Shown here in pieces: positions 1-64,000 of a stretch of 64,000 bases of DNA. The position numbers and the translations under genes were made by a program. Origin of the DNA: a virus. Lineage: Duplodnaviria; Caudoviricetes. The stretch spans positions 76,181 through 140,180 of the IMG/VR virus record IMGVR_UViG_3300021133_000001. The stretch is one strand, 5' to 3'. The notes beneath the pieces were generated by a model. The model made no database searches, had not been told where the DNA came from, and worked only from the letters and a program-made list of their open reading frames with translations. Each line of letters begins with the position of its first letter. Position 1 is the first letter of the stretch.

Positions 1-3000
1 GCAACAATATCAGCTCTTTCTAGAGCTTGAAAATAGAACCGTACATCTGCGATGGCTCCGTTAAAACTGTAAGGATCTATTGTTTGCTTAGTAAACTCAG
101 ATAATGTTTGAGTTTTAAAGCTAGATGTACCTACTACTAAGTCTACATTGTTACGCTGATTGTATATCCTGTATACACCTGCAGAAAGATCTCCAACAGA
201 GGTACTTGTTGCTAAATTACCGTCAACGTACAGATTTAACATGTTGTACGGATCAATACTAATAGCAAAATGGTGCCAACCAGGCATTAAAATAGATGAG
301 TTGTAGTTTAACTGATAAACTTTATTATCTCTCTTTAAAGTAGCTGTATTATTAACGTTTGCTTTTACTGTTAATAATGTCTTACTGTTATTCTGTATGT
401 AATTGTATTTGCGCTGATAATCATAACCGGTAGCATCACCAATTTGAGTAATATAAAGTGGCGCTGAACTTAAAGTACCATACATGGCTGTAGTAGCGTT
501 ATAAGTTGCTAGTATCTTACCACTTAATGGTTCTACCTTAAACACGTTTTGTGTTTTACCATCTATAACAACTGCATTGTATACAATAGAATTAGAGTTA
601 GGGTCAAGCTCTGCAGAGAAATTAATAATACGAGACGAATTTCTAGGTTTACCGTTAACTGCAAATACTTGATCGCTTGTCAAGCTGATATCCCATATTA
701 ATCTACCGTAATTGTCTAATTTGCATAGATTGCTACCAGATAAGCCACCGTATAACAACCAAAGATTGTTTTGGTGATCACATGCTACATATTCTGCATG
801 GTAAGCAGATAATATAAACTGTGGGCTGTTAGTATTAAGATTTCTTACTAATATATCACCAGATAGGGCAAATACTACATTATTACTATCTACTGTACCG
901 CTAGTGGTACCGTTAAAGTAAGAAATATTACCACTTAAGTCTAAAGCATAACTAGTAAACCCTGCATTTGAGTTACCTGTTAAGAAAGTACCGTTTGGGT
1001 CGAACTTATACCAATAAACTGTGTTATTGTAGTATGTAAACACATACAATTTACGTATATTGTTTTCATATATTAAATGTGCATTCATTAATGCACCTAA
1101 TAACTCTTGACCACTGCTGTTATATAAATGAAACTTCTTAAGTAGGGTGCCGTCTTGATCGTATTCAAATACGTCTTTTTGTACGTCTATAATAAAGTAA
1201 CTTTCATTGTAGTTACCTTTTAATACGATACTATTACCGCTAGCTGGCGCATTAGTAGTAGTGTGTAATGAAGATAACTGAGTGTTTAAAGTCTGTATCT
1301 TAGTTTTATCACCAACCAATGTAATGAACGGTGTAATGAGAGGGTTATATTTAAACAAACCGAAACCACCATTATAGAAATTGCCTATAATCTGATCTCC
1401 ACGAAAATTACTCCAATCATTGTTATATGCTTGGAATGCTAGTGTAAAACCTGGTACATATAGGTCATTATCCGTTAAGTTTAACTTAGCATAACTAACT
1501 GAAGTATTTAAAGCCTGATCTCTTGTACCTGTATAAGTTTGAGTTGAGTTACTAACTAAATTATATACATATCCTGCACTTAAACCTGTAACATTGTTAA
1601 CTAATGGGTTAGTCCATGTTGTTATTTGATGTGTTAGTGTGCCTGAAAGATTATCAACAACCATTAAGTTATCGTTATCCCCTATTTTATGATAAACGTA
1701 TAAGCTTTCAGGGCATAATACTTGTGTAGTAGGGGTATCCCAAATAACATTAGGGTAATTATTATTACTAGGACTGACCCCAGGAGAATTTAACACTAAT
1801 GCAGGACCAACTTTGTTAGGATCAAAGTACCTATCCATCCATACCGGTTCTGCACCTATATCTGATGCAGATAACCAAGAACAGAATAATGTACCTGGTT
1901 GAGAGCTTAAAGCATTGATATAATTGCCCCAAGGTGTGTATTTTCTATAATTTGCTTGTTTAACAAATATACGATCTGAACGCCAAGGCGATGAACCTGG
2001 AGTCGCACCAGACTTAGCTAATGTACTACCAGACAATGCTATATTAACAGCACTTACAGGATAATGAAAATATGTATCCTTATTTTTATAGAAGGTCTGA
2101 GCTGCTTGATTGCCTAGATAACTTAAATAAATTTTGTCATAACCTTCTTCAGTGTTTAAACCAGTGAAAATCTTATTATACAATCTTGACTGTGCACTTA
2201 AAGTAGGGGTTTGAATATATTCCGGAGAATAATAATTCTTTAAAGGTGTAATGTTATAATCTAGCTCGTCAGATATAGAAGCAATATCTTCATAAGGAGC
2301 TGTAATTAAATAATTGTAAGGTAGTTTTGAAGTTGCTACGCTTATATCAATACTATTGGGTGTATTGACGTATTTTACGTTACTACTATCACCTACAGAT
2401 TTATATGCTGTTTCAGTAAATCTATTTAAAGTAAAAACGTTAGTATTAGTGTTAAAGCCTAAGAATGTACTTGTTTTTAAATATGTGTTATCAATATCAC
2501 TAACTACATACCCGTTTTCTGAGCCACCATTAACAAATAAACTAATATTGTTTTTATAAAGATTATAATGCAGTACATAAGCTGTACTAGACATTCTCAA
2601 ACCGCCATCTATATTTGTAAAACCGTTTACATAAGCAACATAGTTATTGTTGTATGTTACAGCAACTGTATTAGCGCTTGTTACGAACGTTAATGTGAAT
2701 AAAGTAGCTTTAGTAGGATCGGTAATGAACTGTATTTTGCTACCACTGTATGTACTTGCAGAAAGATAATAACTGCCTATACTTAAAGTAGATGTAGTTA
2801 TATAGTTTGTACCGTCAAGAAAAGAAACAGAACTCAAACAATCCGATAGAACGAGATTGTTAGATAATATGTTTAACGAGTTTTGATTAAACGTTACGTC
2901 TTTTGCACCTGAAAGTAACGGGGATAAACTATAAAAAATCCCATCTGAAGTCGAAAACCCATTGAGAAGGGTACTTACGTTTGAACCGTAATTGTAGGTC

Positions 3001-3032
3001 AAATTAACAGGGTAAGTACTAACAATCGACAT
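1..3032 (-). CDS. Large virion/baseplate-associated protein with a C-terminal LamG (concanavalin A-like) domain; runs off the left edge (>1010 aa)
   Basis: Not in the ORF track because it is truncated. Manual translation from ATG at 3032 gives MSIVSTYPVNLTYNYGS... The same frame at the window edge reads ...PGWHHFAISIDPYNMLNLYVDG...PYSFNGAIADVRFYFQALERADIV, with the LamG hallmarks WHH, LYVDG and FxGxIxDVRxY. TAAGTA motif 6 nt upstream. The middle of the frame was spot-checked only. Confidence 0.8.
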   Translation of the reverse strand, partial: MSIVSTYPVNLTYNYGSNVSTLLNGFSTSDGIFYSLSPLLSGAKDVTFNQNSLNILSNNLVLSDCLSSVSFLDGTNYITTSTLSIGSYYLSASTYSGSKIQFITDPTKATLFTLTFVTSANTVAVTYNNNYVAYVNGFTNIDGGLRMSSTAYVLHYNLYKNNISLFVNGGSENGYVVSDIDNTYLKTSTFLGFNTNTNVFTLNRFTETAYKSVGDSSNVKYVNTPNSIDISVATSKLPYNYLITAPYEDIASISDELDYNITPLKNYYSPEYIQTPTLSAQSRLYNKIFTGLNTEEGYDKIYLSYLGNQAAQTFYKNKDTYFHYPVSAVNIALSGSTLAKSGATPGSSPWRSDRIFVKQANYRKYTPWGNYINALSSQPGTLFCSWLSASDIGAEPVWMDRYFDPNKVGPALVLNSPGVSPSNNNYPNVIWDTPTTQVLCPESLYVYHKIGDNDNLMVVDNLSGTLTHQITTWTNPLVNNVTGLSAGYVYNLVSNSTQTYTGTRDQALNTSVSYAKLNLTDNDLYVPGFTLAFQAYNNDWSNFRGDQIIGNFYNGGFGLFKYNPLITPFITLVGDKTKIQTLNTQLSSLHTTTNAPASGNSIVLKGNYNESYFIIDVQKDVFEYDQDGTLLKKFHLYNSSGQELLGALMNAHLIYENNIRKLYVFTYYNNTVYWYKFDPNGTFLTGNSNAGFTSYALDLSGNISYFNGTTSGTVDSNNVVFALSGDILVRNLNTNSPQFILSAYHAEYVACDHQNNLWLLYGGLSGSNLCKLDNYGRLIWDISLTSDQVFAVNGKPRNSSRIINFSAELDPNSNSIVYNAVVIDGKTQNVFKVEPLSGKILATYNATTAMYGTLSSAPLYITQIGDATGYDYQRKYNYIQNNSKTLLTVKANVNNTATLKRDNKVYQLNYNSSILMPGWHHFAISIDPYNMLNLYVDGNLATSTSVGDLSAGVYRIYNQRNNVDLVVGTSSFKTQTLSEFTKQTIDPYSFNGAIADVRFYFQALERADIV

Positions 3033-3058
3033 ATAAAATACTTAGTATTAGGGTTTGT

Positions 3059-3904
3059 TTATACTACCTTATCTGGAAAGCATTTTTTAGCATCATCATG
3101 CAATAATTGTATATTTTGCATGGTGGTAAACTCTTTAAAATGCTCAATAATTGGAGTAACATCTAAACCAAGCTCTATATGCCCTATAAAATAGTTTCTA
3201 ATTTTATTCTCTAAAGTAAGCGGATATTTTACACCATTAGGTCTGCCAAATCTATGCATCCATCTCAAAAAAGGTAAACATAAAGTTTTTTTACCAGCTC
3301 GGCGATATTTCTCATGTATGTAACCTTCTTCCCCACCAAAACCTCTAAAATTTGGATTGAAGCCTAGCCAACTATCTTTTCTACAAGCAAATAGCCCTAA
3401 ACCCTGCGCGGGTATCTCAAATGGTTCATTGTTAAGGTTTTTAGCACGTTCATTTGTTGCCCATATACCCCACATTTGGCTTCTCCACACTAAATCAAAC
3501 TGAGTGGCTATATTTTTTAAATCATCATATAACATTGGGCCCTGTAACAAATTACCGCTATCTTTACTTTGATCAAAAAAATCAATTAATTTTTTTATTG
3601 CGCCTGACTCTAATAATATATGGCAATCAATACACATTACGTAAGGAGTAGTTGCAAGCTCGAATATTTTTGTTCTTATAGCAGTACTGTTATATTCAGT
3701 AAATGGTACATATGTAACTAATTGCGGAAAAGAATATGTTAGGTTTTTAACCGCGGTACCATGAGAACTATTCGGGTTGTTATCTATTATTATAAATTCA
3801 ATATCATTTAAAACTTCTGAATGATACATACGTATAGCTTGTATAGTAAAGTATACTCCATCATAATCATCATATGTAGTAAAACCTATAGTGAGTTTTT
3901 TCAT
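3059..3904 (-). CDS. GT-A fold glycosyltransferase with DxH motif (GT2/GT27-like; resembles the catalytic domain of polypeptide GalNAc-transferases)
   Basis: LTIGFTTYD; IEFIIIDN; YVMCIDCH (DxH); GLGLFACRKDSW; FRGFGGEE; WMHRFGRP. Confidence 0.8.
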   Translation of the reverse strand: MKKLTIGFTTYDDYDGVYFTIQAIRMYHSEVLNDIEFIIIDNNPNSSHGTAVKNLTYSFPQLVTYVPFTEYNSTAIRTKIFELATTPYVMCIDCHILLESGAIKKLIDFFDQSKDSGNLLQGPMLYDDLKNIATQFDLVWRSQMWGIWATNERAKNLNNEPFEIPAQGLGLFACRKDSWLGFNPNFRGFGGEEGYIHEKYRRAGKKTLCLPFLRWMHRFGRPNGVKYPLTLENKIRNYFIGHIELGLDVTPIIEHFKEFTTMQNIQLLHDDAKKCFPDKVV

Positions 3905-3949
3905 TCTTAATTATAACTTATTATTAGTAATGAATTAAGCCAATATAGC

Positions 3950-4174
3950 TTAGCTGCGTAACTCTATCGTATCAGTGTCTTTTACGGTTAAATAAGTTTT
4001 ATCCGGAGATAAAATAACGTTTAGTATGTTATCTTTCTCTGTATAGGTAATTCCTGAAATTACAGTACTTGTACTATCTCTAACTATATAAAGTTTACTA
4101 GTAGAACCTTTAACCAAACTGCTTTTAAGAGCAGTTATAATAGCGTCTTTAGTTTTATCAATCGTAGTTGTCAT
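3950..4174 (-). CDS. Small hypothetical protein
   Basis: 74 aa ORF filling the gap between co-oriented genes; ATG start. Confidence 0.6.
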   Translation of the reverse strand: MTTTIDKTKDAIITALKSSLVKGSTSKLYIVRDSTSTVISGITYTEKDNILNVILSPDKTYLTVKDTDTIELRS

Positions 4175-4185
4175 TTTTTTATATA

Positions 4186-5619
4186 TTAACAGGAGCCGGT
4201 AGAACCATATGAAACTGAACCTTGTAATATGCTAGCGCTATTATCAGCTGCACAACCATTAAATGTAAATGGACCGCCTTGAGAATCAAAGTAGTATTGT
4301 GCACTACCGCCACATGGGGTCCAGTAGAACTCTACTTCATAATCGTCGCTATCATAGTTGTAAGTAGAATCCACACTTATCGTTAAACATGTCGAAGGCG
4401 GTGGTGTTGATGTAGTGGTGGTTGTCGTAGTGGTGGCGGCATTTACGGTTACATATATACTACCACTGCTTGTAATAGATGTATTTTCAGCAAGTCTGAC
4501 ATAACAAGTCCAAGTACCTGCATTATTTGTTTCAACAGGGTTCCAAACAAATTGATGTTGATTTGCATTTATGTTGCCTGTTTGCCAACCAGTTATATTA
4601 CCGCCGTTTTGATACCAATCAAATTGTGGGGTATAACCATCTGTGTGAGAAACTGTGCAACGTATTGCATATGGACCGACACCAGCTGTATAGGTAGGGT
4701 TACCAGACTGCCAGTTACTACCATCAAAGTATTCCATAGCTGTAACTGAAATAACAGGTGGTGGGGGTGTAGTTGTGGTCGTAGTAGTAGTTGTGGTAGT
4801 AGTTGTTGTAGTAGTAGTTGTTGTGGTTGTTACTGCAACGAAATTAGCTGTAATTGTACCGTTACCAGTAAGTGTTACTCCGGAAGTTGCATTATTTGGA
4901 CTTGCTATAGAAACTCCACCAGTGCTCGTCCAATTACTAAATACATAACCTGTACCTGCAGTAGCATGAATAATATTTGGCCCAGTTTCTGACTGATTAG
5001 ATGTGTTATTACATTGAGTACCGTTTATACAAGCTGTTGAAGAACCGCCACCGTTTGCAGCTACCATAGTAATACTATATGTAGCAGGCGTGGTTGTAGT
5101 AGTGGTAGTGCTACCAGCATAATTAGCTGTCAAAGTAACTGGCCCGCCATTAATGGTTACGTTTGTTGAGGTACTGGAAGCATTAGCAAAAGTAGCATCT
5201 CCAGAAGGAGTAGCTGTCCAACCTGTAAATGTACCTGTACCGGTTGCAACTAATGAACCTACGTGACCGACTTGTACACCAAGTATAAATGTACTACCGT
5301 CCATAGTACCGTTAACGACAGTTACAGAATACAAAGGCGGGTTAGTAGTGGTAGTTGAAGTAGTGGTAGTTGTAGAAGTAGTGGTAGTTGTAGAAGTAGT
5401 GGTAGTTGCATTAATATCTTTAAAAACATACCTCATATCAGTACCACCCACTTTATAACCTGTGTTATAGCCTAAATCTCCACCACCAGCTGTTTCATAT
5501 CTTTGAGCAAAATCCTGACCGTTTACTTTATAACCAGTATTAGACCCAGCAGTCCCTACTCTTGCCATAAAAACACTGTCAAGATCAGTACCGTTGGAAA
5601 GTTTGTAGTTCGAGGCCAT
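4186..5619 (-). CDS. Putative fibre-tip adhesin: N-terminal repeated attachment motif, Ig-like/beta-sandwich modules separated by poly-Thr linkers
   Basis: N-terminal (N/T)GYKVxGxD repeats; four Thr-rich runs, one ending in PPPP; two related ~75 aa modules (FxxWT...A/SxTxVTxxGxxTxTANY/F); Ig-like YAIRC...FDWYQNG...NAGTWTCYV. Start overlaps the stop of the upstream S74 fibre gene (TAATG). Confidence 0.7.
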   Translation of the reverse strand: MASNYKLSNGTDLDSVFMARVGTAGSNTGYKVNGQDFAQRYETAGGGDLGYNTGYKVGGTDMRYVFKDINATTTTSTTTTTSTTTTTSTTTTNPPLYSVTVVNGTMDGSTFILGVQVGHVGSLVATGTGTFTGWTATPSGDATFANASSTSTNVTINGGPVTLTANYAGSTTTTTTTPATYSITMVAANGGGSSTACINGTQCNNTSNQSETGPNIIHATAGTGYVFSNWTSTGGVSIASPNNATSGVTLTGNGTITANFVAVTTTTTTTTTTTTTTTTTTTTTPPPPVISVTAMEYFDGSNWQSGNPTYTAGVGPYAIRCTVSHTDGYTPQFDWYQNGGNITGWQTGNINANQHQFVWNPVETNNAGTWTCYVRLAENTSITSSGSIYVTVNAATTTTTTTTSTPPPSTCLTISVDSTYNYDSDDYEVEFYWTPCGGSAQYYFDSQGGPFTFNGCAADNSASILQGSVSYGSTGSC

Positions 5620-8600
5620 TATCTAGCTTCAAGTACTTTAACTCTTTCATTTAATGTCTTAACCGCTTCAATTAATAGCGCTGTAAGACGGCCGTAATCA
5701 ACACCTGTAGCTTCTCCTGTATAAACATCTTTACTTACTACTGTAGGTAATACTTCGTTTACGTCTTCAGCAATTAAACCAATATCATTTACCACATCTT
5801 TATTATTCCAATCAAAAGTGACGCCTTGTAATTTTGTTACAGTTTCAATTGCACTTACAATAGGTGATATATTAGTTTTCCATTTACGAGAAGAGCTTGT
5901 ATTATATGTACCTGCTGTAACTGTTCCTGCTACGTTTAAATTACCTGCATTACTACCATTTCCATTGTTTTGTATATCAACTAGACCGTCATAGTTGATT
6001 TTCATTCTGATTGTGTTTGCACCACCACCTAAATCCGGACCAGTAGCAAATCTTATGTAACCGCCAGAGGCAGCACCTGCATTAAGACTTAATACGCCCG
6101 GTACAACACTACTATTACCTGCAAAGTCAATTTGCGCGCCATTACTAATACCGTTGCTTTGACCACCTGTGACTGTTAATACCCCGCTATTATTTATATA
6201 ACGTAAACCTACATAAGAACTTACTATAACGCCGTCATCTGTTTGTATACCGTGTATAGATAGGTTACTACCATCCCATCGCATATAACTACTAGAGTTA
6301 CCGATATCAAACTTAGCTGTACCGCTAACATCTCCTAACCAGAAACCAGTACCAGAACCGTAACTTGATTTACCTTGATATACTGCATTTCCACTATTAT
6401 TAGCTATAGCAACACTACCATTAATAGTTAATGTAGATGTGTCCCAAGTTAAGTTGCTACCTAATGAGAATTTACCAGTATTTTCAGCATAGAAACCAGC
6501 AACTCCATAGCCACCGGAACCAGCCATTAAATATGTACTTGCTATTGTAATGCCACCTACTGAACCGCCAGTTAGACCTAAGCTCTTACCTGTTTGTCCG
6601 CTTTGTAAAGCAGAGTTAGCATTGTTAATAGACGTTGAAGTTACTTGCGTACTACCACCAACATAAATCGTGCCTTTTACTGTTAAAGTTGAACCATCCC
6701 AGTATATTGAATTTGCACCAGTACCGTTAAATGCAAAAGTACCATCATTCTTTATATATGTGTTAAATGCACCGCTAGTATAATAACCCATATAGGTTTG
6801 ACCTAAAAATAAACCGCTACCAGAAGGAGCTGCATCAATTACTAGCTTACCGTTACTATCGGTCTTTACTTTACCGGATAATGTGGATACGTTACTATTA
6901 GCTGTATTAGCAGTACCTAAAGCTGTACTTGCATTACTATTAGCTGTACTTGCGTTACTATTAGCTGTAGCAATGTCTGTAGCAGCTTGACCTCCAGTTA
7001 TATTAATAGCACCATTAATAGTTAAGTAACCGTTTGCCCAGGTTAAGGAATCTCCGTTAGGACCAGATAGGTAAAAGTTACCATTATTGGCCATATACGT
7101 TTTCCATGCACTACCATTATAATAACCTAAATTATTAGAGCCTAAATATAAACCTGCAGTGCTTGGACTTGGAGTTTTTACGATAGCACCTGTACTATCA
7201 GTGAATACTGCAGAAGCCGTTGGTGAAACCGCGTTATTAGCAATAGTTGTAGCGGTTGATGTACTTACTGCAGCAGAACCGTCTGTTAAATATAAGCTAC
7301 CTTTAAGTGTCAAGCTAGAACCATCCCACCATAAATAGTTTCCTGTAGCACTAAGTGTATAACTACTTGTTAAGCCTGTACTACCTAATAACATATTAAA
7401 TGTAGGGGTAGAAGTACCAGCTTTTTTGTACCATTTAAATGAATCGCCTAGATAAAGTACTGCTTGACTTACATTTGAACGATCTGAAGCAGCTGTAGTA
7501 CCATTTAAAAAGAATGGAGTATCTGCTGTACCAGCTGCACTTGGAACACCGGTATATAATGTATTTTGATACATACCCACACCAGCAATAGAGCCGTATG
7601 TAGCAGTAATACCACCAGATACGTTCATGTAGTTTGTTCCGCCTGCTCTAAAATACTTTAAGGTATTACCTAATGTAAAATAAGTACGATCTGAAGTGCC
7701 GTTGTCGTAGGAACCGTTTAAATAGAATGGTGTGTCAGCAGAACCAGCAGCTGAAGCAACACCTGTATATACTGCACCTGTAGCAATACCAACACCACCG
7801 ATGGAACCGTATGTAGCTGTTATACCACCAGATACGTTCATATAATTTGTACCACCCACTCTAAAATATTTTAGAGTGTTACCTAAAGTCATGTATGTAC
7901 GATCTGAATAACCATCATCATATGAACCGTTAACGTAAAACGGAGTGTCTGCTGTACCAGCTGCACTTGCAACACCTGTATATATTGCACCAGCTGCAAT
8001 ACCAACACCACCGATGGAACCGTATGTAGCTGTTATACCACCAGATACGTTCATATAATTTGTACCACCGGCACGGAAATACTTTAACGTATTACCTAAA
8101 GTCATATAGGTACGATCTGAATGACCGTCATCAACTGTACCGTTTACATAAAATGGAGTATCTGCTGTACCAGCTGCACTAGCAACACCAGTATAAATAG
8201 AACCTTGTGTTAAACCAACACCACCAATAGAACCAGCATTTGCAAATATAGTACCAGATAGTTGTAACTGACCAGTATCTCCTCTATATAAGAAACCGTT
8301 GTTTGGATAGTTACCTACAAAGAAATAAGCATTACCATCAGTGTAGTTACCCATCCACACTCCATGTGAACCGGATGTGCCTGGCCAATCTGCATTAGCT
8401 GTACGAATAAAACCAGCAGAAAGGTCCCCTACTGTACCTAATACAATACCTTGAGTAACTGATACGTCTTGTGCTAATAATAAGTCTGTAGCTACACTTG
8501 CGAAGTTTTCACCAAATGAAGCCCAATCAGCTGTATCTACTCCTGGTATACCCCAGCCTGTATAGCCTGAGAACGAATCGCTACTTAAAGTGGTACTTCT

Positions 8601-9215
8601 AGCTATATAATAATTAATTTTACCACCACCAGAATAACCTGCAACGTCAACCCGAGAAGGTGTATCGTAGTAAATGTAATTTGGACCTCTATAATAACCT
8701 GTATAAACTAAGCCAGGTCCTGGGTTACCATTATTTGCACCAGGCGGTCCTGAAAAACCTGATTTACCGCTTACACCACTAAAGCCTGAACTACCAGTAA
8801 AGCCTGAAAAACCTGAATTACCGTTAAAACCAGAATAGCCTGTTGAACCTTGAAAACCAGAAAAGCCTGAATTGCCTTGAAAACCAGAATAGCCCGTTGA
8901 ACCTTGAAAACCAGAAAAGCCTGAATTACCGTTAAAGCCAGAAAACCCTGAACTACCAGGAATACCTTGAGGTCCAGCTGCTGTACTTGCTGCACCTTGT
9001 GCACCTGTTGATCCTTGAGCGCCTGGTGCTCCAGAAAAACCAGAAATACCTGTACCACCTGGGCCTATACCTTGAGTGCTTAACCAAGCTAACGTCTGTG
9101 CCAAAGACATTCTGTATGTTTTTGGATCTGTTTCGCTCTTAGAAACTGGTATTGAAATATCCTGAGAAACTGTTCCAGTTGGAACTGGTGGTAAATCTGT
9201 AATTTTAAGAGGCAT
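5619..9215 (-). CDS. Long tail fibre with N-terminal Gly-X-Y tract, 71-aa tandem repeats and C-terminal peptidase S74 intramolecular chaperone
   Basis: C-terminus TSSSRKWKTNI...LQGVTFDW...IGLIAEDV...[15 protein letters not shown]; repeated WDGSxLTxxG fibre motifs; GFS/GYS triplets near the N-terminus. Confidence 0.9.
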   Translation of the reverse strand: MPLKITDLPPVPTGTVSQDISIPVSKSETDPKTYRMSLAQTLAWLSTQGIGPGGTGISGFSGAPGAQGSTGAQGAASTAAGPQGIPGSSGFSGFNGNSGFSGFQGSTGYSGFQGNSGFSGFQGSTGYSGFNGNSGFSGFTGSSGFSGVSGKSGFSGPPGANNGNPGPGLVYTGYYRGPNYIYYDTPSRVDVAGYSGGGKINYYIARSTTLSSDSFSGYTGWGIPGVDTADWASFGENFASVATDLLLAQDVSVTQGIVLGTVGDLSAGFIRTANADWPGTSGSHGVWMGNYTDGNAYFFVGNYPNNGFLYRGDTGQLQLSGTIFANAGSIGGVGLTQGSIYTGVASAAGTADTPFYVNGTVDDGHSDRTYMTLGNTLKYFRAGGTNYMNVSGGITATYGSIGGVGIAAGAIYTGVASAAGTADTPFYVNGSYDDGYSDRTYMTLGNTLKYFRVGGTNYMNVSGGITATYGSIGGVGIATGAVYTGVASAAGSADTPFYLNGSYDNGTSDRTYFTLGNTLKYFRAGGTNYMNVSGGITATYGSIAGVGMYQNTLYTGVPSAAGTADTPFFLNGTTAASDRSNVSQAVLYLGDSFKWYKKAGTSTPTFNMLLGSTGLTSSYTLSATGNYLWWDGSSLTLKGSLYLTDGSAAVSTSTATTIANNAVSPTASAVFTDSTGAIVKTPSPSTAGLYLGSNNLGYYNGSAWKTYMANNGNFYLSGPNGDSLTWANGYLTINGAINITGGQAATDIATANSNASTANSNASTALGTANTANSNVSTLSGKVKTDSNGKLVIDAAPSGSGLFLGQTYMGYYTSGAFNTYIKNDGTFAFNGTGANSIYWDGSTLTVKGTIYVGGSTQVTSTSINNANSALQSGQTGKSLGLTGGSVGGITIASTYLMAGSGGYGVAGFYAENTGKFSLGSNLTWDTSTLTINGSVAIANNSGNAVYQGKSSYGSGTGFWLGDVSGTAKFDIGNSSSYMRWDGSNLSIHGIQTDDGVIVSSYVGLRYINNSGVLTVTGGQSNGISNGAQIDFAGNSSVVPGVLSLNAGAASGGYIRFATGPDLGGGANTIRMKINYDGLVDIQNNGNGSNAGNLNVAGTVTAGTYNTSSSRKWKTNISPIVSAIETVTKLQGVTFDWNNKDVVNDIGLIAEDVNEVLPTVVSKDVYTGEATGVDYGRLTALLIEAVKTLNERVKVLEAR
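7500..8236 (-). repeat. 213-bp (71-aa) coding tandem repeat, about 3.5 copies
   Basis: Equivalent positions at 7588, 7801 and 8014 are 213 bp apart; unit GSIGGVG...YTGVASAAGTADTPFY.NG...SDRTY.TLGNTLKYFR.GGTNYMNVSGGITATY. Confidence 0.9.
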
Positions 9216-9246
9216 TGTTAATATTATTTAGTTGTTATGTATAGTA

Positions 9247-9717
9247 CTATCCATTATAATTTAACAGTAAATAGTTCGGGTTTTTCGTTTCTAAAGCTAT
9301 TATTTGACTGTTATCTGGACCCCAAGCTTTCATTTTAACTAAGTGTACTTCCTCAAAAGCATAAGGTTCAGCATTTGCAATAGGATTTTTAGTAAACTTA
9401 GGTAAAACATTAGTTACTGTGAAGGAATATATATAAGGATCGTAATGATCTGGACCTACATAAGCAGATATGCTAATAGTTAATGGAGAGTTACTATTAG
9501 GCACAGTATATACAAAATCTGATCTACAATCATCACCACTGTAATTAGAAGAAACAAATGTATTAACTTTTGTTACTACTTTATCAGGAAAATGATATAT
9601 AACTTTACTTAAAAACTGAGAACCTGTTAGCGGTACAAATATAGGTTGAAACGTTATAGTTAAAGGTGTATAACCTGAAACCGATGAAGTACTGTCAAAT
9701 TGGTAATTAATATTCAT
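9247..9717 (-). CDS. Hypothetical virion protein (beta-rich, PKD/Ig-like N-terminus)
   Basis: 156 aa; SGYTPLTITF start resembles PKD-type GxxPLTVxF; lies in the structural gene run. Confidence 0.6.
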   Translation of the reverse strand: MNINYQFDSTSSVSGYTPLTITFQPIFVPLTGSQFLSKVIYHFPDKVVTKVNTFVSSNYSGDDCRSDFVYTVPNSNSPLTISISAYVGPDHYDPYIYSFTVTNVLPKFTKNPIANAEPYAFEEVHLVKMKAWGPDNSQIIALETKNPNYLLLNYNG

Positions 9718-9774
9718 ATTATACGGCTACAATGTTGTGGTAATTAATATTCATATTATACGGCTACAATGTTG
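9701..9774. repeat. Exact 37-bp tandem duplication spanning a stop/start junction
   Basis: tggtaattaatattcatattatacggctacaatgttg at 9701-9737 and again at 9738-9774. Confidence 0.95.
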
Positions 9775-11315
9775 TTTCCTGTATCTGTTACAATTGGTAC
9801 TACTGCTTCATTTACTAAAACTTTACCTAGAGTTGCTTCTTTAGTATTGTAGCTTATAATCTTGAAATTTTGATTGGTGTAAGCTACAAAATCTATAATA
9901 TATGAAGTAGTGTCTTGATTATACGAAATGAGAGGTGGTTCAATATAAGTTAATAACTCTTGATCTAGGTTAACCGAACTAATACCTCTATTATAAAAAA
10001 AATAGCTATAATCTGTATTGTTAGTAGGGAATATTCTTACTCGTTTACCAGGATGATTAATATCGTACTGATATAACACAGGAACTACTAAAGCAGAAGC
10101 AGAATTGGTAGTAGCAACGGCAGCTGATAACAATAAACAAGAAGTTATCTTTTTATTTGTTTCATCATACCAATTACCACCATAATACACAGCAGCTGTA
10201 TCGTTAATTTTAATACCAGTTAAAGAAGCACTTGAAAGTATACGAGTAGAAACGTTTTGATGATAATCTAACGTTAAAAAGTCTTGATTGGTTGTAATGA
10301 TTTGACCGGTTGTGTAGTCAAAGTTAATCTTCTCAAATATGGTGTAACCGCTTAACTCAAATACTAATGTATCAAAAAATACCTCAAAGTTTTTAATGTT
10401 ATTGGCAGATAACTGAGCATATATAGCATGTTCATTGATATGCTTGTTATATATTGCAGAAAGTATATCGGTAGCAGTATAAACTATACCATCAACTGTT
10501 TTTACCCATAACTCTCCATATGCATTTTGCATATTATAAATAGTGCGGTCTCCAGTAGGTAATTTATATAATGCATATTGATTACCATACACATCTGTTT
10601 GCCAGCTGTATAGCTCTTTATTAGAATTAATTAAAAGCTTACTAACACGAGTATCAATATCAAAATACCGTAACCAATCTTCTTCAGTAAATTTGTTTGT
10701 AGTTAACCAGATGTTTTTCTGATCTCCAGTCCAAAATTCGTAATCATTATGTACATCGGTAACACCATTACTGTCTAGTTTGGTTGTTTCAAAGTTAGAT
10801 TGGTAAGGAATGAATTTTTGATAAGTATCTGAACCGACTACTTGACCGTCAAAAGCAGTACCAGTATTAGAGGCTTTTAACCAACTTAAATTCTGCAAAT
10901 GAGTTATAATATTATCTTGATCATTTTCAGTTAAGCCTCTACCTTTGTTAAATTTGTTTGGATCTACATACCTATATGTATTACCAGGTGTAATTTCGTT
11001 AATGTTAATTAACGGTGTTAAATTTTTAGCTAAATAAGTAGAAACACCTAAATTATTAGGAGTAAAATAACCACCTAGCTCGGCTTTTGTCTTAATGTTG
11101 TTACCGCTTTGTGGTAATGTAGCAACTGTAGGATAGTATCTATTAGCTAAGTTGCTCCAAGGTGCAAGAGGTGTTATCTCAGCACCAATATATCCAGTAG
11201 TCGTACCAGATAGTACATATTCTTTATTACCTAAATACTTTTGAGATAATGTTACTAACTGAGCATCAATTTGCCCAGAAGTTGTGTTTACATCGACTTG
11301 TGTTGCAGATAGCAT
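9756..11315 (-). CDS. Hypothetical virion structural (baseplate-wedge-like) protein
   Basis: 519 aa, Asn/Thr/Tyr-rich, coupled to fibre genes; no recognised catalytic motif. Confidence 0.65.
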   Translation of the reverse strand: MLSATQVDVNTTSGQIDAQLVTLSQKYLGNKEYVLSGTTTGYIGAEITPLAPWSNLANRYYPTVATLPQSGNNIKTKAELGGYFTPNNLGVSTYLAKNLTPLININEITPGNTYRYVDPNKFNKGRGLTENDQDNIITHLQNLSWLKASNTGTAFDGQVVGSDTYQKFIPYQSNFETTKLDSNGVTDVHNDYEFWTGDQKNIWLTTNKFTEEDWLRYFDIDTRVSKLLINSNKELYSWQTDVYGNQYALYKLPTGDRTIYNMQNAYGELWVKTVDGIVYTATDILSAIYNKHINEHAIYAQLSANNIKNFEVFFDTLVFELSGYTIFEKINFDYTTGQIITTNQDFLTLDYHQNVSTRILSSASLTGIKINDTAAVYYGGNWYDETNKKITSCLLLSAAVATTNSASALVVPVLYQYDINHPGKRVRIFPTNNTDYSYFFYNRGISSVNLDQELLTYIEPPLISYNQDTTSYIIDFVAYTNQNFKIISYNTKEATLGKVLVNEAVVPIVTDTGNNIVAV

Positions 11316-11318
11316 TTA

Positions 11319-14300
11319 TTAACTTGCTGATAAGGATTGTTTTAGTGTATTTACTTCAGCTTTAAGCTCTTTCACGGCTTCAATTAATAATGCTGTTAAA
11401 CGAGTATAATCAATACCTACGCAAACTTCTCCTGCACTTGTAGCACTTGTTGATACTACTTGTGGTAGTACTAATTTTACATCTTCTGCAATAAGACCTA
11501 TATTATTAGTATCAGATACATCATATGAACTATCATACATTACACCTGATAGCTGTTCAGTAACTGTTAAAGCATTGCCTATTGTGGTTGTTAAAGGTCT
11601 AATATTGGTTTTGTATCTCTTAGATGAAGTAGTAGTATATGATACAGCAGTAACATCTCCGCTTGAAGCTAAAGTAATGTGTACACCCGCTCCTGACCCT
11701 GTACCAAAGTAAGCAGTGTTTGTGAATAGAGATATGTTGTTTTGAGTTAAACCACCAGCATTAGTAATACCAGCTGCACCTATATAAGCACCGTAACCGC
11801 TAACATTACCACTACCATCTATACCATAACCGGTAGAAGCAATACCTAAACCACCCGGGCTAGTATTAACACCAGCAAAGTTTACATATGAATTTGTGTT
11901 TAAGGTTTGGTTTGCAGTAATTCCTTGAGCACCGGTAGCGCCTTGTGCACCAGTAGAACCCTTACTACCTTGAGCACCAGAAGCTCCTTGAGCTCCAGTT
12001 GCACCTTGAGCTCCGGTAGCGCCTTGTGGTCCGGCACCCTGAGCACCCTGAGCACCTTGAGCACCCTGAGCACCTTGTGCGCCTGTAGCTCCTGTAGAGC
12101 CTTTTAATCCAGAATAGCCTGAATAACCTGAAGCACCTTGTGTGCCTGTAGCGCCTTGTACTCCGTTGACACCAGAATAGCCAGAATAACCAGAAGCACC
12201 TTGTGCTCCTGTAGCTCCTTGAGGCCCGGTACCTTGAGCTCCGGTCGCGCCTTGTGCACCCTGTGCACCTTGTAGACCTGTAAAACCTTGAGGTCCTACT
12301 GGACCGGAGTAACCAGAATAACCACTTGTACCTGTAGTACCTTGTGCACCTATAGCGCCTTGTGCTCCGTTAATACCTGAAAAACCCGATATACCACTAA
12401 AACCGCTTATACCAGTAAAGCCTGAAATACCAGTAAAACCAGAATAACCTGAAATACCGCTAAAGCCGCTAGTACCGCTGAAACCAGAATAACCAGAAAT
12501 ACCACTGAAACCAGAAAAACTTGAATAACCACTATATCCTGATATACCAGATGTTCCAGATATACCGCTAAAACCACTTATACCGGTATAACCTGAATAA
12601 CCAGAATTACCTTGTGCGCCTGTAGCTCCTTGTACTCCGTTAATACCTGAATAACCAGAAACACCTGAAGCTCCTTGCGCGCCTTGCGGTCCAGTACCTT
12701 GAGCGCCAGTAGCGCCTTGTGCACCTACAGGCCCACTGTAACCACTATAACCAGAAGTACTATTACCACTAAAACCAGAATAACCAGAACTGCCTTGAGC
12801 GCCTTGTGGGCTACCTGCAGCACCTTGTGGTCCTTGATTACCTACAAAACCTTGAGGTCCTTGAGGGCCGGAAAAACCAGAATAACCAGAAATACCTGAA
12901 GTTCCTTGTGCGCCAGTAGCGCCTTGAGCACCTTGTACGCCCATAATACCTACACTACCTTGAGTACCCTGTACACCTTGAGCGCCTACTGCACCGGAAA
13001 AACCAGAATAACCAGAAGTACCAGCATTACCTTGCGCACCTACAGAACCGACCGAACCTTGTGCACCTGTTGCTCCTTGAGTTCCCTGTGGACCAGTAGC
13101 TCCTGTTGAACCTTGTCCGCCAGTAGCACCTTGAGCTCCTTGAGCACCTTGTGCGCCAATAAAACCTTGTACACCAGACAATCCTGAGTAACCCGAGTAA
13201 CCAGATGTACCGGAAGCACCTTGAGCACCCTGTGAACCTTGATTACCTTGAGCTCCTGTAGAGCCGTTTATACCTGAATAACCAGAAGGACCGACAACAC
13301 CTTGTGCACCTTGAGCTCCTGTAGAGCCTTTAGCACCAGAGTAGCCAGAAACCCCTGAACCACTAAAACCAGAAATACCGGTATAACCAGAAATACCTGA
13401 AAAACCACTATAGCCTGAAATACCACTAAGACCTTGTGCGCCGATTTGGCCACTAATACCGCTAAACCCGGAAATACCGGAAGTACCACTATAGCCAGAT
13501 ATACCACTAAACCCACTTATACCGCTAAAGCCTGATTGACCGCTAGCTCCAACAGCACCACTAAAACCCGATGTACCGCTAAAGCCTGATTGACCGGAAT
13601 AACCTGAAAAACCAGATAAACCTAAACCACTAAAGCCTGATACACCGCTAAAACCCGATGTACCGCTAAAGCCTGAAAAACTTGAATAACCTGAATAGCC
13701 AGAACCACCTATACCACTAAAGCCTGAAAAGCCAGAAGCACCGGAAACACCTTGACCGATAGGTGTACGTATTACTGTATATACTGAGCTACCATTATAT
13801 TGATAGGAAGCTGAAACAGGCGTGGAACTTGATGTATATGCTGCAATCTGTAACAAGATACGATCAGTAGCAGATAAAATAGTTACATTATTTGATACAG
13901 CCCCTACTTTTTGAAATGTTGATACTGTATCTGTTACTACACCAGAATCTGCACTTAAGATAAATGCACTTGTGGCACTAGTTGCCATTGAATATGTATA
14001 GACACTGAATACAAAATTAACTGGGCCACCTAGAGCGTAACGGTAAAATTCAATATCCCATAATCCAGCTGGTATTTCTACTACACCAGGCTCTCCAGGA
14101 GGTGTTAAATACCAACCAAATGCACTAATACCGTTTGTATTAGTAATTACAACTTGGTCATCATTTACAGTTGTACCGCCGCCACCTGGCTGTAAAGCCA
14201 TTACTTCAAACACTGCAGGGTTTTGGTCACTCGTTACTTCTTCTAAAAAGTATGTTCTACCATATAAAGAACCACCTGCAGGACCAGAAACACCAGACCA

Positions 14301-14939
14301 ACCACTAATACCTGAAAAACCAGAAGCACCTGAAAAACCAGAAGTACCATTTATACCAGAAAAACCAGAAGTACCGGTGTAACCAGACACCCCACTAAAA
14401 CCAGACCAACCACTTGTACCACTATAACCTGATTGCCCGGTGTAACCGCTTATACCAGAAAAGCCTGATATACCAGAAAAGCCTGATTGACCGCTATAAC
14501 CTGTAAAACCACTTGCACCACTAAAGCCAGAAGTACCGCTAAAACCGGAAACACCTGTATAACCACTTATACCACTGTAACCGCTAAAACCAGAGCTACC
14601 TTGAGCTCCTTGTGTGCCTTGAGCACCTTGTGGACCGGTAGCACCCTGCGGACCAGTACCTTGAGCACCAGTTGCACCTTGAGCTCCCTGTGCACCATTA
14701 ATACCATTTGTGCCATTAGTACCGTTTTGACCGGAGTAACCTGATAACCCAATACCTTGTGCACCTTGTGAGCCAGTTAAACCACTGTAACCTGATTGAC
14801 CACTATAACCTGAAGTACCGCCAGGAGCGCCTTGCACGCCTGGAAAACCAGAAGCACCAGAAGCACCAGAATAACCGGAAAAACCTGAAGCTGCTGCAAC
14901 AGGTACCATCTCAAGATTTGTTATTGTTGTTAGTGCCAT
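11319..14939 (-). CDS. Collagen-like (Gly-X-Y) fibre protein with internal globular domain and C-terminal S74 chaperone
   Basis: Alternating GAQ/GAT/GPQ and GFS/GIS/GYS tracts; C-terminus [12 protein letters not shown]...IGLIAEDV...[17 protein letters not shown]. Confidence 0.9.
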
Positions 14940-14940
14940 A

Positions 14941-15969
14941 TTATGTGAGAGGTGCTACAATAACTATTTCTGAATTAGTAGGAGGAACTCCTGTAAAGGT
15001 TACGTTATGATTTGGTACACTAATAGTATACGCCATACCAGGTGTTTGCAATAACCCGTCAATGGTAACTCTATATTGAGAGGCATCAGTATTAGTAATA
15101 CTGTTCAAAGGGAACGAGGTACTTTGACCATCACCGGAATAGACGTAAACATTGCTCATTGTTGATGTAGTATTATTACTTACAGTTGTACCTACAAAGC
15201 CGGATACGCCATAGCAAGGATTTAAAGTATTAGCAGCTTGTAGTGCTTGGATAATTAAATTTAAAATATACTCTGAAGGAATATCATATATCGAGGTTTC
15301 ATAATCACTTGCACTTAAACCAGCCCCAAACGTAGTATACTGAGATATATCCACTCTAGGATCTCTATCAAAGTAATTTGCTGTATCGTAAAGTTCTTCA
15401 ATTTCTACACTAAAAGAATCCGTTATATCATTTAAATTTGGCAAATACTGTAATAGATCACCATTTGTAATAATGATTTTGTCTGGATCCGGTTTAATGG
15501 TAAAAACATTTAATATATAAGTGTAAAACAAACTAGTGAGATATTCACTAGTACCAATTAAGTTATATTTTAACTTGGAATAAACAATACTATTACGTTG
15601 TTCTGCTAGGTAGCGTGATACATCTTTTAACTTACGTGCATAATAAACAATAGCTGTTTGTAAGTCTAAATCGTTTGTATAGTTAACAGTACTAAAAAAA
15701 CGCTGCTCTTCTGGATTACGTGTTGATAAACCTAGTTGCTGTAAAAAGTTTATATAAAGATTTTTTACATATAACAACTGACCAGCTGGTGTGTTTGCAC
15801 GGTTTTTATACCAGTTCTGCAAGTATGTATTATATTGAGCAACCTGAGTCTTACTATCAATATTACTATTATTTTGTAACCATTGTTGATACGAATACGG
15901 ATTTCCTGTATCGGTTTCGGTAGTTAATCCGGTGGGTTTTGCAAGGGACTGTATGTTAATAACAGGCAT
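14941..15969 (-). CDS. Virion structural protein: helical N-terminal region plus small C-terminal beta-sandwich common in phage tail/fibre proteins
   Basis: C-terminal [12 protein letters not shown]...[16 protein letters not shown]...[13 protein letters not shown] motif; TAAGTA 6 nt upstream. Confidence 0.7.
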
Positions 15970-15997
15970 TATTAATACTTACAGTCAGAGTGGTGTT

Positions 15998-16231
15998 TTA
16001 CCATTTTGAGGCGGGGCATTTTGACCCCTCTAACCTCACCTTTAAATTCATGTAGCAACCACAAAGACTACATCTACTATTTTCTCCTAAATTAGGACAA
16101 GCTGAACATACTTCTATACGGGCGGTTTGCTTGGCTTCATTCGCAAGTATAGCGCCTTGCTGTTTATACACTTTTACAGTGTTTATTAACGTCTCGGTTA
16201 AGTTGAATACGCTTGTTTTAAGTGTAGCCAC
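15998..16231 (-). CDS. Small Cys-rich putative metal-binding protein (DUF6171-like)
   Basis: RxxxCxxC...CxxCGC...K......CPxxKW pattern. Confidence 0.75.
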   Translation of the reverse strand: MATLKTSVFNLTETLINTVKVYKQQGAILANEAKQTARIEVCSACPNLGENSRCSLCGCYMNLKVRLEGSKCPASKW

Positions 16232-16247
16232 ACTTTAATTTACCTTA

Positions 16248-17168
16248 TTATGGTAATTTTGCACTAAGCTGATCAACCTTGGTTGAAAGAGTCTTAACTG
16301 CTTCAATTAAGAGAGCTGTTAAACGACCGTAATCAATACCAACACAAGAACCGTCATCATTAGTTAAAACTACTGCAGGTACTAATGGGAGTACGTCTTC
16401 AGCAATAAGACCAATTTCGTTAGTTGCTGTTAAGTCGATAAGACTATCATAAGCAACTGCACTTAATGCTTTGGTTGTTGCAAGAGGATCGCTAACAACA
16501 GCTGTAATTGGTCTAATGTTTGTTTTACCTGTACGAGAAGATGTTGAAGTAAACGAAAGAGCTGTAATACCAAGCGAGGTAGAAATTGCACTACCGTTAT
16601 CAGTAATAGAACTGTTTGTTAATGTAGTTGCACCAGAAAATTTAGCAACTAAATTTGATGTACCACCAGGGCTTACACCAGTAGCACCTTGCGCGCCTTG
16701 AGCACCAGTTGCACCCTGCGCACCTGTTGAACCAGTAGCACCTTGAGCGCCTGTTGCACCTTGAGCGCCAGTTGAACCAGTAGCACCTTGAGCACCGTTA
16801 GAACCATTTGTACCTGAGGCTCCTTGTGCGCCTTGAGCACCGGTTGCACCTGTAGAACCTTTTAAGCCAGAATAACCAGAAGCGCCTTGTGCGCCGGTAG
16901 AACCTGTAGCACCTTGTGAACCAGTAGCTCCTTGATTGCCTTGAAAACCTTGTGCACCTTGAGCGCCGTTAGCTCCAGAAAAACCAGAAATACCTTGTGC
17001 GCCTTGCGCGCCTGTAGCGCCTGTAGCGCCTTGAGCACCAGTAGAACCCTTACTACCTTGAGCACCGTTTGTGCCGTTTAAGCCTGTAGCGCCTTGAGCA
17101 CCTTGTGCTCCTTGTGCGCCTGCGCCTGAATATCCTGAGTATGCGTTTGCTGGATTAAAGTATGCCAT
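16248..17168 (-). CDS. Short collagen-like fibre with C-terminal S74 chaperone
   Basis: About 50 GAQ/GAT/GST triplets; [12 protein letters not shown]...IGLIAEDV...[15 protein letters not shown]. Confidence 0.9.
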
Positions 17169-17226
17169 AATAGTATTGGTTACATATTATTTAGTAAACC
17201 TAATACTATTTTAACTTATTATTTTA

Positions 17227-17880
17227 CTATATAGTTTGCCTTAAACGCTGCATTGGATATACAGGTACATCTAGTCTGCTTATAAAGAATACTAAAGTTA
17301 ATCTTTCAGTTGTATCTTCCCCTACATATTCATTAGCTGTATGATATAAATGGGAGTCAAATGAAAGCAGTCTATTAAATTTATTTTTAATAATAATAGA
17401 ATCAGTAAATTGATTGTTATTTTGCTGTCTAAGAGTATTGATATCCCCTTTATAATTCTTAGGGTCTGCAATAAATTTACGCTTTTCTTCTCCGTTAATT
17501 AATTGTGTACCAGGTACTTTAGGTTCACATATAGAAGTACCTGAATTTTCATCTCCATCCGGGTTAAGATACACAATACCTGTTATAATATCATTATCTT
17601 TATGTACCCAACCAGATTTAAAATCCTTGTTTACTTTTTGAAAATATGCTTTAGCAAAGTAATTTTTTATATCCGCAATAGGGTAATATATAGAAAGAAA
17701 CTTAAAAATAGTATAATAATGTAAATTTGCGTTAATATTTATTAATAAATCCGATCTGGTTCCAGGCCACATTTTGTTGGGGTCTGGCGAAAAGTTTTGT
17801 ACTAATGCAAACTCTCTTACTTTGTAAGGATCTTCAAAGAATCCGTCTATAACTGAAGTAGGAATAATATAATTTTGCAT
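17227..17880 (-). CDS. 2OG-Fe(II) oxygenase (DUF6445-like)
   Basis: VIDGFFEDPYKVREFAL, WPGTRS, GWVHKD (HxD), GIVYLNP, SGT, NKFNRLLSFD..LYH (distal His). Confidence 0.85.
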   Translation of the reverse strand: MQNYIIPTSVIDGFFEDPYKVREFALVQNFSPDPNKMWPGTRSDLLININANLHYYTIFKFLSIYYPIADIKNYFAKAYFQKVNKDFKSGWVHKDNDIITGIVYLNPDGDENSGTSICEPKVPGTQLINGEEKRKFIADPKNYKGDINTLRQQNNNQFTDSIIIKNKFNRLLSFDSHLYHTANEYVGEDTTERLTLVFFISRLDVPVYPMQRLRQTI

Positions 17881-17897
17881 AGTTCTATGATAAGTTA

Positions 17898-19274
17898 TTA
17901 TTTTGAATAGTCAATACCGTATAGGTCTAATTCTTGTCGAGCTAATTCTGGTGTAATTTTATCTATACCTGCAAGTATCCAATTATAGAGAGATGCCCCT
18001 ACACTGCCATAATAGTAATCATATTGCAATCCACCAGGTACTGTATGTTTACATCTTTCTAATAGATCAGCCACAAAAGGTGTTATAGTTTTGCCTGATT
18101 TTATATAACGCCAAAACTCGGAATCATCTCTACCGCCTTGATAGTGTAGTACTAAGAAATCTAGTACATCATCATATAATTTACACATTTTTTTATTATA
18201 ATATTTTCTGTTAACGTCAATTAATGTACTCGTCGCGTCCGGTCTTAAATATTCCATAAACGTTAATAATTGTACTATTGTGGTGTGAATAGAAGTAGCC
18301 TCTAAAGGCTCAGCAAATGCTGCAGCTAGACCTAACACTAAGCAGTTACTTTCCCACAAAGTTTCGCACCTACCGCTATCAAAGCTTATATGTCTTATAG
18401 GCTCTATTTTTCTACCCAATGCAGTTTCGACCTCTTGCTGTGCTTGATCAGGTGTAATGCAGTTTGATTGATAAACATACCCGCAGCCTATTCTTTCTGT
18501 GGTAGGTATTTGCCACATCCACCCCGAACTTAATGCATGTGCTATGGTTACCGGTCTTGGGCGGTTATCTTCATCTATAGGTAATAAAAATGGCATTGCT
18601 CGGTCAACAGGCAAATGAGAAGCATATGTTTTCCATTTAACTTCTAGAGCATTCATTAGTACTCTCTTAAAACCGGTACAGTCCACGAAAAGATCTCCTT
18701 CAAGTTCTTGGCCGTTGTTTAAACGTATTTTTGTTATTACGTTCTTTTCGTTAATCCCCACATCATTAACAACAGCATCAATTACTGTAATATCGTCTTT
18801 AAGTACTTTTTTAAAATGTGCACCTATTTTAAATGCATTAAAATGATACGCAGAAATAAGAGATATATTACCTTCAGAGTAAATTTTACCAAATTCTGAG
18901 GCTTTATGCATACCTTCTTTGCCTTCTTTAATAAAAGATTTTAAGAAATGTATATCAGGGCTTGATGTGCCGGTTCTCGTGCCGTCAAGCGGTGCAAAGT
19001 AACTATCTCCAGCTGGTGTCCAGTTTTTATGTAATATACCTAGTTTAACTGTCCCGTCAACGTCGTTTAAAAAGTTAGATATAGTAGTACCAGTTTTAAA
19101 CCAGTGATTTGATAGTACGTTTACCAGCATTCCAGTTGAGCCTTCTCCAGCACCAATAATACTAATTTGACTAGACTCAACAACAGTGACTTTGTGCTTA
19201 CCTAATTGTGCTTTAGTAAAAAATAAAGCAGCAAGCCACCCAGCTGTACCACCACCCACTATTACTATGTTCAT
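17898..19274 (-). CDS. Flavin-dependent (tryptophan-halogenase family) halogenase
   Basis: IVIVGGGTAGWLAA (GxGxxG), IIGAGEGS, VKLGI (candidate catalytic Lys), DLFVDCTGF, GWMWQIP (WxWxIP), FAEPLEATSI. Confidence 0.92.
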   Translation of the reverse strand: MNIVIVGGGTAGWLAALFFTKAQLGKHKVTVVESSQISIIGAGEGSTGMLVNVLSNHWFKTGTTISNFLNDVDGTVKLGILHKNWTPAGDSYFAPLDGTRTGTSSPDIHFLKSFIKEGKEGMHKASEFGKIYSEGNISLISAYHFNAFKIGAHFKKVLKDDITVIDAVVNDVGINEKNVITKIRLNNGQELEGDLFVDCTGFKRVLMNALEVKWKTYASHLPVDRAMPFLLPIDEDNRPRPVTIAHALSSGWMWQIPTTERIGCGYVYQSNCITPDQAQQEVETALGRKIEPIRHISFDSGRCETLWESNCLVLGLAAAFAEPLEATSIHTTIVQLLTFMEYLRPDATSTLIDVNRKYYNKKMCKLYDDVLDFLVLHYQGGRDDSEFWRYIKSGKTITPFVADLLERCKHTVPGGLQYDYYYGSVGASLYNWILAGIDKITPELARQELDLYGIDYSK

Positions 19275-19311
19275 AACTATATTTTAATATAGTTTTTTAT
19301 TTTTTCCAGCT

Positions 19312-19578
19312 TTAAGCTTTAGCTGACAAATTATACGACCAAATAATTCGATTTTTAATATAATTTATTTGGCCTATGTAATCTATAACTTCTGTGGGTA
19401 GATCGACTACGTTATCTGGCATAGCTACTAAACCAGTAGCCTCGTAAGCTGAAAGTGGCATGTTACCTGATGATAAGCTTATTGAATCGGTGTACAGTTG
19501 CATCGCAAACGCAGATAACAACGGTACATTGTAATAATCTTGTATATGATTTACGTATGAGTTTGGTATATTGGCCAT
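19312..19578 (-). CDS. Small hypothetical protein
   Basis: 88 aa ORF starting 4 nt after the upstream adhesin gene. Confidence 0.6.
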   Translation of the reverse strand: MANIPNSYVNHIQDYYNVPLLSAFAMQLYTDSISLSSGNMPLSAYEATGLVAMPDNVVDLPTEVIDYIGQINYIKNRIIWSYNLSAKA

Positions 19579-19582
19579 ATTA

Positions 19583-20584
19583 TTACCTTACATAAAGTTC
19601 TACTCTTGCTGATCTGTTTATACCGGTTTGATTTTGACAGCAAGCAACATAGTCTCCAGCTGAATAATTACCGAAATTACCTGCCATTCCTAAACCACCA
19701 GAAACGTCGTCAGAACCAGCAGCTCCACTATTAAACAATGTAGAAGGGTCACTATATTGCCCTTCACCGTTTTCATTCCAACCAAACCCCCAACGCACCG
19801 CTGCCCCACCACCGTAACCCCAGTCCCCTGCATTAATAAAGTTATATCCGTAAAAGTTGATATCGTTTTGAGATGAAAAGATACCAGTTTGAAAACCATT
19901 AAAACCGGATGCCCCACCTAGAAAGTCACCACCTGCACTACCAGAACCGTCATCTTGATACGTACCAGCATTGCTAAAAAAGTTTAAAAGAGTTGTTGTG
20001 CTACTAACATTAGGGCTGTCTCCTTGACCTGCAAAATTATTTTGCAGCCAAGACCAGCAACCATACGGATTACTACCTAAACCACCACCATTAGTACCAA
20101 TATCAGGCCACAACGCCATCATATCTGTAACGTTAGCATAATTAAAGACCTGAAACTTTGCATCTCCGTCATTACGGTTAGTTGCGCTCGTGTTTAAAGT
20201 ATTATTGCCTGTCCAGTAACCAGAATTATAATTAAAAGTAGTACCACGAGTTGCTTTTAACGCCATCATCCATCCACCACCGTTTGCGCCAGAGTTTAAT
20301 AAACAGTACACCGGGGTTGAACCTACACTAGGTAAATTAATATAATACACTCCGTCAGTACGATACCCGGCATTGTATAATGCTTTAGCTGAAGAAGCAG
20401 GGTTTCCAGCTGTACCTAATGTATTAGTTTTACCGTAAAAGTTATTTAATGCTATTTGTCCAGAAGCTATACCCGCTAAATTACGAGCAGTAGAATCATT
20501 AAGTGTAAGAGCTGTAGTAGCTGTACTACCAAGCTCCACATCTATATTACTCATTGATATAGTACCTGATGATTGTAACGTCAT
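19583..20584 (-). CDS. Putative fibre-tip adhesin with fibrinogen-like (YCxxxxxGGGW) domain
   Basis: N-terminal MTLQSSGTISMSNIDVELG...GQIALNNFYGK attachment-type motif; DGVYYI...VYCLLNSGANGGGWMM; Gly/Trp-rich C-terminus. Confidence 0.75.
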   Translation of the reverse strand: MTLQSSGTISMSNIDVELGSTATTALTLNDSTARNLAGIASGQIALNNFYGKTNTLGTAGNPASSAKALYNAGYRTDGVYYINLPSVGSTPVYCLLNSGANGGGWMMALKATRGTTFNYNSGYWTGNNTLNTSATNRNDGDAKFQVFNYANVTDMMALWPDIGTNGGGLGSNPYGCWSWLQNNFAGQGDSPNVSSTTTLLNFFSNAGTYQDDGSGSAGGDFLGGASGFNGFQTGIFSSQNDINFYGYNFINAGDWGYGGGAAVRWGFGWNENGEGQYSDPSTLFNSGAAGSDDVSGGLGMAGNFGNYSAGDYVACCQNQTGINRSARVELYVR

Positions 20585-20595
20585 TTATTATATAT

Positions 20596-21663
20596 TTAGT
20601 GTACGAAAGTAAATATAGCTGCAGTTAATAAAAGTAAGAACGCCCAAGTGCCTAATGCTTTGTAGTATGTAGATAAAGGCGTACCAAAGTAACGTTTACC
20701 AATCATAACACATTCATGCATAGGTGTTAATAAATACCCACAATAATCTAATGCAAAGAACCATAACAGATACTGTTTACCGAATACTGTTGTAGCTAAT
20801 ACAGTTAATGCGGCAAATTTACCGTCACTACCCATACTAAAGCTAGCAGCAAATAGTAGCATACTAATAATATACATACCACTAAATGTATGCGGGTCTA
20901 AACCCCAGTTTCTCACTGCGTGTTCAATCCAGGCTCTATGTTCTTGCATATAACCCGATGTAAAAAAGATAACACCAATTAATGCAATAGTAGTCCAGTT
21001 GACATAACTACTAATCTTTTTCCAGCTATAGGTCTTAGTAATATACAGATAATAAGCTAATAGAGTACCGAAGATAGGAAACACTAACTCTGGGCCTTCT
21101 CCTCCAAGTAGCATATACGTAAGAACAGCAGCAATAAACGGTATTACGTTTTTGATAAAGCTACTAGCACCGAGATTTTCTTGAGGTGTAATTTCTATCT
21201 CATCTTCTTTAATAACAAAGAATAAATAGTAAAAAATAAATGCAGCACTAACAGCTATTAACGGCCATAACATTTTTAACCATACTGCATATGTAATACC
21301 GAACGCTGCCATTGGTAATATTACTGGTTTCTCAATAGGAGACCACATATAATAGTGATGAGTAGTAAGAAAGTCAATAGGTCCAAGCTTTTGACGTGCT
21401 TTTACATCTTTTTCCTTTGAGGCTGTTGCAGTATCTAGTATACCTGCACTAACTGTACTTCTACCTTCTAGAGGTAATATACCGCTAATAAGACTAATAA
21501 CAGCAATAACTAACTTGTTACTTTTAAGTTTAAATTTTAACCATCCATACGTACATCCGAATAGGTTATGCTCTTTGGCAATACCCGCTACTACCATAAT
21601 AGTAAAGAGTACAAAGAGATAGATTTCGTCTCCGAGATAAAAACGGTCTAAAAAGTCACTCAT
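20596..21663 (-). CDS. Multi-pass membrane transporter (ion-transporter superfamily-like: CitM/ArsB/DUF401 type)
   Basis: About 9-11 hydrophobic segments; ISGILPLEGR, THHYYMWSPIEKPVILP and GYLLTPMHEC; the SPxH/TPxHxC-type re-entrant motifs recall IT-superfamily permeases. Confidence 0.7.
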   Translation of the reverse strand: MSDFLDRFYLGDEIYLFVLFTIMVVAGIAKEHNLFGCTYGWLKFKLKSNKLVIAVISLISGILPLEGRSTVSAGILDTATASKEKDVKARQKLGPIDFLTTHHYYMWSPIEKPVILPMAAFGITYAVWLKMLWPLIAVSAAFIFYYLFFVIKEDEIEITPQENLGASSFIKNVIPFIAAVLTYMLLGGEGPELVFPIFGTLLAYYLYITKTYSWKKISSYVNWTTIALIGVIFFTSGYMQEHRAWIEHAVRNWGLDPHTFSGMYIISMLLFAASFSMGSDGKFAALTVLATTVFGKQYLLWFFALDYCGYLLTPMHECVMIGKRYFGTPLSTYYKALGTWAFLLLLTAAIFTFVH

Positions 21664-21677
21664 AGCTATATTTTATA

Positions 21678-23312
21678 TTATTTCTTTACAATAGCCAGGT
21701 AAAAACCATTCCACCACATATCAGGATCTTCTAAATCATTTAATAATATCTTATCGTATATTACTTCTAAACCAGCATCAGCAATACCGCGTTTAGCACC
21801 GCTAACTACTCCATCAAAATTTGCATCGTCAAATATAAGAACAGCTTCATCTACTAGCTTATCTGCAAAGTACATTATAGCTTGATAGTTAGCTTCTTCG
21901 CTATGATCTGCATCATAAAAGAAAAAGTCTATATTACCAATATCAGACTTGTCGACTTGTAAAAAATGGCTATTGAATACCTTTAAAGTGTTACTACCTT
22001 TATACTTTTTAGCATTCTCAATAAATTTTTCTTTTGAGGATTCAAGATCAACTTTACCGTTAGCAGACTTGGTTTGTTCTTGCCAATGATCGACTGCATA
22101 AGCTCTAAGATTGTTATCTTTAATAGTAGCACAAAACGTACCACCGTTTAACACACCCACTTCAAGGTAACCTGTCGATATTTTACCAATACCGTTTAAT
22201 AGCTGTTTCATTTTGTCTGAAGTAATACCTTCTACAGTATCTCCTATTGGTTGATTAACAGTGTCTATTAGTAATTGAGCAACCTTTTCAACCTTCTTGT
22301 TGTTTTTATTACCTTTAGCTCTCCATACTTTTGTACAGTAATCACAATCCCAACAATTAAATTTACATGTCTTAATCTTTTGACGCCAAGCATTTATAGG
22401 TTTTTCTATTAAGTTAGTATCTTCAATATAAGGCTTAAACCCGTCAAATAATAACTCTTCTTTATTAGCGAATCTACGAATAATGTCCATAGTTTCGTTT
22501 AAACGGTTACTATTCTCTCTACCGTGCATTTTAATCGTATCAATACCTAACTCTAAAAACTCTAACCAATCTTCTCTCCAAGGTGGAAAGTTAGCATTAG
22601 TTAACTGTACAGCTGAATCTTGAGTCTGCCATTTAGGACAACTAACTCTACTAATAGGGTCTGTAAAGTACTGATTACCTGTTGTTCTAGTATTATTAAA
22701 GTGGTAATGCTCATCCATAACAGGACACCCACCTACACAACCTTCATTAGCTAATAAAGATAGCTTGATACCGTATTTGTCTTTAACTCTTTTTATCTCT
22801 CTAAGTCTATCATGATCTCTCATGAGTACTCGATCAAGATTAACATAGTTAAAACCAGCCTGTGCTAAAGCTGCTACTTCTCTTGGTTCTTTTACACCTC
22901 TAAGAATAGTGTTCTTGACAAATAACTCTGGAAAGTTATGTTTAACTTGCTTAGTTAACATCCAGTGAGTGTGTGGTAACGTGCAAGATCTTATACCAGC
23001 GTCATACAACGGTTTAAAGTTCTTTATCCAGGTTTCTAAGTTCTTTTGATCAGCTCGTACTGATATATTGTTAAACGTAGCTGATACAGTTATACCAGTT
23101 TCTTTCTGTACGTATAAAGCTGTTTCAATAGCAAACTGATGTGCTTCTTTTTGTACAAACACATCACCCATAGCATCCTGTAAAAAAGGATCTATTCGAC
23201 AAGTAAAATAAATGTCGTAAATGTAATCCTTATACTCCTTACAAAACGCTAAAAATGAATAGAACTGTTGTTCTGTAAGTTTAGGATTAAGCGGTATGCT
23301 AAATATCTTCAC
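21678..23312 (-). CDS. Fusion of a U32-family Fe-S domain (N-terminal ~340 aa) and a class I SAM methyltransferase (Methyltransf_24-like)
   Basis: VNLDR, LLANEGCVGGCP...RVSC, IDTIKMHGRE (cf. U32 LKIEGR), KTCKFNCWDCDYC; C-terminal YLEVGVLNGGTF, AVDHW, IDFFFYDADH, VLIFDD. Confidence 0.8.
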   Translation of the reverse strand: MKIFSIPLNPKLTEQQFYSFLAFCKEYKDYIYDIYFTCRIDPFLQDAMGDVFVQKEAHQFAIETALYVQKETGITVSATFNNISVRADQKNLETWIKNFKPLYDAGIRSCTLPHTHWMLTKQVKHNFPELFVKNTILRGVKEPREVAALAQAGFNYVNLDRVLMRDHDRLREIKRVKDKYGIKLSLLANEGCVGGCPVMDEHYHFNNTRTTGNQYFTDPISRVSCPKWQTQDSAVQLTNANFPPWREDWLEFLELGIDTIKMHGRENSNRLNETMDIIRRFANKEELLFDGFKPYIEDTNLIEKPINAWRQKIKTCKFNCWDCDYCTKVWRAKGNKNNKKVEKVAQLLIDTVNQPIGDTVEGITSDKMKQLLNGIGKISTGYLEVGVLNGGTFCATIKDNNLRAYAVDHWQEQTKSANGKVDLESSKEKFIENAKKYKGSNTLKVFNSHFLQVDKSDIGNIDFFFYDADHSEEANYQAIMYFADKLVDEAVLIFDDANFDGVVSGAKRGIADAGLEVIYDKILLNDLEDPDMWWNGFYLAIVKK

Positions 23313-24009
23313 TCTTGGTCTTAGTCTCGAGTTTCAACTGGTCCTTAGCAACATCATCAATATAAGCTAAATCTGTTCCTGCTGAACTCATTAACTGTTT
23401 CATTGTTGCTTGACCGATTGCATCAAGTCCTTTACCTAAAACCCCATTATATTTAATAGCAAGACCAAGTGTTTCTTTAACATCTGGCATCGGCATCATT
23501 AATATTGAGTCTAAGTTACCTTGACTAATACGTCCAATAGTGTTTAAGTCCATTGCAGCCTGTTTAGCCATTCTCGTTATCCAGTACTCCCGTTCTAATT
23601 GTTCATTATGAGTACCGAATTGTTGTAACGCTTCTAAGTTAGGTACAACTGCTTTTACCATGTTAACAAAGTTATTAAGTTCATTTTGAACCATAACTTC
23701 TTTTTTGTCATACATATGAATGTCCCAATCTGCTTGATCAATATCAACTTGAATAAGTTGTTTCTTTAACTCGTCTGGTTCATTTGCAATATCGCGTTCT
23801 AATATTTGCTTTTCTATCATGCGCTTTCTGCGCTGACGTTCAATTTGCTTTTGTGAACCAATACGAGTATCAATTTCTAGTAAAGCTTGACGCACTCTAC
23901 GGTAATCTGTTACTTGTGAATTTACAACAAAGTAACGAGATTGAAAATCAGACATGCCGAGAGAGTTTTCGTTCTCATCGACGAATTTAATAATATCATT
24001 ATATTCCAT
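23299..24009 (-). CDS. Coiled-coil hypothetical protein
   Basis: 236 aa, charged and helical; overlaps the U32 gene start by 14 nt. Confidence 0.75.
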   Translation of the reverse strand: MEYNDIIKFVDENENSLGMSDFQSRYFVVNSQVTDYRRVRQALLEIDTRIGSQKQIERQRRKRMIEKQILERDIANEPDELKKQLIQVDIDQADWDIHMYDKKEVMVQNELNNFVNMVKAVVPNLEALQQFGTHNEQLEREYWITRMAKQAAMDLNTIGRISQGNLDSILMMPMPDVKETLGLAIKYNGVLGKGLDAIGQATMKQLMSSAGTDLAYIDDVAKDQLKLETKTKSEDI

Positions 24010-24012
24010 ATA

Positions 24013-24678
24013 TTAGAACTGGTAACCGAATTTTACTGCACTTAATCTTGCGTTTCTTGTATCGTTCCAATGACCTCTACGCACTGCGAGGTCTTTTGGC
24101 ATTTCTATACCGAAAGTCATTTCACGTTCATAATGCAAGTCGTCTATTGTCGACAAGCTATCTATTAAAGTATGTATTCTGGCATGCGTGTCTGCATCGT
24201 AATCAGGTCTCGGATAAAGAGTATCTGTATTCGGTAGACCTAACTTTCTATCTTCCATCTCTTGTTCAAGGTGTAACTTAAGAGATTTTTTCATTAATGA
24301 AACAAGATGCGGTGTTAAATCTACAGCATCTGCAGAAACAGCTGCAAAGTTTGCGTTGTTTAAGTATACTTTTGTTTTTCTTTTACCTTTAGCTAATTCA
24401 TCTGGATCAGAAGGTAAACCTTCAACATCGGAATAAGCTTTACGGTAAGGACGAGTTTCTCCATAATGCTTGCATGCAGAAAGTTCATATTGAGTAATCT
24501 CAACTAAAGGTATATATTTTTTTACTCCTTGAAATGGAAATGCTTCCATAGAACTTACTGCAGCGTATGCGGTGTCAGTTGTAAATTCAACGACATTGAA
24601 GTTATCAAATGATGTAACTACTCTCATACCGTCTATGGTAGGTATATATCGAAAGAATTTTGCAATGTAGTATGACAT
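24013..24678 (-). CDS. Hypothetical protein
   Basis: 221 aa; 3 nt from the next gene in a compact operon. Confidence 0.7.
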   Translation of the reverse strand: MSYYIAKFFRYIPTIDGMRVVTSFDNFNVVEFTTDTAYAAVSSMEAFPFQGVKKYIPLVEITQYELSACKHYGETRPYRKAYSDVEGLPSDPDELAKGKRKTKVYLNNANFAAVSADAVDLTPHLVSLMKKSLKLHLEQEMEDRKLGLPNTDTLYPRPDYDADTHARIHTLIDSLSTIDDLHYEREMTFGIEMPKDLAVRRGHWNDTRNARLSAVKFGYQF

Positions 24679-24691
24679 GGTTTAAAGTTAT

Positions 24692-25756
24692 TTATATATT
24701 AGTACCCATTGTTCCACCTAATAGTACTGCACTACCTGTAGCACAACCGCCAGAAGAAGTACCTCCATGACCTTTCGGTTGCATAGTTGAACCACCTGTC
24801 ACTAAAGTATCACTTGTATAGTATTGTTTAAAAGAGTTATTATTTTGCACCCCATTGTAGTTACCAAGTTCATAGCCCCAATCCTGACCTATTTCGTAAT
24901 TTTCTTCTCCACCGTTGTCTCCACGGTTAATAGTAGAAATATAAGACAAAGTAACGTCGTTAAATTTATAATAATTTACACTAGCTGTATTGCCGCCACC
25001 TGCATTATAACCAACACCCCACTTACTAGACAAACCGTGATTAATACCATCTAGACCGTTTAGATACGTCCATGTACCAGTAGTCCAAGTATCAGTTGAC
25101 CATGCTAAAGATGCTGAAGAGCTACTATTAGCAATAGTACCGTAATATTGACCGAAAAAGCCTGCGCCGCTTCCTGCTGAACCACCAGACGTTACACCGT
25201 TGTAACCAACTGTACCTGCTGCAAACATTGTATCAGTTATTGTACAAAATTTATCTGTAGAAGCAGATGAACCGCAGCAAATATATACAGCTGTATTACC
25301 AGCGTTCATTAAGGTTTTGCTCTGCATACGATTATTTTTCATGTTCCAGTTATCAGTATGTGTTCTTAACGCCTCAGTTTGCATGTTCATTGATGAACAA
25401 TACGAAGATACTCCTTGAAATCCTGCATCAGGCCAAACATATGAATAATAATCACTAAAACCTACATCTATATACGCAGCACCGTTATCCATCATATCTC
25501 CTAAGTTAGTTGTAGTATCTGTGTTATGCATTGTACGGTTAGTGTTTCTCCAAGGAGAACTATTTTGATAACCACAGTGCATATACCCACGAGTGTATAT
25601 TGTGCGATAAAGAAATAAGTTATTATTAGGGTTTGGATTAATATCAACGCCTGTTGCCATCCAGCTATATCCGTCAAACACATATGTATTGTAACCGTTC
25701 GGGTTTAAGTACCGAGTGCCTGTTGATGGGGATGTTGGAAAGCTTAATACTGACAT
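24692..25756 (-). CDS. Kelch-like beta-propeller protein, paralogue B
   Basis: N-terminal LSFPxSPSTGxRY...Y.(F/W)DGYxW; about six 40-45 aa units beginning GY/VY-x-x-x-G and ending in xDT-type turns; colinear with the neighbouring gene. Confidence 0.7.
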   Translation of the reverse strand: MSVLSFPTSPSTGTRYLNPNGYNTYVFDGYSWMATGVDINPNPNNNLFLYRTIYTRGYMHCGYQNSSPWRNTNRTMHNTDTTTNLGDMMDNGAAYIDVGFSDYYSYVWPDAGFQGVSSYCSSMNMQTEALRTHTDNWNMKNNRMQSKTLMNAGNTAVYICCGSSASTDKFCTITDTMFAAGTVGYNGVTSGGSAGSGAGFFGQYYGTIANSSSSASLAWSTDTWTTGTWTYLNGLDGINHGLSSKWGVGYNAGGGNTASVNYYKFNDVTLSYISTINRGDNGGEENYEIGQDWGYELGNYNGVQNNNSFKQYYTSDTLVTGGSTMQPKGHGGTSSGGCATGSAVLLGGTMGTNI

Positions 25757-25757
25757 A

Positions 25758-26825
25758 TTATATTGTAGTACCTAGTACTCCTCCTAAGATTAAACAGCTA
25801 CCTGTACCACAAGCACCAGAAGACGCGCCTCCGTGACCTTTCGGTTGCATAGTTGAACCACCAGCTACACATGAGTCTGTTGTATATGAAACTTTTGTAG
25901 AGTTATTTGTTTGTCCACTTCCGTTGTAAGAACCTATAGTATAACCCCAATCCTGCCCTACTTGACAGTTTTCTTCACCACAAGTCTCTGGACGACTTAT
26001 ACTTGATACGTATGTTCTAGTTACATCGTTAAATTTATATAAAGTTGATGAACCAGCATATGAACCAGGCGCATTATACCCGTATCCCCATTTACTCGAC
26101 AAACCTTTTGGTTGTCCGTCTGTACTACTATAACCTGAAAAAATATTTTGACTGGTCCATGTTTCTGTACTCCAGGTAAAATAACCACCACCACTATTAG
26201 CGTTTATAATACCGTAATATTGACCCCAAAAACCACTAAGACCACCAGCTGTACCACCAGAAGATGAGCTAGCAGCTACTAAGTTAGCTGCTATCATAGT
26301 ATCTGAAGCTGTAATAAATTTATCTGTTGAAGAATTATTACCACCCGTAATGTATATTGCAGTGAGATCAGCATTCATTAACGCTTTACAGTTTTGACGA
26401 CTTACCGTTGTATTCCAGATACTATTATACGATCTCAAGCTTTCTGTTACCATACTCATTGACGAAGTGTAAGCAGAGGTTCCTTGCACACTACCTGAGT
26501 CGTTAAATACATACGTGTTGTAGTCGCTAAAACCACCGTCAATATACGATGCACCGCGGTCCATCATATCCCCTAAGTTAGTTGTAGTGTCTGTTACATG
26601 TAAAGTTCTATTAGTATTTCTCCAAGGAGAACTATTTTGATAACCGCAGTGCATATACCCTCTAGTGTACATTGTACGATAAAGGAAAGGGTTAGCGTTA
26701 ACCGGGTTAGTACCTAATGATTGACCAGTTGCACACCAGGTATAACCGTCCCAAAAGTAAAAATAACCGGTATAGGCATTATACCGGTTACCAGTTGAAG
26801 GAGAACTTGGAAAGCTAAGAGCCAT
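25758..26825 (-). CDS. Kelch-like beta-propeller protein, paralogue A
   Basis: Shares FLYRTxYTRGYMHCGYQNSSPWRNTNRT, TDTTTNLGDMMD, GLSSKWG, YKFNDVT, GEEN, GQDWGY and GGSTMQPKGHGGxSSGxCxTG with 24692..25756. Confidence 0.7.
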   Translation of the reverse strand: MALSFPSSPSTGNRYNAYTGYFYFWDGYTWCATGQSLGTNPVNANPFLYRTMYTRGYMHCGYQNSSPWRNTNRTLHVTDTTTNLGDMMDRGASYIDGGFSDYNTYVFNDSGSVQGTSAYTSSMSMVTESLRSYNSIWNTTVSRQNCKALMNADLTAIYITGGNNSSTDKFITASDTMIAANLVAASSSSGGTAGGLSGFWGQYYGIINANSGGGYFTWSTETWTSQNIFSGYSSTDGQPKGLSSKWGYGYNAPGSYAGSSTLYKFNDVTRTYVSSISRPETCGEENCQVGQDWGYTIGSYNGSGQTNNSTKVSYTTDSCVAGGSTMQPKGHGGASSGACGTGSCLILGGVLGTTI

Positions 26826-26828
26826 GTC

Positions 26829-28007
26829 TTACTTTTTAACTAAACTTTTTAGTTCTTCTATTTGAGCTTGCTGTTCTTTTATTGCTTCAATAAGAAGAGG
26901 TATAATTTTTTCGTACTGCACTGTTTTAAAGTTATTACCGGACTTAGAACTAATTGTACCGTCGTTGTTTACTAATACATCAAACGGTGCAGGTTTAATT
27001 ACTTCTGGTAATACTTCTTCTACTTCTTGAGCAATAACACCTACTTGTAATTCATCGGAAGTATAACCGTACTGTTTAGCGGTTTCGTTATTAGTGTAAT
27101 ATACACCGTTTAAAGATAATACTTTAGGTAGAGCACCGCTAATATTACTCTTAATATCTTTAAGTCTCTTATCTGAATAGTAAGCTGCAACATTGCCTGT
27201 TGCATATACACTACCGTAAACTGTTAAACTACCAGAAACACCTACGTTACCGTAAATGTTACCACCAGATGTTCTAAAAATTAGAGAAGGATCAACTACA
27301 GGTGTAGCTGCAACCCATTGACTGTTGTACCAAACGTTTAATACGCCTGTATCTGAATTCCACCACAGGTAGCCGTTTGCAGCACCGCTAGGGGTACCGT
27401 TATTAACACCACTTTGTACTATAGCATTATTACTAATGCCTTGAGAGCCTTGAGCGCCCTGCGCTCCTGAACCAGTTGCACCTTGAGAACCAGTGGAACC
27501 AGTAGCCCCTTGAGCTCCTGTTGCTCCTTGTGCGCCAGTAGAACCAGTGGAACCAGTAGCCCCTTGAGCTCCTGTTGCTCCTTGTGCGCCAGTAGAACCA
27601 GTTGAACCAGTAGCCCCTTGAGCTCCTGTTGCTCCTTGAGCACCATTAGATCCGTTACTACCTGTTGCGCCTTGAGCACCGGTGGAACCTTTAGCTCCTT
27701 GTGCGCCTGTAGCCCCTTGGGCACCTGTTGCACCTGTAGCACCTTGAGCACCGTTTTGCCCGGTTGTACCGTTAACACCTTGTGCTCCTTGAGCGCCTGT
27801 AGCACCTTGAGCGCCGTTTAAACCATTTACGCCTGATATACCTTGAGCACCTTGAGCACCTTGTAATCCGGTATAACCTTGAGGTCCAATTGCGCCTTGT
27901 GCACCTTGAGAACCAGTTTGTCCTGTTTGACCGGTTGCACCTTGCGGGCCTTGAGTGCCTGAAAATCCTGAAGCTCCTTGTATACTATATGTAAACGGTG
28001 TAGCCAT
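26829..28007 (-). CDS. Collagen-like fibre with C-terminal S74 chaperone
   Basis: About 60 GAQ/GAT/GST triplets; [13 protein letters not shown]...W module; YSDKRLK...[15 protein letters not shown]...[16 protein letters not shown]. Confidence 0.9.
27487..27638. repeat. 54-bp near-exact tandem repeat (~2.8 copies) within the collagen tract
   Basis: gaaccagtggaaccagtagccccttgagctcctgttgctccttgtgcgccagta at 27487 and 27541; partial copy at 27595 with one mismatch. Confidence 0.9.
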
Positions 28008-28016
28008 ATATTATAT

Positions 28017-30941
28017 TTAACTTAATCTTGCACTTAACTGTGCTATTAAAGTATTTTGATTATTTATTTGTACTTGTTGTTCTTTAATAGCTTCTACTAG
28101 TAAAGATGTTAAACGACTGTAATCAATACCGATATAGTTTCCGGCGCTATCTGGGTCATCATAAACTACTTCTGGAACTATATTTACTGTATCTTCTGCA
28201 ATAAGCCCTATATCGTTTGGATCGGTTTTAAGAGTGTTATCATACCATACACCAGATAATTGTAGTACTCTATTTAAAGAATTGGTTAATGGTCGTATAT
28301 TAGTCTTAAAACGTCTAGATGAAGTAGAAGTAAATGAATAAGCTGTAATACCAAGAGATGTTGATATAGCACTACCATTATCAGTAATAGAACTATTAGT
28401 TACTGTGGTTGAACTGTTAAACTTAGCAACAACATTTGAAGTACCGCCTGAACCAGCAGCTGCACCTTGTGCGCCTGTAGCTCCCTGTGCACCTGTTGAT
28501 CCTGTAGCACCTTGTGCACCGGTAGAGCCTGTAGCACCTTGTGCGCCTGTAGCACCTTGTGCGCCGTTAGAACCGTTTGTACCAGCTGCACCTTGTGCAC
28601 CATTCGTACCAGCTGCACCTTGAGCGCCTGTAGAACCAGTAGAGCCTTTTAAGCCAGAATAACCTGAAGCGCCTTGAGCGCCAGTAGAGCCTGTAGCGCC
28701 TTGAGCGCCTGTTGCACCTTGAGCGCCAGTAGAACCTGTAGAACCTGTTGCACCTTGAGCGCCAGTAGAACCTGTAGAACCTGTTGCACCTTGAGCTCCT
28801 GTAGAGCCTTTAGCACCAGAGTAACCAGAGTAACCAGAGTTTGATCCTGCTGCTTGAATTTGTGAACCAGGATACTCAACAATTAAACCTGCTGTAGTAC
28901 CTATACCGATCATAACCGGTTTAATGATTGAACCTACAGCTGATGGGGGTGTTGTGGTCATTAGACCTGCTGTTGCGTCTGAAAGATAATATTGTGCAGC
29001 ATCTACTATACCTGTAAAGCCTGAAGTATAACCGTTAGCTACATACTGGAAAGAAGTACCAGTAGCGCTTACTACTACACCGATAATATCTGACGTGCTT
29101 GGGCTGTTGGCTTGTGCTAATGCATAACCACCAGATGTCTTGTATATAACATTACCCGGACTAAAAGAGTTGCTATATGTTACATTTACATTAGTAGCAT
29201 TTAAACCGCTTATACCAGAAAAACCAGATACACCTGAACCACTAAAACCACTAAAGCCTGAGTAACCAGAAACACCGCTAAAGCCTGAAATACCGCTAAA
29301 ACCTGATTGACCAGAAATACCACTGAAACCAGATATACCACTAAATCCTGAAATACCTGTATAGCCAGAATATCCTGTAATACCGCTAAAGCCTGAGATA
29401 CCAGAGAAGCCTGATATACCACTAAAACCGGACCAGCCTGATATACCGCTCGCTCCTGATATACCGCTAAAACCACTAATACCTGTAAAGCCTGAATAAC
29501 CAGAGATACCGGAGAAACCTGTTATACCACTAAAACCGGACCAACCACTGATACCGCTAAAGCCTGAAATACCGCTGAAACCACTTATACCTGAAAAACC
29601 AGAAAAGCCTGTGAAGCCACTATAACCAGATATACCGCTAAAACCTGAAATACCTACACCAGAATAACCTGATGTACCAGACACACCCTGACCGATTGGG
29701 GTACGTACTACAGTAAACTGCGAACTACCGTTATATTGGTAAGCAGCAGTAAGTGTTGTTGTACTTGTTGTATAAGCTGCAACTTGTAATAAGATACGAT
29801 CTGTTGCAGAAAGAATTGTAATATTGCTTGTAGCGTACTGTACTTTTTGATAGGTTGAAGTAGTATCTGTAACGGCACCGGAATCGGCGCTTAAAATAAA
29901 TGCACTCGTGGCACTAGTTGCCATTGAGTAACTATAAATGCTAAATACAAAATTAGCTGTACCACCTAAAGCGTAACGATAAAATTCTATATCCCATAAA
30001 CCTGCAGGTATTTCTGTTATACCAGGTTCACCGATTGGTGTTAAGTACCAACCGAAAGCACTTGGACTGCCTGGACCTGCTGTAGTAGAATTAAGAGCTA
30101 GTTGGTCGTCATTAACTGTCGTACCACCACCGCCTGGCTGTAAAGCCATAACTTCAAACACAGCAGGGTTTTGATCACTAGTTACTTCCTGTAAGAAATA
30201 CGTTCTACCATATACAGATGCGCCTGTGCCACCTGACCAACCCGAAATACCACTAAAGCCGCTGATTCCGCTAAAACCACTTATACCACTAAAGCCAGAC
30301 CAGCCTGATACACCACTTGCACCAGATATACCGCTAAAACCGGATATACCACTAAAACCGCTGAAGCCAGAATAACCGCTGACACCACTGAAACCACTTA
30401 TACCTGTATAACCGGAATAGCCAGAAATACCTGTAAAACCTGAATAACCTGATATACCGCTAAAACCAGACCAGCCTGATATACCACTAAAACCTGATAC
30501 ACCACTCGCTCCTGATATACCGCTGAAACCACTTATACCTGAAAAACCAGATATACCACTTGCGCCAGATATACCACTGAAACCAGAAAAACCTGAAATA
30601 CCTGTATAACCGCTATAACCGGAAATACCGCTAAAACCACTTATACCTGAAAAACCAGACCAACCGGATATACCGCTAAAGCCTGAAATACCTGTATAAC
30701 CACTATAACCGGATATACCACTAAAGCCAGAAAAGCTCGAGTAACCGCTATAACCGGAAATACCAGAGAATCCACTTATACCACTAAAGCCAGAAAAGCC
30801 TGAAATACCAGTAAATCCAGAATAACCGGAAGCACCCTGTGCACCAGTAGAGCCTTTTGCACCTTGCGCACCTGTTACGCCAGTAGTACCTGAGTAACCA
30901 GACTGTCCCTTAATCGCTGTGTATACAAATGTATTGCTCAT
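28017..30941 (-). CDS. Gly-X-Ser/collagen-like fibre with two globular domains and C-terminal S74 chaperone
   Basis: Two long [12 protein letters not shown] tracts, shared GRTY...TPIGQG domain, FSPGNVIY...IIGVV domain, GAQ/GAT tract, TSSRRFKTNIRP...IDYSRLTSLLVEAIKE. Confidence 0.9.
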   Translation of the reverse strand: MSNTFVYTAIKGQSGYSGTTGVTGAQGAKGSTGAQGASGYSGFTGISGFSGFSGISGFSGISGYSGYSSFSGFSGISGYSGYTGISGFSGISGWSGFSGISGFSGISGYSGYTGISGFSGFSGISGASGISGFSGISGFSGISGASGVSGFSGISGWSGFSGISGYSGFTGISGYSGYTGISGFSGVSGYSGFSGFSGISGFSGISGASGVSGWSGFSGISGFSGISGFSGISGWSGGTGASVYGRTYFLQEVTSDQNPAVFEVMALQPGGGGTTVNDDQLALNSTTAGPGSPSAFGWYLTPIGEPGITEIPAGLWDIEFYRYALGGTANFVFSIYSYSMATSATSAFILSADSGAVTDTTSTYQKVQYATSNITILSATDRILLQVAAYTTSTTTLTAAYQYNGSSQFTVVRTPIGQGVSGTSGYSGVGISGFSGISGYSGFTGFSGFSGISGFSGISGFSGISGWSGFSGITGFSGISGYSGFTGISGFSGISGASGISGWSGFSGISGFSGISGFSGITGYSGYTGISGFSGISGFSGISGQSGFSGISGFSGVSGYSGFSGFSGSGVSGFSGISGLNATNVNVTYSNSFSPGNVIYKTSGGYALAQANSPSTSDIIGVVVSATGTSFQYVANGYTSGFTGIVDAAQYYLSDATAGLMTTTPPSAVGSIIKPVMIGIGTTAGLIVEYPGSQIQAAGSNSGYSGYSGAKGSTGAQGATGSTGSTGAQGATGSTGSTGAQGATGAQGATGSTGAQGASGYSGLKGSTGSTGAQGAAGTNGAQGAAGTNGSNGAQGATGAQGATGSTGAQGATGSTGAQGATGAQGAAAGSGGTSNVVAKFNSSTTVTNSSITDNGSAISTSLGITAYSFTSTSSRRFKTNIRPLTNSLNRVLQLSGVWYDNTLKTDPNDIGLIAEDTVNIVPEVVYDDPDSAGNYIGIDYSRLTSLLVEAIKEQQVQINNQNTLIAQLSARLS

Positions 30942-30959
30942 AGTTCATTGAAGCAATAA

Positions 30960-30967
30960 TATTTATA
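30960..30967 (-). promoter_or_regulatory. TATAAATA (exact T4 late promoter consensus) upstream of fibre gene 28017..30941
   Basis: Plus strand tatttata, intergenic. Confidence 0.6.
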
Positions 30968-30972
30968 TACCA

Positions 30973-33900
30973 TTATACTATAAACCAGTTAGTACCGTTA
31001 TATACAATAGTGGTTGCTTCGTAGTTATAGTTTAATAGATAAGTAGCTTGACCGTCAATTGTTACCCCTGCACCAGATAACGTAATGTTATTTGTGCGAG
31101 CTGCACCAGATTCGTCTTTAATTGTTATAAATGTACCTTGATTTAATGGTAGAGCTGGCAAGTATAATAAAGCACTTCCAGAGACATTAACACCTACATA
31201 TTCGTCAGTTGACTGTAATACGTTTGGTGAAGTTGTTACTAATCTTACACCTTGAACGTTTGGATATATAATCTGTGAATTATCGAGATTTAAGTAACCA
31301 CGTTCGTTTACAACAACTGCTGTTGTAGATGTAACAGCTCTCATGATTGGCTTCGACACTGTACCGAAAGCACTTGGTGAAACTGTTGTAACACTACCTG
31401 CAATAGTTGGTGATAGGTAATAACATTCCCCTGGTGTCAAGCTTGCAAGACCTGTAATTAAGCCCATGTATACGATTGTAAATGTTGTACCTGTTGAAGA
31501 TTGAACAACACCGGTTGCTTCAGCATCTGTTACATTGTCTGCTTGAGCTAAGAACCAACCACTTGAACCGTTGTCAAGACGTACCACGTTACCAGCACTG
31601 AATGTGTTGGTATATGTAATGACTTGACTTGAAATGTTTACTGTAGTACCAGAGATACCTGAGAAACCAGATATACCGCTAAAGCCGCTATAACCGGAAA
31701 TACCAGAGAAGCCCGATATACCAGAAGCGCCAGACCAGCCTGAAATACCACTAAAGCCTGATATACCGCTAAAGCCGCTAATACCGCTAAAGCCTGAAAT
31801 ACCAGAAAAGCCGGAGTAACCAGAAATACCCGAGAAACCAGATATACCGCTAAAACCGCTGTAGCCACTAATACCGCTAAAGCCAGACCAGCCGCTAATA
31901 CCTGAGAAACCGCTAATACCAGTGAAACCACTGATACCTGTAAAGCCTGAATAACCAGACCAACCAGAGATACCGCTAAAGCCGCTTATACCGCTAAAGC
32001 CGGAGTAGCCTGAAATACCAGAGAAGCCGCTATAGCCACTTATGCCACTAAAGCCAGACCAACCACTGATACCGCTGAAACCGCTAATACCGGTAAAGCC
32101 TGAGAAGCCAGAGTAGCCTGAGATACCAGAGAAGCCTGAGATACCACTAAAGCCGCTATAGCCACTAATACCGCTAAAGCCCGATATACCAGAGAAACCA
32201 GAATAACCTGACCAACCACTGATACCACTAAAGCCTGATATACCAGTAAAGCCTGAGAAGCCGCTTATACCGCTAAAACCACTATAGCCTGAAATACCGC
32301 TAAAGCCTGATATGCCCGAGAAACCGGACCAACCGCTAATACCAGAGAAGCCTGAAATACCAGAGAAGCCACTTATACCGCTAAAGCCAGAGTAACCAGA
32401 TATACCGCTGAAGCCTGACCAACCAGAAATACCTGAGAAACCAGATATACCAGAGAAGCCAGACCAACCAGAAATACCACTAAAGCCTGAGGTACCAATA
32501 CCGCTAAAGCCGGAGAAACCTGAACTACCACTTACACCTTGACCGATTGGCGTACGTAAAGCGGAATATATTGAACTACCATTGTAATGGTAAGTAGCAG
32601 TAATTGTTGATGTGCTTGTTGTATAAGCTGCAACTTGTAATAAGATACGATCTGTTGCAGAAAGCTTTGTAATCGTGCTTGTAACGTAACCTAATTTTTG
32701 GAAAGTTGAAGATGTATCTGTAACAGGACCTGAATCAGCACTTAAGATAAATGCGCTAGTAGCGCTTGTAGCCATTGAGTAACTATATACGCTAATAACA
32801 AAGTTTGCTGCGCTAGCAGAAACGTTACGATAGAAATCGAATTCCCACAAACCAGCTGGAATTTCAACTAAGCCTGGTTCCCCAATTGGTGTTAAGTACC
32901 AACCGTAAGCGCTTGGGCTACCTGGACCTGCTGTGGTAGAGTTAAGAGCTAATGCGTCATCGTTTACGTCTGTACCACCACCGCCTGGCACTAACGACAT
33001 TACTTCAAATACTGTTGGGTTTTGATCGCTTGTTACTTCTTGTAGGTAGTATGTTCTACCGTAAATGGATGCACCGGTACCACCAGAGACACCAGACCAA
33101 CCACTAATACCACTGAAACCACTAATACCGGTAAAGCCACTATAACCGGAAATACCACTAAAGCCTGAAATACCGCTAAAGCCGGAGTAACCAGAAATGC
33201 CTGAGAAACCGCTAATACCAGTAAAGCCTGACCAACCGCTAATACCTGAGAAACCTGAAATACCAGTATAGCCAGAATAGCCTGAAATACCGCTAAAGCC
33301 GCTTATACCGCTAAAGCCTGAGATACCAGAGAAGCCAGAATAACCTGACCAACCGCTAATACCGCTAAAACCACTTATACCTGTATAGCCTGAGTAGCCG
33401 GAAATACCGCTAAAGCCTGACCAACCAGAGATACCAGAGAAGCCAGACCAGCCTGATATACCGCTGAAACCGCTTATACCTGTAAAACCTGAAATACCAG
33501 AAAAGCCTGAGAAGCCAGAATAACCTGAAATACCAGACCAACCAGAAATACCGGTATAGCCTGAATAACCGCTAATACCCGTAAAGCCGCTATAACCGGA
33601 AATACCTGTAAAGCCGGACCAGCCTGAAATACCACTAAAGCCGGAAATACCAGAGAAGCCCGAGAAGCCAGTGTAACCACTAAAACCGGTGAAGCCAGAA
33701 ATACCGCTAAAACCGCTAATACCAGTGTAGCCAGAATAACCTGAAATACCTGTAAAGCCTGAATAGCCTGAAATACCAGAGAAGCCGGACCAGCCACTAA
33801 TACCGCTGAAACCGCTTATACCTGTAAAACCTGACCAACCTGAAATACCACTAAAGCCGCTAATACCTGTAAAGCCTGAAATACCAGAAAAGCCACTATA

Positions 33901-34089
33901 GCCGGAAATACCGGAGAAGCCGGACCAACCAGAGGTACCACTGATACCACTAAAGCCGGACCATCCGCTAATGCCTGAGGCTCCGGAATAACCGCTTGTG
34001 CCGGTTGCGCCTTGTGCACCTGTTGCACCGTTTGCGCCAGAGAAACCTGATTGACCTCTAATTGCTGTGTATACGAAGGAATTTGCCAT
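30973..34089 (-). CDS. Gly-X-Ser repeat fibre protein (no S74 domain)
   Basis: Two ~300-residue G-[F/I/Y/W]-[S/T] tracts flanking the shared domain; C-terminal FSAGNVVRLDNG domain and IKDESG...TIDG...YNGTNWFIV domain. Confidence 0.9.
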   Translation of the reverse strand: MANSFVYTAIRGQSGFSGANGATGAQGATGTSGYSGASGISGWSGFSGISGTSGWSGFSGISGYSGFSGISGFTGISGFSGISGWSGFTGISGFSGISGWSGFSGISGYSGFTGISGYSGYTGISGFSGISGFTGFSGYTGFSGFSGISGFSGISGWSGFTGISGYSGFTGISGYSGYTGISGWSGISGYSGFSGFSGISGFTGISGFSGISGWSGFSGISGWSGFSGISGYSGYTGISGFSGISGWSGYSGFSGISGFSGISGFSGISGYSGYTGISGFSGISGWSGFTGISGFSGISGYSGFSGISGFSGISGYSGFTGISGFSGISGWSGVSGGTGASIYGRTYYLQEVTSDQNPTVFEVMSLVPGGGGTDVNDDALALNSTTAGPGSPSAYGWYLTPIGEPGLVEIPAGLWEFDFYRNVSASAANFVISVYSYSMATSATSAFILSADSGPVTDTSSTFQKLGYVTSTITKLSATDRILLQVAAYTTSTSTITATYHYNGSSIYSALRTPIGQGVSGSSGFSGFSGIGTSGFSGISGWSGFSGISGFSGISGWSGFSGISGYSGFSGISGFSGISGFSGISGWSGFSGISGFSGISGYSGFSGISGFSGFTGISGFSGISGWSGYSGFSGISGFSGISGYSGFSGISGFSGISGYSGFSGFTGISGFSGISGWSGFSGISGYSGFSGISGYSGFSGISGFSGISGWSGYSGFTGISGFTGISGFSGISGWSGFSGISGYSGFSGISGFSGISGYSGFSGISGFSGISGFSGISGFSGISGWSGASGISGFSGISGYSGFSGISGFSGISGTTVNISSQVITYTNTFSAGNVVRLDNGSSGWFLAQADNVTDAEATGVVQSSTGTTFTIVYMGLITGLASLTPGECYYLSPTIAGSVTTVSPSAFGTVSKPIMRAVTSTTAVVVNERGYLNLDNSQIIYPNVQGVRLVTTSPNVLQSTDEYVGVNVSGSALLYLPALPLNQGTFITIKDESGAARTNNITLSGAGVTIDGQATYLLNYNYEATTIVYNGTNWFIV

Positions 34090-34145
34090 GGTGGTATATT
34101 ATTGTAGATTACTTATTATTCTTGAAATGTTTTTTTTGTTGTTTA

Positions 34146-37100
34146 TTAAACTAAATTCCATCTATTGCCGTAATATACTAAGCTTATTGTTTCATACGGG
34201 GATGTAATTTGGTCAAAAGTGTATCCGTCAATGGTGTCTGGATATGTAGCAGATATTGTAATAGTATTTGTAGTATCATTAGCTAATCCTGTCATATCTT
34301 TAATAGAATATGCTTTACCATTATAACCAACTGGTAGAGTAATGGTAGAAGGTCCGTTGTATTGTACACCAATGTAATAGTCTGTAGGTACAGCTGTATA
34401 GTATTGATTAGTAACGCCTGTTACGTTTACAGAACCACCTAATGCAGAGTCGTTTGAATTTAATATACCTCTTTCATTAACAACAACACCCACATTTGAT
34501 GTAATTGCACGTAGTATTGGTTTTGAAACAGTACCTGTAGCACTAACTACTGCAGTTGTAATAGCACCAGGAACATCTGGGGATAAGAAATAGCATTCCC
34601 CTGGATTTAATAGTGGTTGATCAAATGTTATTAAACCGTTATATACTATATAGAAGTCGTAAGCAGAAGCATATTGTACAACACCAGTTGCTTCAGCATT
34701 TTGAGGTGTATTAGCCTGGGATAAGAACCAACCGCTATTACCGTTATCAAGTCTTACTACTTGACCTGCACTAAAACTATTACTATAAGTTATTAACTGA
34801 CTAGAAATATTAACAGGCGAGCCACTATAACCGGATATACCGCTAAAGCCCGAGAAACCAGAAATACCGCTATAACCCATTATACCGGAATAACCGCTAA
34901 AGCCAGACCAACCAGATATACCTGAGAAACCATCTATACCGCTATAACCTGAAAAACCGCTTATACCAGAAAAACCTTGTACACCTTGATAACCACTAAA
35001 GCCTGACCAACCACTAGAGCCTGAAGTACCGGAATCGCCTTTTACTTGACCAACATTAGTCCAGGTACCACCAGCATGTACCCATAAATCACCAGAAGTT
35101 TCATCTATAACACCGTTACCGTCAACTGCTGATGAGAACGCGGCGTTTAAAGTTTGTTGTGGGTCGCCAGGTGGGTTAACATTAGCGTCTGGTACAGTAC
35201 CAATAATAGCAACTGAAGAACCGTTAACACCAGAGTAACCAGAAAGACCTACATCGCCTTGTGCACCTTGCGGTCCAATATCTCCTTGAGAGCCTTGGGA
35301 ACCTTGGAAGCCTTGATCTCCCTGTGCACCTTGGGGTCCGGTATCGCCTTGATTACCTTGCGGTCCAATATCACCTTGAGCGCCTTGTGGGCCGAAGTCG
35401 CCTTGTGCACCTTGATAACCTTGTGCACCTTGTGAGCCGACATCCCCTTGATAGCCTTGAGGTCCTATATCCCCTTGCGCACCTTGTGGGCCGAAACCTG
35501 AATAACCAGATACACCAGAACCGCTAAAACCTGAGAAGCCAGATATACCAGTAAAGCCTGAGAAGCCACTATAACCTGACCAACCAGATACACCTGTATA
35601 ACCAGAATAACCCGATATACCACTATCCCCACTGAAACCGGAAATACCGCTAAAGCCACTAAAGCCGCTTGTACCGGTAAAACCGCTTATACCGCTAAAG
35701 CCTGAAAAACCAGAATAACCTGAAATACCAGACCAACCAGAATCACCTGTGAAACCTGATATACCGCTAAAACCGGACCAACCAGATGTTCCAGAGATGC
35801 CCGAAAAGCCTGATATACCACTGAAGCCTGACCAGCCGCTTATACCACTAAAGCCTGATATACCTGAAGCACCTGAAATACCGCTAAAACCAGATATACC
35901 GCTAAAGCCCGACCAACCGCTTATACCTGTATAACCAGATATACCGGAGAAGCCTGATATACCTGAAAAACCACTTATACCGCTAAAGCCTGATTGACCA
36001 GAATAACCAGAATAACCTGATACACCAGAACCACTGAAACCAGATATACCTGATTGACCAGAGAAGCCTGAGTAACCAGAAATTCCTGAGAAGCCAGATA
36101 TACCACTAAAACCGCTTATACCTACAAAGCCTGAGTAACCGCTAAAGCCTGAAATACCGCTTGCGCCAGACCAACCAGAGGTACCAGAGTCACCTTTTAC
36201 TTGACCTACATTAGTCCAGGTACCGTTTGTATATACCCATAAATCGCCAGTATTTTCATCTATAACACCGTTACCGTTTACGGCGCCTGGGAATGCAGCG
36301 TTTAAAGTAGCTTGTGCGTTACCACCTACAGTAGGTACTGTACCAATAATAGTAACTGAAGTACCGTCTTTACCACTATAACCAGACTTACCACTAGTAC
36401 CACTAAAACCACTTATACCACTAAAACCAGAAATACCTGAAAAACCTGAGTAACCAGATATACCAGAAAAGCCTGATATACCGCTAAAGCCTGATATACC
36501 AGAAGCACCGCTAAAGCCGCTATAACCAGTTATGCCGCTAAAACCGGACCGACCCGAAATACCGCTAAAGCCTGAAGTGCCGGAAGCGCCACTTATACCA
36601 CTAAAACCACTAATACCGCTAAAGCCTGATTGACCGGTATAGCCCGAGTAACCAGATATACCACTGAAACCTGATATACCACTTGCGCCAGATATACCAC
36701 TAAAGCCCGAGTAACCAGAAGTACCTGAAGCACCACTTATACCGCTAAAGCCTGACTGACCCGAATAACCTGAATAACCAGACCAGCCTGAAATACCGCT
36801 AAAGCCTGATTGACCGCTGTAGCCACTATAGCCAGAAATACCACTAAAACCGGAAATACCTGATTGACCGGTAAAGCCTGAGTAACCGCTAAAACCTACA
36901 TAACCGCTGAAGCCGCTGTAGCCGGAAATACCGCTAAAGCCCATATAGCCGGAGTACCCAGAAAAGCCTGAATAACCAGACGTACCGGAGTAACCCATAT
37001 CACCGCTATAACCGGAAATACCGCTATAACCAGAAGTACTATCACCACTAAAACCTGAAATACCTTGATCGCCTTGTGCACCTTGAGGGCCTGTAGCACC

Positions 37101-38150
37101 ACTATAACCAGACGCGCCATCTTTACCATCTGAACCTAAAGTAAGGTTAGTTACAAACCTACTATAATGATTTGTACCAAGATACCAATATGTAATGTCA
37201 ACACCACCACCTGCATTAGGGTCTGAGGTATCTGTTGTTTGACCAAATACGCTTATCTTAATTCTGTCAGATAAGTTTAAAGGTATTGGGGTATCAATAT
37301 AATATGATGTTCTTTGGAATGTCGGTGTAGGTGTTCTTGTTAATGCATCACCTGTTACCGAAAACAACATTGTTTCATTGTCGCTTGGATCTACCTTGTA
37401 AACAGCGTAAGTTAAATGAGTATTAACGCCTGGATCCATTGCATGTGGACCAGACATTGAATAATACGTATCAAAGTACCAAGTACCAGTATTAATTAAC
37501 GACTTATTAGGAGAACCTGTAAGCGTAATTGTATATAATATTGGAGCAGGGTTTTGAAGGTAATTAAAATAACCGGAATCATCTGCAGCTTCAGCAGCAT
37601 CTTGAGGCTCTGGAGTTAAAAATACATCGTTTGGTACGTCTGCAGCAATATTAGTTGGGTATAATATTAGACCAACAACTGATTGACCAGAATAGCCAGA
37701 CTTACCACTATAACCGGATAAACCTAAACCTGAAAAACCAGAATAACCACTAGCACCGCTTATACCACTAAAACCAGAAGTACCGGAACTGCCTTGTGCT
37801 CCTTGTGCACCTTGTGCTCCGTTAATACCGGAGTAACCAGATGCACCAGTGTCTCCTTGCGGACCGGTAGGTCCTTGAGGGCCCATGTCACCTTGCGCAC
37901 CAGGAGGCCCACCTGCTGACAAAGCAGAAATTGCTACCGAGTAAGTTGTATATGAACCGTCATTATTGACTTGCTCCAAGAACGTTAGATCGTTCGTTGT
38001 AATGTTTGGGGCTTGAGAAAGTTCGTGTGGAAATACAATAGACGGTACTACATTGCTTCCGGCTGTAGTTGTTGCACCCGAAACACCATAATCATTAAGT
38101 GCGGATAATTCGTTTACATATACTATAGTGGGGTATTGCGGAACCGGCAT
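34146..38150 (-). CDS. Gly-X-Ser/collagen-like fibre protein next to the neck gene
   Basis: GFS/GIS/GYS tracts, an acidic GPQ/GAQ/GD tract, two copies of IIGTVP...GNGVIDExxGDLWVxxxGTWTNVGQVKGDSG; C-terminal domains homologous to 30973..34089. Confidence 0.9.
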   Translation of the reverse strand: MPVPQYPTIVYVNELSALNDYGVSGATTTAGSNVVPSIVFPHELSQAPNITTNDLTFLEQVNNDGSYTTYSVAISALSAGGPPGAQGDMGPQGPTGPQGDTGASGYSGINGAQGAQGAQGSSGTSGFSGISGASGYSGFSGLGLSGYSGKSGYSGQSVVGLILYPTNIAADVPNDVFLTPEPQDAAEAADDSGYFNYLQNPAPILYTITLTGSPNKSLINTGTWYFDTYYSMSGPHAMDPGVNTHLTYAVYKVDPSDNETMLFSVTGDALTRTPTPTFQRTSYYIDTPIPLNLSDRIKISVFGQTTDTSDPNAGGGVDITYWYLGTNHYSRFVTNLTLGSDGKDGASGYSGATGPQGAQGDQGISGFSGDSTSGYSGISGYSGDMGYSGTSGYSGFSGYSGYMGFSGISGYSGFSGYVGFSGYSGFTGQSGISGFSGISGYSGYSGQSGFSGISGWSGYSGYSGQSGFSGISGASGTSGYSGFSGISGASGISGFSGISGYSGYTGQSGFSGISGFSGISGASGTSGFSGISGRSGFSGITGYSGFSGASGISGFSGISGFSGISGYSGFSGISGFSGISGFSGTSGKSGYSGKDGTSVTIIGTVPTVGGNAQATLNAAFPGAVNGNGVIDENTGDLWVYTNGTWTNVGQVKGDSGTSGWSGASGISGFSGYSGFVGISGFSGISGFSGISGYSGFSGQSGISGFSGSGVSGYSGYSGQSGFSGISGFSGISGFSGISGYTGISGWSGFSGISGFSGISGASGISGFSGISGWSGFSGISGFSGISGTSGWSGFSGISGFTGDSGWSGISGYSGFSGFSGISGFTGTSGFSGFSGISGFSGDSGISGYSGYTGVSGWSGYSGFSGFTGISGFSGFSGSGVSGYSGFGPQGAQGDIGPQGYQGDVGSQGAQGYQGAQGDFGPQGAQGDIGPQGNQGDTGPQGAQGDQGFQGSQGSQGDIGPQGAQGDVGLSGYSGVNGSSVAIIGTVPDANVNPPGDPQQTLNAAFSSAVDGNGVIDETSGDLWVHAGGTWTNVGQVKGDSGTSGSSGWSGFSGYQGVQGFSGISGFSGYSGIDGFSGISGWSGFSGYSGIMGYSGISGFSGFSGISGYSGSPVNISSQLITYSNSFSAGQVVRLDNGNSGWFLSQANTPQNAEATGVVQYASAYDFYIVYNGLITFDQPLLNPGECYFLSPDVPGAITTAVVSATGTVSKPILRAITSNVGVVVNERGILNSNDSALGGSVNVTGVTNQYYTAVPTDYYIGVQYNGPSTITLPVGYNGKAYSIKDMTGLANDTTNTITISATYPDTIDGYTFDQITSPYETISLVYYGNRWNLV

Positions 38151-38162
38151 ATTATATTATAT

Positions 38163-39167
38163 TTAATTGTTCGTACTTGGAAAACCGAGATAAGTTAGAG
38201 GTCTTCCTTCAACACCAGCGGCGCTAGCGGCCGGGTGTAGTAAATTACCACCATACAGATCAACTAATGTAATATTGCTTTCATAAGAACCGTATACTCC
38301 TGTATCAGGTTTACCAGTTGTGCCACTGTTACCACTATAACTTAAATATCCAGATAATGGTGCGTTATGGTTAGTTGTATAGTTATATACAGTATTTTTT
38401 GTGAGATGATCAACATTTTGTGGATATGCTTTGTCATCAATAACACGAGCATTAAATCCATTACTACCTGTATTGAGAGGTATTAGACCGTCAACTTTAT
38501 TATCATACACTTGATCACTAAAGTTTTCACGAGGTGCTTCTGGTTCAAATGTATATTCATAACGCTTACCTTTAATCGTCCATATATAATGACCTAATAA
38601 TTGATTACGATCTCCACCTTTTTGATCAACACGCTCTGTTATTTCAAATATTTGACCCGATCTACCATTTGGTCTTGTTGCACCATACTCAACTAACTCT
38701 ATTACATCCCCTGCTTTAGGTTCAAAATTGTATTGAGATGTTACACTACTTAAAGATGATGTTGATAGAGCGTTGGTAAACGTATTAATAGATATAACAC
38801 CGGTTATATCAGCTTCACCCTGTAAACCGAACTTACTTAATATAATACTATCATTATTAAGTGTTATTGCCATTACCAAATTAAATGGTGGTAAGAATCC
38901 AGCTAGAGGTTGTTCACCGTAAAAGAAATCGTGGCCAGAAAGTGTATAATTGTTAACATAATAATATACAAGCATTCCGTATTGGCTTATTTGCTCGTTC
39001 CACCAATTATTAAATAATTGGATTTCATATGCATTAGTTGTAATGTCTAAATAACGCAAGTTTCCTATACTACAGGATGCAGCTCCAGGTATGTTTGTTC
39101 CGACTGGGTTAGTGGTACCTGGTGGTACATAAGGACCTGTATCCACACAATATTGCGATATTGACAT
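38163..39167 (-). CDS. Neck/head-completion protein, T4 gp14-like
   Basis: EQISQYGMLVYY...FFYGE...ILSKFGLQ...EPKAGDVI...IFEITE...YIWTIKGKRYEY. Start moved to ATG 39167 (MSISQY), which has TAAATA 5 nt upstream and avoids overlap with the divergent gene. Confidence 0.8.
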   Translation of the reverse strand: MSISQYCVDTGPYVPPGTTNPVGTNIPGAASCSIGNLRYLDITTNAYEIQLFNNWWNEQISQYGMLVYYYVNNYTLSGHDFFYGEQPLAGFLPPFNLVMAITLNNDSIILSKFGLQGEADITGVISINTFTNALSTSSLSSVTSQYNFEPKAGDVIELVEYGATRPNGRSGQIFEITERVDQKGGDRNQLLGHYIWTIKGKRYEYTFEPEAPRENFSDQVYDNKVDGLIPLNTGSNGFNARVIDDKAYPQNVDHLTKNTVYNYTTNHNAPLSGYLSYSGNSGTTGKPDTGVYGSYESNITLVDLYGGNLLHPAASAAGVEGRPLTYLGFPSTNN

Positions 39168-39172
39168 AAAAA

Positions 39173-39214
39173 TATTTACAAAAAGTATAGAATTAATCTG
39201 TAATATACTAAATA
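39173..39214. promoter_or_regulatory. Back-to-back TAAATA motifs for the divergent neck gene and acidic-protein gene
   Basis: Minus-strand motif at 39173-39178 (5 nt before ATG 39167); plus-strand motif at 39209-39214 (8 nt before ATG 39223). Confidence 0.55.
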
Positions 39215-39222
39215 ATATTATA

Positions 39223-40215
39223 ATGAGCAAATTAAAGAACCTATCCGATCTGGACTCTCTATATAATATGGTCCAAGAAAACGCTGCTAAAATGCCAGCT
39301 ATTCAAAACGGTAACAAGCAGCCTGATATTCTTTTAACAGATGCGTCAATGTACTTACCTACATCCTCGAAGCAAGAAGCTCTTAATGAAAACGCCCCTA
39401 AAGTAGGAGAAGGTTTTGGTAAGAAAGAAGAAAAGCTAGCTAAAGGTACAGGTCCTGATGCAGCTGAAGGCTTTAAGAAGAACGAAGCTAAAGAAAAACA
39501 AGAAGCAGCTAAAGAAACAAAGCAAGAAGAAGGAGATATGGAAGCTGCAGAAAAGAATGAAGAAGCTCCTGAAAAAGAAAAAGTAGAGGAGACTGTAGAT
39601 TCTAGTTCCAGAACTCCTAAATATAATAAACAACATTTTACTATGCCTAAATCAAAATTCCAAAAACTATATGAGGACGCAGTTAATGGCGTGCCTTTCG
39701 TTGCTCAAGAAGAAGAACAAATCGCTCCAGTAGAGCCAGCTGCTGATCATGAAGAACCAGCAATGGGTGGTCCTGAGGGTGATGAAGGTGAAGAAGCATG
39801 CTGCACGCATGAAGAAGCTATCGAAATGGTAGAAAAACTTTTAAAGTTCCTTAAAAAGGATACAGCATATGATAAAGAACATGGTGATTTAGGTGATGAA
39901 GATCAAGCATTCACCGGTGGCGGTGAAGAAGAAGAGGGTGCAATGGGAGAAGCTGTTGAAGCTGAAGACCTAGGTCACCCGCTCGAAGGTGCTAAATCAG
40001 AAGAACTTAAAGACGGTCACAAGATTCACAAAGTCGGTGGCGCTGGTGTAACTAAAGTTAAAGGCGCTGCAACTGAACAAGGTGCAAGCTTTAAGAATGA
40101 GCCAGCTCCTAAGAAAGAAAAAGAATCAGCTCACTTAAAAGACGGTCATAAATTACATACAGTAGGCAATCTTACACCTGACAAAGGTGAAGGTGCAAAC
40201 ATATTCACGAAGTAA
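39223..40215 (+). CDS. Highly acidic/charged low-complexity protein (possible prohead core or internal head protein)
   Basis: Glu/Lys/Ala-rich; repeated LKDGHKxHxVG near the C-terminus; own TAAATA motif and terminator. Confidence 0.7.
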   Translation: MSKLKNLSDLDSLYNMVQENAAKMPAIQNGNKQPDILLTDASMYLPTSSKQEALNENAPKVGEGFGKKEEKLAKGTGPDAAEGFKKNEAKEKQEAAKETKQEEGDMEAAEKNEEAPEKEKVEETVDSSSRTPKYNKQHFTMPKSKFQKLYEDAVNGVPFVAQEEEQIAPVEPAADHEEPAMGGPEGDEGEEACCTHEEAIEMVEKLLKFLKKDTAYDKEHGDLGDEDQAFTGGGEEEEGAMGEAVEAEDLGHPLEGAKSEELKDGHKIHKVGGAGVTKVKGAATEQGASFKNEPAPKKEKESAHLKDGHKLHTVGNLTPDKGEGANIFTK

Positions 40216-40237
40216 TTTTAAGGCATAGATAATTCAC

Positions 40238-40265
40238 AAAGCCCTTAGCAATAAGGGCTTTTTTT
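40238..40265 (+). terminator. Rho-independent terminator between convergent genes (possibly bidirectional)
   Basis: aaagccctta-gcaa-taagggcttt hairpin with GNRA loop followed by a T run. Confidence 0.9.
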
Positions 40266-40273
40266 ATGGCTAC

Positions 40274-42058
40274 TTAATAAGGTCTATCGTTTATAAACCT
40301 TTTATCTAACATACCAGCAGCTGGACTACCATGAGGCAATCTCCAGCCCTGTTCAAATAATTCATCCATATCAGGATTAGCATTACTCGGACCTTGAGAT
40401 ATAATAACAGGGTTACGTGCAGTAATATCCGGTTCTTTATTTTTATTAAATTTATTATACATCTCAGAAGGCTTTGGCATACTAACTACAAACGGGTCCC
40501 AATTGTTAGGTATCATATGTAATGGTTTACCATTGCTATCTTGCTGAGTCACTTCGTAAAATTGTTCTACTACTTTAGGGTCTAATATAAACATTGCCCA
40601 AATAAGAGCTTCTACTCTATCATCCAAGTACTTGTCAGATTGTTTTTTCCATACTCCGTTTGGTTGGCGTATATACGTTTTAAACTCTTCTATAGTCTGC
40701 TTGTCATATAACTTGACACACCTCAATACATTCATCCAGTACCTAAAATTAGCCATGGAGTTGAACTTACTGTTGGTATGAGAATAAACACCTAGACGGT
40801 TATCCTTTTCTACCTTTTCAGTAAACGAACCCATACTCGGGGTATACTTTACTATGTTGGGGTATTGGTGAGTATTAACTAAAGCATCTACTACTGAGGC
40901 TCCGCAGTTGTTACGCTCTACTAATAATGGCGGGTTACCCCATTGACCGGCTATTTCTACGAGCCTCCCAGCAAAATTAAATGGGTCTAGTTTATTATTA
41001 GCGTATGTAGCTACTTGTTCTATGTTAGTTAAATCTGTAACATCCACTACTTGTATAACTGAGTTAGCTCTACCAATACCTTCGCCAACGTCAACCCCAA
41101 TACTATAGAAGTGACCATCTATATGATCTTTATATATTTTAAAAGTACCATCATCATCTTCATAAACGGGATCTGGAGCATTAGTTGTTAATTCGTCTAA
41201 CTGATCTTTATCAAAAATGTTTTCACCTGCAGCTCTAAACTCGTTACCATACTCTTGGTTAAATGACTCTTCTGAACCAAGAGCTCTCATTGTCATTTCT
41301 TTCCATTTTTCATCTCTACCTGGAACCTCGTGCCAATCTACACGCTCATGGTGCCATCCATTTTTACCCGCTACTGCATCGGTATAAGTATTAAAGAAAA
41401 GATTACCCACACCGTTAGGGGTAGATAACATAAAGATTTTAGACTTCTTAGAGGATGAAATAACAGGAAATACTGATTCCCAAAAGTCGTCCATAAACTC
41501 TGGCGGAATAAATGCAGCTTCGTCCAAGAGTAGACAGTTAATAGACTCACCTCTAGCAGCATCAGACGTTGTAGTACTAATACCAATAGAGGAACCGTTC
41601 TCTAGTTCCATACCTTCTTTTGCGTAAGCCACTACACCTGGTTTCATATAGTTAGGTAGCATTTCGTACGCTAGTTTAATACGTTTAAAAATGTTTTTAG
41701 CAGTTTCCTGTTTATTAGCAATTAGTAGTACTCTATAATCGTCATGAAAACAAATCATCCACAAAGCAAATATGGTTAAGATAGTTGTTTTACCAATCTG
41801 TCTAGAAGCTAATACAACATTAAACCTGTTCTCTACCAACGCTTTAAGTACTCTCTTTTGAAAGTTATAAAGCTTAATTGGTTGCTTACCTTCGTCCAAA
41901 CTAACAATGTAAAAGAAACGAGAAAAGTGTAAAATAGACTTGCGCGCTCTTTCTAGATCTTCCACCATCTCTGGTGTCCAATTAAATTGAGTTTCCGGCA
42001 CGGGTAAGTTTTTATTACCCAAATAATACGTTGTCTGATCTCCTTTTGCTTTTGCCAT
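40274..42058 (-). CDS. terL: Terminase large subunit, T4 gp17-like
   Basis: LYNFQK (adenine-binding), ASRQIGKTT (Walker A), LLLDEAAF (Walker B), STPNG, FNQEY, IGVDVGEG nuclease motif, DDRV. Confidence 0.97.
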   Translation of the reverse strand: MAKAKGDQTTYYLGNKNLPVPETQFNWTPEMVEDLERARKSILHFSRFFYIVSLDEGKQPIKLYNFQKRVLKALVENRFNVVLASRQIGKTTILTIFALWMICFHDDYRVLLIANKQETAKNIFKRIKLAYEMLPNYMKPGVVAYAKEGMELENGSSIGISTTTSDAARGESINCLLLDEAAFIPPEFMDDFWESVFPVISSSKKSKIFMLSTPNGVGNLFFNTYTDAVAGKNGWHHERVDWHEVPGRDEKWKEMTMRALGSEESFNQEYGNEFRAAGENIFDKDQLDELTTNAPDPVYEDDDGTFKIYKDHIDGHFYSIGVDVGEGIGRANSVIQVVDVTDLTNIEQVATYANNKLDPFNFAGRLVEIAGQWGNPPLLVERNNCGASVVDALVNTHQYPNIVKYTPSMGSFTEKVEKDNRLGVYSHTNSKFNSMANFRYWMNVLRCVKLYDKQTIEEFKTYIRQPNGVWKKQSDKYLDDRVEALIWAMFILDPKVVEQFYEVTQQDSNGKPLHMIPNNWDPFVVSMPKPSEMYNKFNKNKEPDITARNPVIISQGPSNANPDMDELFEQGWRLPHGSPAAGMLDKRFINDRPY

Positions 42059-42064
42059 TATATA

Positions 42065-42070
42065 TACTTA
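42065..42070 (-). promoter_or_regulatory. TAAGTA late-promoter-like motif upstream of terL
   Basis: Minus strand agTAAGTAtatataATG. Confidence 0.55.
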
Positions 42071-42106
42071 CTATGGATCTACTACTAGTCAAAAGTAAGT
42101 TATAGT

Positions 42107-42781
42107 ATGAAAAAGCTAACTTTAACGGATAATAAATTTAACCCTATTGGATACTGGAGTGTACCTATTAAAGCTTTTGAAGATTTTCCTACTGCTGGGC
42201 ATATGCCTGTATTACCAGGGCCTGAATTTTTAGAACTGTTCGATCAAGAAGGGTATGTTATGACAAAGTTAGAACAGTGGTACGCGTATGATAGTAAAGA
42301 AAATTTATCAACTCACTACCCGGATCAACAGTGTTTACGTAGACCGTGGATTGTACAAGAAGGTGTAGTGTTTGAAGGAGCTAACCTTAACCATAGCTTA
42401 CTGTTTGAACGTAGAGGTTTTACTGGAAAAGCACTAGATAGACTTAAACTGTGGTCTGAATGGAATACCCAACTATACAAGCTTATTAAGTTAAAACCAA
42501 AATGGGGGTTAGATTTTTCAATAGATTATACAGATAAAGAGGGTAACTGTATAGAAGTTTTACACTATGAACATGATGAATTTAGCTATGAAAAAATAGA
42601 AGAAAGAAGGCTCTTAGTTGAACCTCTTTTTTTAAATACTGATTGGGATGATGTAGCTAAACAAATACTAAAGCGTAAAGATGAATGGATTAATTTAGAC
42701 ATATTTGCACAAGGAGATTGGAAGTGTGCGTATTTAGGTATACCTACAGATAGTCAAAAAATGATTTCTTGGGAAACCTAA
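42107..42781 (+). CDS. Hypothetical protein
   Basis: 224 aa ORF with ATG start, divergent from terL; ELFDQEGY and KWGLDFSIDY look like conserved blocks but I cannot assign a family. Confidence 0.7.
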   Translation: MKKLTLTDNKFNPIGYWSVPIKAFEDFPTAGHMPVLPGPEFLELFDQEGYVMTKLEQWYAYDSKENLSTHYPDQQCLRRPWIVQEGVVFEGANLNHSLLFERRGFTGKALDRLKLWSEWNTQLYKLIKLKPKWGLDFSIDYTDKEGNCIEVLHYEHDEFSYEKIEERRLLVEPLFLNTDWDDVAKQILKRKDEWINLDIFAQGDWKCAYLGIPTDSQKMISWET

Positions 42782-42814
42782 TATAATTAAATAATACGTA
42801 AGTAATTGTATAAC

Positions 42815-43882
42815 ATGTTGCCTTCTGACAAGCTTACGTTTGAATATCACGATACTCTCAATCCTTTAATATGGGATGGAGGTACTATTAAACCGGAAAT
42901 TAAAAATAAGCTATTAGAAGTTGCTGAAGCATTTTTAGAAACAGTAGAAATTCCGGTAGATGTAGAGGATATTACTTTAACTGGTTCTTTGGCTAACTAT
43001 AACTATACTGAATATAGCGATTTTGATTTGCATATTATAACAGATTGTAGAGATTATAATATAGACGAAGCTTTACTTAAAGATTATTTTAAGGCTAAAA
43101 AGACTGTTTGGAATAGTACGCACGAAATTAAAATTAAAAACTATGACGTAGAAGTATATATACAAGATATACTTGAACCTCATCATTCTACAGGTGTATA
43201 TTCATTAAAAAACGATGCTTGGGTACATAAACCTCAAAAATCAGACCATATAGATAAAAAAGAGATAGCTAAAAAGGCTGAAGCAATGAGACATATGATT
43301 GACCATGCTTTGAGCGATAAATGTGATTTGGAGTGTGCTGAAAATGTAAAAGATAAAATTTTAAAAACTAGACAGGCTGGTTTAGTTAAAGGCGGAGAAT
43401 ACTCTATAGAAAATTTAGCGTATAAAGAGTTAAGACGTACTAAAGATATTGATAGGTTAATACAAGGCGTAATAGCTAAAAGAGATAAAGAGCTATCTTT
43501 AAATCAAGAAGCTGAAACTTTTAAGACGTTTATGTCTCAACCAGGCATAACTAGCGGTAAAGGTAGTCGTGGTCCAAGACATCAATCTCCTACGGCGGGT
43601 ATGAGCAAATTAACTAGGCACGATACAAAATCGGTCAGTATTATTGCTAAGACTCACAGAGAGATGGAGACTCCTTTTCCTGAAATTGAAAACTTAAAAA
43701 AGAAACCACGTGGTAAAACATATATTATACCTCAAACCGCTCAAGCAATTGCTCGTTTTTATAGTATGAATATGGATAAGGTAAATACCGAGCCTCGTGG
43801 TCTAAGTACTAGTGGCATTGTACTCGGTTTTGATCCAATTGTAAGAAGACACTATTTAGAAAAGAAAGAAAAAGGCAAATAA
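42815..43882 (+). CDS. Pol-beta-superfamily nucleotidyltransferase-domain protein
   Basis: DITLTGSLANYNY..YSDFDLH (GS...DxD) with a later VEVYIQD acidic strand; ATG at 42815 preferred over TTG at 42806. Confidence 0.75.
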   Translation: MLPSDKLTFEYHDTLNPLIWDGGTIKPEIKNKLLEVAEAFLETVEIPVDVEDITLTGSLANYNYTEYSDFDLHIITDCRDYNIDEALLKDYFKAKKTVWNSTHEIKIKNYDVEVYIQDILEPHHSTGVYSLKNDAWVHKPQKSDHIDKKEIAKKAEAMRHMIDHALSDKCDLECAENVKDKILKTRQAGLVKGGEYSIENLAYKELRRTKDIDRLIQGVIAKRDKELSLNQEAETFKTFMSQPGITSGKGSRGPRHQSPTAGMSKLTRHDTKSVSIIAKTHREMETPFPEIENLKKKPRGKTYIIPQTAQAIARFYSMNMDKVNTEPRGLSTSGIVLGFDPIVRRHYLEKKEKGK

Positions 43883-44493
43883 TGGCACTCGGACCTATAA
43901 CACAACAGTCTATTCTTAATAAAAGTAGAAAAGATAAATTTCTACTCACGTTAAACCTGCCTGACGCTCTTAAGAAGATTAATATATTAAATCAAAGCGA
44001 CAGAACAAATGATGGAGTATATCTAGATTCTTTGCAATATTCGGTTTACGGTACAGTTGTACCCGCTACCGCAATAAATCCTGTCGATTTACCATTTTCC
44101 GGTCAAACTTTAAGCGTAACTTCTAACAAAAGAGAGAAGTACCAAAACATTACTGTAAACTTTACAGTAGATAACAATTATAACAACTGGTGGGTATTAT
44201 GGAAGTGGTTGGATTATATAAACGGTGTTACAAGTAGTACTATGGATCCTGATAACTTAACACAATTACCTCAAACACCAACTCAGTATGCAGGCTTAGC
44301 AAATCTACAGCCTTACCAAACAAGTGTGGTGGTGGAGGGGTTGGATGAATATAATAATAAGAAAATCCGTTGGACGTATAGCAAAGCCTTTATTACAAAT
44401 TTAACAGGCATAACTTATAGTTATAGAGATGCTGATCAGTTAGAGTCTTCATTTACGTTCTCGTTCAGCCAGTTGACTTCAGAATTACTGTAA
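43882..44493 (+). CDS. Tail tube terminator / tail completion protein, T4 gp3-like
   Basis: YQNITVNFTVDNNYNNWWVLWKWL matches the gp3 pattern LxVxFxVDExxxNWxxxxxW; located just before the sheath. Confidence 0.75.
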   Translation: MALGPITQQSILNKSRKDKFLLTLNLPDALKKINILNQSDRTNDGVYLDSLQYSVYGTVVPATAINPVDLPFSGQTLSVTSNKREKYQNITVNFTVDNNYNNWWVLWKWLDYINGVTSSTMDPDNLTQLPQTPTQYAGLANLQPYQTSVVVEGLDEYNNKKIRWTYSKAFITNLTGITYSYRDADQLESSFTFSFSQLTSELL

Positions 44494-44521
44494 AACAACA
44501 AGGTTTTCTCGCGGAAAAGCC

Positions 44522-44537
44522 TAAATAATAGTAAATA
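44522..44537 (+). promoter_or_regulatory. Two TAAATA late-promoter-like motifs upstream of the tail sheath
   Basis: cTAAATAatagTAAATActactATG; resembles the T4 late promoter TATAAATA. Confidence 0.6.
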
Positions 44538-44542
44538 CTACT

Positions 44543-46825
44543 ATGGCTACTTTACGTCAAATACAATCCCCTGGTGTACAAATTAATGAAATCGATCTAA
44601 GCCAAACAACAAGCGTACCTAATGGTACTAATGTGTTTATTGCAGGTTTTGCTGCTCAAGGTCCTGCTAATGAAATTATAAGCCTTACAACAGGTAACGA
44701 TTTTACTAATATTTTCGGTACACCTACTAATGCAGCCGAACGTTATTTTTATTATTCCGTACAACAACAGTTTAATGCAGGTACAAACGCTCAAGTAAGT
44801 GTTTATCGTTTACCTTATGGTGGTGGAATGGGAGATGGTTATGCAGCTAACAAATACAGTGCTTTAGTATTCCCAGTACTACCAGCTTTAACACCAAGCA
44901 CAACTACAGCAGCTGCAGCTTCAACAACTACAGCATTCATGAGTGCAAGTACATATTATCTTGCAGCCCCACAACTTATTGAACTTTCTCAAGACGATTA
45001 CGTAACTTTAAAACAAAACGGTATTAACTGGAGCACAACTGGCGGTGGTGCAGCTCCAACTATTAATAGTGTTGCTGATTTAACAGCAAACGGTATCGGT
45101 TTAGTAGTATTAAACGAATCTCAAACAACTATTAACGAAAAGTTTGAAGGTCTTTATTTAAATCTTGCTGACAATCTCAACTTAAACCCAACGACAGCAA
45201 TGTCTGCTGTTCAAAACGTATTCAGTATTACAGCTGAACAATCATCGTTTGGTTTAACCGGTGCTAATGTTTATCAAGAGATTCCATCAAGCCGTTTAAG
45301 CTTCCAATTATCAGCTACAGCAGCAGATCCAAAGCCAAGCGTTTCACAGTTAATCGAAAACATTCCACAATACGACATTTCAAATGTAGGTGGTACAGGC
45401 TTTGATGACTTAGCGATCGTTTCTCTTATTAAAGTAAGAACATCTCCTTTCGGTAATAACCCATTACAGTTATCATATAGCTTACAAGAAGGTTATGCTA
45501 CATCGTTCTATGCTAACCGTACAGTACAAGACAAAAACGGTGGTGCAGCTAAGAGCGACTTTATTGAAACAGTAATCAACAATACTTCACCTAACTTAAC
45601 AGTATTCCTTAACCCTAACATTTCAAACAATATTAAATGGTTAGACAATGACGGTAATGCTGCAAAACAAGTCAGAGTATTAACTCCTTTTAATCAAACA
45701 GGCAACTATAATGCAGCAACTAGCCTATTCCCATTAGGTGTTTATGCTCCTTCGTTAGATACAACTAACGTAAAGACAATCGGTGATGTTGGTGCAAAAC
45801 TTGATAACGCTTTAAGTTTAGCTGGTAATGCAGATGTATACAATATTGACGTTGTAGTAGACGGTGGTTTATCGACTGTTGCAGCTATTGCACAAACAGG
45901 CACATTTGATGATACAGCATACGGTACAGCAGTTCAATCTGCAGTAGACAATTTAACAGAATCTGATGGTAACTATACACCAGATACTATTGTCGGTACT
46001 TGGTCTCAAATTACTCAAAAGTTTGTAGACTTTACTACATTCCAACGTAAAGATTGTATCTTTATTTCTGACCCATTACGTCAAATTTTCGTACAAGGTG
46101 CAGACTTCAAGACATTAAAAGATCCTTCAACAAACTTCTCAAGCAACATTTACTGGCCGCTACGTAACTCCTATCAAGGGGTTAATACAAGCTATGCTAC
46201 AACATATGGTAACTGGGTCAAAGTTATTGATTCATTTACTTCAAAAGCTACTTGGTTGCCATTCTCTGGTTTTGCTGCAGCAATCTATACAAGTAACGAT
46301 GCAGTAGCTTATCCTTGGGCAGCACCTGCTGGTGCAAATCGTGGTACCGTAACTGGTATTGTTGATATTGCAGTTAACCCAAATCAAAAGCAGCGCGATT
46401 TACTTTACAAGATTGCAATCAACCCAGTAGTAAACACTCCTGGTGCTGGTTTCTCAATTCAAGGTCAAAAGACTTTATTACAGACACCGAGTGCATTTGA
46501 TCGTATTAATGTTCGTCGTTTATTCCTCTTCTTAGAGAAATCAGTACTTAATACAAGCAAAGCATTCTTATTTGAACCAAATACAACGTTTACTCGTAAC
46601 AGATTAACTAATACGATTAAGCCAGTATTTGAACTAGCTAAGAATACTCAAGGTGTTTACGACTACTTGATTGTATGTAATGATACAAACAATACTCCAG
46701 ATATTATTGACGATAACTCGCTTGTTGTAGATATCTACATTAAGCCAGTACGTACAGCAGAATTTATCTTAGTAAACTTTTACTGCACTAAAACATCTCA
46801 AAACTTCCAAGAGCTATTACAATAA
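44543..46825 (+). CDS. Contractile tail sheath protein, T4 gp18-like
   Basis: QSPGVQINEIDLS; GFAAQGP; FGTP; RKDC; PWAAPAGANRG; INPVV; GQKTL; FDRINVRRLF; FEPN; IYIKPVRTAEFI. Confidence 0.97.
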   Translation: MATLRQIQSPGVQINEIDLSQTTSVPNGTNVFIAGFAAQGPANEIISLTTGNDFTNIFGTPTNAAERYFYYSVQQQFNAGTNAQVSVYRLPYGGGMGDGYAANKYSALVFPVLPALTPSTTTAAAASTTTAFMSASTYYLAAPQLIELSQDDYVTLKQNGINWSTTGGGAAPTINSVADLTANGIGLVVLNESQTTINEKFEGLYLNLADNLNLNPTTAMSAVQNVFSITAEQSSFGLTGANVYQEIPSSRLSFQLSATAADPKPSVSQLIENIPQYDISNVGGTGFDDLAIVSLIKVRTSPFGNNPLQLSYSLQEGYATSFYANRTVQDKNGGAAKSDFIETVINNTSPNLTVFLNPNISNNIKWLDNDGNAAKQVRVLTPFNQTGNYNAATSLFPLGVYAPSLDTTNVKTIGDVGAKLDNALSLAGNADVYNIDVVVDGGLSTVAAIAQTGTFDDTAYGTAVQSAVDNLTESDGNYTPDTIVGTWSQITQKFVDFTTFQRKDCIFISDPLRQIFVQGADFKTLKDPSTNFSSNIYWPLRNSYQGVNTSYATTYGNWVKVIDSFTSKATWLPFSGFAAAIYTSNDAVAYPWAAPAGANRGTVTGIVDIAVNPNQKQRDLLYKIAINPVVNTPGAGFSIQGQKTLLQTPSAFDRINVRRLFLFLEKSVLNTSKAFLFEPNTTFTRNRLTNTIKPVFELAKNTQGVYDYLIVCNDTNNTPDIIDDNSLVVDIYIKPVRTAEFILVNFYCTKTSQNFQELLQ

Positions 46826-46833
46826 CCTCAACA

Positions 46834-46839
46834 TAAATA
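46834..46839 (+). promoter_or_regulatory. TAAATA late-promoter-like motif upstream of the tail tube
   Basis: caTAAATAtttaatATG. Confidence 0.6.
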
Positions 46840-46845
46840 TTTAAT

Positions 46846-47367
46846 ATGTCACAAACAATACAAGACTTCTACAGGGTAGCACAGCAAAGAGATTTCGCTC
46901 GTGACTACATGCTACGAGTAACTTCTCTAGGTAATAATATTTTTAACGAAGACGATTTCGTATATATTACTACAGCTACTCTACCTTCAAGAGACATTCA
47001 AAATCAAACAGCTACCTATATGGGTCTTGATTTTAACTTCCCCGGTACCGTAAAATACCCTGGTAGTAATGCTTGGACGGTTGAGTTTCGTGCTGACAAA
47101 GCTAGTCTTATCCGGCAGAAACTCGAAGCTTGGCAAAGAGGTCAAGTATTCAATGATTTAACAAGTACTGGCGACTTATCAGTAAGAGGTCCTGAAGCAC
47201 TTATCACTCTTGTACAAGTTGATGATAAGTTAACAGAGATCAACAAATACAACCTATACGGAGCTTATATCCAAAAGCTCGGTGAAGTAAAATATGATAT
47301 TACTGGTACAGGTAAACCTTTAACGTTTACTGCTACATTAGCGTATCATTATTGGACCCAAGGTTAA
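46846..47367 (+). CDS. Tail tube protein, T4 gp19-like
   Basis: Follows the sheath; ATLPSR...YMG..FNFPG...WTVEF...LEAW...LYGAY...FTATLAYHYW. Confidence 0.88.
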   Translation: MSQTIQDFYRVAQQRDFARDYMLRVTSLGNNIFNEDDFVYITTATLPSRDIQNQTATYMGLDFNFPGTVKYPGSNAWTVEFRADKASLIRQKLEAWQRGQVFNDLTSTGDLSVRGPEALITLVQVDDKLTEINKYNLYGAYIQKLGEVKYDITGTGKPLTFTATLAYHYWTQG

Positions 47368-47390
47368 TATCCAATAAAGTTTATATTATT

Positions 47391-47415
47391 AAACCCGGCG
47401 TAAGTCGGGTTTTTT
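47391..47415 (+). terminator. Rho-independent terminator after the sheath-tube pair
   Basis: aaacccggc-gtaa-gtcgggttt hairpin followed by a T run. Confidence 0.88.
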
Positions 47416-47428
47416 ATTGTTCTAAGCT

Positions 47429-47434
47429 TAAGTA
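47429..47434 (+). promoter_or_regulatory. TAAGTA late-promoter-like motif just after the terminator
   Basis: ctTAAGTAttaatATG; a restart is needed here after the 47391 terminator. Confidence 0.6.
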
Positions 47435-47439
47435 TTAAT

Positions 47440-48000
47440 ATGGCCTTGCAGGACTTCATTACAGCAGCTAATACATTAGGATTTGGAAAGAAATATAACT
47501 TCCAAGTTGCTGATATTAAAGGCGCGCCAGCAGGGATAGTAATAGGTGATTCGGTTTTGTTATACGTAGAAACTTTTACTTTACCTTCAAGAAAAACAAA
47601 TATTACAACAGTACCTTATAAAGCGTTTGATTTTAATGTACCTACTAATGCAAGTTTTCCGGAATCTAGTAGATGGAGAGTAACGTTTTTTTCAGATGAA
47701 AACTTATTAATTAAAAATCTATTCGAAAAATGGAGTAATTCTCTTTACGAACCAGTTAATAACTATAGTGACTCAAGTATATATGCAAATCCTGCTAATG
47801 CAGCAGATCTGTTTAACGGGCCGTTTGGAGATTGTGAATTAACTTTAGATTTAAAAAACGATAAAGACGTAACTGTTAAAACAATTACCTTACATGGGGT
47901 ATTTCCAGTACTTGTAGAAGGTATTGAATACAACGTAGGAGATAACGGAGAAACAGTAGCTAGATTACCAGTAACATTAGCATTTCAATATTTTACATAA
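47440..48000 (+). CDS. Tail-tube-fold paralogue
   Basis: FTLPSRK...VPYKAFDFNVP...WRVTF...FEKW...LHGVFP...VTLAFQYF, colinear with 46846..47367. Confidence 0.8.
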   Translation: MALQDFITAANTLGFGKKYNFQVADIKGAPAGIVIGDSVLLYVETFTLPSRKTNITTVPYKAFDFNVPTNASFPESSRWRVTFFSDENLLIKNLFEKWSNSLYEPVNNYSDSSIYANPANAADLFNGPFGDCELTLDLKNDKDVTVKTITLHGVFPVLVEGIEYNVGDNGETVARLPVTLAFQYFT

Positions 48001-48002
48001 TC

Positions 48003-48680
48003 ATGGCTGATACTACTCAAAATTTACAACAATTTTACCTAGCCGCTAGTGAGTTTGGGTTCTCAAGAGATTTTCAAGCAAGAATTGACTTAATAAAACT
48101 TAATGGTTTCGAATTTTTTCTTACAGGTAAAGCTAATGATACAGCTTATTTGTATATTAAAGAGTTTTCTTTACCCGGAACAAAAAAATCAATTGCATCA
48201 GTAAAATACAAAGGGGTAGACATAAACGCACCTAGCACAAGAGACTTTGGTAACAGTAAAAGCTGGGAAGTAACGTTTTATGTAGATACATATTTACGGG
48301 TAAGGTCTTGGCTTGAAGATAGACTTATTGAATCGGCAGCTAACACCCCTGGTACTATAAACCATATACCAAATGAAGCTAAAGACGTTGCACAAGTATC
48401 AGTATACGATGATTTGTTAAACCAAGTAATTACGTACACTATAAAGGGGTTATTTATAAAAGAATTACCTAATCAAGGTTATAATGTATCAGGTAGCGGC
48501 AAAATACAAGAAGTAAAAGTGGTCTTCGGTTATCAAACTTGGGAATCTGAAATAAAAGTACCTGTTAATGAAAACCCAGATGATAAATACCCGGGTGGTG
48601 CACCAGGTTCAAACGGGGTACCTGACGTAAAAGAAATTAAACCTTTTCAGTTATTTTCTTTAAACAATCTTTTCAGTTAA
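48003..48680 (+). CDS. Tail-tube-fold paralogue
   Basis: QQFY.AA....FSRDF; FSLPG...YKGVDINAP...WEVTF...VVFGYQTW. Confidence 0.8.
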   Translation: MADTTQNLQQFYLAASEFGFSRDFQARIDLIKLNGFEFFLTGKANDTAYLYIKEFSLPGTKKSIASVKYKGVDINAPSTRDFGNSKSWEVTFYVDTYLRVRSWLEDRLIESAANTPGTINHIPNEAKDVAQVSVYDDLLNQVITYTIKGLFIKELPNQGYNVSGSGKIQEVKVVFGYQTWESEIKVPVNENPDDKYPGGAPGSNGVPDVKEIKPFQLFSLNNLFS

Positions 48681-48681
48681 A

Positions 48682-49323
48682 ATGATAATTTCAAACATAA
48701 GTCAATTTTTAAAATCTGTATTAGCTAGTCCTGACTTTCATATACCTATAGAGGCAAACTTTGTTGTAGGGTTTGACAATTTAGATCATATTATAGGTAA
48801 TTTAAACTCTACAATACCTGATAGAATAATTAAAACCGGGGATTGGGGTATAGTTAAAGAGGGGTACGATATTTTCTTTGCAAATGGTGTTACTATACCA
48901 GGGGAAACAGTTACTTCTAGTAAAGCTGGGTTTTCTGCAGGAGGAGACGGACTGTATGGTGGTTTACTTTCAGGCCCAGTTTTAACCGGTCGTTCAAACT
49001 TAACTAATTTCGAAATAGTGTTTTTAGAAACAAGCCAGTCGTTTGCAGATCAAGTCATAAGGCCATGGATAGTTAATGCAGCTCATTACGGTCTATTTGC
49101 TAGAAAAAAAGATTCAAAACAAAATTTTAAAACAGATGTAACTGTTGCTTTTAAGAAAAACACGTCATCTAATTCTAACGACCCGGTAAATCGTAAAACT
49201 ATAGTGTTTAAAGATGCTGTACCAACAAGTATAGAAGGTTATAGTGCAAGTTATGGTGGATCTAAAGTTACTGCTCGTAATATTAAGACTACATGGACAT
49301 ACTCTACATATGAAATAAGTTAA
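48682..49323 (+). CDS. Divergent tail-tube-fold protein (gp54-like tube initiator candidate)
   Basis: VTIPGE...IVFLET...VIRPW...VFKDAVPTSI...WTYSTY pattern and position. Confidence 0.6.
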   Translation: MIISNISQFLKSVLASPDFHIPIEANFVVGFDNLDHIIGNLNSTIPDRIIKTGDWGIVKEGYDIFFANGVTIPGETVTSSKAGFSAGGDGLYGGLLSGPVLTGRSNLTNFEIVFLETSQSFADQVIRPWIVNAAHYGLFARKKDSKQNFKTDVTVAFKKNTSSNSNDPVNRKTIVFKDAVPTSIEGYSASYGGSKVTARNIKTTWTYSTYEIS

Positions 49324-49328
49324 TATAA

Positions 49329-50249
49329 ATGTCTTTTAAGTTAAATGCATACTTGCCTAGCAAAAAGCAGGAAGTATTAATAAGCGAGCTTCATTACAAA
49401 CAATATAGAGATCTTGTGAAAAGCTTGCATAATACTGATAAAAAAGAAACTATATTACAGTATAACGCTACTTTAAAAGATCTTTGTCCGGATATAGCTG
49501 GATATGATATTACTTTTGAAGATAAGTTATCCTTGCTTTTAACCATACGTAATTATTGCGTAAGTCCGGATTTAAAACTTAAATGTAATTTACAAGATGG
49601 AACGTCTTATAGTTTTACAGTACCAATAGAAACTATATTAAGTAAAGTTAAAAGTATTAATAAATCCAGTACAGTTGTTTGCAACGATATTACTGTGCAA
49701 TATTCTAGTTATAAAGTTAGAGACGAACATGTTTTCCTTAGTAACAACAGAGATACATTTGTTAATTTAGCTTCTATTATAGATAGCCTTAAAATAGAAG
49801 AAACGATCGTTATATTCAAGGATTTAACATTAGAAGCTAGAGTTAAAGTAATACAAGAGTTACCACTTATAGTAATTAAGGCTATTGTAAGGGATATTGA
49901 AAAAACTGATCATTTATATGACACTGACTTACTTCTAATAAAAGACCCTAATACTGGTAGTATTATATTAAGATTTAATTGTAATATAACATTTGAAATG
50001 TTGCAAAAAATGGTAGAGTTTTTATATACTGAAAGTTTAAATAACATTTATAGAACTCTTTACAACGTAGTAAAGTATCTAGGGTTTTCTGCAGAATATG
50101 CAGATAACATTACCCCTATTGAATTGCAGGTTTACTGGATGTATTTTATGCAAGATAACGCCAAGCAGCAAGAGCAAAACAATGCAGTAAGACCGAGTGG
50201 CGGATTAAACATGCCTACCAGTACACCTAATTCAGAACTAGGCTTTTAG
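49329..50249 (+). CDS. Baseplate hub assembly protein (gp26-like, with a gp51-like C-terminal segment)
   Basis: YLPSKK...DKLSLLLTIR..C; C-terminal LNNIYRTLYNVVKYLGFS...NITPIELQVY resembles gp51-type motif. Confidence 0.6.
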   Translation: MSFKLNAYLPSKKQEVLISELHYKQYRDLVKSLHNTDKKETILQYNATLKDLCPDIAGYDITFEDKLSLLLTIRNYCVSPDLKLKCNLQDGTSYSFTVPIETILSKVKSINKSSTVVCNDITVQYSSYKVRDEHVFLSNNRDTFVNLASIIDSLKIEETIVIFKDLTLEARVKVIQELPLIVIKAIVRDIEKTDHLYDTDLLLIKDPNTGSIILRFNCNITFEMLQKMVEFLYTESLNNIYRTLYNVVKYLGFSAEYADNITPIELQVYWMYFMQDNAKQQEQNNAVRPSGGLNMPTSTPNSELGF

Positions 50250-50270
50250 TATAATGATGTAAGTACTTTT

Positions 50271-51011
50271 ATGTCTGATATAAATGAATTTATTGCAAGT
50301 ATTAACGCTAATGCGGTAAAAAACTCTATAGAGGTGTTTCTACCTAGCTTTCAAAGAGTGATAAAGTTTAAACCTGTTAGTACAAAGCAATATAAAGATC
50401 TATACGCTTGTATCAAAGACAACATACTGTATAATACTAAGTTTATTATAGTAACATATAACATTATTAAAGATAACTGCTTAGAACCAGATATACTAGA
50501 TCAAATAAATATTATTGATAGAGCGTTTATTTTATTAGCATTAAGAAGAAATATTTTAGGTACTACCGTAAAAAATATCGACTTTAATTCTAACTTAGCA
50601 CTTGCTTCAACTATAGTATTACCTGAAGAAGAGTTGTTGACTGTTAGCAATATAAAAATTAGCACTCAAATACCTACTTTAAAAGAAGTATACGAGATGG
50701 AAGTTGAACTTAGAGGAGATCTTAAAGAAGAAACAGTCACTATTGATGCTTTAACTGAAAATCTTATTATCGGGGGTTGCTGTAAGTTTATAAAAAAGAT
50801 ACAAGTTGAAGATACTGATTTAAACTTTAAAGCTTTTAACTATAAAGAGCGTATAAAACTAGTTGAAAGCTTACCGGCTGCTACGTTAAATAGTATTCAA
50901 AATTTTGCAGAAAAAGTAACCAGTTTACAGGATAATATTACTAATGTGCTAAATAGTAACGGTACTCGTTCTCAATTCTATATAAATACGGATTTCTTTT
51001 TAGCTGAATAA
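50271..51011 (+). CDS. Baseplate hub protein, T4 gp26-like
   Basis: LPSFQRVIKFKP..TKQYK.L; IDRAFILLALR; VESLP; C-terminal DFF. Confidence 0.7.
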   Translation: MSDINEFIASINANAVKNSIEVFLPSFQRVIKFKPVSTKQYKDLYACIKDNILYNTKFIIVTYNIIKDNCLEPDILDQINIIDRAFILLALRRNILGTTVKNIDFNSNLALASTIVLPEEELLTVSNIKISTQIPTLKEVYEMEVELRGDLKEETVTIDALTENLIIGGCCKFIKKIQVEDTDLNFKAFNYKERIKLVESLPAATLNSIQNFAEKVTSLQDNITNVLNSNGTRSQFYINTDFFLAE

Positions 51012-51043
51012 CATAAAGTCTGGTTTAGTACCTAAGTATTTTT

Positions 51044-52876
51044 ATGGACGGCACCGCTGGAGAACAATCTGGAAATGAAGCGAAATTCGAAACTGCTTTG
51101 AATACGCTCACGGATGCTTTGGTTAAAGGAGATGAATCGAATCCGTCTTTAAAAGAGTTAATAAAAAATTTAAGCAAAAACGTTGATCAGTTAACTAAAG
51201 AAACTAAAGAAGCTTCTGATAAAGCTGATATTAAAAACAATACTAGAGAAGATTACAATAAAATTGCTTTAGATTATGCGCAAGCTCATTTAAATGGACG
51301 TAAGGCTAAGTTTGAAGATAAAGGAGAAAATGAAACAGATCGTTCAACTAAAGAAAAGCTAAAAAGAATTGAAGATATAACTTCAGATAAGTTAAAACAA
51401 GTAGAAGGCTTTATTGGTAAATTTATTCCGAAAACCGTACAAAATATATTAGGTTTTATTGGCGGTAAGGAATTACTTGAAGGTCTTAATAAGGCTATTA
51501 TAGAAAAATCTCAAGACTTGTTTGCTGGAGAAGAACTAAAAGAGGCAAATGCAATAAAAGAGTTAGAGAGAAAAATAAATAAAAAATCTGTTGAACAGAA
51601 AAAATTACAAGCAATAAGCAAACAAAATACTGATGTCTTAAATAAAGAGCTTAATGAACAGTACGGTATAACCACTGAAGATAATTTAAGTAATGTTTCT
51701 AAGGAAGTACCACCGGTTAAGGTTCAAGTCGATACTGCTGCTAATGAAAAAGAAAAAGTAGAAGCAAAAACACCTGTAGTTATGCCTGCTAACGGCAACC
51801 CTGTTACAGCAACTTCTCCTGTAATAGATGAAACTTCAGCAAATAGTAAAGTGGTTGAAGATAAAGGAGCAATTGAAAGCGTAGAAAATGCACCTGCTGA
51901 AATAGAATTAACAAAAATATCTAATGAAGCAGCTGATGCAATTGCAAATGCATTAAAAAAAGTATTAACTGAAAAAAGAGAAAACACGAATACTGATACT
52001 AATGAAGTTAAAAAGCGAGTGGATGATGCTGGTAAGAAAGCAGATCAAGTTAAGGAAGATATAGATAAACTAACACCTACAGTTAAACCACAATACGAAA
52101 ATGTAGAAGGTCAAGTAAGTGAAGAGTTACCTGTAACACCAGACAAAAAAGAGAGTAAAGGTTCTAATTTAGTACCTACTATTGCTAAAGATGTTATTAA
52201 AGAAGCTGCAATGACTCGTTTTTTAAAGATTGCAGCAAAAGACATAGGCAAGGCTGAAGCAGCTACAACTACGGGCGTTGTAGCTGCAGAAGTAGCATCG
52301 GCTGGTGCAAATACCCCGCTTATACCTGTAGAATATCTCGCCGGTGCTGGATTTGGAGTTGTAGAAGCCTTGACGGAATATTTTGCTGATTCTCAAAACA
52401 GACACGCAAAGGGTGGCCCTATAAAGACTCCAAATAAACCAGTGTTGGTAGGTGAAGAAGGCCCGGAAATATTTGTACCTGAAAGTACAGGAAATATAAT
52501 ACCTAATAATCTCTTAACTAGCAAAGAAAAAGATACAACAAACCCTGCTGCAGTAGAAAAAATAACTTCTCTCTTAACACAGGTTATATCCTTACCTTCA
52601 GAAAAACTAGCGGCTATATCTAACACAACTAATATAGGGGATAGTTCTAGTAGTATGCTACAAACCATGAACAAAACGTTGCTGGATATAAGTGATAAGC
52701 TTGATATAAAAAATAACACTAACAATGATCAGCACCCATCAAAACTTACTGGTTTAATGAATTCTAGTAACAACTCTTCAAGCAACACTATAAACATAAT
52801 ATCTCAAGGTAATCCTATTACTAATTCTCGTCTTAGAATAGATAACTTTTTGTATAATAGGAGGGCTAACGCTTAA
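51044..52876 (+). CDS. Probable tape measure / gp29-position hub protein
   Basis: 610 aa helical and charged; HAKGGPI....PVLVGEEGPEIFVP..TGNIIPN motif typical of tape-measure C-termini; ends with an N/S-rich tail. Confidence 0.7.
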   Translation: MDGTAGEQSGNEAKFETALNTLTDALVKGDESNPSLKELIKNLSKNVDQLTKETKEASDKADIKNNTREDYNKIALDYAQAHLNGRKAKFEDKGENETDRSTKEKLKRIEDITSDKLKQVEGFIGKFIPKTVQNILGFIGGKELLEGLNKAIIEKSQDLFAGEELKEANAIKELERKINKKSVEQKKLQAISKQNTDVLNKELNEQYGITTEDNLSNVSKEVPPVKVQVDTAANEKEKVEAKTPVVMPANGNPVTATSPVIDETSANSKVVEDKGAIESVENAPAEIELTKISNEAADAIANALKKVLTEKRENTNTDTNEVKKRVDDAGKKADQVKEDIDKLTPTVKPQYENVEGQVSEELPVTPDKKESKGSNLVPTIAKDVIKEAAMTRFLKIAAKDIGKAEAATTTGVVAAEVASAGANTPLIPVEYLAGAGFGVVEALTEYFADSQNRHAKGGPIKTPNKPVLVGEEGPEIFVPESTGNIIPNNLLTSKEKDTTNPAAVEKITSLLTQVISLPSEKLAAISNTTNIGDSSSSMLQTMNKTLLDISDKLDIKNNTNNDQHPSKLTGLMNSSNNSSSNTINIISQGNPITNSRLRIDNFLYNRRANA

Positions 52877-52884
52877 GTATTATT

Positions 52885-54351
52885 ATGGCTAGCGACGTCA
52901 CAGGCACATTTGGTACAGATCCTAATCAAAAATATTTAACTAATAATACTGATACTAGCAGTAGTGGTTACAACCCGAAAGCAAGTTATACCGGTGCACC
53001 TAAAGTAGATGGTAAGGAATGGAACGTGCACGGGGAATACAACTGGGCTTTAAATTTAGGACCAAATAATGGAGATATAAGAAATTATATACCTAAAATT
53101 GAATTGGTAGAATATGATCTTACATCTAGCTCTCAGTTAAACGCATATAAGTTATTTTTATCTCAAGCTCAAGATCAACTTGATATCGCAAATATAGGAC
53201 GTACTGGAATTTTAGGGCAAAACAATACTGTAACCTCTAATATTGCATCGCTTATTAACAATGGCGTTTTACCAAGTGGTTCAGTAGACAAGTATTTAGG
53301 ACCGAATAACGGGGTAGCAAACCCGGGTGGTTTTAGTAATGCAGATCCGTATTACGGTCTATATCAAGGCACATTAACAAATAACAAGTATTATTTACCT
53401 TATTTGAATCCGCAAAACATGACATCTAACTTAGGTACATGGAAAGGAATTGACGGTAGTAATGTTGCAAAAGATGTTAGTAATGTTGCAGCTGACAAAT
53501 TAGGTGGATTGCAATTTGGCCCGACTGGCTCTAATATAGTTGCAGAATTTCAAACTTTAGGTTTAAAACTTGATGCTATTAATAGCGTGGCTAACGTTGC
53601 CTCTAGTTTAAATGCACCCGGTATATCTAAAGAAACTATAAAAGCGTTTGCACCAAATGATACAGGAGACTCTATCGTTACAACGTTTTACCTGTTTAAT
53701 ACTCAAGACCAGGCTCAAATGGCGAGTAACTGGAATTTTCTTTTTACTTTGACGTATCAAAACCTACCTAATAGAAAATCATTAAGCAGAATGGACCCAC
53801 CTTGTATATACACAGTTACGGTTCCAGGGTTTAAAAGATTTCCAGTTGCAGTAATAACTGGCTTAAAAGTGGATAACGTGGGTACCACGAGGTTAGTAGA
53901 TATAACTACTGGAGAAATGATGTCAGTGGATAAAGCTACTAATAATAAGAACGTAAAAATTGTACCTGAAGCGTATAGAGTGACTGTTACTATTCAAAGT
54001 TTATTAACGAATTCTCGTAATTTATTTTATTATAATTATGACCCTAAAGGTACCGGAGCTAATATACAAGTTATAACAAGTCCGGATACTAATAATATTT
54101 CAAATCAAGAACTTACTAATACGTTAAATCAGTATCAAAAAATAGCTGAAAACGCTAAAATTGATGCAGATGCAGCTGCTGAAGCTCTAAACACGTTTAA
54201 ATCTCAATTCCCTACTAATTGGGATCAATCTGTAACAGGTCAAAACTTAAACGCAGCAAATACAACTGCACAACAAAATTTGCAAAGCGCAAACATAGCA
54301 GTAACTACTACGCAAAATTATATAAACAAACTTAATACACCAAATCCTTAA
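52885..54351 (+). CDS. Baseplate protein (gp48-like tube cap / tail-tube-type candidate)
   Basis: Position between tape measure and gp53-like gene; TFYLFNT...PPCIYTVTVPG...AVITGLKV...PEAYRVTVTIQSL. Confidence 0.55.
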   Translation: MASDVTGTFGTDPNQKYLTNNTDTSSSGYNPKASYTGAPKVDGKEWNVHGEYNWALNLGPNNGDIRNYIPKIELVEYDLTSSSQLNAYKLFLSQAQDQLDIANIGRTGILGQNNTVTSNIASLINNGVLPSGSVDKYLGPNNGVANPGGFSNADPYYGLYQGTLTNNKYYLPYLNPQNMTSNLGTWKGIDGSNVAKDVSNVAADKLGGLQFGPTGSNIVAEFQTLGLKLDAINSVANVASSLNAPGISKETIKAFAPNDTGDSIVTTFYLFNTQDQAQMASNWNFLFTLTYQNLPNRKSLSRMDPPCIYTVTVPGFKRFPVAVITGLKVDNVGTTRLVDITTGEMMSVDKATNNKNVKIVPEAYRVTVTIQSLLTNSRNLFYYNYDPKGTGANIQVITSPDTNNISNQELTNTLNQYQKIAENAKIDADAAAEALNTFKSQFPTNWDQSVTGQNLNAANTTAQQNLQSANIAVTTTQNYINKLNTPNP

Positions 54352-54352
54352 T

Positions 54353-54709
54353 ATGGACGGACAAAAACAAAACAGTATATCTACGTTACCTACGTTAAGC
54401 CAGCAATACCTGGAGAACTTATTTAATGTATATAATGATGGGCAGAACTATTTCTACAACTTAATAGGTACTGTTAACATACCTGCTAACTTAGATAATA
54501 GTGTATACACTAACTATGTAGTAACAAGTGATTATATGCCTTGGCCTTTAATAGCACAAAAGGTTTATAATGCTCCTGCTTTATGGTGGTTGATATGCTG
54601 CACTAACAACATACAAGACCCTACATACTTTCCAAAAGCCGGTACAGTTTTAAAAGTCTTAACCCCTACATACGTATCTGCTATATTACAGCAAATTAAT
54701 AAAAGCTAA
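54353..54709 (+). CDS. Baseplate wedge protein, T4 gp53-like (LysM-like)
   Basis: YVV..D..WPLIAQKVYNAPALWWLICCTNNIQDP....AGTVLKV. Confidence 0.85.
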   Translation: MDGQKQNSISTLPTLSQQYLENLFNVYNDGQNYFYNLIGTVNIPANLDNSVYTNYVVTSDYMPWPLIAQKVYNAPALWWLICCTNNIQDPTYFPKAGTVLKVLTPTYVSAILQQINKS

Positions 54710-56265
54710 TGCCTCAATTTAGCACAGTTTTTAATGGAATAGCTCCATCGACTATTAATACTTTAAAGTATAATAACCAAAAGTATCAGTTAGATATTAT
54801 ATTTGATAACTTACAGGGTAATACTTTTCAACTTAATGTAGCGAGTATGGTTTCTTTAGACATACAGGAAAACACTACTGATTGGTTTAGAAGAGCTAGT
54901 TTAGTTATAAGCAATCCAGAAAAAATATTTGAGCAAAAAATAACTCCAAGTACTAATAAAAATCAGTACTATAAGTTCAGGAACGATGGTAGAGATATTG
55001 TTTATATACGTTTTAAGATTATAGACGACACAGATATAAACGTTGCACCTGCTAATATAGATTATAATGTGTGGGGTATGCAGTATAAGTTTGCTATATA
55101 CGACAAAGAAGATACCCCCGGTGATAGCCCCGCTAAAGAAACACTTAAGCTTTATTTGTGGGAATATGATCAGCAAATATTAAACGAAACCGCTTTACAG
55201 TGGTCTACTAATGAAGCACTACCTACTAATATTATACCAGCATATGCTACAGATGATCAAAAGCTAGTTAATACTGGTACTGCTATTAAAAGTCTATTAA
55301 ATAAAGCTTTAGCACATTCAGAACCACCAGTATTTTCAACAAACTGGGATATAGGTTCTAGTAAAGCGTTTTATAGTGCTCCGGCTAACTACACTGCTTA
55401 TGATAGCTTAAATTACTTGTTAAAAAAGCATGTTAGCTCTCAAATAGGGGCTGATGGAGGCGCAGACCCTTGTATTATTAATCGTTCTAGATATGATACT
55501 GTGTGGAACTTAACTTCATTTTGTAATATATTTAATAGTGCGGTAAAATATAACTTCTCAACAGCTGTTGCTGGTAATTTGCAAAGAGAAATTATTACTC
55601 TATCTTACCCTGGCGGTAACGATAGTGGCGGCTTCTTATTTGAATTACCTCAATCTCCTTTCGGTAGAAGCGACGGAAAAACCAATATACAGCACCCAAC
55701 CACAAGCAATATAACTAATATTAATTTTACAGACATGTCTACCATTGATAGCACTCAAGATATGGTGACAACTCCTTGTTATAGTAATGATTACAACAAT
55801 AAAGTATTTAATCTTGAAGTAGTTAGCAATGATATTACCAATGTAAAGAATTATATTGATAAGAACTATTCTAATAAGATGCGTATTAGTGCAAAACCTG
55901 ATACTCTTGTCACATTAAATAAAACTAAAACAGACACGTTAGCGGTTAAGAACGTTTACTCTTTAAGTCCAGATAAAACAAGTAGATTGGCAGAAAGTAG
56001 AAACTTTATGTTAATGTCTGCATTATATTATAATACTGCAGTAAGTTTTACAGCTTTAGGTTCTCCTATTAGAGAGTCTGGTACGTTTATTAGCATTGAA
56101 AAGGGCAAAGGCATTAATATGGACGAGTTTCATAACAAGTTGCTCGGGCAATGGTTTGTACATACAGTAGTACATCATTTTACTTTGGGTCAGTATACAA
56201 ACGATATAACAGCTGTTCGTGTACATGCTAACGATAACATTGATATAAGGAGCAATATAACCTAA
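54709..56265 (+). CDS. Baseplate hub protein, gp27-like
   Basis: Position before gp5; SLDIQEN; C-terminal GSPIRESGTFI...LLGQWFVHTVVHHF....YTNDITAVR is typical of hub proteins. Confidence 0.7.
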   Translation: MPQFSTVFNGIAPSTINTLKYNNQKYQLDIIFDNLQGNTFQLNVASMVSLDIQENTTDWFRRASLVISNPEKIFEQKITPSTNKNQYYKFRNDGRDIVYIRFKIIDDTDINVAPANIDYNVWGMQYKFAIYDKEDTPGDSPAKETLKLYLWEYDQQILNETALQWSTNEALPTNIIPAYATDDQKLVNTGTAIKSLLNKALAHSEPPVFSTNWDIGSSKAFYSAPANYTAYDSLNYLLKKHVSSQIGADGGADPCIINRSRYDTVWNLTSFCNIFNSAVKYNFSTAVAGNLQREIITLSYPGGNDSGGFLFELPQSPFGRSDGKTNIQHPTTSNITNINFTDMSTIDSTQDMVTTPCYSNDYNNKVFNLEVVSNDITNVKNYIDKNYSNKMRISAKPDTLVTLNKTKTDTLAVKNVYSLSPDKTSRLAESRNFMLMSALYYNTAVSFTALGSPIRESGTFISIEKGKGINMDEFHNKLLGQWFVHTVVHHFTLGQYTNDITAVRVHANDNIDIRSNIT

Positions 56266-57512
56266 TGTCTCTTAGTGCACAGTTTGTAGTACAATCAATA
56301 GACTATTACAATACTCTATTAACTATACCTGGCTACACGGTGCCTGGTTACGAAGATGAGCAGTATATTACTAAGGCTCACTATAGTACAGACTTTTCTT
56401 CTAACCCTATTGGTTCTAAAATAGACTTTTTTACTCATTTAAACGACCCTTGTGTTAGTATTGTTGCACCTCACCCGATTTTTACTATACCTAAGCCTTT
56501 ATCCGCATTAGACCCTCAATGGTTTAGCGGTTGGTGGGATCAGGCAATGTACTACTCTCACCCATTAGTCAAAGAGCAGTTAAGTGCTAACTACCCTAAC
56601 ATATATCAAGACTTTTCAGACTCAGTAGGTACCCTAGCATATGCCCCTACTGAACAAGATTATAATAGTCCTGCATTTGGTAGAGATACAATTAATCCTT
56701 CTATACAGCATAAAGTAATATCAGACTTGTTTAATGAAATGGACAAGCTAAACAACGATATGTTCAAGTTGTACCAAGCAGCTACACCTAAAGGGCTTGG
56801 TTTAAAGAGCGATACATTCTTAGGTCAAGTACTATCTAGACAGAGTGGTTCATATAGTATTAAGCTTCAAGTAAAGGGTAAGTTCGGTGCATTAACAGCA
56901 AAACTACCATTGGATACTATACTTGGCGGTAACTTAAATGCAGATCCGTTATGGAGTAATAAATCTACTATTAACAACATACAAGCTGCAGTTGATAAGG
57001 CTAACAAGTTTATTACAGAGCATTCTCCTGGTAGAATGATATCTAATGCATTGAATGACTTTAAGAAAAATATTAAAGAATACTTAAATAAAATCTCTCT
57101 ACCTAATATTAGTAAGTTACTGGGTATACCACAAGTTAATGTAACGGCTATAAGTAACACTATCAAGACGTTACAACAGTATGGTAGTGCTATAAATGCT
57201 ACTATAGGACAGGTACAAGGTACATTGACCGCAGTACAACAAGGTATAGCTTCAGTGGCAAGCACTATTAACAAAGAAACAAATCAAATTACAAGCGTGG
57301 TTAATACAGTGGTAAGAGCTCCTGGAGCAGTTACCGGTGCTAATGCTGTGGTGAATGTAGGTGGTGCTGATGCTTCTTTAAGTTACCAGCTGCCTAATCA
57401 AACAGTCGGTCTAAGTAAGAATGCTGTGACTATTGTACCAGGAACAGTTAAATCTAATGGCGATCCAGCCGTAGTAAAGATTTCAACATTACAACAACCT
57501 CCAGGAAACTAA
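56265..57512 (+). CDS. Hypothetical protein between hub and spike
   Basis: 415 aa, coupled on both sides (TAATG overlap upstream, 1-nt gap downstream); Ala/Val/Thr/Gln-rich helical C-terminal third. Confidence 0.7.
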   Translation: MSLSAQFVVQSIDYYNTLLTIPGYTVPGYEDEQYITKAHYSTDFSSNPIGSKIDFFTHLNDPCVSIVAPHPIFTIPKPLSALDPQWFSGWWDQAMYYSHPLVKEQLSANYPNIYQDFSDSVGTLAYAPTEQDYNSPAFGRDTINPSIQHKVISDLFNEMDKLNNDMFKLYQAATPKGLGLKSDTFLGQVLSRQSGSYSIKLQVKGKFGALTAKLPLDTILGGNLNADPLWSNKSTINNIQAAVDKANKFITEHSPGRMISNALNDFKKNIKEYLNKISLPNISKLLGIPQVNVTAISNTIKTLQQYGSAINATIGQVQGTLTAVQQGIASVASTINKETNQITSVVNTVVRAPGAVTGANAVVNVGGADASLSYQLPNQTVGLSKNAVTIVPGTVKSNGDPAVVKISTLQQPPGN

Positions 57513-57513
57513 T

Positions 57514-59679
57514 ATGGTAGACAAATTTGATAGCATTTATCTAGGAATAGTAGTACAAAACAATGACCCAGAACATAGAGGCAGGGTTAAGGTTTGGGTA
57601 CCACACGTATCATTAAACGTGTATGATAAGTGGAGTCAGTTAAAACAAGATCAATCGTTTTCATTTCCTGGTTCTCCTGGTGGAGAGAACATTAGTGCTA
57701 TATTACCAGAACTAAAAGACGCGTTACCTTGGGCTGAATTTGCTAGTCCTATTGTAGGTGCTTCTACAGCTGGTTACTACAATGCTGCAACAGATACTAA
57801 TACAGTTTCAGATGCACCACTAGCATATGCACATCCTAATAGCAATTACGCTAACTCTTCTTCTGCTACTAATTTAGACCCTGAACAAAAGGGAGGTAAG
57901 CCCGGGGCATATTTTGAGACTAACCCGGTAAGTGATGCTTTTGGGAATACTTCTAAAATAAATAGCGCTCACTTCAATCAGTTTTCAAATACATATAAAC
58001 CTGCCACTTATTCCAACTCTGCTAAAGGTTTATTCTCTATACCTAATGTAGGTGCGCATGTTTGGGTATTCTTTAAAGAAGGTTCACCATTGTTTCCGGT
58101 TTATTTTGGTGCATCATTTGGTAGTGCTGATTTTAATAGTATATTCAAATCTGGAGATAATATCTATCCAGATTATCCTGATGCGTTTGAAAATAAAGAC
58201 CGCAGAGCCGGTCCTATTACAAACGATAATGTAAGATATCAAAACAAAATGGTACTCAATCAAAAGGGTGCTGCTATTGAAATCATTAACACTACTGATA
58301 GGGAATCTTACAAGGTAACTCATTACAAAGGTGGTTACTACGAAATAAATAACAAGTATACTGCTATGTTTAACCCTGATAATTTTCAGTTGTTAACACT
58401 AGCCGATAAGTTCGAAACAGTTAACGGTCACAACAATCTTTTTGTACAGAGAGACTTTGATAATATAATACAAGGCGATCATTACCTTAAAGTAGGTAAC
58501 TTTAATACTAAAGCTGCTGCTAAATGGTATGACTTATTCTCTAAATCGGGTCTAGCTAATATAACAGATTTAAACGCTTATCAAGCTACATTACAAAGTC
58601 TAACGAACCCATTATCAAACCATGAAAAGGATATGGGATTTGGTGGTAATAGTTTTGAGTTTATATCTAAACATAAAACAGTTGCAGTTGGTTTGGTTCG
58701 TAATACCTCGCCTGCATATTATCTAGATAATCTTAGCTTGCTTACTTCGGGTAAATCTGTTGCTACTCGTGTTGGTCCTTTTATAGCTGCACCGTTTGAA
58801 TTCGGTGCTAACTATGTTAGTTTTGCATCTTATAAAGAGCTTAGTGTACCAGATATGCCTGGTGGTAACTATGACATATTCGCTATGAACAGACTTAAAA
58901 TGCAGTCTGGTAACGGTGGTATGACCATGCAAACCGGCGGTAACATGAAAATATCAGGTGGTACAGTAGAGGTAAGAGGCGACCTAGTTACAATGGGTAC
59001 TAAGGATGGAACCTTAGGATTATATGGTAGTTTAGTTACTATTGAAGCAGATGTACTAAGTTTAAAGAACGTTAATAAAGGTCAAGTAGTAGTTGACAGT
59101 ACTTTGGGTGTGACTAATAACGTTATTATTGGTGGTGGTGCGTATATTGGTGGTGAATTATTTGTTAATCACATTACCGCCCCTATAGAGTATCAAGTAA
59201 CTGAAAACACTCAAATAATAGCTTCTGGTCCGATAGTAAACCCTGAAGGTACACCAGATGTGCCTGCTTCTGGTTGGAACATAATAAACTCAGACGTTAT
59301 AGGTACAATGCAGCTTATTATACCACCATTAAATGTGGTTGGTAGTGCAACTACTTACTCAATAGTAAACGTACAAGTACTTGGCGGTCAAATAGACGTT
59401 AATGCAGCGGGTTCTGGTACATTAACTATTGCACAACCACACTCTCACGTATTTAAAAATATACCTCTCACCTTAACCGCAGATAAGATTAACCAAGGTT
59501 TAGCTGCAGCGGCTGGGGTTGGTGCTAATGACTCAACACCTATTCAATCTGAAGACAGAGTAGATGGTAGAATACAAACTGTGGGTATCCCACCACCCGT
59601 TATTTACGTTACGGGTACTGCCGGTGCACCGTTTGGTGGTCCAAACGGGCCCGGTTCCCAACAACCAGATCTAGCTTAA
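57514..59679 (+). CDS. Baseplate central spike, gp5/VgrG-like
   Basis: OB-fold YLGIVVQNNDPEHRGRVKVWVP...LPWA...IPNVGAHVWVFF.EG...PVYFG; beta-helix-like repeats; late HSH motif. Confidence 0.88.
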   Translation: MVDKFDSIYLGIVVQNNDPEHRGRVKVWVPHVSLNVYDKWSQLKQDQSFSFPGSPGGENISAILPELKDALPWAEFASPIVGASTAGYYNAATDTNTVSDAPLAYAHPNSNYANSSSATNLDPEQKGGKPGAYFETNPVSDAFGNTSKINSAHFNQFSNTYKPATYSNSAKGLFSIPNVGAHVWVFFKEGSPLFPVYFGASFGSADFNSIFKSGDNIYPDYPDAFENKDRRAGPITNDNVRYQNKMVLNQKGAAIEIINTTDRESYKVTHYKGGYYEINNKYTAMFNPDNFQLLTLADKFETVNGHNNLFVQRDFDNIIQGDHYLKVGNFNTKAAAKWYDLFSKSGLANITDLNAYQATLQSLTNPLSNHEKDMGFGGNSFEFISKHKTVAVGLVRNTSPAYYLDNLSLLTSGKSVATRVGPFIAAPFEFGANYVSFASYKELSVPDMPGGNYDIFAMNRLKMQSGNGGMTMQTGGNMKISGGTVEVRGDLVTMGTKDGTLGLYGSLVTIEADVLSLKNVNKGQVVVDSTLGVTNNVIIGGGAYIGGELFVNHITAPIEYQVTENTQIIASGPIVNPEGTPDVPASGWNIINSDVIGTMQLIIPPLNVVGSATTYSIVNVQVLGGQIDVNAAGSGTLTIAQPHSHVFKNIPLTLTADKINQGLAAAAGVGANDSTPIQSEDRVDGRIQTVGIPPPVIYVTGTAGAPFGGPNGPGSQQPDLA

Positions 59680-60170
59680 GATCTAGGCAATACGTTATTA
59701 GTTGTAAGAACGTAAACAGGTTCTTTAGTCTTAATCTTAAGATTGTTAGTCTTAAAGAACTTGTTCGGTACGTTAGCAATAGCTTGACCAATAGATGATA
59801 CTGGATACTTTTGGCCCTTCTTAGAAGCGTTAAAGTTGTATGCACCGCTCTTAATAGAGTCTAATACAGTAGCTACATCATCATTTTCTGGAATCTGTAA
59901 TACCCAACCTACTAAGTCTTTATTAATAATACCGTTTGTATCAGATACTAAGATAACGAACTGTTGTTTTGGCTTTGGTTCACCTTCTTCATCATTACCA
60001 GTTTCTTCAGAAACATCAACTGCTTCTTCTTCTGTTTTAGCTGCTTCATCAACAGCTACTGTAGCATTACTTAAGAGCTCGAGGATTTCATCAATCGTCT
60101 CTTGGTTATCTACAGTCTTTTGCAGCGCTGCAACTACAGCTTGTAATTTAACGTATTCTTCTTTTGACAT
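59676..60170 (-). CDS. Hypothetical protein
   Basis: 164 aa ORF, acidic N-terminal half, ATG start. Confidence 0.7.
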   Translation of the reverse strand: MSKEEYVKLQAVVAALQKTVDNQETIDEILELLSNATVAVDEAAKTEEEAVDVSEETGNDEEGEPKPKQQFVILVSDTNGIINKDLVGWVLQIPENDDVATVLDSIKSGAYNFNASKKGQKYPVSSIGQAIANVPNKFFKTNNLKIKTKEPVYVLTTNNVLPRS

Positions 60171-60281
60171 AGTATGTTATTGGTTACAGGTACTATGTTA
60201 TACCATATTTTTACTTAATCAAGTATAATCCTTGGATTTTTCTTGTTTAAACACTGTACACACATAAGTATAGTCAATAAT

Positions 60282-60506
60282 ATGAAGTTTCAAGAGCTAA
60301 TGGAACAGTATGGCATGATAAAGAAAGAACAGCGTATGTTCTACCCTAAAAACTTTAATCTGTCTGAAGGATTTCTTAAAGCGCTTAAAGCTGAAATTGC
60401 TTTACAAGAAAAAGCAGGTATTACCCCTGAAAAGTTTTCACATAAACTTAATAGAGCATTACAGTTTCATATTTCAGAACATAAAAAAACCCCTGCACCG
60501 AAGTGA
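60282..60506 (+). CDS. Small hypothetical protein
   Basis: ATG at 60282 (MKFQELMEQY) with TAAGTA at 60265-60270, preferred over TTG at 60243. Confidence 0.65.
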   Translation: MKFQELMEQYGMIKKEQRMFYPKNFNLSEGFLKALKAEIALQEKAGITPEKFSHKLNRALQFHISEHKKTPAPK

Positions 60507-60512
60507 GGGGTT
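60483..60512 (-). terminator. Rho-independent terminator for the outer-membrane protein gene
   Basis: Minus strand aacccct-cac-ttcg-gtg-c-aggggtt-ttttt (UUCG tetraloop). Confidence 0.85.
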
Positions 60513-60544
60513 AGATGTTTGTCGGGTGTGAATTGTTCTAGGTC

Positions 60545-61276
60545 TTAGAACTTGAATTTGTAACCAACGTTATAACCAGTGATTTGAGCGGCTGAGTCTG
60601 TTAATGAGGTGCGTTGAGCAAATAGATTTGCTGTTACACCGTGGAACTCAAGACCAATACCTGGTTGATAATATTTCTTAACGTTCTTAAGAGCAGCAAT
60701 TGTAGCAGCACCTGGGTCATTAAAGCCAACAACTAGTGCTGGAACAACTTTAAGAGCGCCAAATGTATTAATTGGTGTGTTAACACCGAATTCATAGTTG
60801 TTGCTACGATTTACTGTATCGTTTAGAGCACGGCCTTGCCAGTTAAGATGACCACCAAACCAGCTACCACTTAATTTAACAAATGGTAAAAAGTTGTGAT
60901 TAGCTTGACCAGCGGCTTCTGCTGCATTTACGTGTCTTAGTTCTGCACCGAGTGTTAAGTCAGCGAGAGGAGACGTGAATTTATAACCAGCATCGAGATA
61001 AACGCGCTTTAGACCAGAAGCATCGGTTGTTGATACTGTTTTACCAGCTACAACTGAAGTTGTGGTTGTGTCGCTAACTTTGTCAAATGCTGTTACAGCA
61101 AGATCAATGCCGTATACATTTGTATCAACGCCAGCTGTTGCATAGTTAGTGCCAACTAATTGACCTTGTTGGATTAACTTTGAAGTAAATCCGAGGTCTA
61201 AGTCACCGCTAACTGGAGCAGCATTTACAACGATTGCGATTAATGACAATGCGAGGAATGTTAATAGTTTCTTCAT
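60545..61276 (-). CDS. Outer-membrane beta-barrel protein (porin-like) with signal peptide
   Basis: MKKLLTFLALSLIAIVVNA signal peptide; alternating amphipathic strands; C-terminal YNVGYKFKF beta-signal ending in Phe. Confidence 0.85.
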   Translation of the reverse strand: MKKLLTFLALSLIAIVVNAAPVSGDLDLGFTSKLIQQGQLVGTNYATAGVDTNVYGIDLAVTAFDKVSDTTTTSVVAGKTVSTTDASGLKRVYLDAGYKFTSPLADLTLGAELRHVNAAEAAGQANHNFLPFVKLSGSWFGGHLNWQGRALNDTVNRSNNYEFGVNTPINTFGALKVVPALVVGFNDPGAATIAALKNVKKYYQPGIGLEFHGVTANLFAQRTSLTDSAAQITGYNVGYKFKF

Positions 61277-61282
61277 ACTCTA

Positions 61283-61290
61283 TATTTATA
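61283..61290 (-). promoter_or_regulatory. TATAAATA upstream of the outer-membrane protein gene
   Basis: Minus strand TATAAATAtagagtATG. Confidence 0.6.
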
Positions 61291-61350
61291 TATTATAAAC
61301 AAAAAATAGCAACTTCCTTGCAAATATTTTATGCTTCTCTAATTAAGGAT

Positions 61351-62151
61351 ATGGTAACAGTATACTACGGAGATGGTAATAGAACAGGCAATCAAATGCT
61401 TATGTACGTTACCGCTCAGTTATTTGCTAAAAAGTTTGGATATGTTTTTGAGCCTGAACCTCTTTACGGTTTTGCTTTGTCTCCAGATAGACCTCAAATA
61501 GTAACTTCAGGTTTTAATGAGCCTGGTAAACCATTACACACTATACCCAATACTGGTACTAAACGATTTACTGAACCAGTTATACCTGTACACGATTTAA
61601 ATCTATTAGAACTATTAAACAAGGATAGTATATCTGATGCACGTTACCATTTTTTACATTGGTTTCAAATAAAAGATTACGTGCTACAATATCGTAACGA
61701 AATAAGAAGTATGTTTGAAATTGAGTATAAACCGCAGCCAAAAGATCAGATGATGGTAGTTGTACGGTTGGGAGATGTAGCTCATAGAAGACAAAGACTA
61801 CCTTTATCTTATTATATAGAAGCAATAGAACTTTTAATTAAGAAAGGTTGCACCGGTGGTTATATTACATCTGATAGTATGAACCACCCGGACGTTGTAG
61901 AGCTTATAAATCGTTACGGGCTTAAGCCTTATTATAATGATGTACCTATTGAAAAGATTAACCATGTAAAAGACTTTGATAATATTGTCTTGAGTGAAGG
62001 TACATTCTGTTGGTGGATGGGTATGTTAAGCAATGCTACTAATGTAGTATGTAATGATCGTAGAGATCGTTTTGTGTGGCACGGTGATATATTTGTTTAT
62101 CCTGAATGGATAAAATTAAATCACGATTGTCCTGAATTACCTGAAATATAA
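61351..62151 (+). CDS. GT11-like (alpha-1,2-fucosyltransferase family) glycosyltransferase
   Basis: GNRTGNQMLMY (cf. GxLGNQMF), WFQ, VVRLGDV (cf. HVRRGDY), YYIEAI, ITSD, EGTFCWW (cf. NSTFSWW). Start moved to ATG 61351 to avoid overlap with the divergent gene. Confidence 0.8.
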   Translation: MVTVYYGDGNRTGNQMLMYVTAQLFAKKFGYVFEPEPLYGFALSPDRPQIVTSGFNEPGKPLHTIPNTGTKRFTEPVIPVHDLNLLELLNKDSISDARYHFLHWFQIKDYVLQYRNEIRSMFEIEYKPQPKDQMMVVVRLGDVAHRRQRLPLSYYIEAIELLIKKGCTGGYITSDSMNHPDVVELINRYGLKPYYNDVPIEKINHVKDFDNIVLSEGTFCWWMGMLSNATNVVCNDRRDRFVWHGDIFVYPEWIKLNHDCPELPEI

Positions 62152-62186
62152 AAAAAGGAACCCGACTCAGATTGCTCCAAGCCGGG
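62150..62186 (-). terminator. Rho-independent terminator
   Basis: Minus strand cccggcttgga-gcaa-tctgagtcggg then ttcc and T7. Confidence 0.75.
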
Positions 62187-62207
62187 CGTTATATTTCTAG
62201 TTAATAG

Positions 62208-62393
62208 TTAAAAAAGATGTTGATGAGGAAAACCAACGTGATCAAAAAACCACTGTTTTACCTTCTGCCAACTTCCTTTAAAACTTTCAACGAACTCTGA
62301 CTTTACCTTGCGGCTACCCACCTTGTAATCATCGAGGGCGATTTTTACAAGACCAGCAACAGCAAGATAACTTGTTATCATTAATGCTTGCAT
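62208..62393 (-). CDS. Small protein with hydrophobic N-terminus
   Basis: 61 aa ORF bracketed by an upstream TAAATA motif and a downstream terminator. Confidence 0.55.
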   Translation of the reverse strand: MQALMITSYLAVAGLVKIALDDYKVGSRKVKSEFVESFKGSWQKVKQWFFDHVGFPHQHLF

Positions 62394-62531
62394 AGTTGTT
62401 GTTGAGGTTAGAACCTCAGCCCGAAGGCCTCGGTTGTTATACTGGATACTGTCACCAGCACAAATATTTACTTGGAGTTTTTATATAATATAAAGAAAAT
62501 CCATAGAAATAAACTATCATTTCTATTTGGA

Positions 62532-63800
62532 TTAAAGATAGCTTTTAATAAACGCTAATTCAGGTATAATTTTATATGTATCTTCGCTTCTTATTGAGTC
62601 TAACTTTGCGGTAAAACTTATAAATTGTTTTGTCTTTTCTACATCGTGAGGCAGTTCTAAAGCGGTTAAAATATGTTTAAACCTTGTAGAAATGTCCCAA
62701 CCGGTAGTGTTTTTAAATTGTTCACAATATGTTTTAATTTTTGTTATACATTCATTTTTAAACGTATCTGGTAAACAAGAAACATGTAACTGATAATCAT
62801 ATGTTAACTCTATATTAAAATTAACATATTCCCGTTCTCTAAGAAGAATATTATTCTGAAAAAAATAGTCTATAATTTCAGGTAATCTAAACACGTTGTA
62901 AGCAGTTACTGTTATATGTGGTACAATTAAGAAATTATCTCTTAACGTGTATAAGTTCGCTTCGATATCTTTCCAAGTAACCCCTGTGGTTTTTCTTATC
63001 AACTCAGCTCGTTCACCTATTTCATCTATACTGGGGCGTATTTTAATTTTACCGCGTGGCCATTTTTTCCACAAATCGATTACATTCCAATTCTTGTATT
63101 TAAGTTTTGTTGCATTAGTATGATACGTTAACGTACAGTAATTGTTATTAGCTATTAAATACTCTAACAACTCGTAATGTTCATCCATTATAAGGGGTTC
63201 CCCACCGGCAAAACTTATAGTTTGAATTTTTGAGATATTACCTTTTAGATAATCTATAACAGACATTCCGTTAACTAGATCAAGAGTTTTATCTGGAATA
63301 CTATTTAAATAGTTTTCTGTAAAACCATATTTTTGGTTAGAGTTTTCAGTTTTTAATAACTTGCGGGCATCTTGTGTCCAGGCTGTACTGGAGCCCGGGT
63401 TACACATTCTACATTTAAGATTACATTTATTATTAAATCTTATATCTAACCACGTAATATCATAGCTAGAATTAAACCCGTTTTTATCAGTATTAGCAAT
63501 TAATGCTTCAATTTTATCTGCGTTTTCTTTAAGTACGCTCGTTCGAGGGCTTATATCTCCAGCTGCTTCTCTTTTATAACACTTTACACAAGCTGTTATT
63601 TTATTACCTGCAAGCATATCTTTTCTGTATTGCATCATTTGAGGAGAGTTCCAAATTTCATTAAGCGTTTTATCTTTTGTATTGCCTAATGCCCCTCTGT
63701 GATCAGCAGTCATTTTTGCACATGCAGATACATTACCGTCTGTACCTAGCATTAAAAACATCCATGGTTTAAGGCAAAAACTGCCGTTATCAGTAAACAT
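62532..63800 (-). CDS. Radical SAM protein with N-terminal Twitch/SPASM domain
   Basis: FCLKPW...DGNVSAC...LGN...EIWNS...CVKC; NKCNLKCRMC (CxxxCxxC); FAGGEPL; YHTN; SID. Confidence 0.92.
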   Translation of the reverse strand: MFTDNGSFCLKPWMFLMLGTDGNVSACAKMTADHRGALGNTKDKTLNEIWNSPQMMQYRKDMLAGNKITACVKCYKREAAGDISPRTSVLKENADKIEALIANTDKNGFNSSYDITWLDIRFNNKCNLKCRMCNPGSSTAWTQDARKLLKTENSNQKYGFTENYLNSIPDKTLDLVNGMSVIDYLKGNISKIQTISFAGGEPLIMDEHYELLEYLIANNNYCTLTYHTNATKLKYKNWNVIDLWKKWPRGKIKIRPSIDEIGERAELIRKTTGVTWKDIEANLYTLRDNFLIVPHITVTAYNVFRLPEIIDYFFQNNILLREREYVNFNIELTYDYQLHVSCLPDTFKNECITKIKTYCEQFKNTTGWDISTRFKHILTALELPHDVEKTKQFISFTAKLDSIRSEDTYKIIPELAFIKSYL

Positions 63801-63844
63801 ATAAAGGTATTTACTATAGGTAGTTATTTATAAGTCTGAGAAAA

Positions 63845-64000
63845 TGGTGGACCTGCCGGGAGTTGAACCCGGGTGTTCTATACCGTTCCTATCAGTTTCT
63901 ACAAGCTTAGCACTATTAAATAAAATGCATATCCATAGTGCTGATATACAAGTTGTTTGGTAGTGTTCCTGCTATTCTACTACCATTGAATAGTCAGTCT
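63845..64000 (-). ncRNA. ssrA: tmRNA, 3' portion (5' part lies beyond the window)
   Basis: Minus strand ends ...CTAAGCTTGTAG...CACCCGGGTTCAACTCCCGGCAGGTCCACCA: T-arm, acceptor 3' strand CAGGUCC with U70 and discriminator A73 (Ala identity), encoded CCA. No matching 5' acceptor strand at tRNA distance. Upstream stems GGTAGT/ACTACC and AGCACTAT/ATAGTGCT fit pseudoknot regions. Confidence 0.85.

Follow-up and report, generated by a model that had tools for sequence, protein, structure and literature searches.

A phage host-recognition island as a probable mosaic of separately inherited units, two of which couple an enzyme to a candidate protein partner

Layout of the island

The window analyzed here is a 64,000-nucleotide stretch (positions 76,181 to 140,180 of IMG/VR record IMGVR_UViG_3300021133_000001) of a 140-kb viral contig, in which every non-nested ORF of at least 80 aa between positions 3 and 39230 lies on the minus strand (Table 1). 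In keeping with an initial annotation, this block holds a co-oriented 35-kb island of seven Gly-X-Y fibers (by Pfam) and adhesins, with a glycosyltransferase (GT), a halogenase, a 2OG oxygenase, a U32/methyltransferase fusion (U32-MT) and a transporter-like protein recognizable between the fibers from their domains and folds, and no replication-family domain was found within the 35 kb. The small Cys-rich protein of that annotation is likewise present as the 77-aa DUF6171 product, whose gene occupies the corresponding place in two relatives, L005 and L009, but it is not the Cys-free 88-aa ORF.

Table 1. Features of the island, with coordinates in the window
Feature	Position	Strand	Basis
LamG protein, adhesin-like	3-3032	-	domain search
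GT-A glycosyltransferase (Pfam GT2), DCH replacing DxD, invariant GFGGEEGYIHEK motif	3059-3904	-	E 4.5e-7
74-aa ORF between poly-Thr protein and GT	3950-4174	-	ORF; no family match
Ig-like/InlB B-repeat protein with four poly-Thr/Ser tracts; candidate GT acceptor	4186-5619	-	domain search
Collagen-like fiber with C-terminal S74 intramolecular chaperone	5619-9215	-	Pfam Collagen, Peptidase_S74
Collagen-like fiber, 789 residues in G-X-Y runs, S74 end	11319-14939	-	Pfam
DUF6171 small Cys-rich protein, 77 aa, CxxC...CxxCGC...CP	15998-16231	-	family search
Short collagen-like fiber, S74 end	16248-17168	-	Pfam
Indel cassette, 3.4 kb: 2OG oxygenase, halogenase, 88-aa ORF, GGGW protein	17208-20606	-	relatives' alignment
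DUF6445/2OG oxygenase	17227-17880	-	Pfam; HKD
Trp_halogenase family enzyme, 458 aa	17898-19274	-	Pfam E 6.6e-86
88-aa ORF, Cys-free	19312-19578	-	in indel
Protein with fibrinogen-like GGGW motif, adhesin-like	19583-20584	-	in indel
DUF401/TIGR00529 polytopic membrane protein, transporter-like	20596-21663	-	domain search
U32-fold TIM barrel + COMT/TrmR-type O-methyltransferase fusion, 544 aa	21678-23312	-	Pfam + structure model
u236, 236-aa helical protein (phrog_1409), obligate partner of U32-MT gene	23299-24009	-	co-occurrence
221-aa second small cassette protein; TATAAATA late-promoter motif just upstream at 24689	24013-24678	-	
Two paralogous Kelch-like beta-propellers (phrog_1417), adhesin-like; in every cassette	24692-26825	-	
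Collagen-like fiber, S74 end	26829-28007	-	Pfam
Collagen-like fiber with S74 end and abundant G-[FIYW]-S; TATAAATA motif upstream, at 30960	28017-30941	-	Pfam
Collagen-like fiber (G-[FIYW]-S), without S74 domain	30973-34089	-	Pfam Collagen only
Collagen-like fiber, 1334 aa, without S74 domain	34146-38150	-	Pfam Collagen only

Sheath, tube and baseplate genes flank the fiber block, a TerL gene (whose product shares 34% identity with cyanomyovirus TerL) adjoins the island together with a head-closure-like gene, and both TATAAATA motifs within it are of the late type; a megablast search of 14000-38000 against isolated phages returned zero matches. Such an arrangement, a variable island in the structural module where fibers are mixed with unrelated enzyme genes, has already been published as the "host recognition cluster" or hyperplastic region (Zaragoza-Solas et al. 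2020, PMC7029224; Sullivan et al. 2010, PMC3037559); in pelagimyophages and cyanomyophages it combines tail fibers and triple-collagen-repeat proteins with "seemingly unrelated" genes, glycosyltransferases among them (PMC7029224). The present island shares with those clusters their large size, poor synteny and location inside the structural region, as well as a complement of tail fibers, collagen-repeat and lectin-domain proteins, glycosyltransferases, 2OG oxygenases and halogenases, but differs in its flanking gene order, with TerL and the head-closure-like gene abutting, and in the unusually dense set of seven G-X-S/aromatic collagen fibers in this lineage.

In the published reading, the enzymes of host recognition clusters are unrelated cargo or host-surface modifiers. 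We consider the block to be, probably, a hypervariable host-recognition island of an uncultured T4-like myovirus and a mosaic of independently moving units rather than a single pathway. Islands of this kind in abundant aquatic phages are full of enzymes without an assigned role; the one analyzed here resolves into separately inherited units in which two enzymes have fixed protein partners, so that a vague idea of "decoration" becomes two specific questions, whether the GT acts on the poly-Thr protein and whether U32-MT acts on the propeller. If either were the case, glycosylated or chemically capped receptor-binding proteins would alter host range, particle stability and the reading of virion proteomes.

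The glycosyltransferase and its poly-Ser/Thr neighbor

The GT is a 281-aa protein with a single GT-A domain, in which the DCH triplet occupies residues 93-95, and both D93-x-H95 and a GFGGEEGY motif are invariant in 30 homologues. Its sole sequence match in the PDB is a weak one to human GalNAc-T7 (E 0.05), while a profile search finds generic GT2 enzymes (TarP); relatives number 293 in viral contigs, and none was found in isolated phages. The resemblance to the GT27 polypeptide GalNAc-transferases is confined to the motif level, namely DxH in place of DxD, a GGE-type motif and Thr tracts as (here candidate) acceptors, and the C-terminal ricin-type lectin domain of GT27 enzymes is absent.

The neighboring Ig-like protein carries poly-Thr/Ser tracts of 21, 8, 21 and 10 residues and is the sole ORF in the whole 140-kb contig with a run of at least eight Ser/Thr. 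Such ORFs recur at 59 of 80 GT loci, compared with 0 of 159 control loci, and in 47 the ORF is the gene immediately upstream of the GT. A density of at least 12 Ser/Thr in 15 residues likewise distinguishes GT-upstream genes (49 of 74) from the other ORFs of the same loci (23 of 1378; Fisher p 1e-54). Because the loci compared are relatives, their adjacency is partly inherited, which is mitigated by turnover of the upstream gene: the tracts are found in 21 of 28 sequence-unrelated clusters of GT-upstream genes. A Pfam search of ten poly-Ser/Thr neighbors gave one weak beta-helix match only.

A link between the GT and a protein bearing poly-Ser/Thr tracts holds across many phages and, judging from these gene-level patterns, the GT may modify that protein. 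As with every substrate and all chemistry proposed here, we infer the reaction from the gene context: the GT would most likely O-glycosylate the poly-Ser/Thr tracts of its conserved neighbor, here the Ig-like protein. Freeman et al. in 2023 reportedly linked mycobacteriophage glycosyltransferase genes to structural proteins serving as acceptors. The proposed pairing resembles that system, where phage-encoded virion O-glycosylation is cited in two papers (PMC11256854, PMC12363180), in that a GT gene is linked to a candidate structural acceptor. It departs from it in the GT family, in the restriction of the relatives found here to uncultured aquatic phages, and in the candidate acceptor, an Ig-like protein with internal poly-Thr linkers. 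The GT could act on host envelope glycans instead, as proposed for the GTs of host recognition islands, which are read as O-chain or host envelope glycan modifiers (PMC7029224).

The propeller/U32-MT cassette

Within U32-MT, Pfam assigns Methyltransf_24, not Methyltransf_3, to residues 383-496, and the N-terminal 375 aa match no sequence model. The structure model (pLDDT 90) nevertheless places a U32-type TIM barrel there, whose closest fold is the U32 peptidase Mk0906 (5d88; Z 17.2, rmsd 3.1 over 226 of 247 residues, next fold 13.4), also the top Foldseek match. It is important to note that the U32 assignment comes from fold comparison, since sequence searches gave no link: Pfam Peptidase_U32 and U32_C have zero matches in 49 family members, and neither phmmer nor a profile search connects the domain to a U32 protein in the PDB. 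Its motif is C-x3-C (NEGCVGGCP) rather than C-x6-C, which we take to be the U32 signature spacing. A CxxxCxxCxxC cluster (C316, C320, C323, C326) is invariant in the family, and E190, C192, C196, H202 and C225 are near-invariant; such invariant Cys clusters suggest an enzyme with a bound metal or Fe-S cluster. The methyltransferase domain has the fold of COMT/CCoAOMT/TrmR-type O-methyltransferases, which are cation-dependent class I enzymes (Z 16-17, several tied), with D112, D140, D141 and N143 invariant and spaced to suit an Asp/Asp/Asn metal triad.

In characterized systems, the U32 protein TrhP and TrmR form 5-methoxyuridine in tRNA, and UbiU/UbiV plus an O-methyltransferase act on quinones. 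The phage protein similarly combines a U32-fold barrel with conserved Cys and a COMT-type O-methyltransferase, suggestive of the same hydroxylate-then-methylate logic, but unlike TrhP and TrmR the two parts are fused in one chain. It further differs from TrhP, RlhA and UbiU/UbiV in failing the U32 sequence models, in its extra CxxxCxxCxxC cluster and in being genomically bound to a propeller, two small proteins and DUF401. Its probable reaction, by analogy with TrhP and TrmR, is hydroxylation of an aromatic or heteroaromatic substrate followed by O-methylation of the product. A literature search found no paper joining "peptidase U32" with "cyanophage", and a protein-atlas search gave no lead for u236.

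The propeller, u236 and second small gene accompany U32-MT at all 58 loci where the sequence upstream of its gene extends for 3.5 kb or more, and DUF401 lies within 8 kb at 16 of 25 loci. Among phage isolates, 123 records contain the propeller and 126 contain U32-MT, and the organism tallies are identical except for 3 Ralstonia phages. Cyanophages with the cassette include S-RIM2, Syn19 and P-HM2. In P-HM2 it corresponds to GC351-354, which figure in a list of gene differences between that phage and P-HM1, isolated together with it; in the supplementary tables of PMC3037559, GC351-354 are not marked as virion proteins, and the virion-proteome phages S-PM2, Syn9 and S-SM1 are not among the cassette-gene matches listed.

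The cassette also extends to a bacterium. A Leptospirales locus (L165) has homologues of the propeller domain (HMM E 1.8e-22), u236 (5.5e-38), the second small protein (2.1e-17), U32-MT (a U32-like gene, 7.5e-114) and DUF401 (2.9e-129), arranged in the order of the phage cassette, and the DUF401 protein of the window is 41% identical to that encoded next to the U32-like gene of a Leptospirales MAG. The partner genes do not accompany eight other, more remote U32-like genes of spirochaetes, which leaves one locus as the bacterial evidence, and this locus is the sole offset to the shared inheritance that, the compared loci being relatives, partly accounts for cassette adjacency. The possibility that the Leptospirales locus is a tail-like particle cluster was dropped, no Baseplate_J gene lying nearby.

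Together, these data suggest a cassette inherited as a unit, comprising the propeller(s), two small proteins, the predicted Fe-S U32-fold/O-methyltransferase fusion and usually DUF401, in which the substrate of the fusion would be functionally tied to the propeller protein. On the strength of sequence association across many phages, U32-MT may modify the Kelch-like propeller itself; a part in small-molecule handling would suit the membrane protein of the cassette no less well than one in protein modification.

The latter point bears on the alternative that every enzyme here is cargo accumulated in a plastic island, metabolic or directed at the host, the GT acting on O-antigen or envelope glycans, U32-MT on tRNA or rRNA (ho5U to mo5U) or quinones, and DUF401 in small-molecule transport, which we regard as unlikely, albeit with a real chance of holding. 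The O-chain reading of island GTs agrees with it (PMC7029224), as do the action of the characterized U32 members RlhA and TrhP on RNA (PMC5727448, PMC6599085), the place of TrmR in the tie for best structural match to the methyltransferase domain and an obligate-looking membrane partner suggestive of small-molecule traffic. It leaves unexplained, however, why poly-Ser/Thr tracts are kept while the gene upstream of the GT is replaced by unrelated proteins, why U32-MT never occurs without the propeller in the 58 loci and both stand in 123 isolate records, and why the propeller domain accompanied U32-MT into a bacterium; the lack of matches to the Pfam U32 and U32_C models also speaks against it.

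Returning to the propeller-tied cassette, its most specific form would be a maturation system in which a residue of a putative receptor-binding propeller, or a ligand bound to it, undergoes U32-type oxygen-independent hydroxylation followed by O-methylation by the fused domain, a speculative scheme to which we give a small chance. To our knowledge, U32-type hydroxylation occurs only on RNA and quinones; a protein-directed enzyme would extend the family to a new class of chemistry, which at least one bacterium would share with hundreds of aquatic phages.

Collagen-like fibers and the halogenase/2OG insertion

Pfam Collagen matches seven ORFs (E from 2e-11 to 7e-102), five of which also carry a C-terminal Peptidase_S74 domain, as in phage fibers with an S74 chaperone. 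S74 is a self-cleaving C-terminal chaperone domain of fibers, and the seven proteins are probably trimeric, five being predicted to fold with the chaperone and then presumably to shed it. In total they hold 1008 G-X-Y triplets, with Phe (22%), Ala (20%), Ile (19%), Tyr (12.5%), Trp (3.6%) and Pro (2.5%) at X, and Ser (61%), Gln (16%) and Thr (14%) at Y, where Lys and Pro account for 0.9% and 0.8%. About 760 Ser/Thr and 390 Phe/Tyr/Trp positions are thereby presented, consistent with the hundreds originally noted.

The 3.4-kb insertion appears to bring in a DUF6445 2OG oxygenase together with a flavin halogenase that looks catalytically intact. It is missing from the nearest relatives, L005/L246 and L009/L247, which elsewhere are 67-81% identical to the window, and the gap has DUF401 on one side and the col306 homologue on the other; because the contigs compared are 41-58% complete, a halogenase copy could lie elsewhere in these relatives. 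The halogenase has its FAD motif, GGGTAG, at residue 7 and WMWQIP at 252, matching GxGxxG and WxWxIP, with KLGI and EPLEA segments, which may hold the catalytic Lys and Glu, seen by inspection; it matches PDB 6nsd in a sequence search (E 6.8e-63) and falls short of the solved Trp halogenases by about 70 aa. The oxygenase shows HKD at 93-95 with His residues further on and scores above the cut-off for DUF6445 but below those for 2OG-FeII_Oxy_3 and _5; it has no sequence match in the PDB, and a pattern search found no close relative among viral contigs. Both enzymes would belong to arrays common in marine and freshwater phages: halogenase neighbors elsewhere are arrays of ~200-aa proteins, 8 of 10 sampled at two loci being 2OG-FeII_Oxy_3/5 or DUF6445 by Pfam, with up to 5 halogenase paralogues per locus and the same halogenase/oxygenase pattern in Syn9. 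In HTVC008M and Syn1 the halogenase adjoins TerL or stands among metabolic genes.

These observations weigh on the central proposal of the initial annotation, that the Ser/Thr/aromatic-rich fibers are the common target of GT, halogenase, 2OG oxygenase and U32-MT, much as if they were the precursors of a RiPP cluster, only structural ones. The co-orientation and interleaving of enzyme and fiber genes, the late-type motifs inside the block and the wealth of candidate sites are compatible with such a pathway, peptide-directed Trp halogenases exist, and Mimivirus encodes both collagen-like proteins and the enzymes that modify them, the hydroxylase/glycosyltransferases L230 and R699 (PMC9546862, PMC5802723). 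The likeness to Mimivirus extends to collagen-like proteins and candidate modifying enzymes encoded by one virus; L230 is of the lysyl hydroxylase type and its acceptor is Lys at Y, whereas the 2OG enzyme here is a DUF6445 protein and Lys and Pro, the classical targets of collagen hydroxylation, each fall below 1% of Y positions. The enzyme families mostly occur apart from such fibers: taking at least six triplets and at least 30 residues as a G-X-Y ORF, a criterion that misses interrupted fibers, one lies within 10 kb at 7 of 79 halogenase loci (9%), 16% of about 80 U32-MT loci and 4% of about 80 GT loci, leaving 91%, 84% and 96% without, contrary to the dependence on fiber type that the initial annotation required. 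In addition, the halogenase/2OG pair is an indel whose absence from relatives leaves the same aromatic G-X-S fibers in place, those halogenase loci that do have G-X-Y fibers lack aromatic residues in the triplets, and the conserved partner differs from enzyme to enzyme.

A common tailoring pathway is therefore very improbable, and the RiPP comparison fails as well, the candidate substrates being structural proteins of 300-1300 aa instead of short leader-bearing precursors, no recognition domain being found on the enzymes, and the enzymes not co-occurring as a set. The halogenase and 2OG oxygenase most likely have their substrate elsewhere than in the fibers. What survives of the original proposal is the dedication of island enzymes to neighboring appendage-like proteins, in two pairs (GT with the poly-Ser/Thr protein, U32-MT with the propeller) whose candidate substrates are other than those envisaged. 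That the U32-like domain is instead a collagenase-type protease processing the fibers, as its position among them and the original meaning of the family name (U32 was first named after collagenases) might suggest, is scarcely credible given the cyanophage cassettes with no G-X-Y fibers nearby, the invariant Cys clusters indicative of a metal or Fe-S enzyme and the self-cleaving S74 domains that fibers already possess.

Like VirX1 and other cyanophage flavin halogenases, the halogenase is carried in a phage variable region; VirX1 (6qgm) belongs to the same Pfam family and matches it with E 3e-35, but the protein described here is shorter, at 458 aa, and its identity to halogenases from isolated phages is only ~30-35%.

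Fibres and enzymes of the island

The 64-kb window lies at the end of a viral contig of 140 kb whose completeness CheckV estimates at 44%, and every substantial ORF between positions 3 and 39230 lies on the minus strand, with T4-type sheath, tube and baseplate genes found on the plus strand past TerL. The island as such is of a known kind: a large, non-syntenic 'host recognition cluster', averaging 44.6 kb in pelagimyophages and 34.2 kb in cyanomyophages, has been described in the structural region, its glycosyltransferases being interpreted as host O-chain modifiers (Zaragoza-Solas et al., PMC7029224), and Sullivan et al. (PMC3037559) list prnA halogenases of sporadic occurrence alongside multiple 2OG oxygenases, for which they suggest a part in nitrogen stress or in DNA repair.

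We propose that the island is probably a host-recognition mosaic in which two enzyme-partner modules are embedded, together with a single, unrelated insertion carrying halogenase and oxygenase; throughout, we infer the chemistry of its enzymes. The initial annotation had instead cast the glycosyltransferase (GT), halogenase, 2OG oxygenase and U32-methyltransferase fusion (U32-MT) as a single pathway tailoring collagen-like fibres. All of its enzymes were recovered (GT2, Trp-halogenase-family, DUF6445/2OG, DUF401 and the 544-aa fusion), as was its small Cys-rich protein, which corresponds to the 77-aa DUF6171 ORF and not to the Cys-free 88-aa one. The unified pathway went unsupported: among up to 80 related viral loci per enzyme (flanks ±10 kb), a G-X-Y ORF, taken as one with at least 30 residues in runs, was present near 7 of 79 halogenase, 13 of 80 U32-MT (mostly close kin of the window) and 3 of 80 GT homologues, halogenase and oxygenase lie on an indel, and for G-X-S fibres enzyme occurrence came out independent of fibre type, an outcome that the initial annotation itself had named as refuting its model.

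Collagen repeats occur in seven ORFs, five of which carry a C-terminal Peptidase_S74 intramolecular-chaperone domain (Pfam). Their 1008 triplets feature Ser (61%), Gln (16%) and Thr (14%) at Y, with Pro and Lys each below 1%, and Phe (22%), Ala (20%), Ile (19%), Tyr (12.5%) and Trp (3.6%) at X. Island fibres at four related loci (L015, L019, L098, L101) are built from G-P-T triplets, with Pro at ~50% of X and Thr at ~55-65% of Y positions; the proline-poor G-[FIYW]-S fibres of the window and these proline-rich ones are two very different solutions. DUF6171-like small Cys-rich ORFs also adjoin 2OG oxygenase/halogenase genes in L002 (S-RIM2), L098 and L113.

Features of the window, with coordinates and assignments
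Feature	Position	Strand	Assignment or remark
GT2 glycosyltransferase	3059-3904	-	Pfam; DCH motif
InlB-B-repeat/Ig-like protein	4186-5619	-	Ser/Thr tracts of 21, 8, 21 and 10 residues
DUF6171 Cys-rich protein, 77 aa	15998-16231		family match
DUF6445/2OG oxygenase	17227-17880	-	HKD motif
Trp-halogenase-family protein	17898-19274	-	GxGxxG and WxWxIP; Pfam E 6.6e-86
Gly-rich protein, 333 aa	19583-20584	-	fibrinogen-like YCDxxxxGGGW-type motif; GGGWT_bact (NCBIfam) E 8e-4, below cut-off
DUF401 membrane protein	20596-21663	-	domain match
U32-MT fusion, 544 aa	21678-23312	-	Methyltransf_24 at residues 383-496
Helical protein, 236 aa	23299-24009	-	
Propellers	24692-26825	-	phrog_1417
TerL	40274-42058		34% identity to cyanomyovirus TerL
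NTP_transf_2 nucleotidyltransferase-domain protein	42806-43882	+	between TerL and tail tube/sheath genes
Glyco_transf_11 (fucosyltransferase-like)	61234-62151	+	weak match, E 7e-4, below cut-off
SPASM/Radical_SAM protein, 422 aa	62532-63800	-	past baseplate genes; SPASM (9-75) precedes Radical_SAM (122-296), the usual order reversed

The glycosyltransferase and its Ser/Thr-rich neighbour

Two genes upstream of the GT lies the poly-Thr protein, the sole ORF in the entire 140-kb contig with a Ser/Thr run of at least 8 residues. Such an ORF is found at 59 of 80 loci of GT relatives (56-73% identical) and at none of the 159 loci retrieved with the halogenase and U32-MT (Fisher p 2e-38); at 47 of the GT loci it is the directly upstream, co-oriented gene, often spaced by 12-56 bp. 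By a density measure (at least 12 Ser/Thr per 15 residues), 49 of 74 GT-upstream genes score positive vs. 23 of 1378 other ORFs at the same loci (p 1e-54). Once the tracts are masked, these genes (65-1353 aa) sort into 28 clusters that share no sequence relationship, 21 of which have tracts. The GT neighbour has therefore been replaced repeatedly with its tracts kept, as predicted for an enzyme-acceptor pair.

Within the GT family D93-x-H95 and GFGGEEGYIHEK are invariant. The single PDB match by sequence is human GalNAc-T7 across this motif region (E 0.05) and a profile search finds the N-terminal half of TarP instead (E 0.0013), so that the likeness to mucin-type transferases is at the level of motifs only. 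No homologue of the family was found among 50,697 isolated-phage records. The Glyco_transf_11-like ORF, which is located beyond the island, would add a second sugar enzyme. An N-terminal motif, MASNY...G.DLD..F, is common to the poly-Thr protein (4186-4260) and an 88-aa ORF 19 kb upstream (C1:61000-61266), and may represent a common attachment module.

The propeller and U32-MT cassette

Using HMMs built here, we found a Kelch-like propeller, the 236-aa helical protein and a second small protein within four genes of U32-MT in all 58 viral loci whose sequence extends 3.5 kb or more on the upstream side of U32-MT. The independent counts are those of the propeller and the 236-aa protein, since position had been used to choose the seed sequences for the HMM of the second small gene. 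The propeller matches Kelch domains in structure (TM ~0.75). Isolate records number 123 for the propeller and 126 for U32-MT, the organism tallies matching save for three Ralstonia jumbo phages with the U32 part alone. In 13 of 65 loci the gene that comes next is DUF401, and in 16 of 25 it is found at a distance of 8 kb or less. A late-type motif, TATAAATA, is located at 24689, directly upstream of the cassette's first small gene, and the P-HM2 homologues (T4-GC351-354) are listed among the genes separating that phage from the co-isolated P-HM1.

The set recurs with conserved order in a Leptospirales MAG (L165; contig CBDEUV010000002.1, 1847-10180). There the propeller (residues 1219-1501; own HMM E 1.8e-22, hhalign 97%, phrog_1417 E 1.6e-8) is fused at the end of a 1523-aa DUF6519/LamG protein that also features DUF2341, and is accompanied by homologues of the 236-aa protein (E 5.5e-38) and the second small protein (E 2.1e-17), by a U32-like gene that lacks the MT domain (E 7.5e-114, 34% identity) and by DUF401 (E 2.9e-129, 41% identity). 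Downstream are ordinary bacterial genes, and no Baseplate_J gene was found near the set.

By sequence models the fusion yields nothing beyond its methyltransferase domain: the N-terminal 375 residues gave no Pfam or PDB match, even with a 49-member profile. The designation 'U32/methyltransferase fusion' thus holds at the level of fold but not of family membership by sequence, the clear best match of the N-terminal model (pLDDT 90) being the U32 peptidase Mk0906 (Z 17.2, rmsd 3.1 Å over 226 residues; next fold Z 13.4). In the family, C316, C320, C323 and C326 are invariant and E190, C192, C196, H202 and C225 near-invariant; a distant member bears the database name 'peptidase U32' and comes from an uncultured Mediterranean phage. 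For the MT domain model (pLDDT 91) the structural matches are small cation-dependent O-methyltransferases, among them a mycobacterial O-MT, MeT1, TrmR, SpnH and CCoAOMT/COMT, all tied at Z 16-17, and the domain's invariant D112, D140, D141 and N143 have a spacing that would correspond to the metal triad of these enzymes.

TrmR methylates ho5U after TrhP-type hydroxylation. The U32 enzymes RlhA and TrhP carry out C5 hydroxylation of RNA pyrimidines using prephenate (PMC5727448, PMC6599085). A U32 fold and an O-methyltransferase in one chain would parallel TrhP followed by TrmR, an analogy suggesting that U32-MT hydroxylates and then O-methylates its substrate, which could be RNA, a residue or ligand of the propeller, or else a quinone or lipid that DUF401 helps to handle. 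Our literature search found no paper linking U32-like proteins to cyanophages.

The halogenase/oxygenase insertion

The segment 17208-20606, comprising the 2OG oxygenase, the halogenase, an 88-aa ORF and the fibrinogen-like GGGW-motif protein, is an indel: it is absent from the closest relatives (L005/L246 and L009/L247), both flanks aligning at 67-81% identity, and because these contigs are incomplete a halogenase may lie elsewhere in the relatives' genomes. Without the segment, these relatives retain aromatic G-X-S fibres (in L005, X = Phe 27%, Tyr 23%, Trp 1.9%), and at the fibre-bearing, halogenase-positive loci L098, L101 and L120 the X position is essentially free of aromatics.

The best PDB match of the halogenase is 6nsd (E 6.8e-63), with VirX1 at E 2.9e-35. 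Its relatives are surrounded by arrays of genes for proteins of ~200 aa, and a 20-kb stretch can hold as many as five halogenase paralogues; eight of ten array genes sampled from L103 and L093 belong to 2OG-FeII_Oxy_3, 2OG-FeII_Oxy_5 or DUF6445 (Pfam). Syn9 follows the same pattern, with fibre genes gp32-34 and then two halogenases and an oxygenase array. In HTVC008M the halogenase is flanked by a PhyH-type dioxygenase and TerL, and in Syn1 it lies amid talC, gnd, petE, hli and tRNA genes. Six loci (L103, L104, L110, L111, L113 and L114) hold dense sets of 10-15 paralogues of ~200 aa mixed with 2-5 halogenase paralogues, a scale that suggests a diversifying enzyme battery. The GGGW-motif protein is part of the insertion, and its homologues adjoin the cassette in P-HM2 and the related locus L008.

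Follow-up and report, generated by a model that had tools for sequence, protein, structure and literature searches.

Long aromatic-serine Gly-X-Y tracts in fibre proteins of an uncultured T4-like phage as probable collagen-type shafts

The rules of collagen stability derive from collagens of animals and of a few bacteria and invoke Pro/Hyp, charge pairs or Thr/Gln hydration. BclA of Bacillus anthracis and Scl1/Scl2 of Streptococcus form Gly-X-Y triple helices without hydroxyproline and carry a jelly-roll trimer cap; BclA is GPT-rich, has Thr at Y and is glycosylated, and charge pairs abound in the Scl proteins. EPclA and EPclB of E. coli O157:H7 prophages are collagen-like fibre proteins, and EPclA is trimeric and triple-helical with a Tm of 42 °C (Ghosh et al. 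2012, PMC3368898). Cyanophage P-SSM2 encodes Gly-X-Y tail-fibre candidates in which X and Y are often Pro, Ser or Thr (PMC1079782). The proteins described here resemble the phage and prophage PF01391 fibres in having Gly-X-Y shafts, globular flanks with predicted trimerising and receptor-binding roles and no hydroxyproline, and they are probably trimeric as well. In contrast to those fibres, nearly every X was Phe, Ile, Tyr or Trp and nearly every Y was Ser or Thr, and the tracts, which lacked Pro and charge, extended to 110 triplets. BclA gave a weak sequence match to the tracts, but neither BclA nor Scl1/Scl2 has aromatic residues at X.

The window analysed was a stretch of 64,000 nucleotides from a 140-kb phage contig. 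Terminase, sheath and neck-like genes adjoin the fibre genes, indicating a myovirus, and the source phage is an uncultured T4-like myovirus. Gly-X-Y tracts were found in seven genes of the contig, all on the minus strand, and G-[FYWI]-[ST] accounted for 550 of their 1,008 triplets. Regular-expression counts detected Gly-every-third tracts in each fibre gene of Table 1, and in-phase Gly tract lengths were 110, 95, 75, 57, 56 and 47 triplets. Four of these genes encode long aromatic-Ser fibre proteins (ORFs 30973-34089, 34146-38150, 28017-30941 and 11319-14939). A first-pass annotation had reported G-[F/Y/W/I]-S triplet tracts across 11319-38150. The counts in the ORFs agreed that such tracts exist and the range does hold the four aromatic-Ser fibre genes, but it also includes nine non-fibre genes (17227-26825) and two fibres with ordinary G-A-[Q/T] tracts, and ORF 5619-9215 lies outside it.

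Table 1. Fibre genes of the window and the parts of the purest aromatic-Ser protein, P0001 (window coordinates)
Feature	Position	Strand	Description
Fibre gene P0001	30973..34089	-	1,038 aa; purest G-[FIYW]-[ST] protein; Pfam Collagen E 5e-89
Tract 1 of P0001	33067..34056	-	aa 12-341; 110 in-phase triplets; ~94 nm if triple-helical
Knob of P0001	32497..33066	-	jelly-roll, ~180 aa, between both tracts
Tract 2 of P0001	31642..32496	-	aa 532-816; 95 triplets; ~82 nm if triple-helical
C-terminal region of P0001	30976..31641	-	all-beta, two modules
Fibre gene	34146..38150	-	1,334 aa; 238 triplets, 143 = G-[FYWI]-[ST]
Fibre gene	28017..30941	-	974 aa; 165 triplets, 106 = G-[FYWI]-[ST]; knob; C-terminal S74 chaperone
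Fibre gene	11319..14939	-	1,206 aa; 258 triplets, 93 = G-[FYWI]-[ST]; knob; C-terminal S74 chaperone
Short fibre	26829..28007	-	392 aa; 57 ordinary G-[A/S]-[T/Q] triplets; S74 chaperone
Short fibre	16248..17168	-	306 aa; 50 ordinary G-A-[Q/T] triplets; S74 chaperone
Fibre	5619..9215	-	1,198 aa; 35 triplets, 11 aromatic-Ser; long non-collagen part; S74 chaperone

P0001 is laid out as an 11-aa head, tract 1, the knob, tract 2 and a 222-aa C-terminal domain. X was I/F/Y/W at 93% and Y was S/T at 99% of the positions in its two tracts, with 0 Pro and 0 D/E/K/R, confirming the earlier description of two tracts of about 300 residues free of Pro and charge (110 and 95 triplets as measured). GFS-GIS was the main pattern with GWS, GYS and GFT inserts, as had also been noted, and for triple-helical tracts the estimate of tens of nanometres each was of the right order. 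Runs of pure G-[FYWILV]-[ST] reached 94 triplets at most. Gly makes up 24% of the protein, and as 110 in-phase Gly would occur by chance with a probability of order 0.24^110, a chance origin of the tract 1 phase is impossible. Ile at X always followed an aromatic and Ile-Ile did not occur. Ile residues were spaced 2 or 3 triplets apart about equally often, and the autocorrelation of X identity peaked at 5 triplets.

Tract 2 contains 31 GFSGIS units, which were encoded in 29 distinct ways, and the longest exact repeat at the DNA level was as long as in a random-codon null. A near-identical orthologue (L044) aligned without gaps over 998 aa, with 216 synonymous and 65 replacement differences in the tract codons. 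Nearly all replacements were S<->T exchanges at Y or F/Y/W/I swaps at X, the remaining few were A/T/V<->Q/F/I, and Gly was unchanged throughout the tracts. Conservation of the repeat lies at the protein level, with selection acting on residue class and phase and with synonymous codons mixed as by random choice, and the tracts are under strong purifying selection. Ile and aromatics interchanged between orthologues, as expected of exposed X positions. These data bear on the FUS-type low-complexity assembly ([G/S]Y[G/S]) mentioned in the first-pass annotation, in which the tracts would be disordered, sticky regions acting through multivalent aromatic contacts with no fixed structure. The aromatic/Gly/Ser composition is like that of prion-like low-complexity domains, and AF2 confidence for the tract was very low (pLDDT ~23). 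However, disordered regions keep composition and not register, whereas here 205 triplets were in perfect phase, Gly was invariant across the ungapped alignment and tract lengths were conserved. FUS-type assembly does not fit this strict phase, and we regard it as very improbable.

The four aromatic-Ser proteins scored 231-334 bits against Pfam Collagen (PF01391; E 5e-70 to 7e-102; curated gathering threshold 27.2 bits), which together with the Gly phase bears out the collagen-like label given earlier. In PDB sequence searches the tracts aligned to solved collagens through Gly periodicity alone. The Pfam score is also owed largely to Gly periodicity, and this counts against the tracts being triple-helical. 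The usual collagen stabilisers in X and Y (Pro/Hyp, charge pairs, Thr/Gln-rich triplets) were not found in the 30973-34089 tracts; these residues are usual for collagen repeats and not strictly defining. Aromatic-Ser triplets and ordinary G-A-Q/T or G-P-x triplets alternated within single unbroken Gly-phased tracts, as at aa 99-224 and 810-905 of ORF 11319-14939, and one backbone conformation must therefore fit both.

The tracts could instead be collagen-like in sequence only and adopt a different ordered fibrous fold, such as a polyproline-II assembly built on a core or zipper of aromatics and Ile, a GFSGIS beta-solenoid or a lateral bundle. No collagen of known structure has a comparable composition, an exposed surface has no obvious need for the X grammar and the five-triplet peak, and I-S-G-F-S-G is loosely like the hexapeptide motif of left-handed beta-helices. 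That fold has 18 residues per turn in an unvarying six-residue register and should match the Hexapep profile. The hexad register of the tracts was broken about every second unit by one G-[W/Y]-S triplet, Ile spacing varied as described above, no Pfam Hexapep match was found at E <= 0.01, and the left-handed beta-helix was rejected. Snow-flea antifreeze protein and phage S16 gp38 are built of short PPII helices with turns between them, and the residues that point inwards are small. The tracts share their Gly-rich three-residue periodicity and probably their PPII backbone, but here 330 and 285 residues run unbroken with a bulky residue in every triplet, and we did not place the tracts among the polyproline-II/polyglycine-II bundles. 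Known PPII bundles need turns or breaks, and the bundle suggested in the first-pass annotation is unfit for 330 residues with neither. The in-phase mixing with ordinary collagen triplets also argues against a different fold, as does AF2: of the monomer and trimer comparison that had been proposed, the monomer run gave no monomeric fold. We consider a different fold improbable.

The S74 intramolecular chaperone domain (PF13884) was detected above threshold, C-terminal and with its Ser/Lys cleavage motif, in five ORFs (5619-9215, 11319-14939, 16248-17168, 26829-28007 and 28017-30941). This module folds parallel homotrimeric fibres. The S-x4-K motif was intact in two of the four aromatic-Ser proteins, 28017-30941 (as SSRRFK) and 11319-14939. 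The S74 domain was absent from the two purest, 30973-34089 and 34146-38150, an observation that counts against the triple helix. By tblastn the knob of P0001 had paralogues at 77% identity in 28017-30941 and at 68% in 11319-14939, and there was a diverged copy in 34146-38150. Its AF2 model (pLDDT 79.9) matched the C-terminal domain of PDB 8yzn (PaL; VIA Z 15.3). Further matches were jelly-roll domains at the C-termini of X-prolyl dipeptidyl aminopeptidases, of an archaeal aminopeptidase and of cocaine esterase (Z 10.5-13.4), and CBMs (Z 7-9). The knobs interrupting the tracts are predicted to be CBM-like jelly-rolls, and the same module was found in collagen/S74 fibres of uncultured phages. 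The C-terminal domain of P0001 matched no Pfam family and had 7,199 relatives, and ORF 34146-38150 ends in a paralogous region with 50% identity.

From these sequence features we infer, with a probability of about 0.6, that the tracts are shafts of homotrimeric, parallel, collagen-type triple-helical tail or neck/collar fibres. A conventional triple helix is the simpler reading because the tracts pass into the ordinary collagen triplets of phages with no change of phase and S74 chaperones occur in two of the same polypeptides, and the new fibrous fold put forward in the first-pass annotation was not supported on these grounds. Folded trimerising domains, S74 in two proteins and the jelly-roll knob and C-terminal beta-domain in the others, would bring three parallel chains into register. 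The Gly-phased tracts would next close up into a triple helix around a core of Gly, its surface coated by the Phe, Ile, Tyr and Trp side chains of X and the Ser and Thr hydroxyls of Y. The result would be uncharged rods of ~80-95 nm, linked by CBM-like knobs, that lengthen the reach of the receptor-binding tip, and the aromatic and hydroxyl surface would probably also touch glycans or neighbouring fibres weakly during adsorption. Further points count against a triple helix. The tracts have none of the known stabilisers, aromatics at X and Ser at Y are among the least favourable residues for it in host-guest peptides, and the exposure of ~330 hydrophobic side chains along one rod should favour aggregation.

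A triple helix might form only after modification of the Y Ser/Thr or the aromatic X residues, for example by O-glycosylation, which would supply both stability and solubility; the first-pass annotation had also named a modification-dependent triple helix. Ser or Thr at 99% of Y positions would suit this, worm cuticle collagen gains stability from Thr glycosylated at Y, and BclA is itself glycosylated. The contig carries five GT2 glycosyltransferase genes, one of them beside the fibre block (window 3059-3904), GT2 genes were also present in the two largest related contigs, and Trp-halogenase, 2OG-oxygenase-like and methyltransferase-domain genes lie between the fibre genes. However, the between-fibre enzymes and the GT2 at 3059-3904 were each near the repeat in only 0-2 of 120 other viral loci (1.0 Mb), and GT2 was not seen in three of five related contigs, all short fragments. 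GT2 is also a broad family with many non-protein substrates, and acceptor specificity is not readable from sequence. We judge a dependence on modification unlikely. A new fibrous assembly, either a triple helix with an external aromatic/Ile ladder encoded by the X grammar and five-triplet quasi-period or rods existing only when decorated (Ser O-glycosylation, Trp/Tyr modification), seems unlikely; it would represent a Gly-X-Y stabilisation principle absent from all studied collagens.

The search of viral sequences for the repeat suggested at first pass returned at least 120 viral contigs, and the repeat type is common in environmental phages. The trait was kept in 14 related contigs (TerL 69-87% identical in the 13 that include terminase), and at least 13 related phages make up the lineage sharing the repeat. 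The aromatic-Ser fibres are probably the main adsorption appendages of this widespread uncultured T4-like lineage. Among the papers searched we found none printing aromatic/Ile-Ser triplet motifs, which with the nature of the PDB matches agrees with the initial view that this was not an already characterised family, and the repeat chemistry is apparently unstudied. Natural tracts of up to 330 residues in many environmental phages use none of the known stabilisers and instead use residues that are unfavourable in host-guest peptides. If triple-helical, they would represent a novel means of stabilising or exploiting the helix and would provide materials work with an uncharged protein rod coated in aromatics; if not, they would represent a new fibrous fold.

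One of 50,697 phage records matched the tract DNA, Methylophilaceae phage P19250A (KX815270.1). Its P19250A_0023 protein (1,201 aa) is annotated as 'tail length tape-measure protein', probably wrongly. It is like the window fibres in having 281 Gly-X-Y triplets, 160 of them G-[FYWI]-[ST], and only 4 Pro. It differs in coming from a siphovirus, in the 41 charged residues of its tracts (Glu/Asp at X), in a longest pure run of 7 triplets compared to 94 here, and in non-repeat domains unrelated to those of the window fibres. As P19250A is cultured, the repeat question is directly testable by experiment.

Among the other fibre genes, ORF 34146-38150 adjoins the neck-like gene 38163-39230 and the terminase gene, and ORF 28017-30941 also has a 42-triplet ordinary G-A-[T/Q] tract. 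The two short fibres share the ordinary G-A-Q/T chemistry of known phage collagen-like fibres, and ORF 26829-28007 serves as a same-phage comparator for this chemistry. The aromatic-Ser triplets of ORF 5619-9215 followed a three-triplet period.

Gly-X-Y tracts were found in seven ORFs, and every collagen-like gene of the contig falls inside the window. Of the 1,008 triplets in these tracts, 550 have the form G-[FYWI]-[ST] (aromatic-Ser triplets), and this regex count bore out the first-pass annotation, which had described Gly at every third position with an aromatic residue or Ile at X and Ser or Thr at Y. The extreme case is the 1,038 aa protein of ORF 30973-34089 (P0001), with one tract at aa 12-341 (110 triplets) and a second at aa 532-816 (95 triplets). 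X is I, F, Y or W in 93% of these triplets and Y is S or T in 99%, and the absence of proline and charge claimed for this ORF held for both tracts, with 0 Pro and 0 charged residues. Aromatic-Ser triplets were also counted in ORFs 34146-38150 (143), 28017-30941 (106) and 11319-14939 (93). The range originally assigned to the repeat, 11319-38150, does contain aromatic-Ser fibres but also takes in nine non-fibre genes that lie amid the fibre genes (17227-26825, minus strand) and two fibres, ORFs 26829-28007 and 16248-17168, with the ordinary phage chemistry G-[A/S]-[Q/T] only. Within 31642-34056 (minus strand) an Ile at X is almost always preceded by an aromatic, usually Phe, and the number of Ile-Ile successions is 0. 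Trp and Tyr are inserted one triplet at a time, and the P0001 tracts have identity autocorrelation peaks at 5 and 8 triplets; no relation could be drawn between this X-position grammar and collagen helical symmetry.

The DNA encoding the tracts was compared between repeat units and with a near-identical orthologue of P0001 on another contig (L044). Ser is encoded by all six of its codons and Gly, Phe and Ile by several each. The 31 GFSGIS units of the second tract are written in 29 distinct DNA versions (pairwise identity 72% on average), and the longest stretches of exact DNA repetition (23-35 nt) match what random synonymous codons would give. The orthologue aligned with 0 gaps across 998 residues, and the tract codons carried 216 synonymous differences and 65 replacements, a dN/dS of ~0.1 by rough arithmetic from these counts. 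Nearly all replacements exchange Ser and Thr at Y or swap F, Y, W and I at X, with a few between A/T/V and Q/F/I and with Gly invariant. The scrambled codons together with the in-class changes therefore indicate that the tracts are translated proteins under constraint, and the repeat is a protein-level feature rather than a DNA artefact. Codons differing from the orthologue made up 46% of the tracts as compared to 15% of the globular parts (~3 fold), with residue class kept and no indels; recombination between units may reshuffle the tracts, or their synonymous sites may simply be less constrained.

All four aromatic-Ser proteins matched the Pfam Collagen family far over threshold, with E-values of 5e-70 to 7e-102. 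In PDB alignments the collagen signal consisted of Gly periodicity only, and a PDB sequence search returned no solved chain of G-[FYWI]-[ST] composition. PDB 8zxl ('spindlefibril/axialfibril') was dropped as a solved relative as it is (GAPGSQGAPGLQ)n with zero aromatic residues. Triplet-class strings of ORFs 11319-14939 and 5619-9215 demonstrated that aromatic-Ser triplets and ordinary triplets (G-A-[Q/T] type) are interleaved in phase inside single unbroken tracts, and therefore one backbone geometry must serve both kinds. At the C-terminus, two aromatic-Ser proteins carry an S74 intramolecular-chaperone domain (PF13884) with the S-x4-K motif, GLIAED and the terminal helix. The S74 module folds parallel homotrimeric fibres and then self-cleaves off. 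Ile and aromatic residues interchange freely between orthologues, which suits a solvent-exposed X better than separate core and surface roles. Because of the in-phase interleaving, the S74 chaperones and this interchange, the sequence evidence favours a true collagen-type homotrimer. The new fibrous fold that had been proposed is not supported, as the mixing with ordinary triplets and the S74 domains point to the homotrimer and the alternatives fit worse. Bundles of turn-linked PPII helices are a worse fit to 330 residues without a break, and a disordered FUS-like region fits poorly with a perfect Gly phase and an ungapped orthologue alignment. A left-handed beta-helix was rejected: a lone G-[W/Y]-S triplet interrupts the GFSGIS hexad at roughly every other unit, Ile residues stand 2 or 3 triplets apart with about equal frequency, and the Hexapep profile gave no match. 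AF2 modelling of aa 730-1038 of P0001 as a monomer gave a tract pLDDT of ~23 with no secondary structure, which bears on the monomer only and not on the trimer.

The P0001 tracts are separated by a knob of ~180 aa; two other fibres hold paralogues of it (77% and 68% identical), and a fourth copy is diverged. AF2 gave a confident fold (pLDDT 79.9), and the modelled knob is a galactose-binding-like/CBM jelly roll: it matched the C-terminal domain of PDB 8yzn (PaL) at Z 15.3 (VIA), the C-terminal jelly rolls of X-prolyl dipeptidyl aminopeptidases, an archaeal aminopeptidase and cocaine esterase at Z 10.5-13.4, and CBM15, CBM4 and CBM36 at Z 7-9. A TNF/C1q assignment was dropped in favour of this fold, its Foldseek matches being weak (TMq ~0.3, rmsd >9 Å). 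Uncultured-phage proteins with collagen-repeat and S74 annotations also contain the knob module. The C-terminal region of P0001 (222 aa) has 7,199 relatives, falls in no Pfam family and is built from two all-beta modules; AF2 modelled it at a pLDDT of only 50-70 from an alignment of 9 sequences. Neither the knob nor the C-terminal domain had a match in PDB sequence searches. The fibres starting at 30941, 34089 and 28007 open with a very short head of 10-11 conserved residues (M-[AS]-[NT]-x-F-[VT]-Y-x-[AI]-[IQ]) that leads straight into the Gly-X-Y triplets, and the relatives L041, L088 and L092 have this head too. This short N-terminal head may be an attachment peptide.

At a triple-helix rise of 0.286 nm per residue the P0001 tracts would measure ~94 and ~82 nm, in agreement with the tens of nm per tract first estimated for a triple helix. 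Computed from sequence, the beaded P0001 fibre would then be ~180 nm long, similar in length to the long tail fibres of T4. In the proposed homotrimer the knobs and C-terminal domains would set the register of the three chains and the tracts would zip into rods covered by aromatic and Ile side chains and Ser hydroxyls. The fibres would be used in adsorption, and may bind glycans or adjacent fibres through their aromatic and hydroxyl surface. A presumed aquatic habitat would lower the demand for thermal stability.

The phage belongs to the myoviruses of the T4 superfamily, and the window covers bases 76181-140180 of its 140-kb IMG/VR contig (CheckV completeness estimate 44%, GC ~36%). Its cultured relatives are distant, with 34% terminase identity to T4-like cyanophages and ~31% sheath identity to coliphages. 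A megablast of the region around the fibre genes gave zero matches. Between 38150 and 5619 the fibre genes are tightly packed on the minus strand. A motif search of the minus strand of this block placed the T4 late-promoter motif TATAAATA at 30967, 24696 and 6198; the site at 30967 lies 26 nt upstream of ORF 28017-30941. Many late-block genes have an A/T-rich leader ending in TATAAT or ATATAAT directly 5' of the ATG, without a Shine-Dalgarno. Near the window end lies a radical-SAM-domain gene (62532-63800, minus strand; phrog_14086, E 6e-11).

Genes and leaders in and around the fibre block (window coordinates; G000:C1, contig coordinates)
Feature	Position	Strand	Remark
GT2 glycosyltransferase gene	3059-3904	-	beside fibre block
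Further GT2 genes	G000:C1:41402-44622 and 62576-62734		three clustered near 41-45 kb
DUF6445/2OG-oxygenase-like gene	17227-17880	-	between fibres
Trp halogenase	17898-19274	-	PF04820 E 7e-86
DUF401-like membrane protein	20596-21663	-	
Methyltransferase-domain protein	21678-23312	-	phrog_1458
Two phrog_1417 paralogues	24692-26825	-	
Neck-like gene	38163-39230	-	
Large terminase	40274-42058	-	
Tail sheath	44543-46825	+	
A/T-rich leaders	upstream of starts 38150, 28007, 25756, 14939, 9717	-	

The possibility that the tracts depend on modification of their Ser/Thr or aromatic residues is raised by five GT2-family glycosyltransferase genes on the contig and by the 2OG-oxygenase-like, Trp-halogenase and methyltransferase-domain genes placed between fibres. 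However, among the 120 viral loci listed the halogenase, oxygenase, methyltransferase-domain, membrane-protein and propeller genes were each near the repeat in 0-2, as was the GT2 gene next to the fibre block; co-occurrence therefore gives no support to a dedicated modification cassette. Of 5 related contigs, the two largest had GT2 genes, the other three being fragments. With neighbours that do not recur and GT2 in two of five contigs, modification is live but unsupported.

A search of viral sequences, of the kind proposed in the first-pass annotation, detected the repeat, as a 13-letter protein pattern, in at least 120 viral contigs. All 120 contigs listed have collagen-like ORFs, with pure runs of at least 20 triplets in 29 and of at least 50 in 4. 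Among the matches listed, the neck-like gene adjoins such fibres in 14 contigs, and TerL is 69-87% identical to that of the window in 13 of these 14, those that include the terminase. Among 185,579 prokaryote genomes scanned, 33 stretches turned up, about half without any Gly-X-Y ORF; real tracts were few and mostly on MAG contigs, and the repeat is essentially viral. Relatives in a set of 5.8 billion proteins were all unnamed or 'hypothetical', with less pure tracts. A literature search found no account of an aromatic/Ile-Ser, proline-free collagen-like chemistry. Judged by sequence, the repeat is real and widespread, and it represents the known type of collagen-like phage fibre in a new composition. 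Since low-complexity filtering hides the repeats, a tblastn of whole P0001 against cultured phages gave only a weak C-terminal match, in Salicola phage SCTP-2. The repeat does occur in one cultured phage, Methylophilaceae phage P19250A, in the collagen-like P19250A_0023 (KX815270.1; 5552-9157 of L155, our handle for this contig; 1,201 aa), where 160 of 281 Gly-X-Y triplets are aromatic/Ile-Ser. Its label, 'tail length tape-measure protein', is probably wrong and the gene probably encodes a collagen-like fibre.

Follow-up and report, generated by a model that had tools for sequence, protein, structure and literature searches.

A cassette located in the tail-fibre region of an uncultured marine phage of the T4-like type was found to contain a conserved unit which, on the evidence of profile and neighbourhood comparisons, is composed of five gene families: Kelch propellers (one to three copies), two proteins without a known family (u221 and u236), a U32-type enzyme with or without a fused methyltransferase, and a DUF401 membrane protein. 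The same set lies beside fibres in phages and in a bacterial injection machine, an arrangement suggestive of chemical tailoring of the fibre tips. It is plausible, without being the probable outcome, that the cassette is an instance of a portable accessory module which tailed phages and contractile injection systems use at the fibre tip, and which would perform a hydroxylation and then an O-methylation linked to this tip. The cassette matches no characterised pathway, as the preliminary description had stated, and no published description of the five-family arrangement was found.

The window, a stretch of 64,000 nucleotides from IMG/VR record IMGVR_UViG_3300021133_000001, carries the seven open reading frames of the cassette on the minus strand at the coordinates assigned previously. 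The gaps between successive genes were recomputed and proved identical (3, 1, 13, 3, -14 and 14 nt), and all domain calls (S74, Kelch, U32, methyltransferase and permease) were sustained. The interpretation of the seven genes as a separate operon was based on this spacing, but the flanking gaps are as small as the internal ones (9 nt upstream and 11 nt downstream), so spacing delimits no seven-gene unit and no boundaries set the cassette apart within the co-directional late fibre array (~38150 to 16248, >23 kb) that encloses it. A DUF6445/2OG-like gene and a flavin halogenase, the latter two genes downstream of the U32-methyltransferase gene, are located just downstream of the cassette.

The most upstream gene (26829..28007, minus strand) encodes a collagen-like short fibre of 392 aa (Pfam Collagen, 1.5e-26), whose C-terminus is, by domain match and motif, an S74 intramolecular-chaperone domain. 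Peptidase_S74 matches residues 278-337 (43.4 bits, cut-off 22; 4.4e-11), and the S-D-x-R-x-K cleavage motif is present as SDKRLK from residue 278, at the start of the domain. Its description as the only canonical SDxR S74 domain of the window is correct in a narrow sense, but three further fibres match Pfam S74, featuring SS[RK]R/T-x-K where this fibre has SDxRxK. A collagen-like gene occurs upstream of the propeller in just 9 of 60 loci, and the S74 collagen fibre is therefore a lineage-specific neighbour outside the conserved core. The proposal that the block moved as a unit is thus retained for five gene families and abandoned for the full set of seven genes.

The 80 viral loci compared share at least 53% identity with the query and, being its closest relatives, are not a random sample. 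Those with room to look contained the Kelch gene in 64/64 cases, u236 in 64/64, u221 in 63/64 and DUF401 in 56/69, the last being adjacent in 42 of its 56 loci; these ratios were unchanged after redundancy removal at 90% identity. Across 50,697 phage records, the U32 gene was detected in 126, u236 in 126, Kelch in 123 and DUF401 in 12, with the U32 and u236 records compared by their organism and host breakdown, which is the same, rather than record by record. The three U32 records devoid of a Kelch match belong to Ralstonia phages, where a 292-aa ORF in the place of the Kelch gene has the Kelch fold. The homologues, as anticipated, form a conserved neighbourhood both in the viral loci and in the phage records, and the objection that they might be scattered consequently falls. 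All 12 phage records with DUF401 also have the U32 gene, 114 of the 126 are without DUF401, and this protein is the fifth, dispensable member of the module. Ralstonia jumbo phages carry the five families without the methyltransferase. Carriers include P-HM2, Syn33, S-RIM2, S-CAM4 and the Ralstonia phages RP12 and RP31.

Independent support for the previously suggested link to fibre tips was obtained from a bacterial contractile-injection locus and from orthologues in the phage P-HM2. In the former, which belongs to Pseudomonadales, the five families lie next to Kelch-tipped fibres, the methyltransferase being absent, and all five were recovered in order by profiles not trained on this locus (Kelch 4e-44, u236 1e-49, u221 6e-19, U32 4e-123 and DUF401 5e-108). 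The Kelch domain is there the C-terminus of a 1589-aa DUF6519/LVIVD protein, and the neighbouring genes encode a second DUF6519/Collar fibre, a tail sheath, a gp19-like tube, Pvc16_N and an AAA ATPase. The same arrangement was observed on a 6.4-Mb contig of Leptospirales, sequences of which had entered the iterated profiles. The P-HM2 orthologues, PHM2_098-101, have been classed as late (PMC5082946, supplementary file 3). T4-GC351-354 are absent from S-SM1, S-PM2 and Syn9, three phages for which virion proteomes exist.

The two tandem paralogues downstream of the collagen-like fibre, propeller A (25758..26825, minus strand, 355 aa) and propeller B (24692..25756, minus strand, 354 aa), are 60% identical in alignment and are both assigned to phrog_1417 (1.5e-65 and 1.6e-64, respectively), A corresponding to T4-GC351, annotated as 'sericin 1 precursor-like'. 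The AF2 model (pLDDT 84.6, pTM 0.81) has six blades and its best match is KLHL17 (6hrl; Z 31.1, rmsd 2.3 Å over 273 residues), together with Keap1 (Z 30.1) and KLHL12 (Z 30.0), while non-Kelch propellers score Z 15-18; Foldseek returned 4e-15. As modelled, the two proteins are six-bladed Kelch propellers. Neither matches a Pfam family at E 0.01, and rescanning of A revealed no Pfam Kelch family even at E 10, so that Kelch membership applies at the fold level only. Propeller A features a short N-terminal hairpin segment, PxxPxxG...W-x-G-x-x-W, a motif found only in the two propellers. Their composition includes 26% Ser+Thr; they are also rich in Tyr and Trp, with several Tyr invariant, and relatives have between one and three Kelch copies per locus.

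Two soluble proteins follow. The first, u221 (24013..24678, minus strand, 221 aa), is the positional equivalent of T4-GC352 and has no Pfam or NCBIfam match; an iterated profile recovered homologues at 79 loci, and these evolve as fast as the propeller tip, with no invariant column. The second, u236 (23299..24009, minus strand, 236 aa; phrog_1409, 8.9e-53; T4-GC353), is conserved to an extent comparable to the U32 enzyme, with F27, Q41, E45, W143, R146, Q150, G159, G164 and N165 invariant in the alignment, and its stop overlaps the start of the U32-methyltransferase gene by 14 nt. No sequence or profile similarity to known chaperone families was detected for either protein.

The enzyme itself (21678..23312, minus strand, 544 aa; phrog_1458, 1e-165; T4-GC354) is a fusion, of which residues 1-~335 form a TIM barrel and residues ~350-544 a methyltransferase. 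Profile homology and the structural model identify the barrel as a divergent member of the U32 family. No match to PF01136 (gathering score 22.4 bits) was found with the whole protein or the N-terminal domain, even at E 10, nor in a six-frame search across the whole virus record. The alignment of the enzyme-family profile with a profile of UbiU, UbiV and three others using hhalign gave a probability of 97.5% (E 7.4e-12, 276 columns), in which the U32 signature Cys is paired with the first of the invariant Cys, and KIEGR with KMHGRE (K-x-H-G-R-E). A transitive link is also present, as the enzyme-family profile finds spirochaete proteins (1e-13 and 8e-5) which pass the PF01136 cut-off with 33.9 and 26.4 bits. 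The best solved-chain match of the N-terminal domain model is the U32 protein Mk0906 (5d88_A; Z 15.2, rmsd 3.6 Å, 202 aligned, residues 1-271), by a small margin over the next fold, MTHFR (Z 14.0), in a model where the Cys loop at residues 190-243 is poorly resolved. A comparison of 40 diverse homologues shows seven invariant Cys (C192, C196, C225; C316, C320, C323, C326), spaced as CX3CX28C and CX3CX2CX2C, and the first alone aligns with the U32 signature. The canonical pattern binding the [4Fe-4S] cluster is composed of four Cys, CX6CX15CX3/4C (PMC6747719); since the pattern differs, cluster binding and chemistry may differ as well.

The C-terminal domain is, by profile and fold comparison, a cation-dependent class I O-methyltransferase. 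It scores 38.3 bits with Methyltransf_24 (cut-off 26.3; E 2.7e-9), its fold matches at Z 15-17 comprise Mtb OMT 5x7f, SpnH, MeT1 and TrmR, and Foldseek gave 1.5e-7 to 3tfw and 3duw. The motifs LEVGxxxG, YDADH and FDDAN (DADH...DDAN) are recognisable, with E384, G386, G390, D467, D495, D496 and N498 invariant in 20 homologues; the D...D-x-N residues among them presumably form the metal site, by analogy with COMT and CCoAOMT, and SAM motif I is likewise kept. The fusion is present in cyanophage-type lineages, and the SAM and metal motifs of the fused domain are kept in all 47 non-redundant viral lineages. Homologues of the U32 domain are also found elsewhere, namely a stand-alone gene clustered with a glycosyltransferase, epimerases, PIG-L, a split transketolase and four radical SAM genes, and a paralogous 506-aa gene that, in other T4-like phages, has uvsW on one side and genes of nucleotide metabolism on the other. 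Such stand-alone genes, in a sugar/radical-SAM cluster and a replication module, count against the fibre-tip reading.

The last gene of the cassette (20596..21663, minus strand, 355 aa; phrog_14035, 2.8e-73) encodes a membrane protein that is polytopic by hydropathy and scores 32.1 bits with DUF401 (PF04165), where the cut-off is 24; the match covers profile positions 62-386 of 393. Its score of 37.1 with NCBIfam TIGR00529 is far under the equivalog cut-off of 378, which places it in a distant DUF401/TIGR00529 subfamily. The family has invariant motifs in alignment and is probably a secondary transporter.

In the proposed mechanism, the Kelch proteins would be located at or on the tail fibre, as suggested by gene position and by the bacterial Kelch domain that terminates a fibre-like protein. 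The Fe-S domain may introduce a hydroxyl group, with no need of O2, at an aromatic or heteroaromatic carbon, by analogy with UbiU/UbiV, TrhP and RlhA (U32 chemistry and O2-independent hydroxylation: PMC6747719, PMC10990095, PMC6599085, PMC5727448), and to this group the fused COMT/TrmR-like domain would subsequently add a methyl. Strict co-inheritance points to the Tyr/Trp-rich Kelch propeller itself, or a ligand held by it, as the putative target. The proteins u221 and u236 may act as chaperone or adaptor, or present substrate as the preliminary description proposed, and DUF401 might move a small anionic co-substrate or product, which many hosts could supply on their own. It is more doubtful that receptor-binding Kelch tips are covalently tailored by a dedicated U32-type hydroxylase that uses an Fe-S cluster and needs no O2, and that in many cases is joined to an O-methyltransferase, e.g. 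from Tyr to DOPA to 3-methoxytyrosine, with the contribution of a permease and two dedicated partner proteins. If so, U32 enzymes would gain their first protein substrate and virion fibres their first Fe-S-dependent modification. To our knowledge, the U32 substrates described so far are all nucleosides or quinones, never proteins, and we know of no precedent for a permease in virion assembly.

The strict co-occurrence of a polytopic, permease-like DUF401 protein with the U32 gene would also fit a small-molecule pathway, in which the U32-methyltransferase enzyme (with a halogenase and a 2OG oxygenase in some lineages) tailors an aromatic compound, DUF401 imports or exports it, and the Kelch protein has it bound as cofactor or adhesive, unless its linkage has another reason. 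A flavin halogenase occurs in the flank of the U32-methyltransferase gene in 8 of 82 loci, the methyltransferase fold resembles small-molecule catechol and sugar O-methyltransferases, and secondary-metabolite synthesis has been proposed for cyanophage dioxygenase/halogenase arrays (Iyer et al. 2010, PMC2938197). However, the conserved core is devoid of a scaffold builder (NRPS, PKS, prenyltransferase or ATP-grasp), most of the phage records with the U32 gene (114/126) have no DUF401, and such a pathway, which is considered unlikely, predicts neither the strict Kelch co-inheritance in phages and injection system nor late expression. Genes placed directly after a fibre gene often encode fibre chaperones (T4 gp38/gp57A, Tfa), and u221 evolves as rapidly as the tip. 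Moreover, the bacterial and Ralstonia versions have no methyltransferase, indicating that methylation is dispensable. These features would suit an assembly factor, with the U32-like domain acting as chaperone, redox sensor or protease ('collagenase-like') in tip folding or attachment and u221 and u236 as co-chaperones. This role is rendered improbable by the seven invariant Cys and the K-x-H-G-R-E motif aligned with KIEGR, which point to a catalytic metalloenzyme, and by the intact SAM and metal motifs of the viral lineages; as for the protease option, we know of no established mechanism for U32 enzymes.

Modification of nucleic acids appears very improbable. It would involve a phage analogue of TrhP and TrmR producing 5-hydroxy or 5-methoxy pyrimidines in tRNA, rRNA or phage DNA, its position among fibre genes being incidental. 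TrhP hydroxylates C5 of U34 and RlhA acts on C2501 (PMC6599085, PMC5727448), the fold of the methyltransferase is similar to that of TrmR (5zw3, Z 15.5), some homologues are named 'O-methyltransferase YrrM' by JGI, and the 506-aa paralogue lies near uvsW and nucleotide-metabolism genes. Against this, the genes are late, as structural genes are, the U32 gene is strictly co-inherited with Kelch, u221 and u236, the enzyme has no RNA-binding domain, and the gene occurs in the locus of a contractile injection system, where no nucleic acid is packaged. Slightly less credible still is the tailoring of glycans, where the TIM-barrel/methyltransferase enzyme would modify a sugar on a glycosylated Ser/Thr-rich propeller, or a nucleotide sugar. 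The 26% Ser+Thr of the propellers, the sugar O-methyltransferases SpnH and MeT1 among the top fold matches and the stand-alone homologue in the glycosyltransferase cluster agree with it, but no glycosyltransferase or nucleotide-sugar enzyme was found in the conserved core or the flanks examined, and the barrel is homologous to U32 rather than to sugar isomerases, AP_endonuc_2 matching at E 0.079 only.

The predicted fibre-tip hydroxylase and methyltransferase can be compared with several known systems. With the U32 hydroxylases (UbiU-UbiV, TrhP/YegQ and RlhA/YdcP; Mk0906) the phage enzyme has in common the TIM-barrel fold and profile homology, whereas it differs in the missing Pfam U32 match, the Cys pattern with the extra CX3CX2CX2C, the methyltransferase fusion, and the co-inheritance with a Kelch fibre protein, two family-less proteins and a DUF401 permease; unlike UbiU-UbiV, the cassette includes neither a second U32 subunit nor a UbiT-like partner. 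In Bacillus subtilis, TrhP1/TrhP2 (YrrN/YrrO) and TrmR (YrrM), which convert tRNA U34 to ho5U and then mo5U, similarly place a U32-type hydroxylase in the same transcription unit as a COMT-like, Mg-dependent O-methyltransferase, and TrmR structures are matched by the phage domain (8k1f, Z 14.9, besides 5zw3). The phage version is instead fused, late and tied to fibre genes in phages and an injection system, and both its late expression and this co-inheritance argue against a tRNA role. A logic of hydroxylation followed by decoration, beside collagen-like or fibre proteins, is shared with the 2OG dioxygenases and sulfotransferases predicted to hydroxylate co-encoded collagen-like/tail-collar proteins and with Syn9-type dioxygenase/halogenase arrays in cyanophages (Iyer et al. 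2010, PMC2938197); those systems, a prediction as is the present one, would rely on 2OG/Fe and sulfation, in place of an Fe-S U32 enzyme and methylation. Finally, fibre chaperones (T4 gp38/gp57A, Tfa and S74) resemble the cassette in the small accessory genes right behind the tip gene, with u221 as fast as the tip, but the known sets are without an Fe-S enzyme or a permease.

The window makes up the final 64 kb of an IMG/VR virus record of 140 kb, for which CheckV estimates 44% completeness. The large terminase shares only ~34% identity with its counterparts in T4-like cyanomyoviruses, which marks the virus as an uncultured marine phage, distantly T4-like and probably jumbo; no close relative of the region was found by megablast against 50,697 phage records. 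Seven minus-strand open reading frames occupy 20596-28007, encoding a collagen fibre with an S74 domain, two Kelch-like propellers, a 221-aa protein (u221), a 236-aa protein (u236), a 544-aa U32-methyltransferase fusion and a DUF401 permease, and the gaps of 3, 1, 13, 3, -14 and 14 nt reported in the preliminary description were borne out. Such spacing shows tight co-transcription, but it sets no seven-gene boundary, since the genes on either side are just as close (the 974-aa fibre 9 nt upstream, the 333-aa gene 11 nt downstream); a separately bounded operon is thereby ruled out, and the co-directional array runs from 38150 to ~16248 on the minus strand. The T4-late-promoter-like sequence TATAAATA lies on the same strand at 24689-24696, 11 nt upstream of the u221 start, and at 30960-30967, 19 nt before the start of the 974-aa fibre, with no enrichment of this motif in the window (9 found versus 13.7 expected).

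The 392-aa fibre combines collagen repeats with a Peptidase_S74 domain, which begins with SDKRLK at residue 278. This had been described as the only canonical SDxR S74 domain of the window, which holds in a narrow sense only: three further collagen-like fibres (28017-30941, 11319-14939 and 16248-17168, all on the minus strand) also match Peptidase_S74, and at the SDxRxK cleavage-motif position they carry SSRRFK, SSKRYK and SSRTGK (SS[RK]R/T-x-K). The idea that the whole block moved as a unit survives for the five remaining families, which are kept together, but not for the S74 fibre: the gene upstream of the propeller varies, being collagen-like in just 9 of 60 loci and otherwise encoding a protein of 150-2200 aa, so that the fibre was discarded as a conserved member of the module.

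Conservation of the five families was assessed on the best 80 of 544 confirmed IMG/VR stretches, with one iterated profile per family. Among viral loci with enough flanking sequence, Kelch genes were found in 64/64 (one to three copies per locus), u236 in 64/64, u221 in 63/64 and DUF401 in 56/69, directly adjacent in 42. These ratios were unchanged in a non-redundant set at 90% identity comprising 47 lineages, all of which carry the methyltransferase fusion. The non-redundant lineages divide about evenly between the two possible orders of u221 and u236 (23 versus 22; related loci L004-L083), and whichever of the pair is next to U32 tends to overlap or abut that gene. In cultured cyanophages, these genes correspond to T4-GC351-354, all annotated as 'hypothetical' or 'sericin 1 precursor-like'. 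Of the 50,697 phage records, 126 contain U32 and 126 contain u236, and both sets break down by organism in the same way (77 Synechococcus, 38 'Cyanophage', 8 Prochlorococcus and 3 Ralstonia). Kelch is present in the 123 cyanophage records, and all 12 records with DUF401 also have the U32 gene. Ralstonia phage RP31 features the order collagen-like 170-aa, 292-aa, 158-aa, u236 (1e-37), U32 (4e-107, without the methyltransferase) and DUF401 (2e-86); the 292-aa protein of its sister phage RP12 has a Kelch fold in its BFVD model.

Bacterial loci provide support independent of phage synteny. On a 6.44-Mb Leptospirales contig, a gene for a 1523-aa DUF6519/DUF2341/Laminin_G_3 protein ending in a Kelch domain comes first, then u236, u221, a U32-like gene standing alone and DUF401, and stop and start codons overlap. 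The same order is present on a Pseudomonadales MAG contig, which was in no profile's training set (Kelch 4e-44, u236 1e-49, u221 6e-19, U32 4e-123, DUF401 5e-108). This locus is a contractile injection system: the five families have fibre-like proteins on both sides, carrying DUF6519, LVIVD and Collar domains, and after these come genes for a tail sheath, a gp19-like tube, a Pvc16 N-domain protein and an AAA ATPase. A search for related loci from one bacterial protein returned its own genome only.

The two propeller paralogues, of 355 and 354 aa, are 60% identical and belong to phrog_1417, with no Pfam match. Their AlphaFold2 model, built from a 40-sequence alignment (pLDDT 84.6, pTM 0.81), predicts a six-bladed Kelch propeller, with KLHL17 (Z 31.1, rmsd 2.3 A over 273 residues), Keap1 (Z 30.1) and KLHL12 (Z 30.0) as fold matches, against Z 15-18 for non-Kelch propellers. 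The u236 protein, with nine invariant residues, is phrog_1409, beyond which no family was found, while u221 had no family in any library searched; a weak HI1402_helical match of its Leptospirales homologue was not reproduced, Pfam returning no family shared across all 35 u221 members. Neither protein is related to UbiT or to the other by hhalign, and neither had a usable match in the ESM Atlas. The 355-aa membrane protein is polytopic and matches DUF401 above the Pfam cut-off, with the invariant motifs LPI-GR--VSAG-LDT, THHYY-WSP-E, GSS-K and P-H-C. Against PDB, phmmer and profile searches with the 544-aa protein and with alignments A2 (U32-like), A3 (propellers), A4 and A5 (u236) gave chance-level matches only, and NCBIfam gave no useful match.

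The 544-aa protein matches phrog_1458 at 1e-165 and, in Pfam, Methyltransf_24 alone, in its C-terminal part. Its AlphaFold2 model (pLDDT 76) predicts an N-terminal TIM barrel and a C-terminal Rossmann methyltransferase, and the latter dominated the matches of a whole-model fold search. The methyltransferase domain resembles Mg-dependent O-methyltransferases (Mtb OMT 5x7f, SpnH, MeT1 and TrmR, Z 15-17) and has the invariant residues D467, D495, D496 and N498, in DADH and DDAN motifs. The assignment of the barrel to U32, made in the preliminary description, is upheld by three independent lines. Of 48,161 solved chains, the one closest to the barrel is that of the U32 protein Mk0906 (5d88, Z 15.2, 202 residues aligned), followed by MTHFR (Z 14.0). 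The A2 profile, of 40 diverse U32-like homologues, matches spirochaete proteins at 1e-13 and 8e-5, which in turn score 33.9 and 26.4 bits on Pfam U32, above its cut-off. Finally, hhalign of A2 with a profile that includes UbiU and UbiV of E. coli gave 97.5% probability (E 7e-12, 276 columns), pairing C192 with the U32 signature Cys and KMHGRE with KIEGR. The Pfam U32 model itself does not match the 544-aa family, and Pfam found no family in the remote 430-580-aa U32-like homologues.

Just downstream of the cassette, on the minus strand, are an intact gene of the flavin-dependent Trp-halogenase family (17898-19274, Pfam 6.6e-86) and a DUF6445/2OG-oxygenase-like gene (17227-17880); they look like lineage-specific additions, as a halogenase homologue occurs within the flank of the U32-methyltransferase gene in 8 of 82 related loci. 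A 333-aa Gly/Asn-rich protein of phrog_1325 (19583-20584, minus strand) recurs close to the cassette in 36 of the loci retrieved, those of P-HM2 and Syn33 among them, and may be another fibre-associated protein.

Comparison of loci thus shows that five families form a module, inherited along with Kelch fibre proteins by phages and by an injection system alike. In one cultured carrier its expression is late: in the P-HM2/Prochlorococcus MED4 time course (PMC5082946, supplementary file 3), PHM2_098 (Kelch) is 'Late (E)' and PHM2_099-101 are 'Late (D)'. Virion proteomes are uninformative here: those of Sullivan et al. 2010 come from phages without T4-GC351-354, and S-SM1, S-PM2 and Syn9 lack these genes. 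Characterised U32 enzymes carry out O2-independent hydroxylation of aromatic or heteroaromatic carbons with prephenate as oxygen donor (PMC10990095, PMC6599085, PMC5727448). By analogy, the fusion of a COMT/TrmR-type methyltransferase to a U32-type domain suggests that the latter would hydroxylate a target which the former would then O-methylate. From co-inheritance, that target is inferred to be the propeller or something it holds.

U32-like and DUF401 proteins were also observed elsewhere. In other T4-like marine phages (L087-L090; L087:8001-9521), a 506-aa U32-like paralogue with no Kelch gene nearby lies between uvsW and Sm-like, nucleoside-deoxyribosyltransferase and gp46/47-like genes, and may represent a nucleic-acid-directed branch of the clade. 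A stand-alone homologue (L086:8001-9035), on a 109-kb contig with Volactin and DHFR, sits in a cluster with four radical SAM genes, a split transketolase, a glycosyltransferase, epimerases, PIG-L and UDP-glucose dehydrogenase. A variant cassette (L084 and L085; L085:2014-3300) encodes proteins of 342 aa (weak Gly_rich_2), 170 aa, 428 aa (U32-like) and 598 aa (Trp-halogenase family). Given these sugar/radical-SAM, replication and Gly-rich/halogenase contexts, the chemistry of the clade may be more general than the fibre link. On other MAG contigs, among them those of an unclassified bacterium and a Gammaproteobacteria MAG (L105, L107, L110), the same DUF401 subfamily, with no U32-like neighbour, adjoins radical SAM/SPASM maturase-like genes and a transporter gene, MFS-like by its N-terminal sequence; DUF401 may work with Fe-S tailoring enzymes in general.

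Other roles have to be weighed against tip modification. The enzymes could belong to a pathway for a small molecule, with the permease in its service (compare PMC2938197); this reading accommodates DUF401, does not predict the strict co-inheritance with Kelch genes, and is considered rather unlikely. A purely assembly role is judged improbable. Nucleic-acid modification, to which the setting of the 506-aa paralogue is closest, is given very little weight: an injection system has no genome to modify, and its accessory genes are therefore tied to the fibre. Glycan tailoring, recalling the sugar genes around the stand-alone homologue, is ranked lowest.

Which hosts a phage infects, and which cells an injection system targets, is decided by receptor-binding fibre tips. 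One kind of tip appears to have an enzyme set of its own, which is widely conserved: 126 genomes of isolated phages carry it, abundant Synechococcus and Prochlorococcus phages among them, as do at least 544 stretches in IMG/VR. Should these enzymes act on the tip, host recognition would gain a chemical layer, to which comparison of fibre sequences alone is blind. The literature searched, on U32 in cyanophages, on DUF401 and on 'sericin 1 precursor-like' proteins, contained no description of the cassette, the text matches for DUF401 being to DUF4011 and DUF4015. As cultured carriers exist (P-HM2, Syn33, S-RIM2, S-CAM4 and Ralstonia RP12/RP31), the question is directly testable. The U32 hydroxylases are a young family and, to our knowledge, their known substrates are quinones and RNA bases only; modification of the tip would extend them to a new substrate class and provide the first functional context for DUF401. 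In comparison with its characterised relatives, the 544-aa family is divergent, its seven invariant Cys being spaced CX3CX28C and CX3CX2CX2C, whereas the canonical spacing is CX6CX15CX3/4C (PMC6747719).

Follow-up and report, generated by a model that had tools for sequence, protein, structure and literature searches.

A U32-like barrel fused to an O-methyltransferase within a conserved gene cassette of marine cyanophages

The fusion gene and its cassette

The window analysed here is a stretch of 64,000 nucleotides from a marine T4-like cyanophage. In its tail-fibre region a gene on the complementary strand (21678..23312) encodes a U32-like domain, a Cys-rich motif and an O-methyltransferase domain in a single chain of 544 aa. 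The ORF list and the translation show the reading frame to be open across all 544 codons, and the GTG start is supported by the homologues, which begin MKIF or VKIF at the same position. Its first 14 nt overlap the end of the preceding gene, and another 14 nt separate its stop from the gene that follows. The protein matches phrog_1458 in the PHROG search (E 1e-165), and by tblastn a U32-like gene was found in 126 phage records. At 90% identity the homologues fall into at least 1910 clusters, the N-domain taken alone gives 340 clusters at 50% identity, and full-length homologues are 37-97% identical to the fusion protein. The two domains are joined in one gene in cyanophages; in a split form (loci L043-L045; 26% identity, E 2e-21) they are encoded by separate, adjacent genes. 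Some longer relatives (P0135, P0210, P0254 and others) carry extra domains, for which no Pfam match was obtained. The fusion gene is not only real and widespread but also part of an undescribed cassette common to more than 100 phages and at least one bacterium. A literature search returned no published link between U32 and cyanophages or phage U32-like genes.

The gene that overlaps the start of the fusion gene (23299..24009, complementary strand), called partner A below, encodes a protein of 236 aa that is predicted to be helical, has no Cys motif and matches phrog_1409 (PHROG, E 9e-53). It is present in 126 phage records with an organism breakdown identical to that of the U32-like gene, and in P-HM2, S-RIM12, an uncultured phage, Ralstonia phage RP31 and a Leptospirales MAG a homologue of it precedes the U32-like gene. 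A search of the ESM Atlas returned no named relatives of it. Since the partner A gene always accompanies the U32-like gene, the fusion protein is, judging from gene co-occurrence, probably not self-sufficient. On the other side, 14 nt downstream of the fusion gene, lies a gene for a DUF401/TIGR00529-like polytopic membrane protein (20596..21663, complementary strand; PF04165, E 1e-7), which is 41% identical (E 2e-82) to the protein encoded right after the U32-like gene of that MAG. All 12 phage records with a DUF401-like gene also carry the U32-like gene; the two adjoin in the Ralstonia jumbo phages RP12/RP31 and are near each other in S-H25 and MbCM1. A literature search on DUF401 yielded nothing informative.

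Further upstream, on the same strand, the position of cassette member B is taken by a protein of 221 aa (24013..24678; T4-like GC 352 family), whose homology to the B family profile is weak (E 0.0016 over 35 columns). The B family itself is common to P-HM2, S-RIM12, L043 and the Leptospirales MAG. The head of the cassette consists of two tandem phrog_1417 paralogues of 354 and 355 aa (24692..26825, complementary strand; E about 1e-65), and homologues of these precede the cassette in P-HM2, S-RIM12 and L043. It may be added that genes for a flavin halogenase and a 2OG oxygenase neighbour the cassette, that collagen-repeat fibre genes surround the fusion gene in what is a late structural operon, and that RP31 has a collagen-like ORF 2 kb upstream of its cassette. 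The phage genome also carries 7 radical SAM and 5 GT2 ORFs.

Fold, cysteines and the methyltransferase domain

Residues 1-312 (22377..23312, complementary strand) form a divergent U32-like TIM barrel according to the AF2 fold, Foldseek, VIA-align and hhalign. The N-domain model is of high confidence (pLDDT 92.4, pTM 0.91), and its top PDB match in Foldseek is 5d88, the U32 peptidase Mk0906 (E 5.7e-8). VIA-align over 48,161 chains likewise places 5d88_A first (Z 17.1, rmsd 3.1 Å over 226 residues; the next chain has Z 13.1). In BFVD the best match outside the protein's own family is a phage 'Peptidase' (E 4.8e-12), followed by another TIM barrel at 6e-5. Identity to these nearest U32-type structural matches, Mk0906 and the phage 'Peptidase', is roughly 11-19%. 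A comparison by hhalign of 50 family members with 34 genuine U32 proteins gave a score of 47.7 (Prob 77%, E 2e-5, 259 columns) against 11.8-20.6 for 21 reversed or column-shuffled controls, and pairs LDRxLxRD with LAREL and KxHGR with KIEGR of the U32 proteins. The significant result was obtained with the 34-sequence U32 alignment; against the single E. coli UbiU or UbiV sequence the family profile gave no significant match.

Conventional family searches present a different picture of the N-domain. PF01136 (gathering score 22.4 bits) does not match the fusion protein, the N-domain has no match to it even at E <= 10, and none of the 50 N-domain homologues matches it at E <= 0.01. Nor did this profile match anything in the phage record, in the Leptospirales genome or in the U32-like copy of the latter; in the same search E. 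coli and 34 of the 41 genomes from the phylum of the Leptospirales do show U32 genes. Pfam, NCBIfam and PDB sequence searches with the single sequence and with the 50-sequence profile returned nothing usable, the weak matches being de novo TIM barrels (E 0.004) and AP_endonuc_2 (E 0.085). In the ESM Atlas the closest clusters come from viruses, and 20% of their members carry PF01136. A xylose isomerase-like barrel was considered and set aside: the PF01261 (AP_endonuc_2) match has E 0.085 over 44 residues, the type is absent from the best 50 structural matches, and AP endonuclease matches lie far lower in the viral library (E of 9e-4 or more). The JGI label 'sugar phosphate isomerase/epimerase' corresponds to this AP_endonuc_2 type. 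On the basis of profile and fold comparison we regard the N-domain as a remote relative of the U32 proteins, at superfamily rather than family level. The initial annotation had called it a U32 domain; the TIM-barrel/U32 fold is indeed present, with 5d88 on top by two methods, and remote homology to U32 is supported, but the domain is not a member of PF01136.

Conservation was scored in an alignment of 50 N-domain homologues reaching down to 22% identity. Seven Cys are invariant in it (C192, C196, C225, C316, C320, C323 and C326), and conservation reaches 90% or more at E190, E201, H202, K261, G264 and R265, so that the motifs are no product of chance. The first three belong to N-E-G-C192-x3-C196-P...E201-H202...C225-P-K-W (residues 189-225; 22638..22748, complementary strand), which corresponds to the Fe-S ligand motif of U32. 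In the hhalign alignment they fall on U32 Cys 1, 2 and 4, and S221 takes the place of Cys 3. The [4Fe-4S] ligand motif of U32 is CX6CX15CX3/4C (PMC6747719), from which the spacing here, C192-X3-C196-X28-C225 with ligand 3 absent, clearly departs. UbiU and UbiV depart from it as well (PMC6747719), so that the deviation is compatible with an Fe-S cluster. The Glu that precedes Cys 1 by eight residues in TrhP (E162) is essential there (PMC6599085); the residue aligned with it is Ser185, and the phage family has the conserved Glu190 two residues ahead of Cys 1. The KMHGRE block (residues 261-266; 22515..22532, complementary strand) is the one aligned with the U32 KIEGR block.

The remaining four Cys form C-x3-C-x2-C-x2-C just after the barrel (residues 316-326; 22335..22367, complementary strand). 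This motif is family-specific, as hhalign finds no equivalent in the aligned U32 proteins, and is modelled with pLDDT 88-95 in the N-domain model. The full-length AF2 model (pTM 0.60) has no confident domain arrangement and has pLDDT below 50 in both Cys regions. The zinc-finger protein 2ctd is among the weak profile matches (E 0.24). Radical SAM membership was examined and rejected, as neither PF04055 nor any NCBIfam radical SAM model matches and the best structural match is U32. All the motifs quoted in the initial annotation could be located (NEGCVGGCP at 189-197, VSC at 223-225, KMHGRE at 261-266 and CKFNCWDCDYC at 316-326), and its two remarks on the cysteines, an unclassical spacing and an additional four-Cys motif, both agree with the alignment.

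The C-terminal part (residues 360-544; 21681..22235, complementary strand) is a class I O-methyltransferase domain of the cation-dependent type, as seen from its Methyltransf_24 match, motifs and fold. Methyltransf_24 covers residues 383-496 with E about 4.5e-10 to 2.7e-9 (38-41 bits against a cut-off of 26.3), and Methyltransf_3 matches weakly (E 0.057). Among 21 fused homologues at least 90% conservation is seen both in the SAM-binding motifs YLEVGVLNGGT (motif I) and AVDxW (E384, G386, G390, D408) and in the metal motifs FFYDADHS and IFDDAN (D467, D495, D496, N498). The metal-binding motif in O-methyltransferases of this kind is of the type D-x-D ... D-N. FFYDADHS and IFDDAN align with FIDAAK and ITDNVLF of YrrM/TrmR (5zw3), which the family profile picks up weakly and not significantly (E 0.65). 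With the full-length model as query, the methyltransferase-sized Foldseek matches are catechol-type enzymes (6jcl, 3tfw, 8c9s/8c9t, 7cvu and 5n5d; E 2e-7 to 7e-7). JGI names several of the homologues 'O-methyltransferase YrrM'. By class this intact O-methyltransferase domain belongs to the catechol/CCoA/TrmR type, in line with the complete class I methyltransferase that had been read after the Cys cluster. As it belongs to the same class as TrmR/YrrM, the previously suggested parallel with Bacillus TrhP/TrmR, encoded in the yrrM-yrrN-yrrO operon (PMC6599085), is apt.

Relatives, proposed reaction and competing readings

N-domains standing alone without a methyltransferase are commoner than the fusion. 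Within 8 kb of the homologues in Ralstonia phages, the Leptospirales MAG, L046 and L010 there is no methyltransferase, and the existence of such homologues suggests that methylation is an add-on and not the core function. At L010 and L046/L047 the standalone homologues are found amid GT2, UDP-glucose dehydrogenase and NDP-sugar epimerase/dehydratase genes, in clusters which also hold a PIG-L deacetylase, a split transketolase and several radical SAM enzymes. Near the U32-like gene of L043 are genes for GT2, UDP-galactopyranose mutase and a TylF-like methyltransferase, and its start is overlapped by a radical SAM gene. These radical SAM neighbours show generic radical SAM similarity, with no NCBIfam subfamily above its cut-off. 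A search for further loci with one family protein as query returned the Leptospirales MAG itself and no other. Aromatic hydroxylation is not the obvious need in the L046 and L010 settings, and sugar-nucleotide/radical-SAM surroundings suggest room for chemistry other than hydroxylation. New in this analysis are the split two-gene form, partner A, the recurrent DUF401-like neighbour and these methyltransferase-less relatives in sugar-nucleotide/radical-SAM clusters.

U32 proteins (UbiU/UbiV, TrhP, RlhA) are Fe-S, prephenate-dependent, O2-independent factors for the hydroxylation of aromatic or pyrimidine rings (PMC6747719, PMC10990095, PMC6599085), and hydroxylase activity in vitro has yet to be demonstrated for any U32 protein (PMC10990095). 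By analogy with these systems, hydroxylation followed by O-methylation is our best reading of the fusion. That the protein is a two-domain tailoring enzyme, which carries out both steps together with partners, we put forward tentatively, with a likelihood somewhat short of even. Domain 1 (residues 1 to about 330) would descend from the U32 [4Fe-4S] proteins or share an ancestor with them, keeping the ligands C192, C196 and C225, losing the third and gaining the C316-C326 motif. The N-domain with C316-C326 would bind [4Fe-4S] and take part in prephenate-dependent hydroxylation. One cysteine of C316-C326 may complete the U32-type cluster, and the other three may hold a second metal site, either a [4Fe-4S] with one open iron or zinc. 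Domain 1 would hydroxylate the substrate at an sp2 carbon, after which the metal-dependent domain 2 (residues about 360-544) would methylate the new hydroxyl with SAM. The single-chain methoxylation and the possible pair of Fe-S clusters put forward in the initial annotation are likewise hypothetical. The enzyme would work with the obligatory helical partner encoded just upstream and, in some lineages including this phage, possibly also with the DUF401-type membrane protein encoded just downstream. The substrate may be RNA, an aromatic lipid associated with the membrane, or aromatic residues in the fibre proteins encoded nearby. For the fusion protein itself we infer the Fe-S binding, the hydroxylase chemistry, the order of steps and the substrate.

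A narrower version, to which we assign a small probability, is that the cassette (partner A, the fusion and the DUF401 protein) serves to modify phage fibres after translation. The seven-Cys, two-metal-site U32 variant would hydroxylate the phenolic or indolic side chains of Tyr or Trp in the aromatic-rich Gly-X-Ser/collagen-like fibres without O2, the fused methyltransferase would cap the hydroxyl (Tyr to DOPA to 3-methoxy-Tyr), and the system would act beside the neighbouring flavin halogenase and 2OG oxygenase.

An Fe-S enzyme with another chemistry (dehydratase, reductase or radical-type), acting on a sugar, sugar nucleotide or glycan, is a serious rival, though in our judgement an unlikely one. 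In cyanophages the fused methyltransferase would then O-methylate a sugar hydroxyl, and the glycan handled by the DUF401-type protein would be lipid-linked or exported. The standalone homologues inside sugar/radical SAM clusters and the surroundings of L043 point this way, as do the radical SAM and GT2 ORFs of the same phage genome and the spacing of C316-x3-C320-x2-C323, which is that of the radical SAM motif. Methyltransf_24 proteins, moreover, are common in glycan clusters. Yet this CX3CX2C comes after the barrel and not after strand 1, with no radical SAM profile matching, the nearest methyltransferase structures are catechol-type ones that act on aromatic hydroxyls rather than sugar O-methyltransferases, and the cassette is not beside sugar genes in the window or in most cyanophages. 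Improbable in our view is a phage TrhP/TrmR pathway, whereby a wobble U34 or an rRNA pyrimidine would be converted to mo5U and decoding retuned for phage genes. Two of the three characterised U32 systems do modify RNA pyrimidines, the yrrMNO operon sets a precedent (PMC6599085), the JGI labels name YrrM, and TrmR/YrrM 5zw3 is the only solved methyltransferase found by the family profile, although that match is below significance. The fusion gene, however, lies among fibre genes within a late structural operon, neither the obligatory helical partner nor the recurrent membrane neighbour would be needed for modifying RNA, and Pfam searches detected no RNA-binding domain. The lack of tRNA genes in the 140-kb record may be counted on the same side, even if their absence from window and record is in itself neutral on an RNA substrate.

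The two readings that remain would do without hydroxylation altogether. It is very improbable that the N-domain is an inert, zinc-held scaffold which docks the methyltransferase, as sole catalyst, onto fibre or assembly proteins. Zinc knuckles, too, typically have closely spaced cysteines of the CX3CX2CX2C kind, as the weak 2ctd match recalls, and partner A resembles a helical assembly-type protein; against this, the N-domain is more often found without a methyltransferase, the conserved polar residues of the barrel (D33, E190, E201, H202, K261, R265) suggest an active site, and three of the Cys align with proven Fe-S ligands. The family U32 is named after collagenases. That name, the position among collagen-repeat fibre genes and the collagen-like ORF of RP31 would suit a true U32-type peptidase that trims or matures the surrounding collagen-like fibre proteins, but we find this scarcely credible: U32 has no known peptidase catalytic residues, the invariant residues are seven Cys, fusing a peptidase to an O-methyltransferase makes little sense, and the bacterial and sugar-cluster settings are without collagen genes. 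The characterised U32 members, besides, are Fe-S proteins on which hydroxylation depends (PMC6747719, PMC10990095).

The U32 family is large and poorly understood, with a role known for three systems only, none of them reconstituted in vitro, and prephenate as an oxygen donor, as proposed for U32, would be new biochemistry. The phage family is a natural U32 variant with a changed ligand set, an extra Cys-rich motif and a strictly co-occurring partner, and its fusion joins the U32-like domain directly to the enzyme expected to act on its product. The U32-like protein is small, soluble and abundant, and occurs in cultured phages (S-RIM2, Syn19, P-HM2, S-CAM4 and Ralstonia RP12/RP31). Altered ligands, fusion, partner and cultured phages therefore offer a handle on the U32 mechanism. 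The fusion also points to an unrecognised tailoring reaction in more than 100 sequenced ocean cyanophages, which would bear on host recognition if the substrate is a fibre protein or a host envelope component and on phage control of decoding if it is RNA. Fibre tailoring, if true, would be the first case of a U32-type enzyme acting on a protein and the first of one with a role in phages.

Comparison with known systems

Mk0906 of Methanopyrus kandleri (5d88) is the only U32 structure that appeared in the PDB searches. It shares the TIM barrel with the phage domain over 226 of its 247 residues at 11% identity, but is a bare barrel with neither the C-terminal Cys-rich motif nor a methyltransferase, and it serves as a distant yardstick because even E. 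coli TrhP fails to find it by phmmer. Radical SAM enzymes resemble the phage protein in combining a barrel with an invariant CX3CX2C, and their genes are often near U32-like relatives; they differ in that the phage motif has a fourth Cys and comes after the barrel, whereas theirs comes after strand 1.

UbiU-UbiV, which operate with UbiT and UbiG in making ubiquinone without O2, are also U32-type [4Fe-4S] proteins that form a complex with a partner. Their substrate is a membrane-bound phenol, which is subsequently O-methylated with SAM by UbiG (phenol to catechol to guaiacol), and UbiV takes one cluster ligand from outside the canonical motif, as may the phage protein. Cyanobacteria, for their part, make plastoquinone. 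The phage partner, by contrast, is a helical protein without Cys and not a second U32 protein, there is no SCP2 (UbiT-like) protein, a DUF401-type polytopic membrane protein is the neighbour, and the methyltransferase is COMT-like and not UbiG-like.

TrhP and TrmR are a further parallel. In B. subtilis, yrrM, which encodes a COMT-like O-methyltransferase, shares an operon with trhP1/trhP2, and C170 and C177 of TrhP (U32 Cys 1 and Cys 2) are essential (PMC6599085). Both of these cysteines are kept in the phage protein, which differs from TrhP in having CX3C in place of CX6C, no Cys 3, no counterpart of Glu162 and the extra CX3CX2CX2C, as well as in its helical partner, its membrane-protein neighbour, its structural operon and the absence of a detected RNA-binding domain. 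The logic proposed here would nevertheless be that of TrhP (YegQ; YrrN/YrrO) with TrmR (YrrM), which convert U34 to ho5U34 and then to mo5U34: in both cases a U32-type barrel is genetically coupled to a COMT-like, metal-dependent O-methyltransferase, by an operon there and by fusion here.

The fusion gene and its N-terminal barrel

The window comes from a viral record of 140 kb, a T4-like cyanophage by type; it encodes a terminase of T4 type, a tail sheath, fibres with collagen repeats and an S74 chaperone domain. A 358-aa NTP_transf_2 nucleotidyltransferase protein is encoded between the terminase and tail sheath genes at 42806-43882 (+). The fusion ORF at 21678-23312 (-) encodes 544 residues from a GTG start, which is confirmed by homologues starting MKIF/VKIF at the same position. 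It shares 14 nt with the upstream gene and the next gene begins 14 nt further on, so that it lies within a tightly packed co-directional run. All motifs quoted by the initial annotation were found in this protein at the positions it gave.

Pfam returned a methyltransferase as the sole match for the fusion protein; residues 1-340 had no match even at E <= 10, and NCBIfam matched no part of it. PHROGs lists the fusion (phrog_1458) and the N-terminal domain alone (phrog_36869), both with unknown function, and the U32-like gene is annotated as hypothetical protein in 126 of 126 phage records. Our literature search found no description of the family and no link between U32 and phages; as far as we found, the family is previously undescribed. 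Residues 1-345, searched exhaustively with HMMER, gave N-domain homologues in 340 clusters at 50% identity, mostly standalone proteins of 330-450 aa. On aligning 50 homologues, down to 22% identity, D33 and cysteines 192, 196, 225, 316, 320, 323 and 326 were invariant, and E190, E201, H202, K261, G264 and R265 nearly so. PF01136 matched 0 of these 50.

The AlphaFold model of the N-domain, built on this alignment, is a TIM barrel (pLDDT 92.4, pTM 0.91). Its top Foldseek match in the PDB was the U32 peptidase Mk0906 (5d88, E 5.7e-8), and an independent all-against-representatives structural search gave 5d88 with Z 17.1 (rmsd 3.1 A over 226/247 residues), followed by methylenetetrahydrofolate reductase at Z 13.1 and, lower still, by many generic TIM barrels. 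In a viral structure library the first non-family match was a phage 'Peptidase' (E 4.8e-12), with the following TIM barrel at 6e-5, and a protein-language-model search returned viral clusters with PF01136 on 20% of members. It may be noted that phmmer with E. coli TrhP (E <= 0.001) found no solved structure in the PDB, Mk0906 included; what is known of U32 structure comes from a single divergent barrel of archaeal origin.

For sequence comparison, a U32 alignment was made of 30 spirochaete-genome proteins found with PF01136 and four E. coli paralogues. Against it the N-domain family profile scored 47.7 in hhalign (probability 77%, E 2e-5, 259 columns), as opposed to 11.8-20.6 for controls in which the U32 alignment was reversed (n=1) or column-shuffled (n=20). 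The aligned blocks, family first, are LDRxLxRD with LAREL, N-E-G-C192-x3-C196-P with HGA-x-C-x4-G-x-C, C225-P-K-W with C-R-W, and K-x-H-G-R with K-I-E-G-R. The U32 domain of the initial annotation thus stands as to fold and profile similarity but not as to PF01136 membership. From the alignments and the model we conclude that the N-domain belongs to the U32 superfamily as a remote branch beyond the bounds of the current Pfam family, with a remodelled set of metal ligands.

Cysteine sites and the methyltransferase domain

The published U32 ligand pattern is CX6CX15CX3/4C (PMC6747719). By hhalign, C192, C196 and C225 correspond to its cysteines 1, 2 and 4 and Ser221 takes the place of cysteine 3, which bears out the unusual spacing noted earlier. 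Ser185 aligns with the essential Glu of TrhP, E162 (PMC6599085); a different Glu, Glu190, is invariant in the family. The extra four-Cys motif was also rightly recognised: it is CX3CX2CX2C at 316-326, all four cysteines being among the invariant ones, and it had no counterpart among the U32 proteins aligned. By ligand counting, the seven cysteines would split 4+3, whereby one C-terminal cysteine would complete the U32-type cluster and the remaining three may form a site-differentiated second site. In the full-length model, which is shallower than the N-domain model, both Cys-bearing segments lose confidence together, and this is compatible, as weak evidence, with a joint metal-dependent substructure.

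In the C-terminal domain, Methyltransf_24 was above threshold and Methyltransf_3 weak. Across 21 fused homologues there is conservation of motif I (YLEVGVLNGGT) and of AVDxW, FFYDADHS and IFDDAN. The complete class I methyltransferase proposed initially is therefore upheld by profile and by conserved SAM and metal motifs, and the domain looks catalytically intact. Methyltransferase-sized Foldseek matches of the full-length model were catechol-type O-methyltransferases (Rv0187 6jcl, 3tfw, 8c9s, 7cvu and TomG 5n5d). Among PDB sequences the sole methyltransferase match of the family profile was YrrM/TrmR 5zw3, which is not significant (E 0.65) and has both metal motifs aligned. Two outlying homologues, P0125 and P0127, have lost the domain.

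Cassette partners

Relatives of the fusion protein occur in 123 Synechococcus/Prochlorococcus and 3 Ralstonia phage records. Partner A (23299-24009, phrog_1409), encoded upstream of the fusion gene, is predicted to be helical and has no Cys motifs; it too occurs in 126 phage records, with an identical distribution over organisms. It usually lies directly upstream of the U32-like gene, and is upstream also in Ralstonia phage RP31 and a Leptospirales MAG. Downstream, at 20596-21663, the window encodes a polytopic membrane protein of DUF401/TIGR00529 type. In the Leptospirales chromosome its homologue (41% identity, E 2e-82) comes immediately after a standalone U32-like gene, among genes of cellular appearance. 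All 12 phage records with the DUF401-like gene also carry the U32-like gene; the two are adjacent in RP12/RP31, near each other in S-H25 and MbCM1, and 56 kb apart in S-CAM4. The rest of the cassette in cyanophages consists of a second small family, B (T4-like GC 352), to which a 221-aa protein of the window gave a weak match only, and phrog_1417 'propeller' paralogues. In three uncultured-phage contigs the U32-like and methyltransferase parts are separate adjacent genes, preceded by a radical SAM gene and with the DUF401 gene one gene later; this methyltransferase is 26% identical to the fused domain (E 2e-21). No methyltransferase was found within 8 kb of the U32-like gene in RP31 or the Leptospirales MAG. 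We read A together with the U32-like protein, often joined by DUF401, as the core unit, to which cyanophages typically add the O-methyltransferase.

In the Leptospirales MAG (CBDEUV010000002.1, 1883-10180) the A, B, U32-like and DUF401 genes come after a 1511-aa DUF6519/DUF2341/Laminin_G_3 protein, which echoes the large fibre/surface proteins beside phage cassettes. RP31 (L049), a jumbo phage whose host bacterium is plant-associated, has a 170-aa ORF with collagen-like repeats at 5393-5905 that matches the collagen fibre genes of the window; the A/U32-like/DUF401 trio lies 2 kb further downstream. At 17227-19274 (-) of the window, 1.3-4 kb downstream of the cassette and in the same orientation, a full-length gene of the flavin-dependent tryptophan-halogenase family (PF04820, E 7e-86) stands beside a DUF6445/2OG-Fe(II) oxygenase-like gene.

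Distant relatives and the proposed chemistry

More remote standalone relatives are embedded in gene clusters that encode GT2, NDP-sugar enzymes, PIG-L, a split transketolase and several radical SAM proteins. One such cluster, at 5588-16719 of a 109-kb metagenome contig (L010), densely packs a split transketolase, four radical SAM, U32-like, GT2, PIG-L and UDP-glucose dehydrogenase genes with two NDP-sugar epimerases/dehydratases, and looks like an undescribed sugar-modification pathway. In P0135 (579 aa; locus L048, 1558-3297), P0210 and P0254 the U32-like domain is C-terminal, after an N-terminal region of 190-230 aa with no Pfam match, an architecture that differs from the methyltransferase fusion. 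The 140-kb record (G000) itself has seven ORFs with Radical_SAM matches, a set unusually large for a phage: one of 422 aa in the window at 62532-63800 (-), the others at 15.7-29.8 kb (four of them at 25.5-29.8 kb) and 53.9 kb of the record. Its five GT2 glycosyltransferase matches, one in the window at 3059-3904 (-) and the others at 41.4-44.6 kb and 62.6 kb of the record, indicate a glycan-tailoring capacity away from the cassette.

The sugar and radical-SAM settings of the relatives leave room for other chemistry. All three characterised U32 systems place a hydroxyl onto an aromatic or pyrimidine carbon, O2-free and prephenate-dependent (PMC10990095, PMC6599085). In two of the three, TrmR or UbiG goes on to O-methylate this hydroxyl. 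Given these precedents, and because the fused methyltransferase is of the catechol/TrmR class, hydroxylation followed by O-methylation is, by analogy, the best-supported mechanism proposed for the fusion protein.
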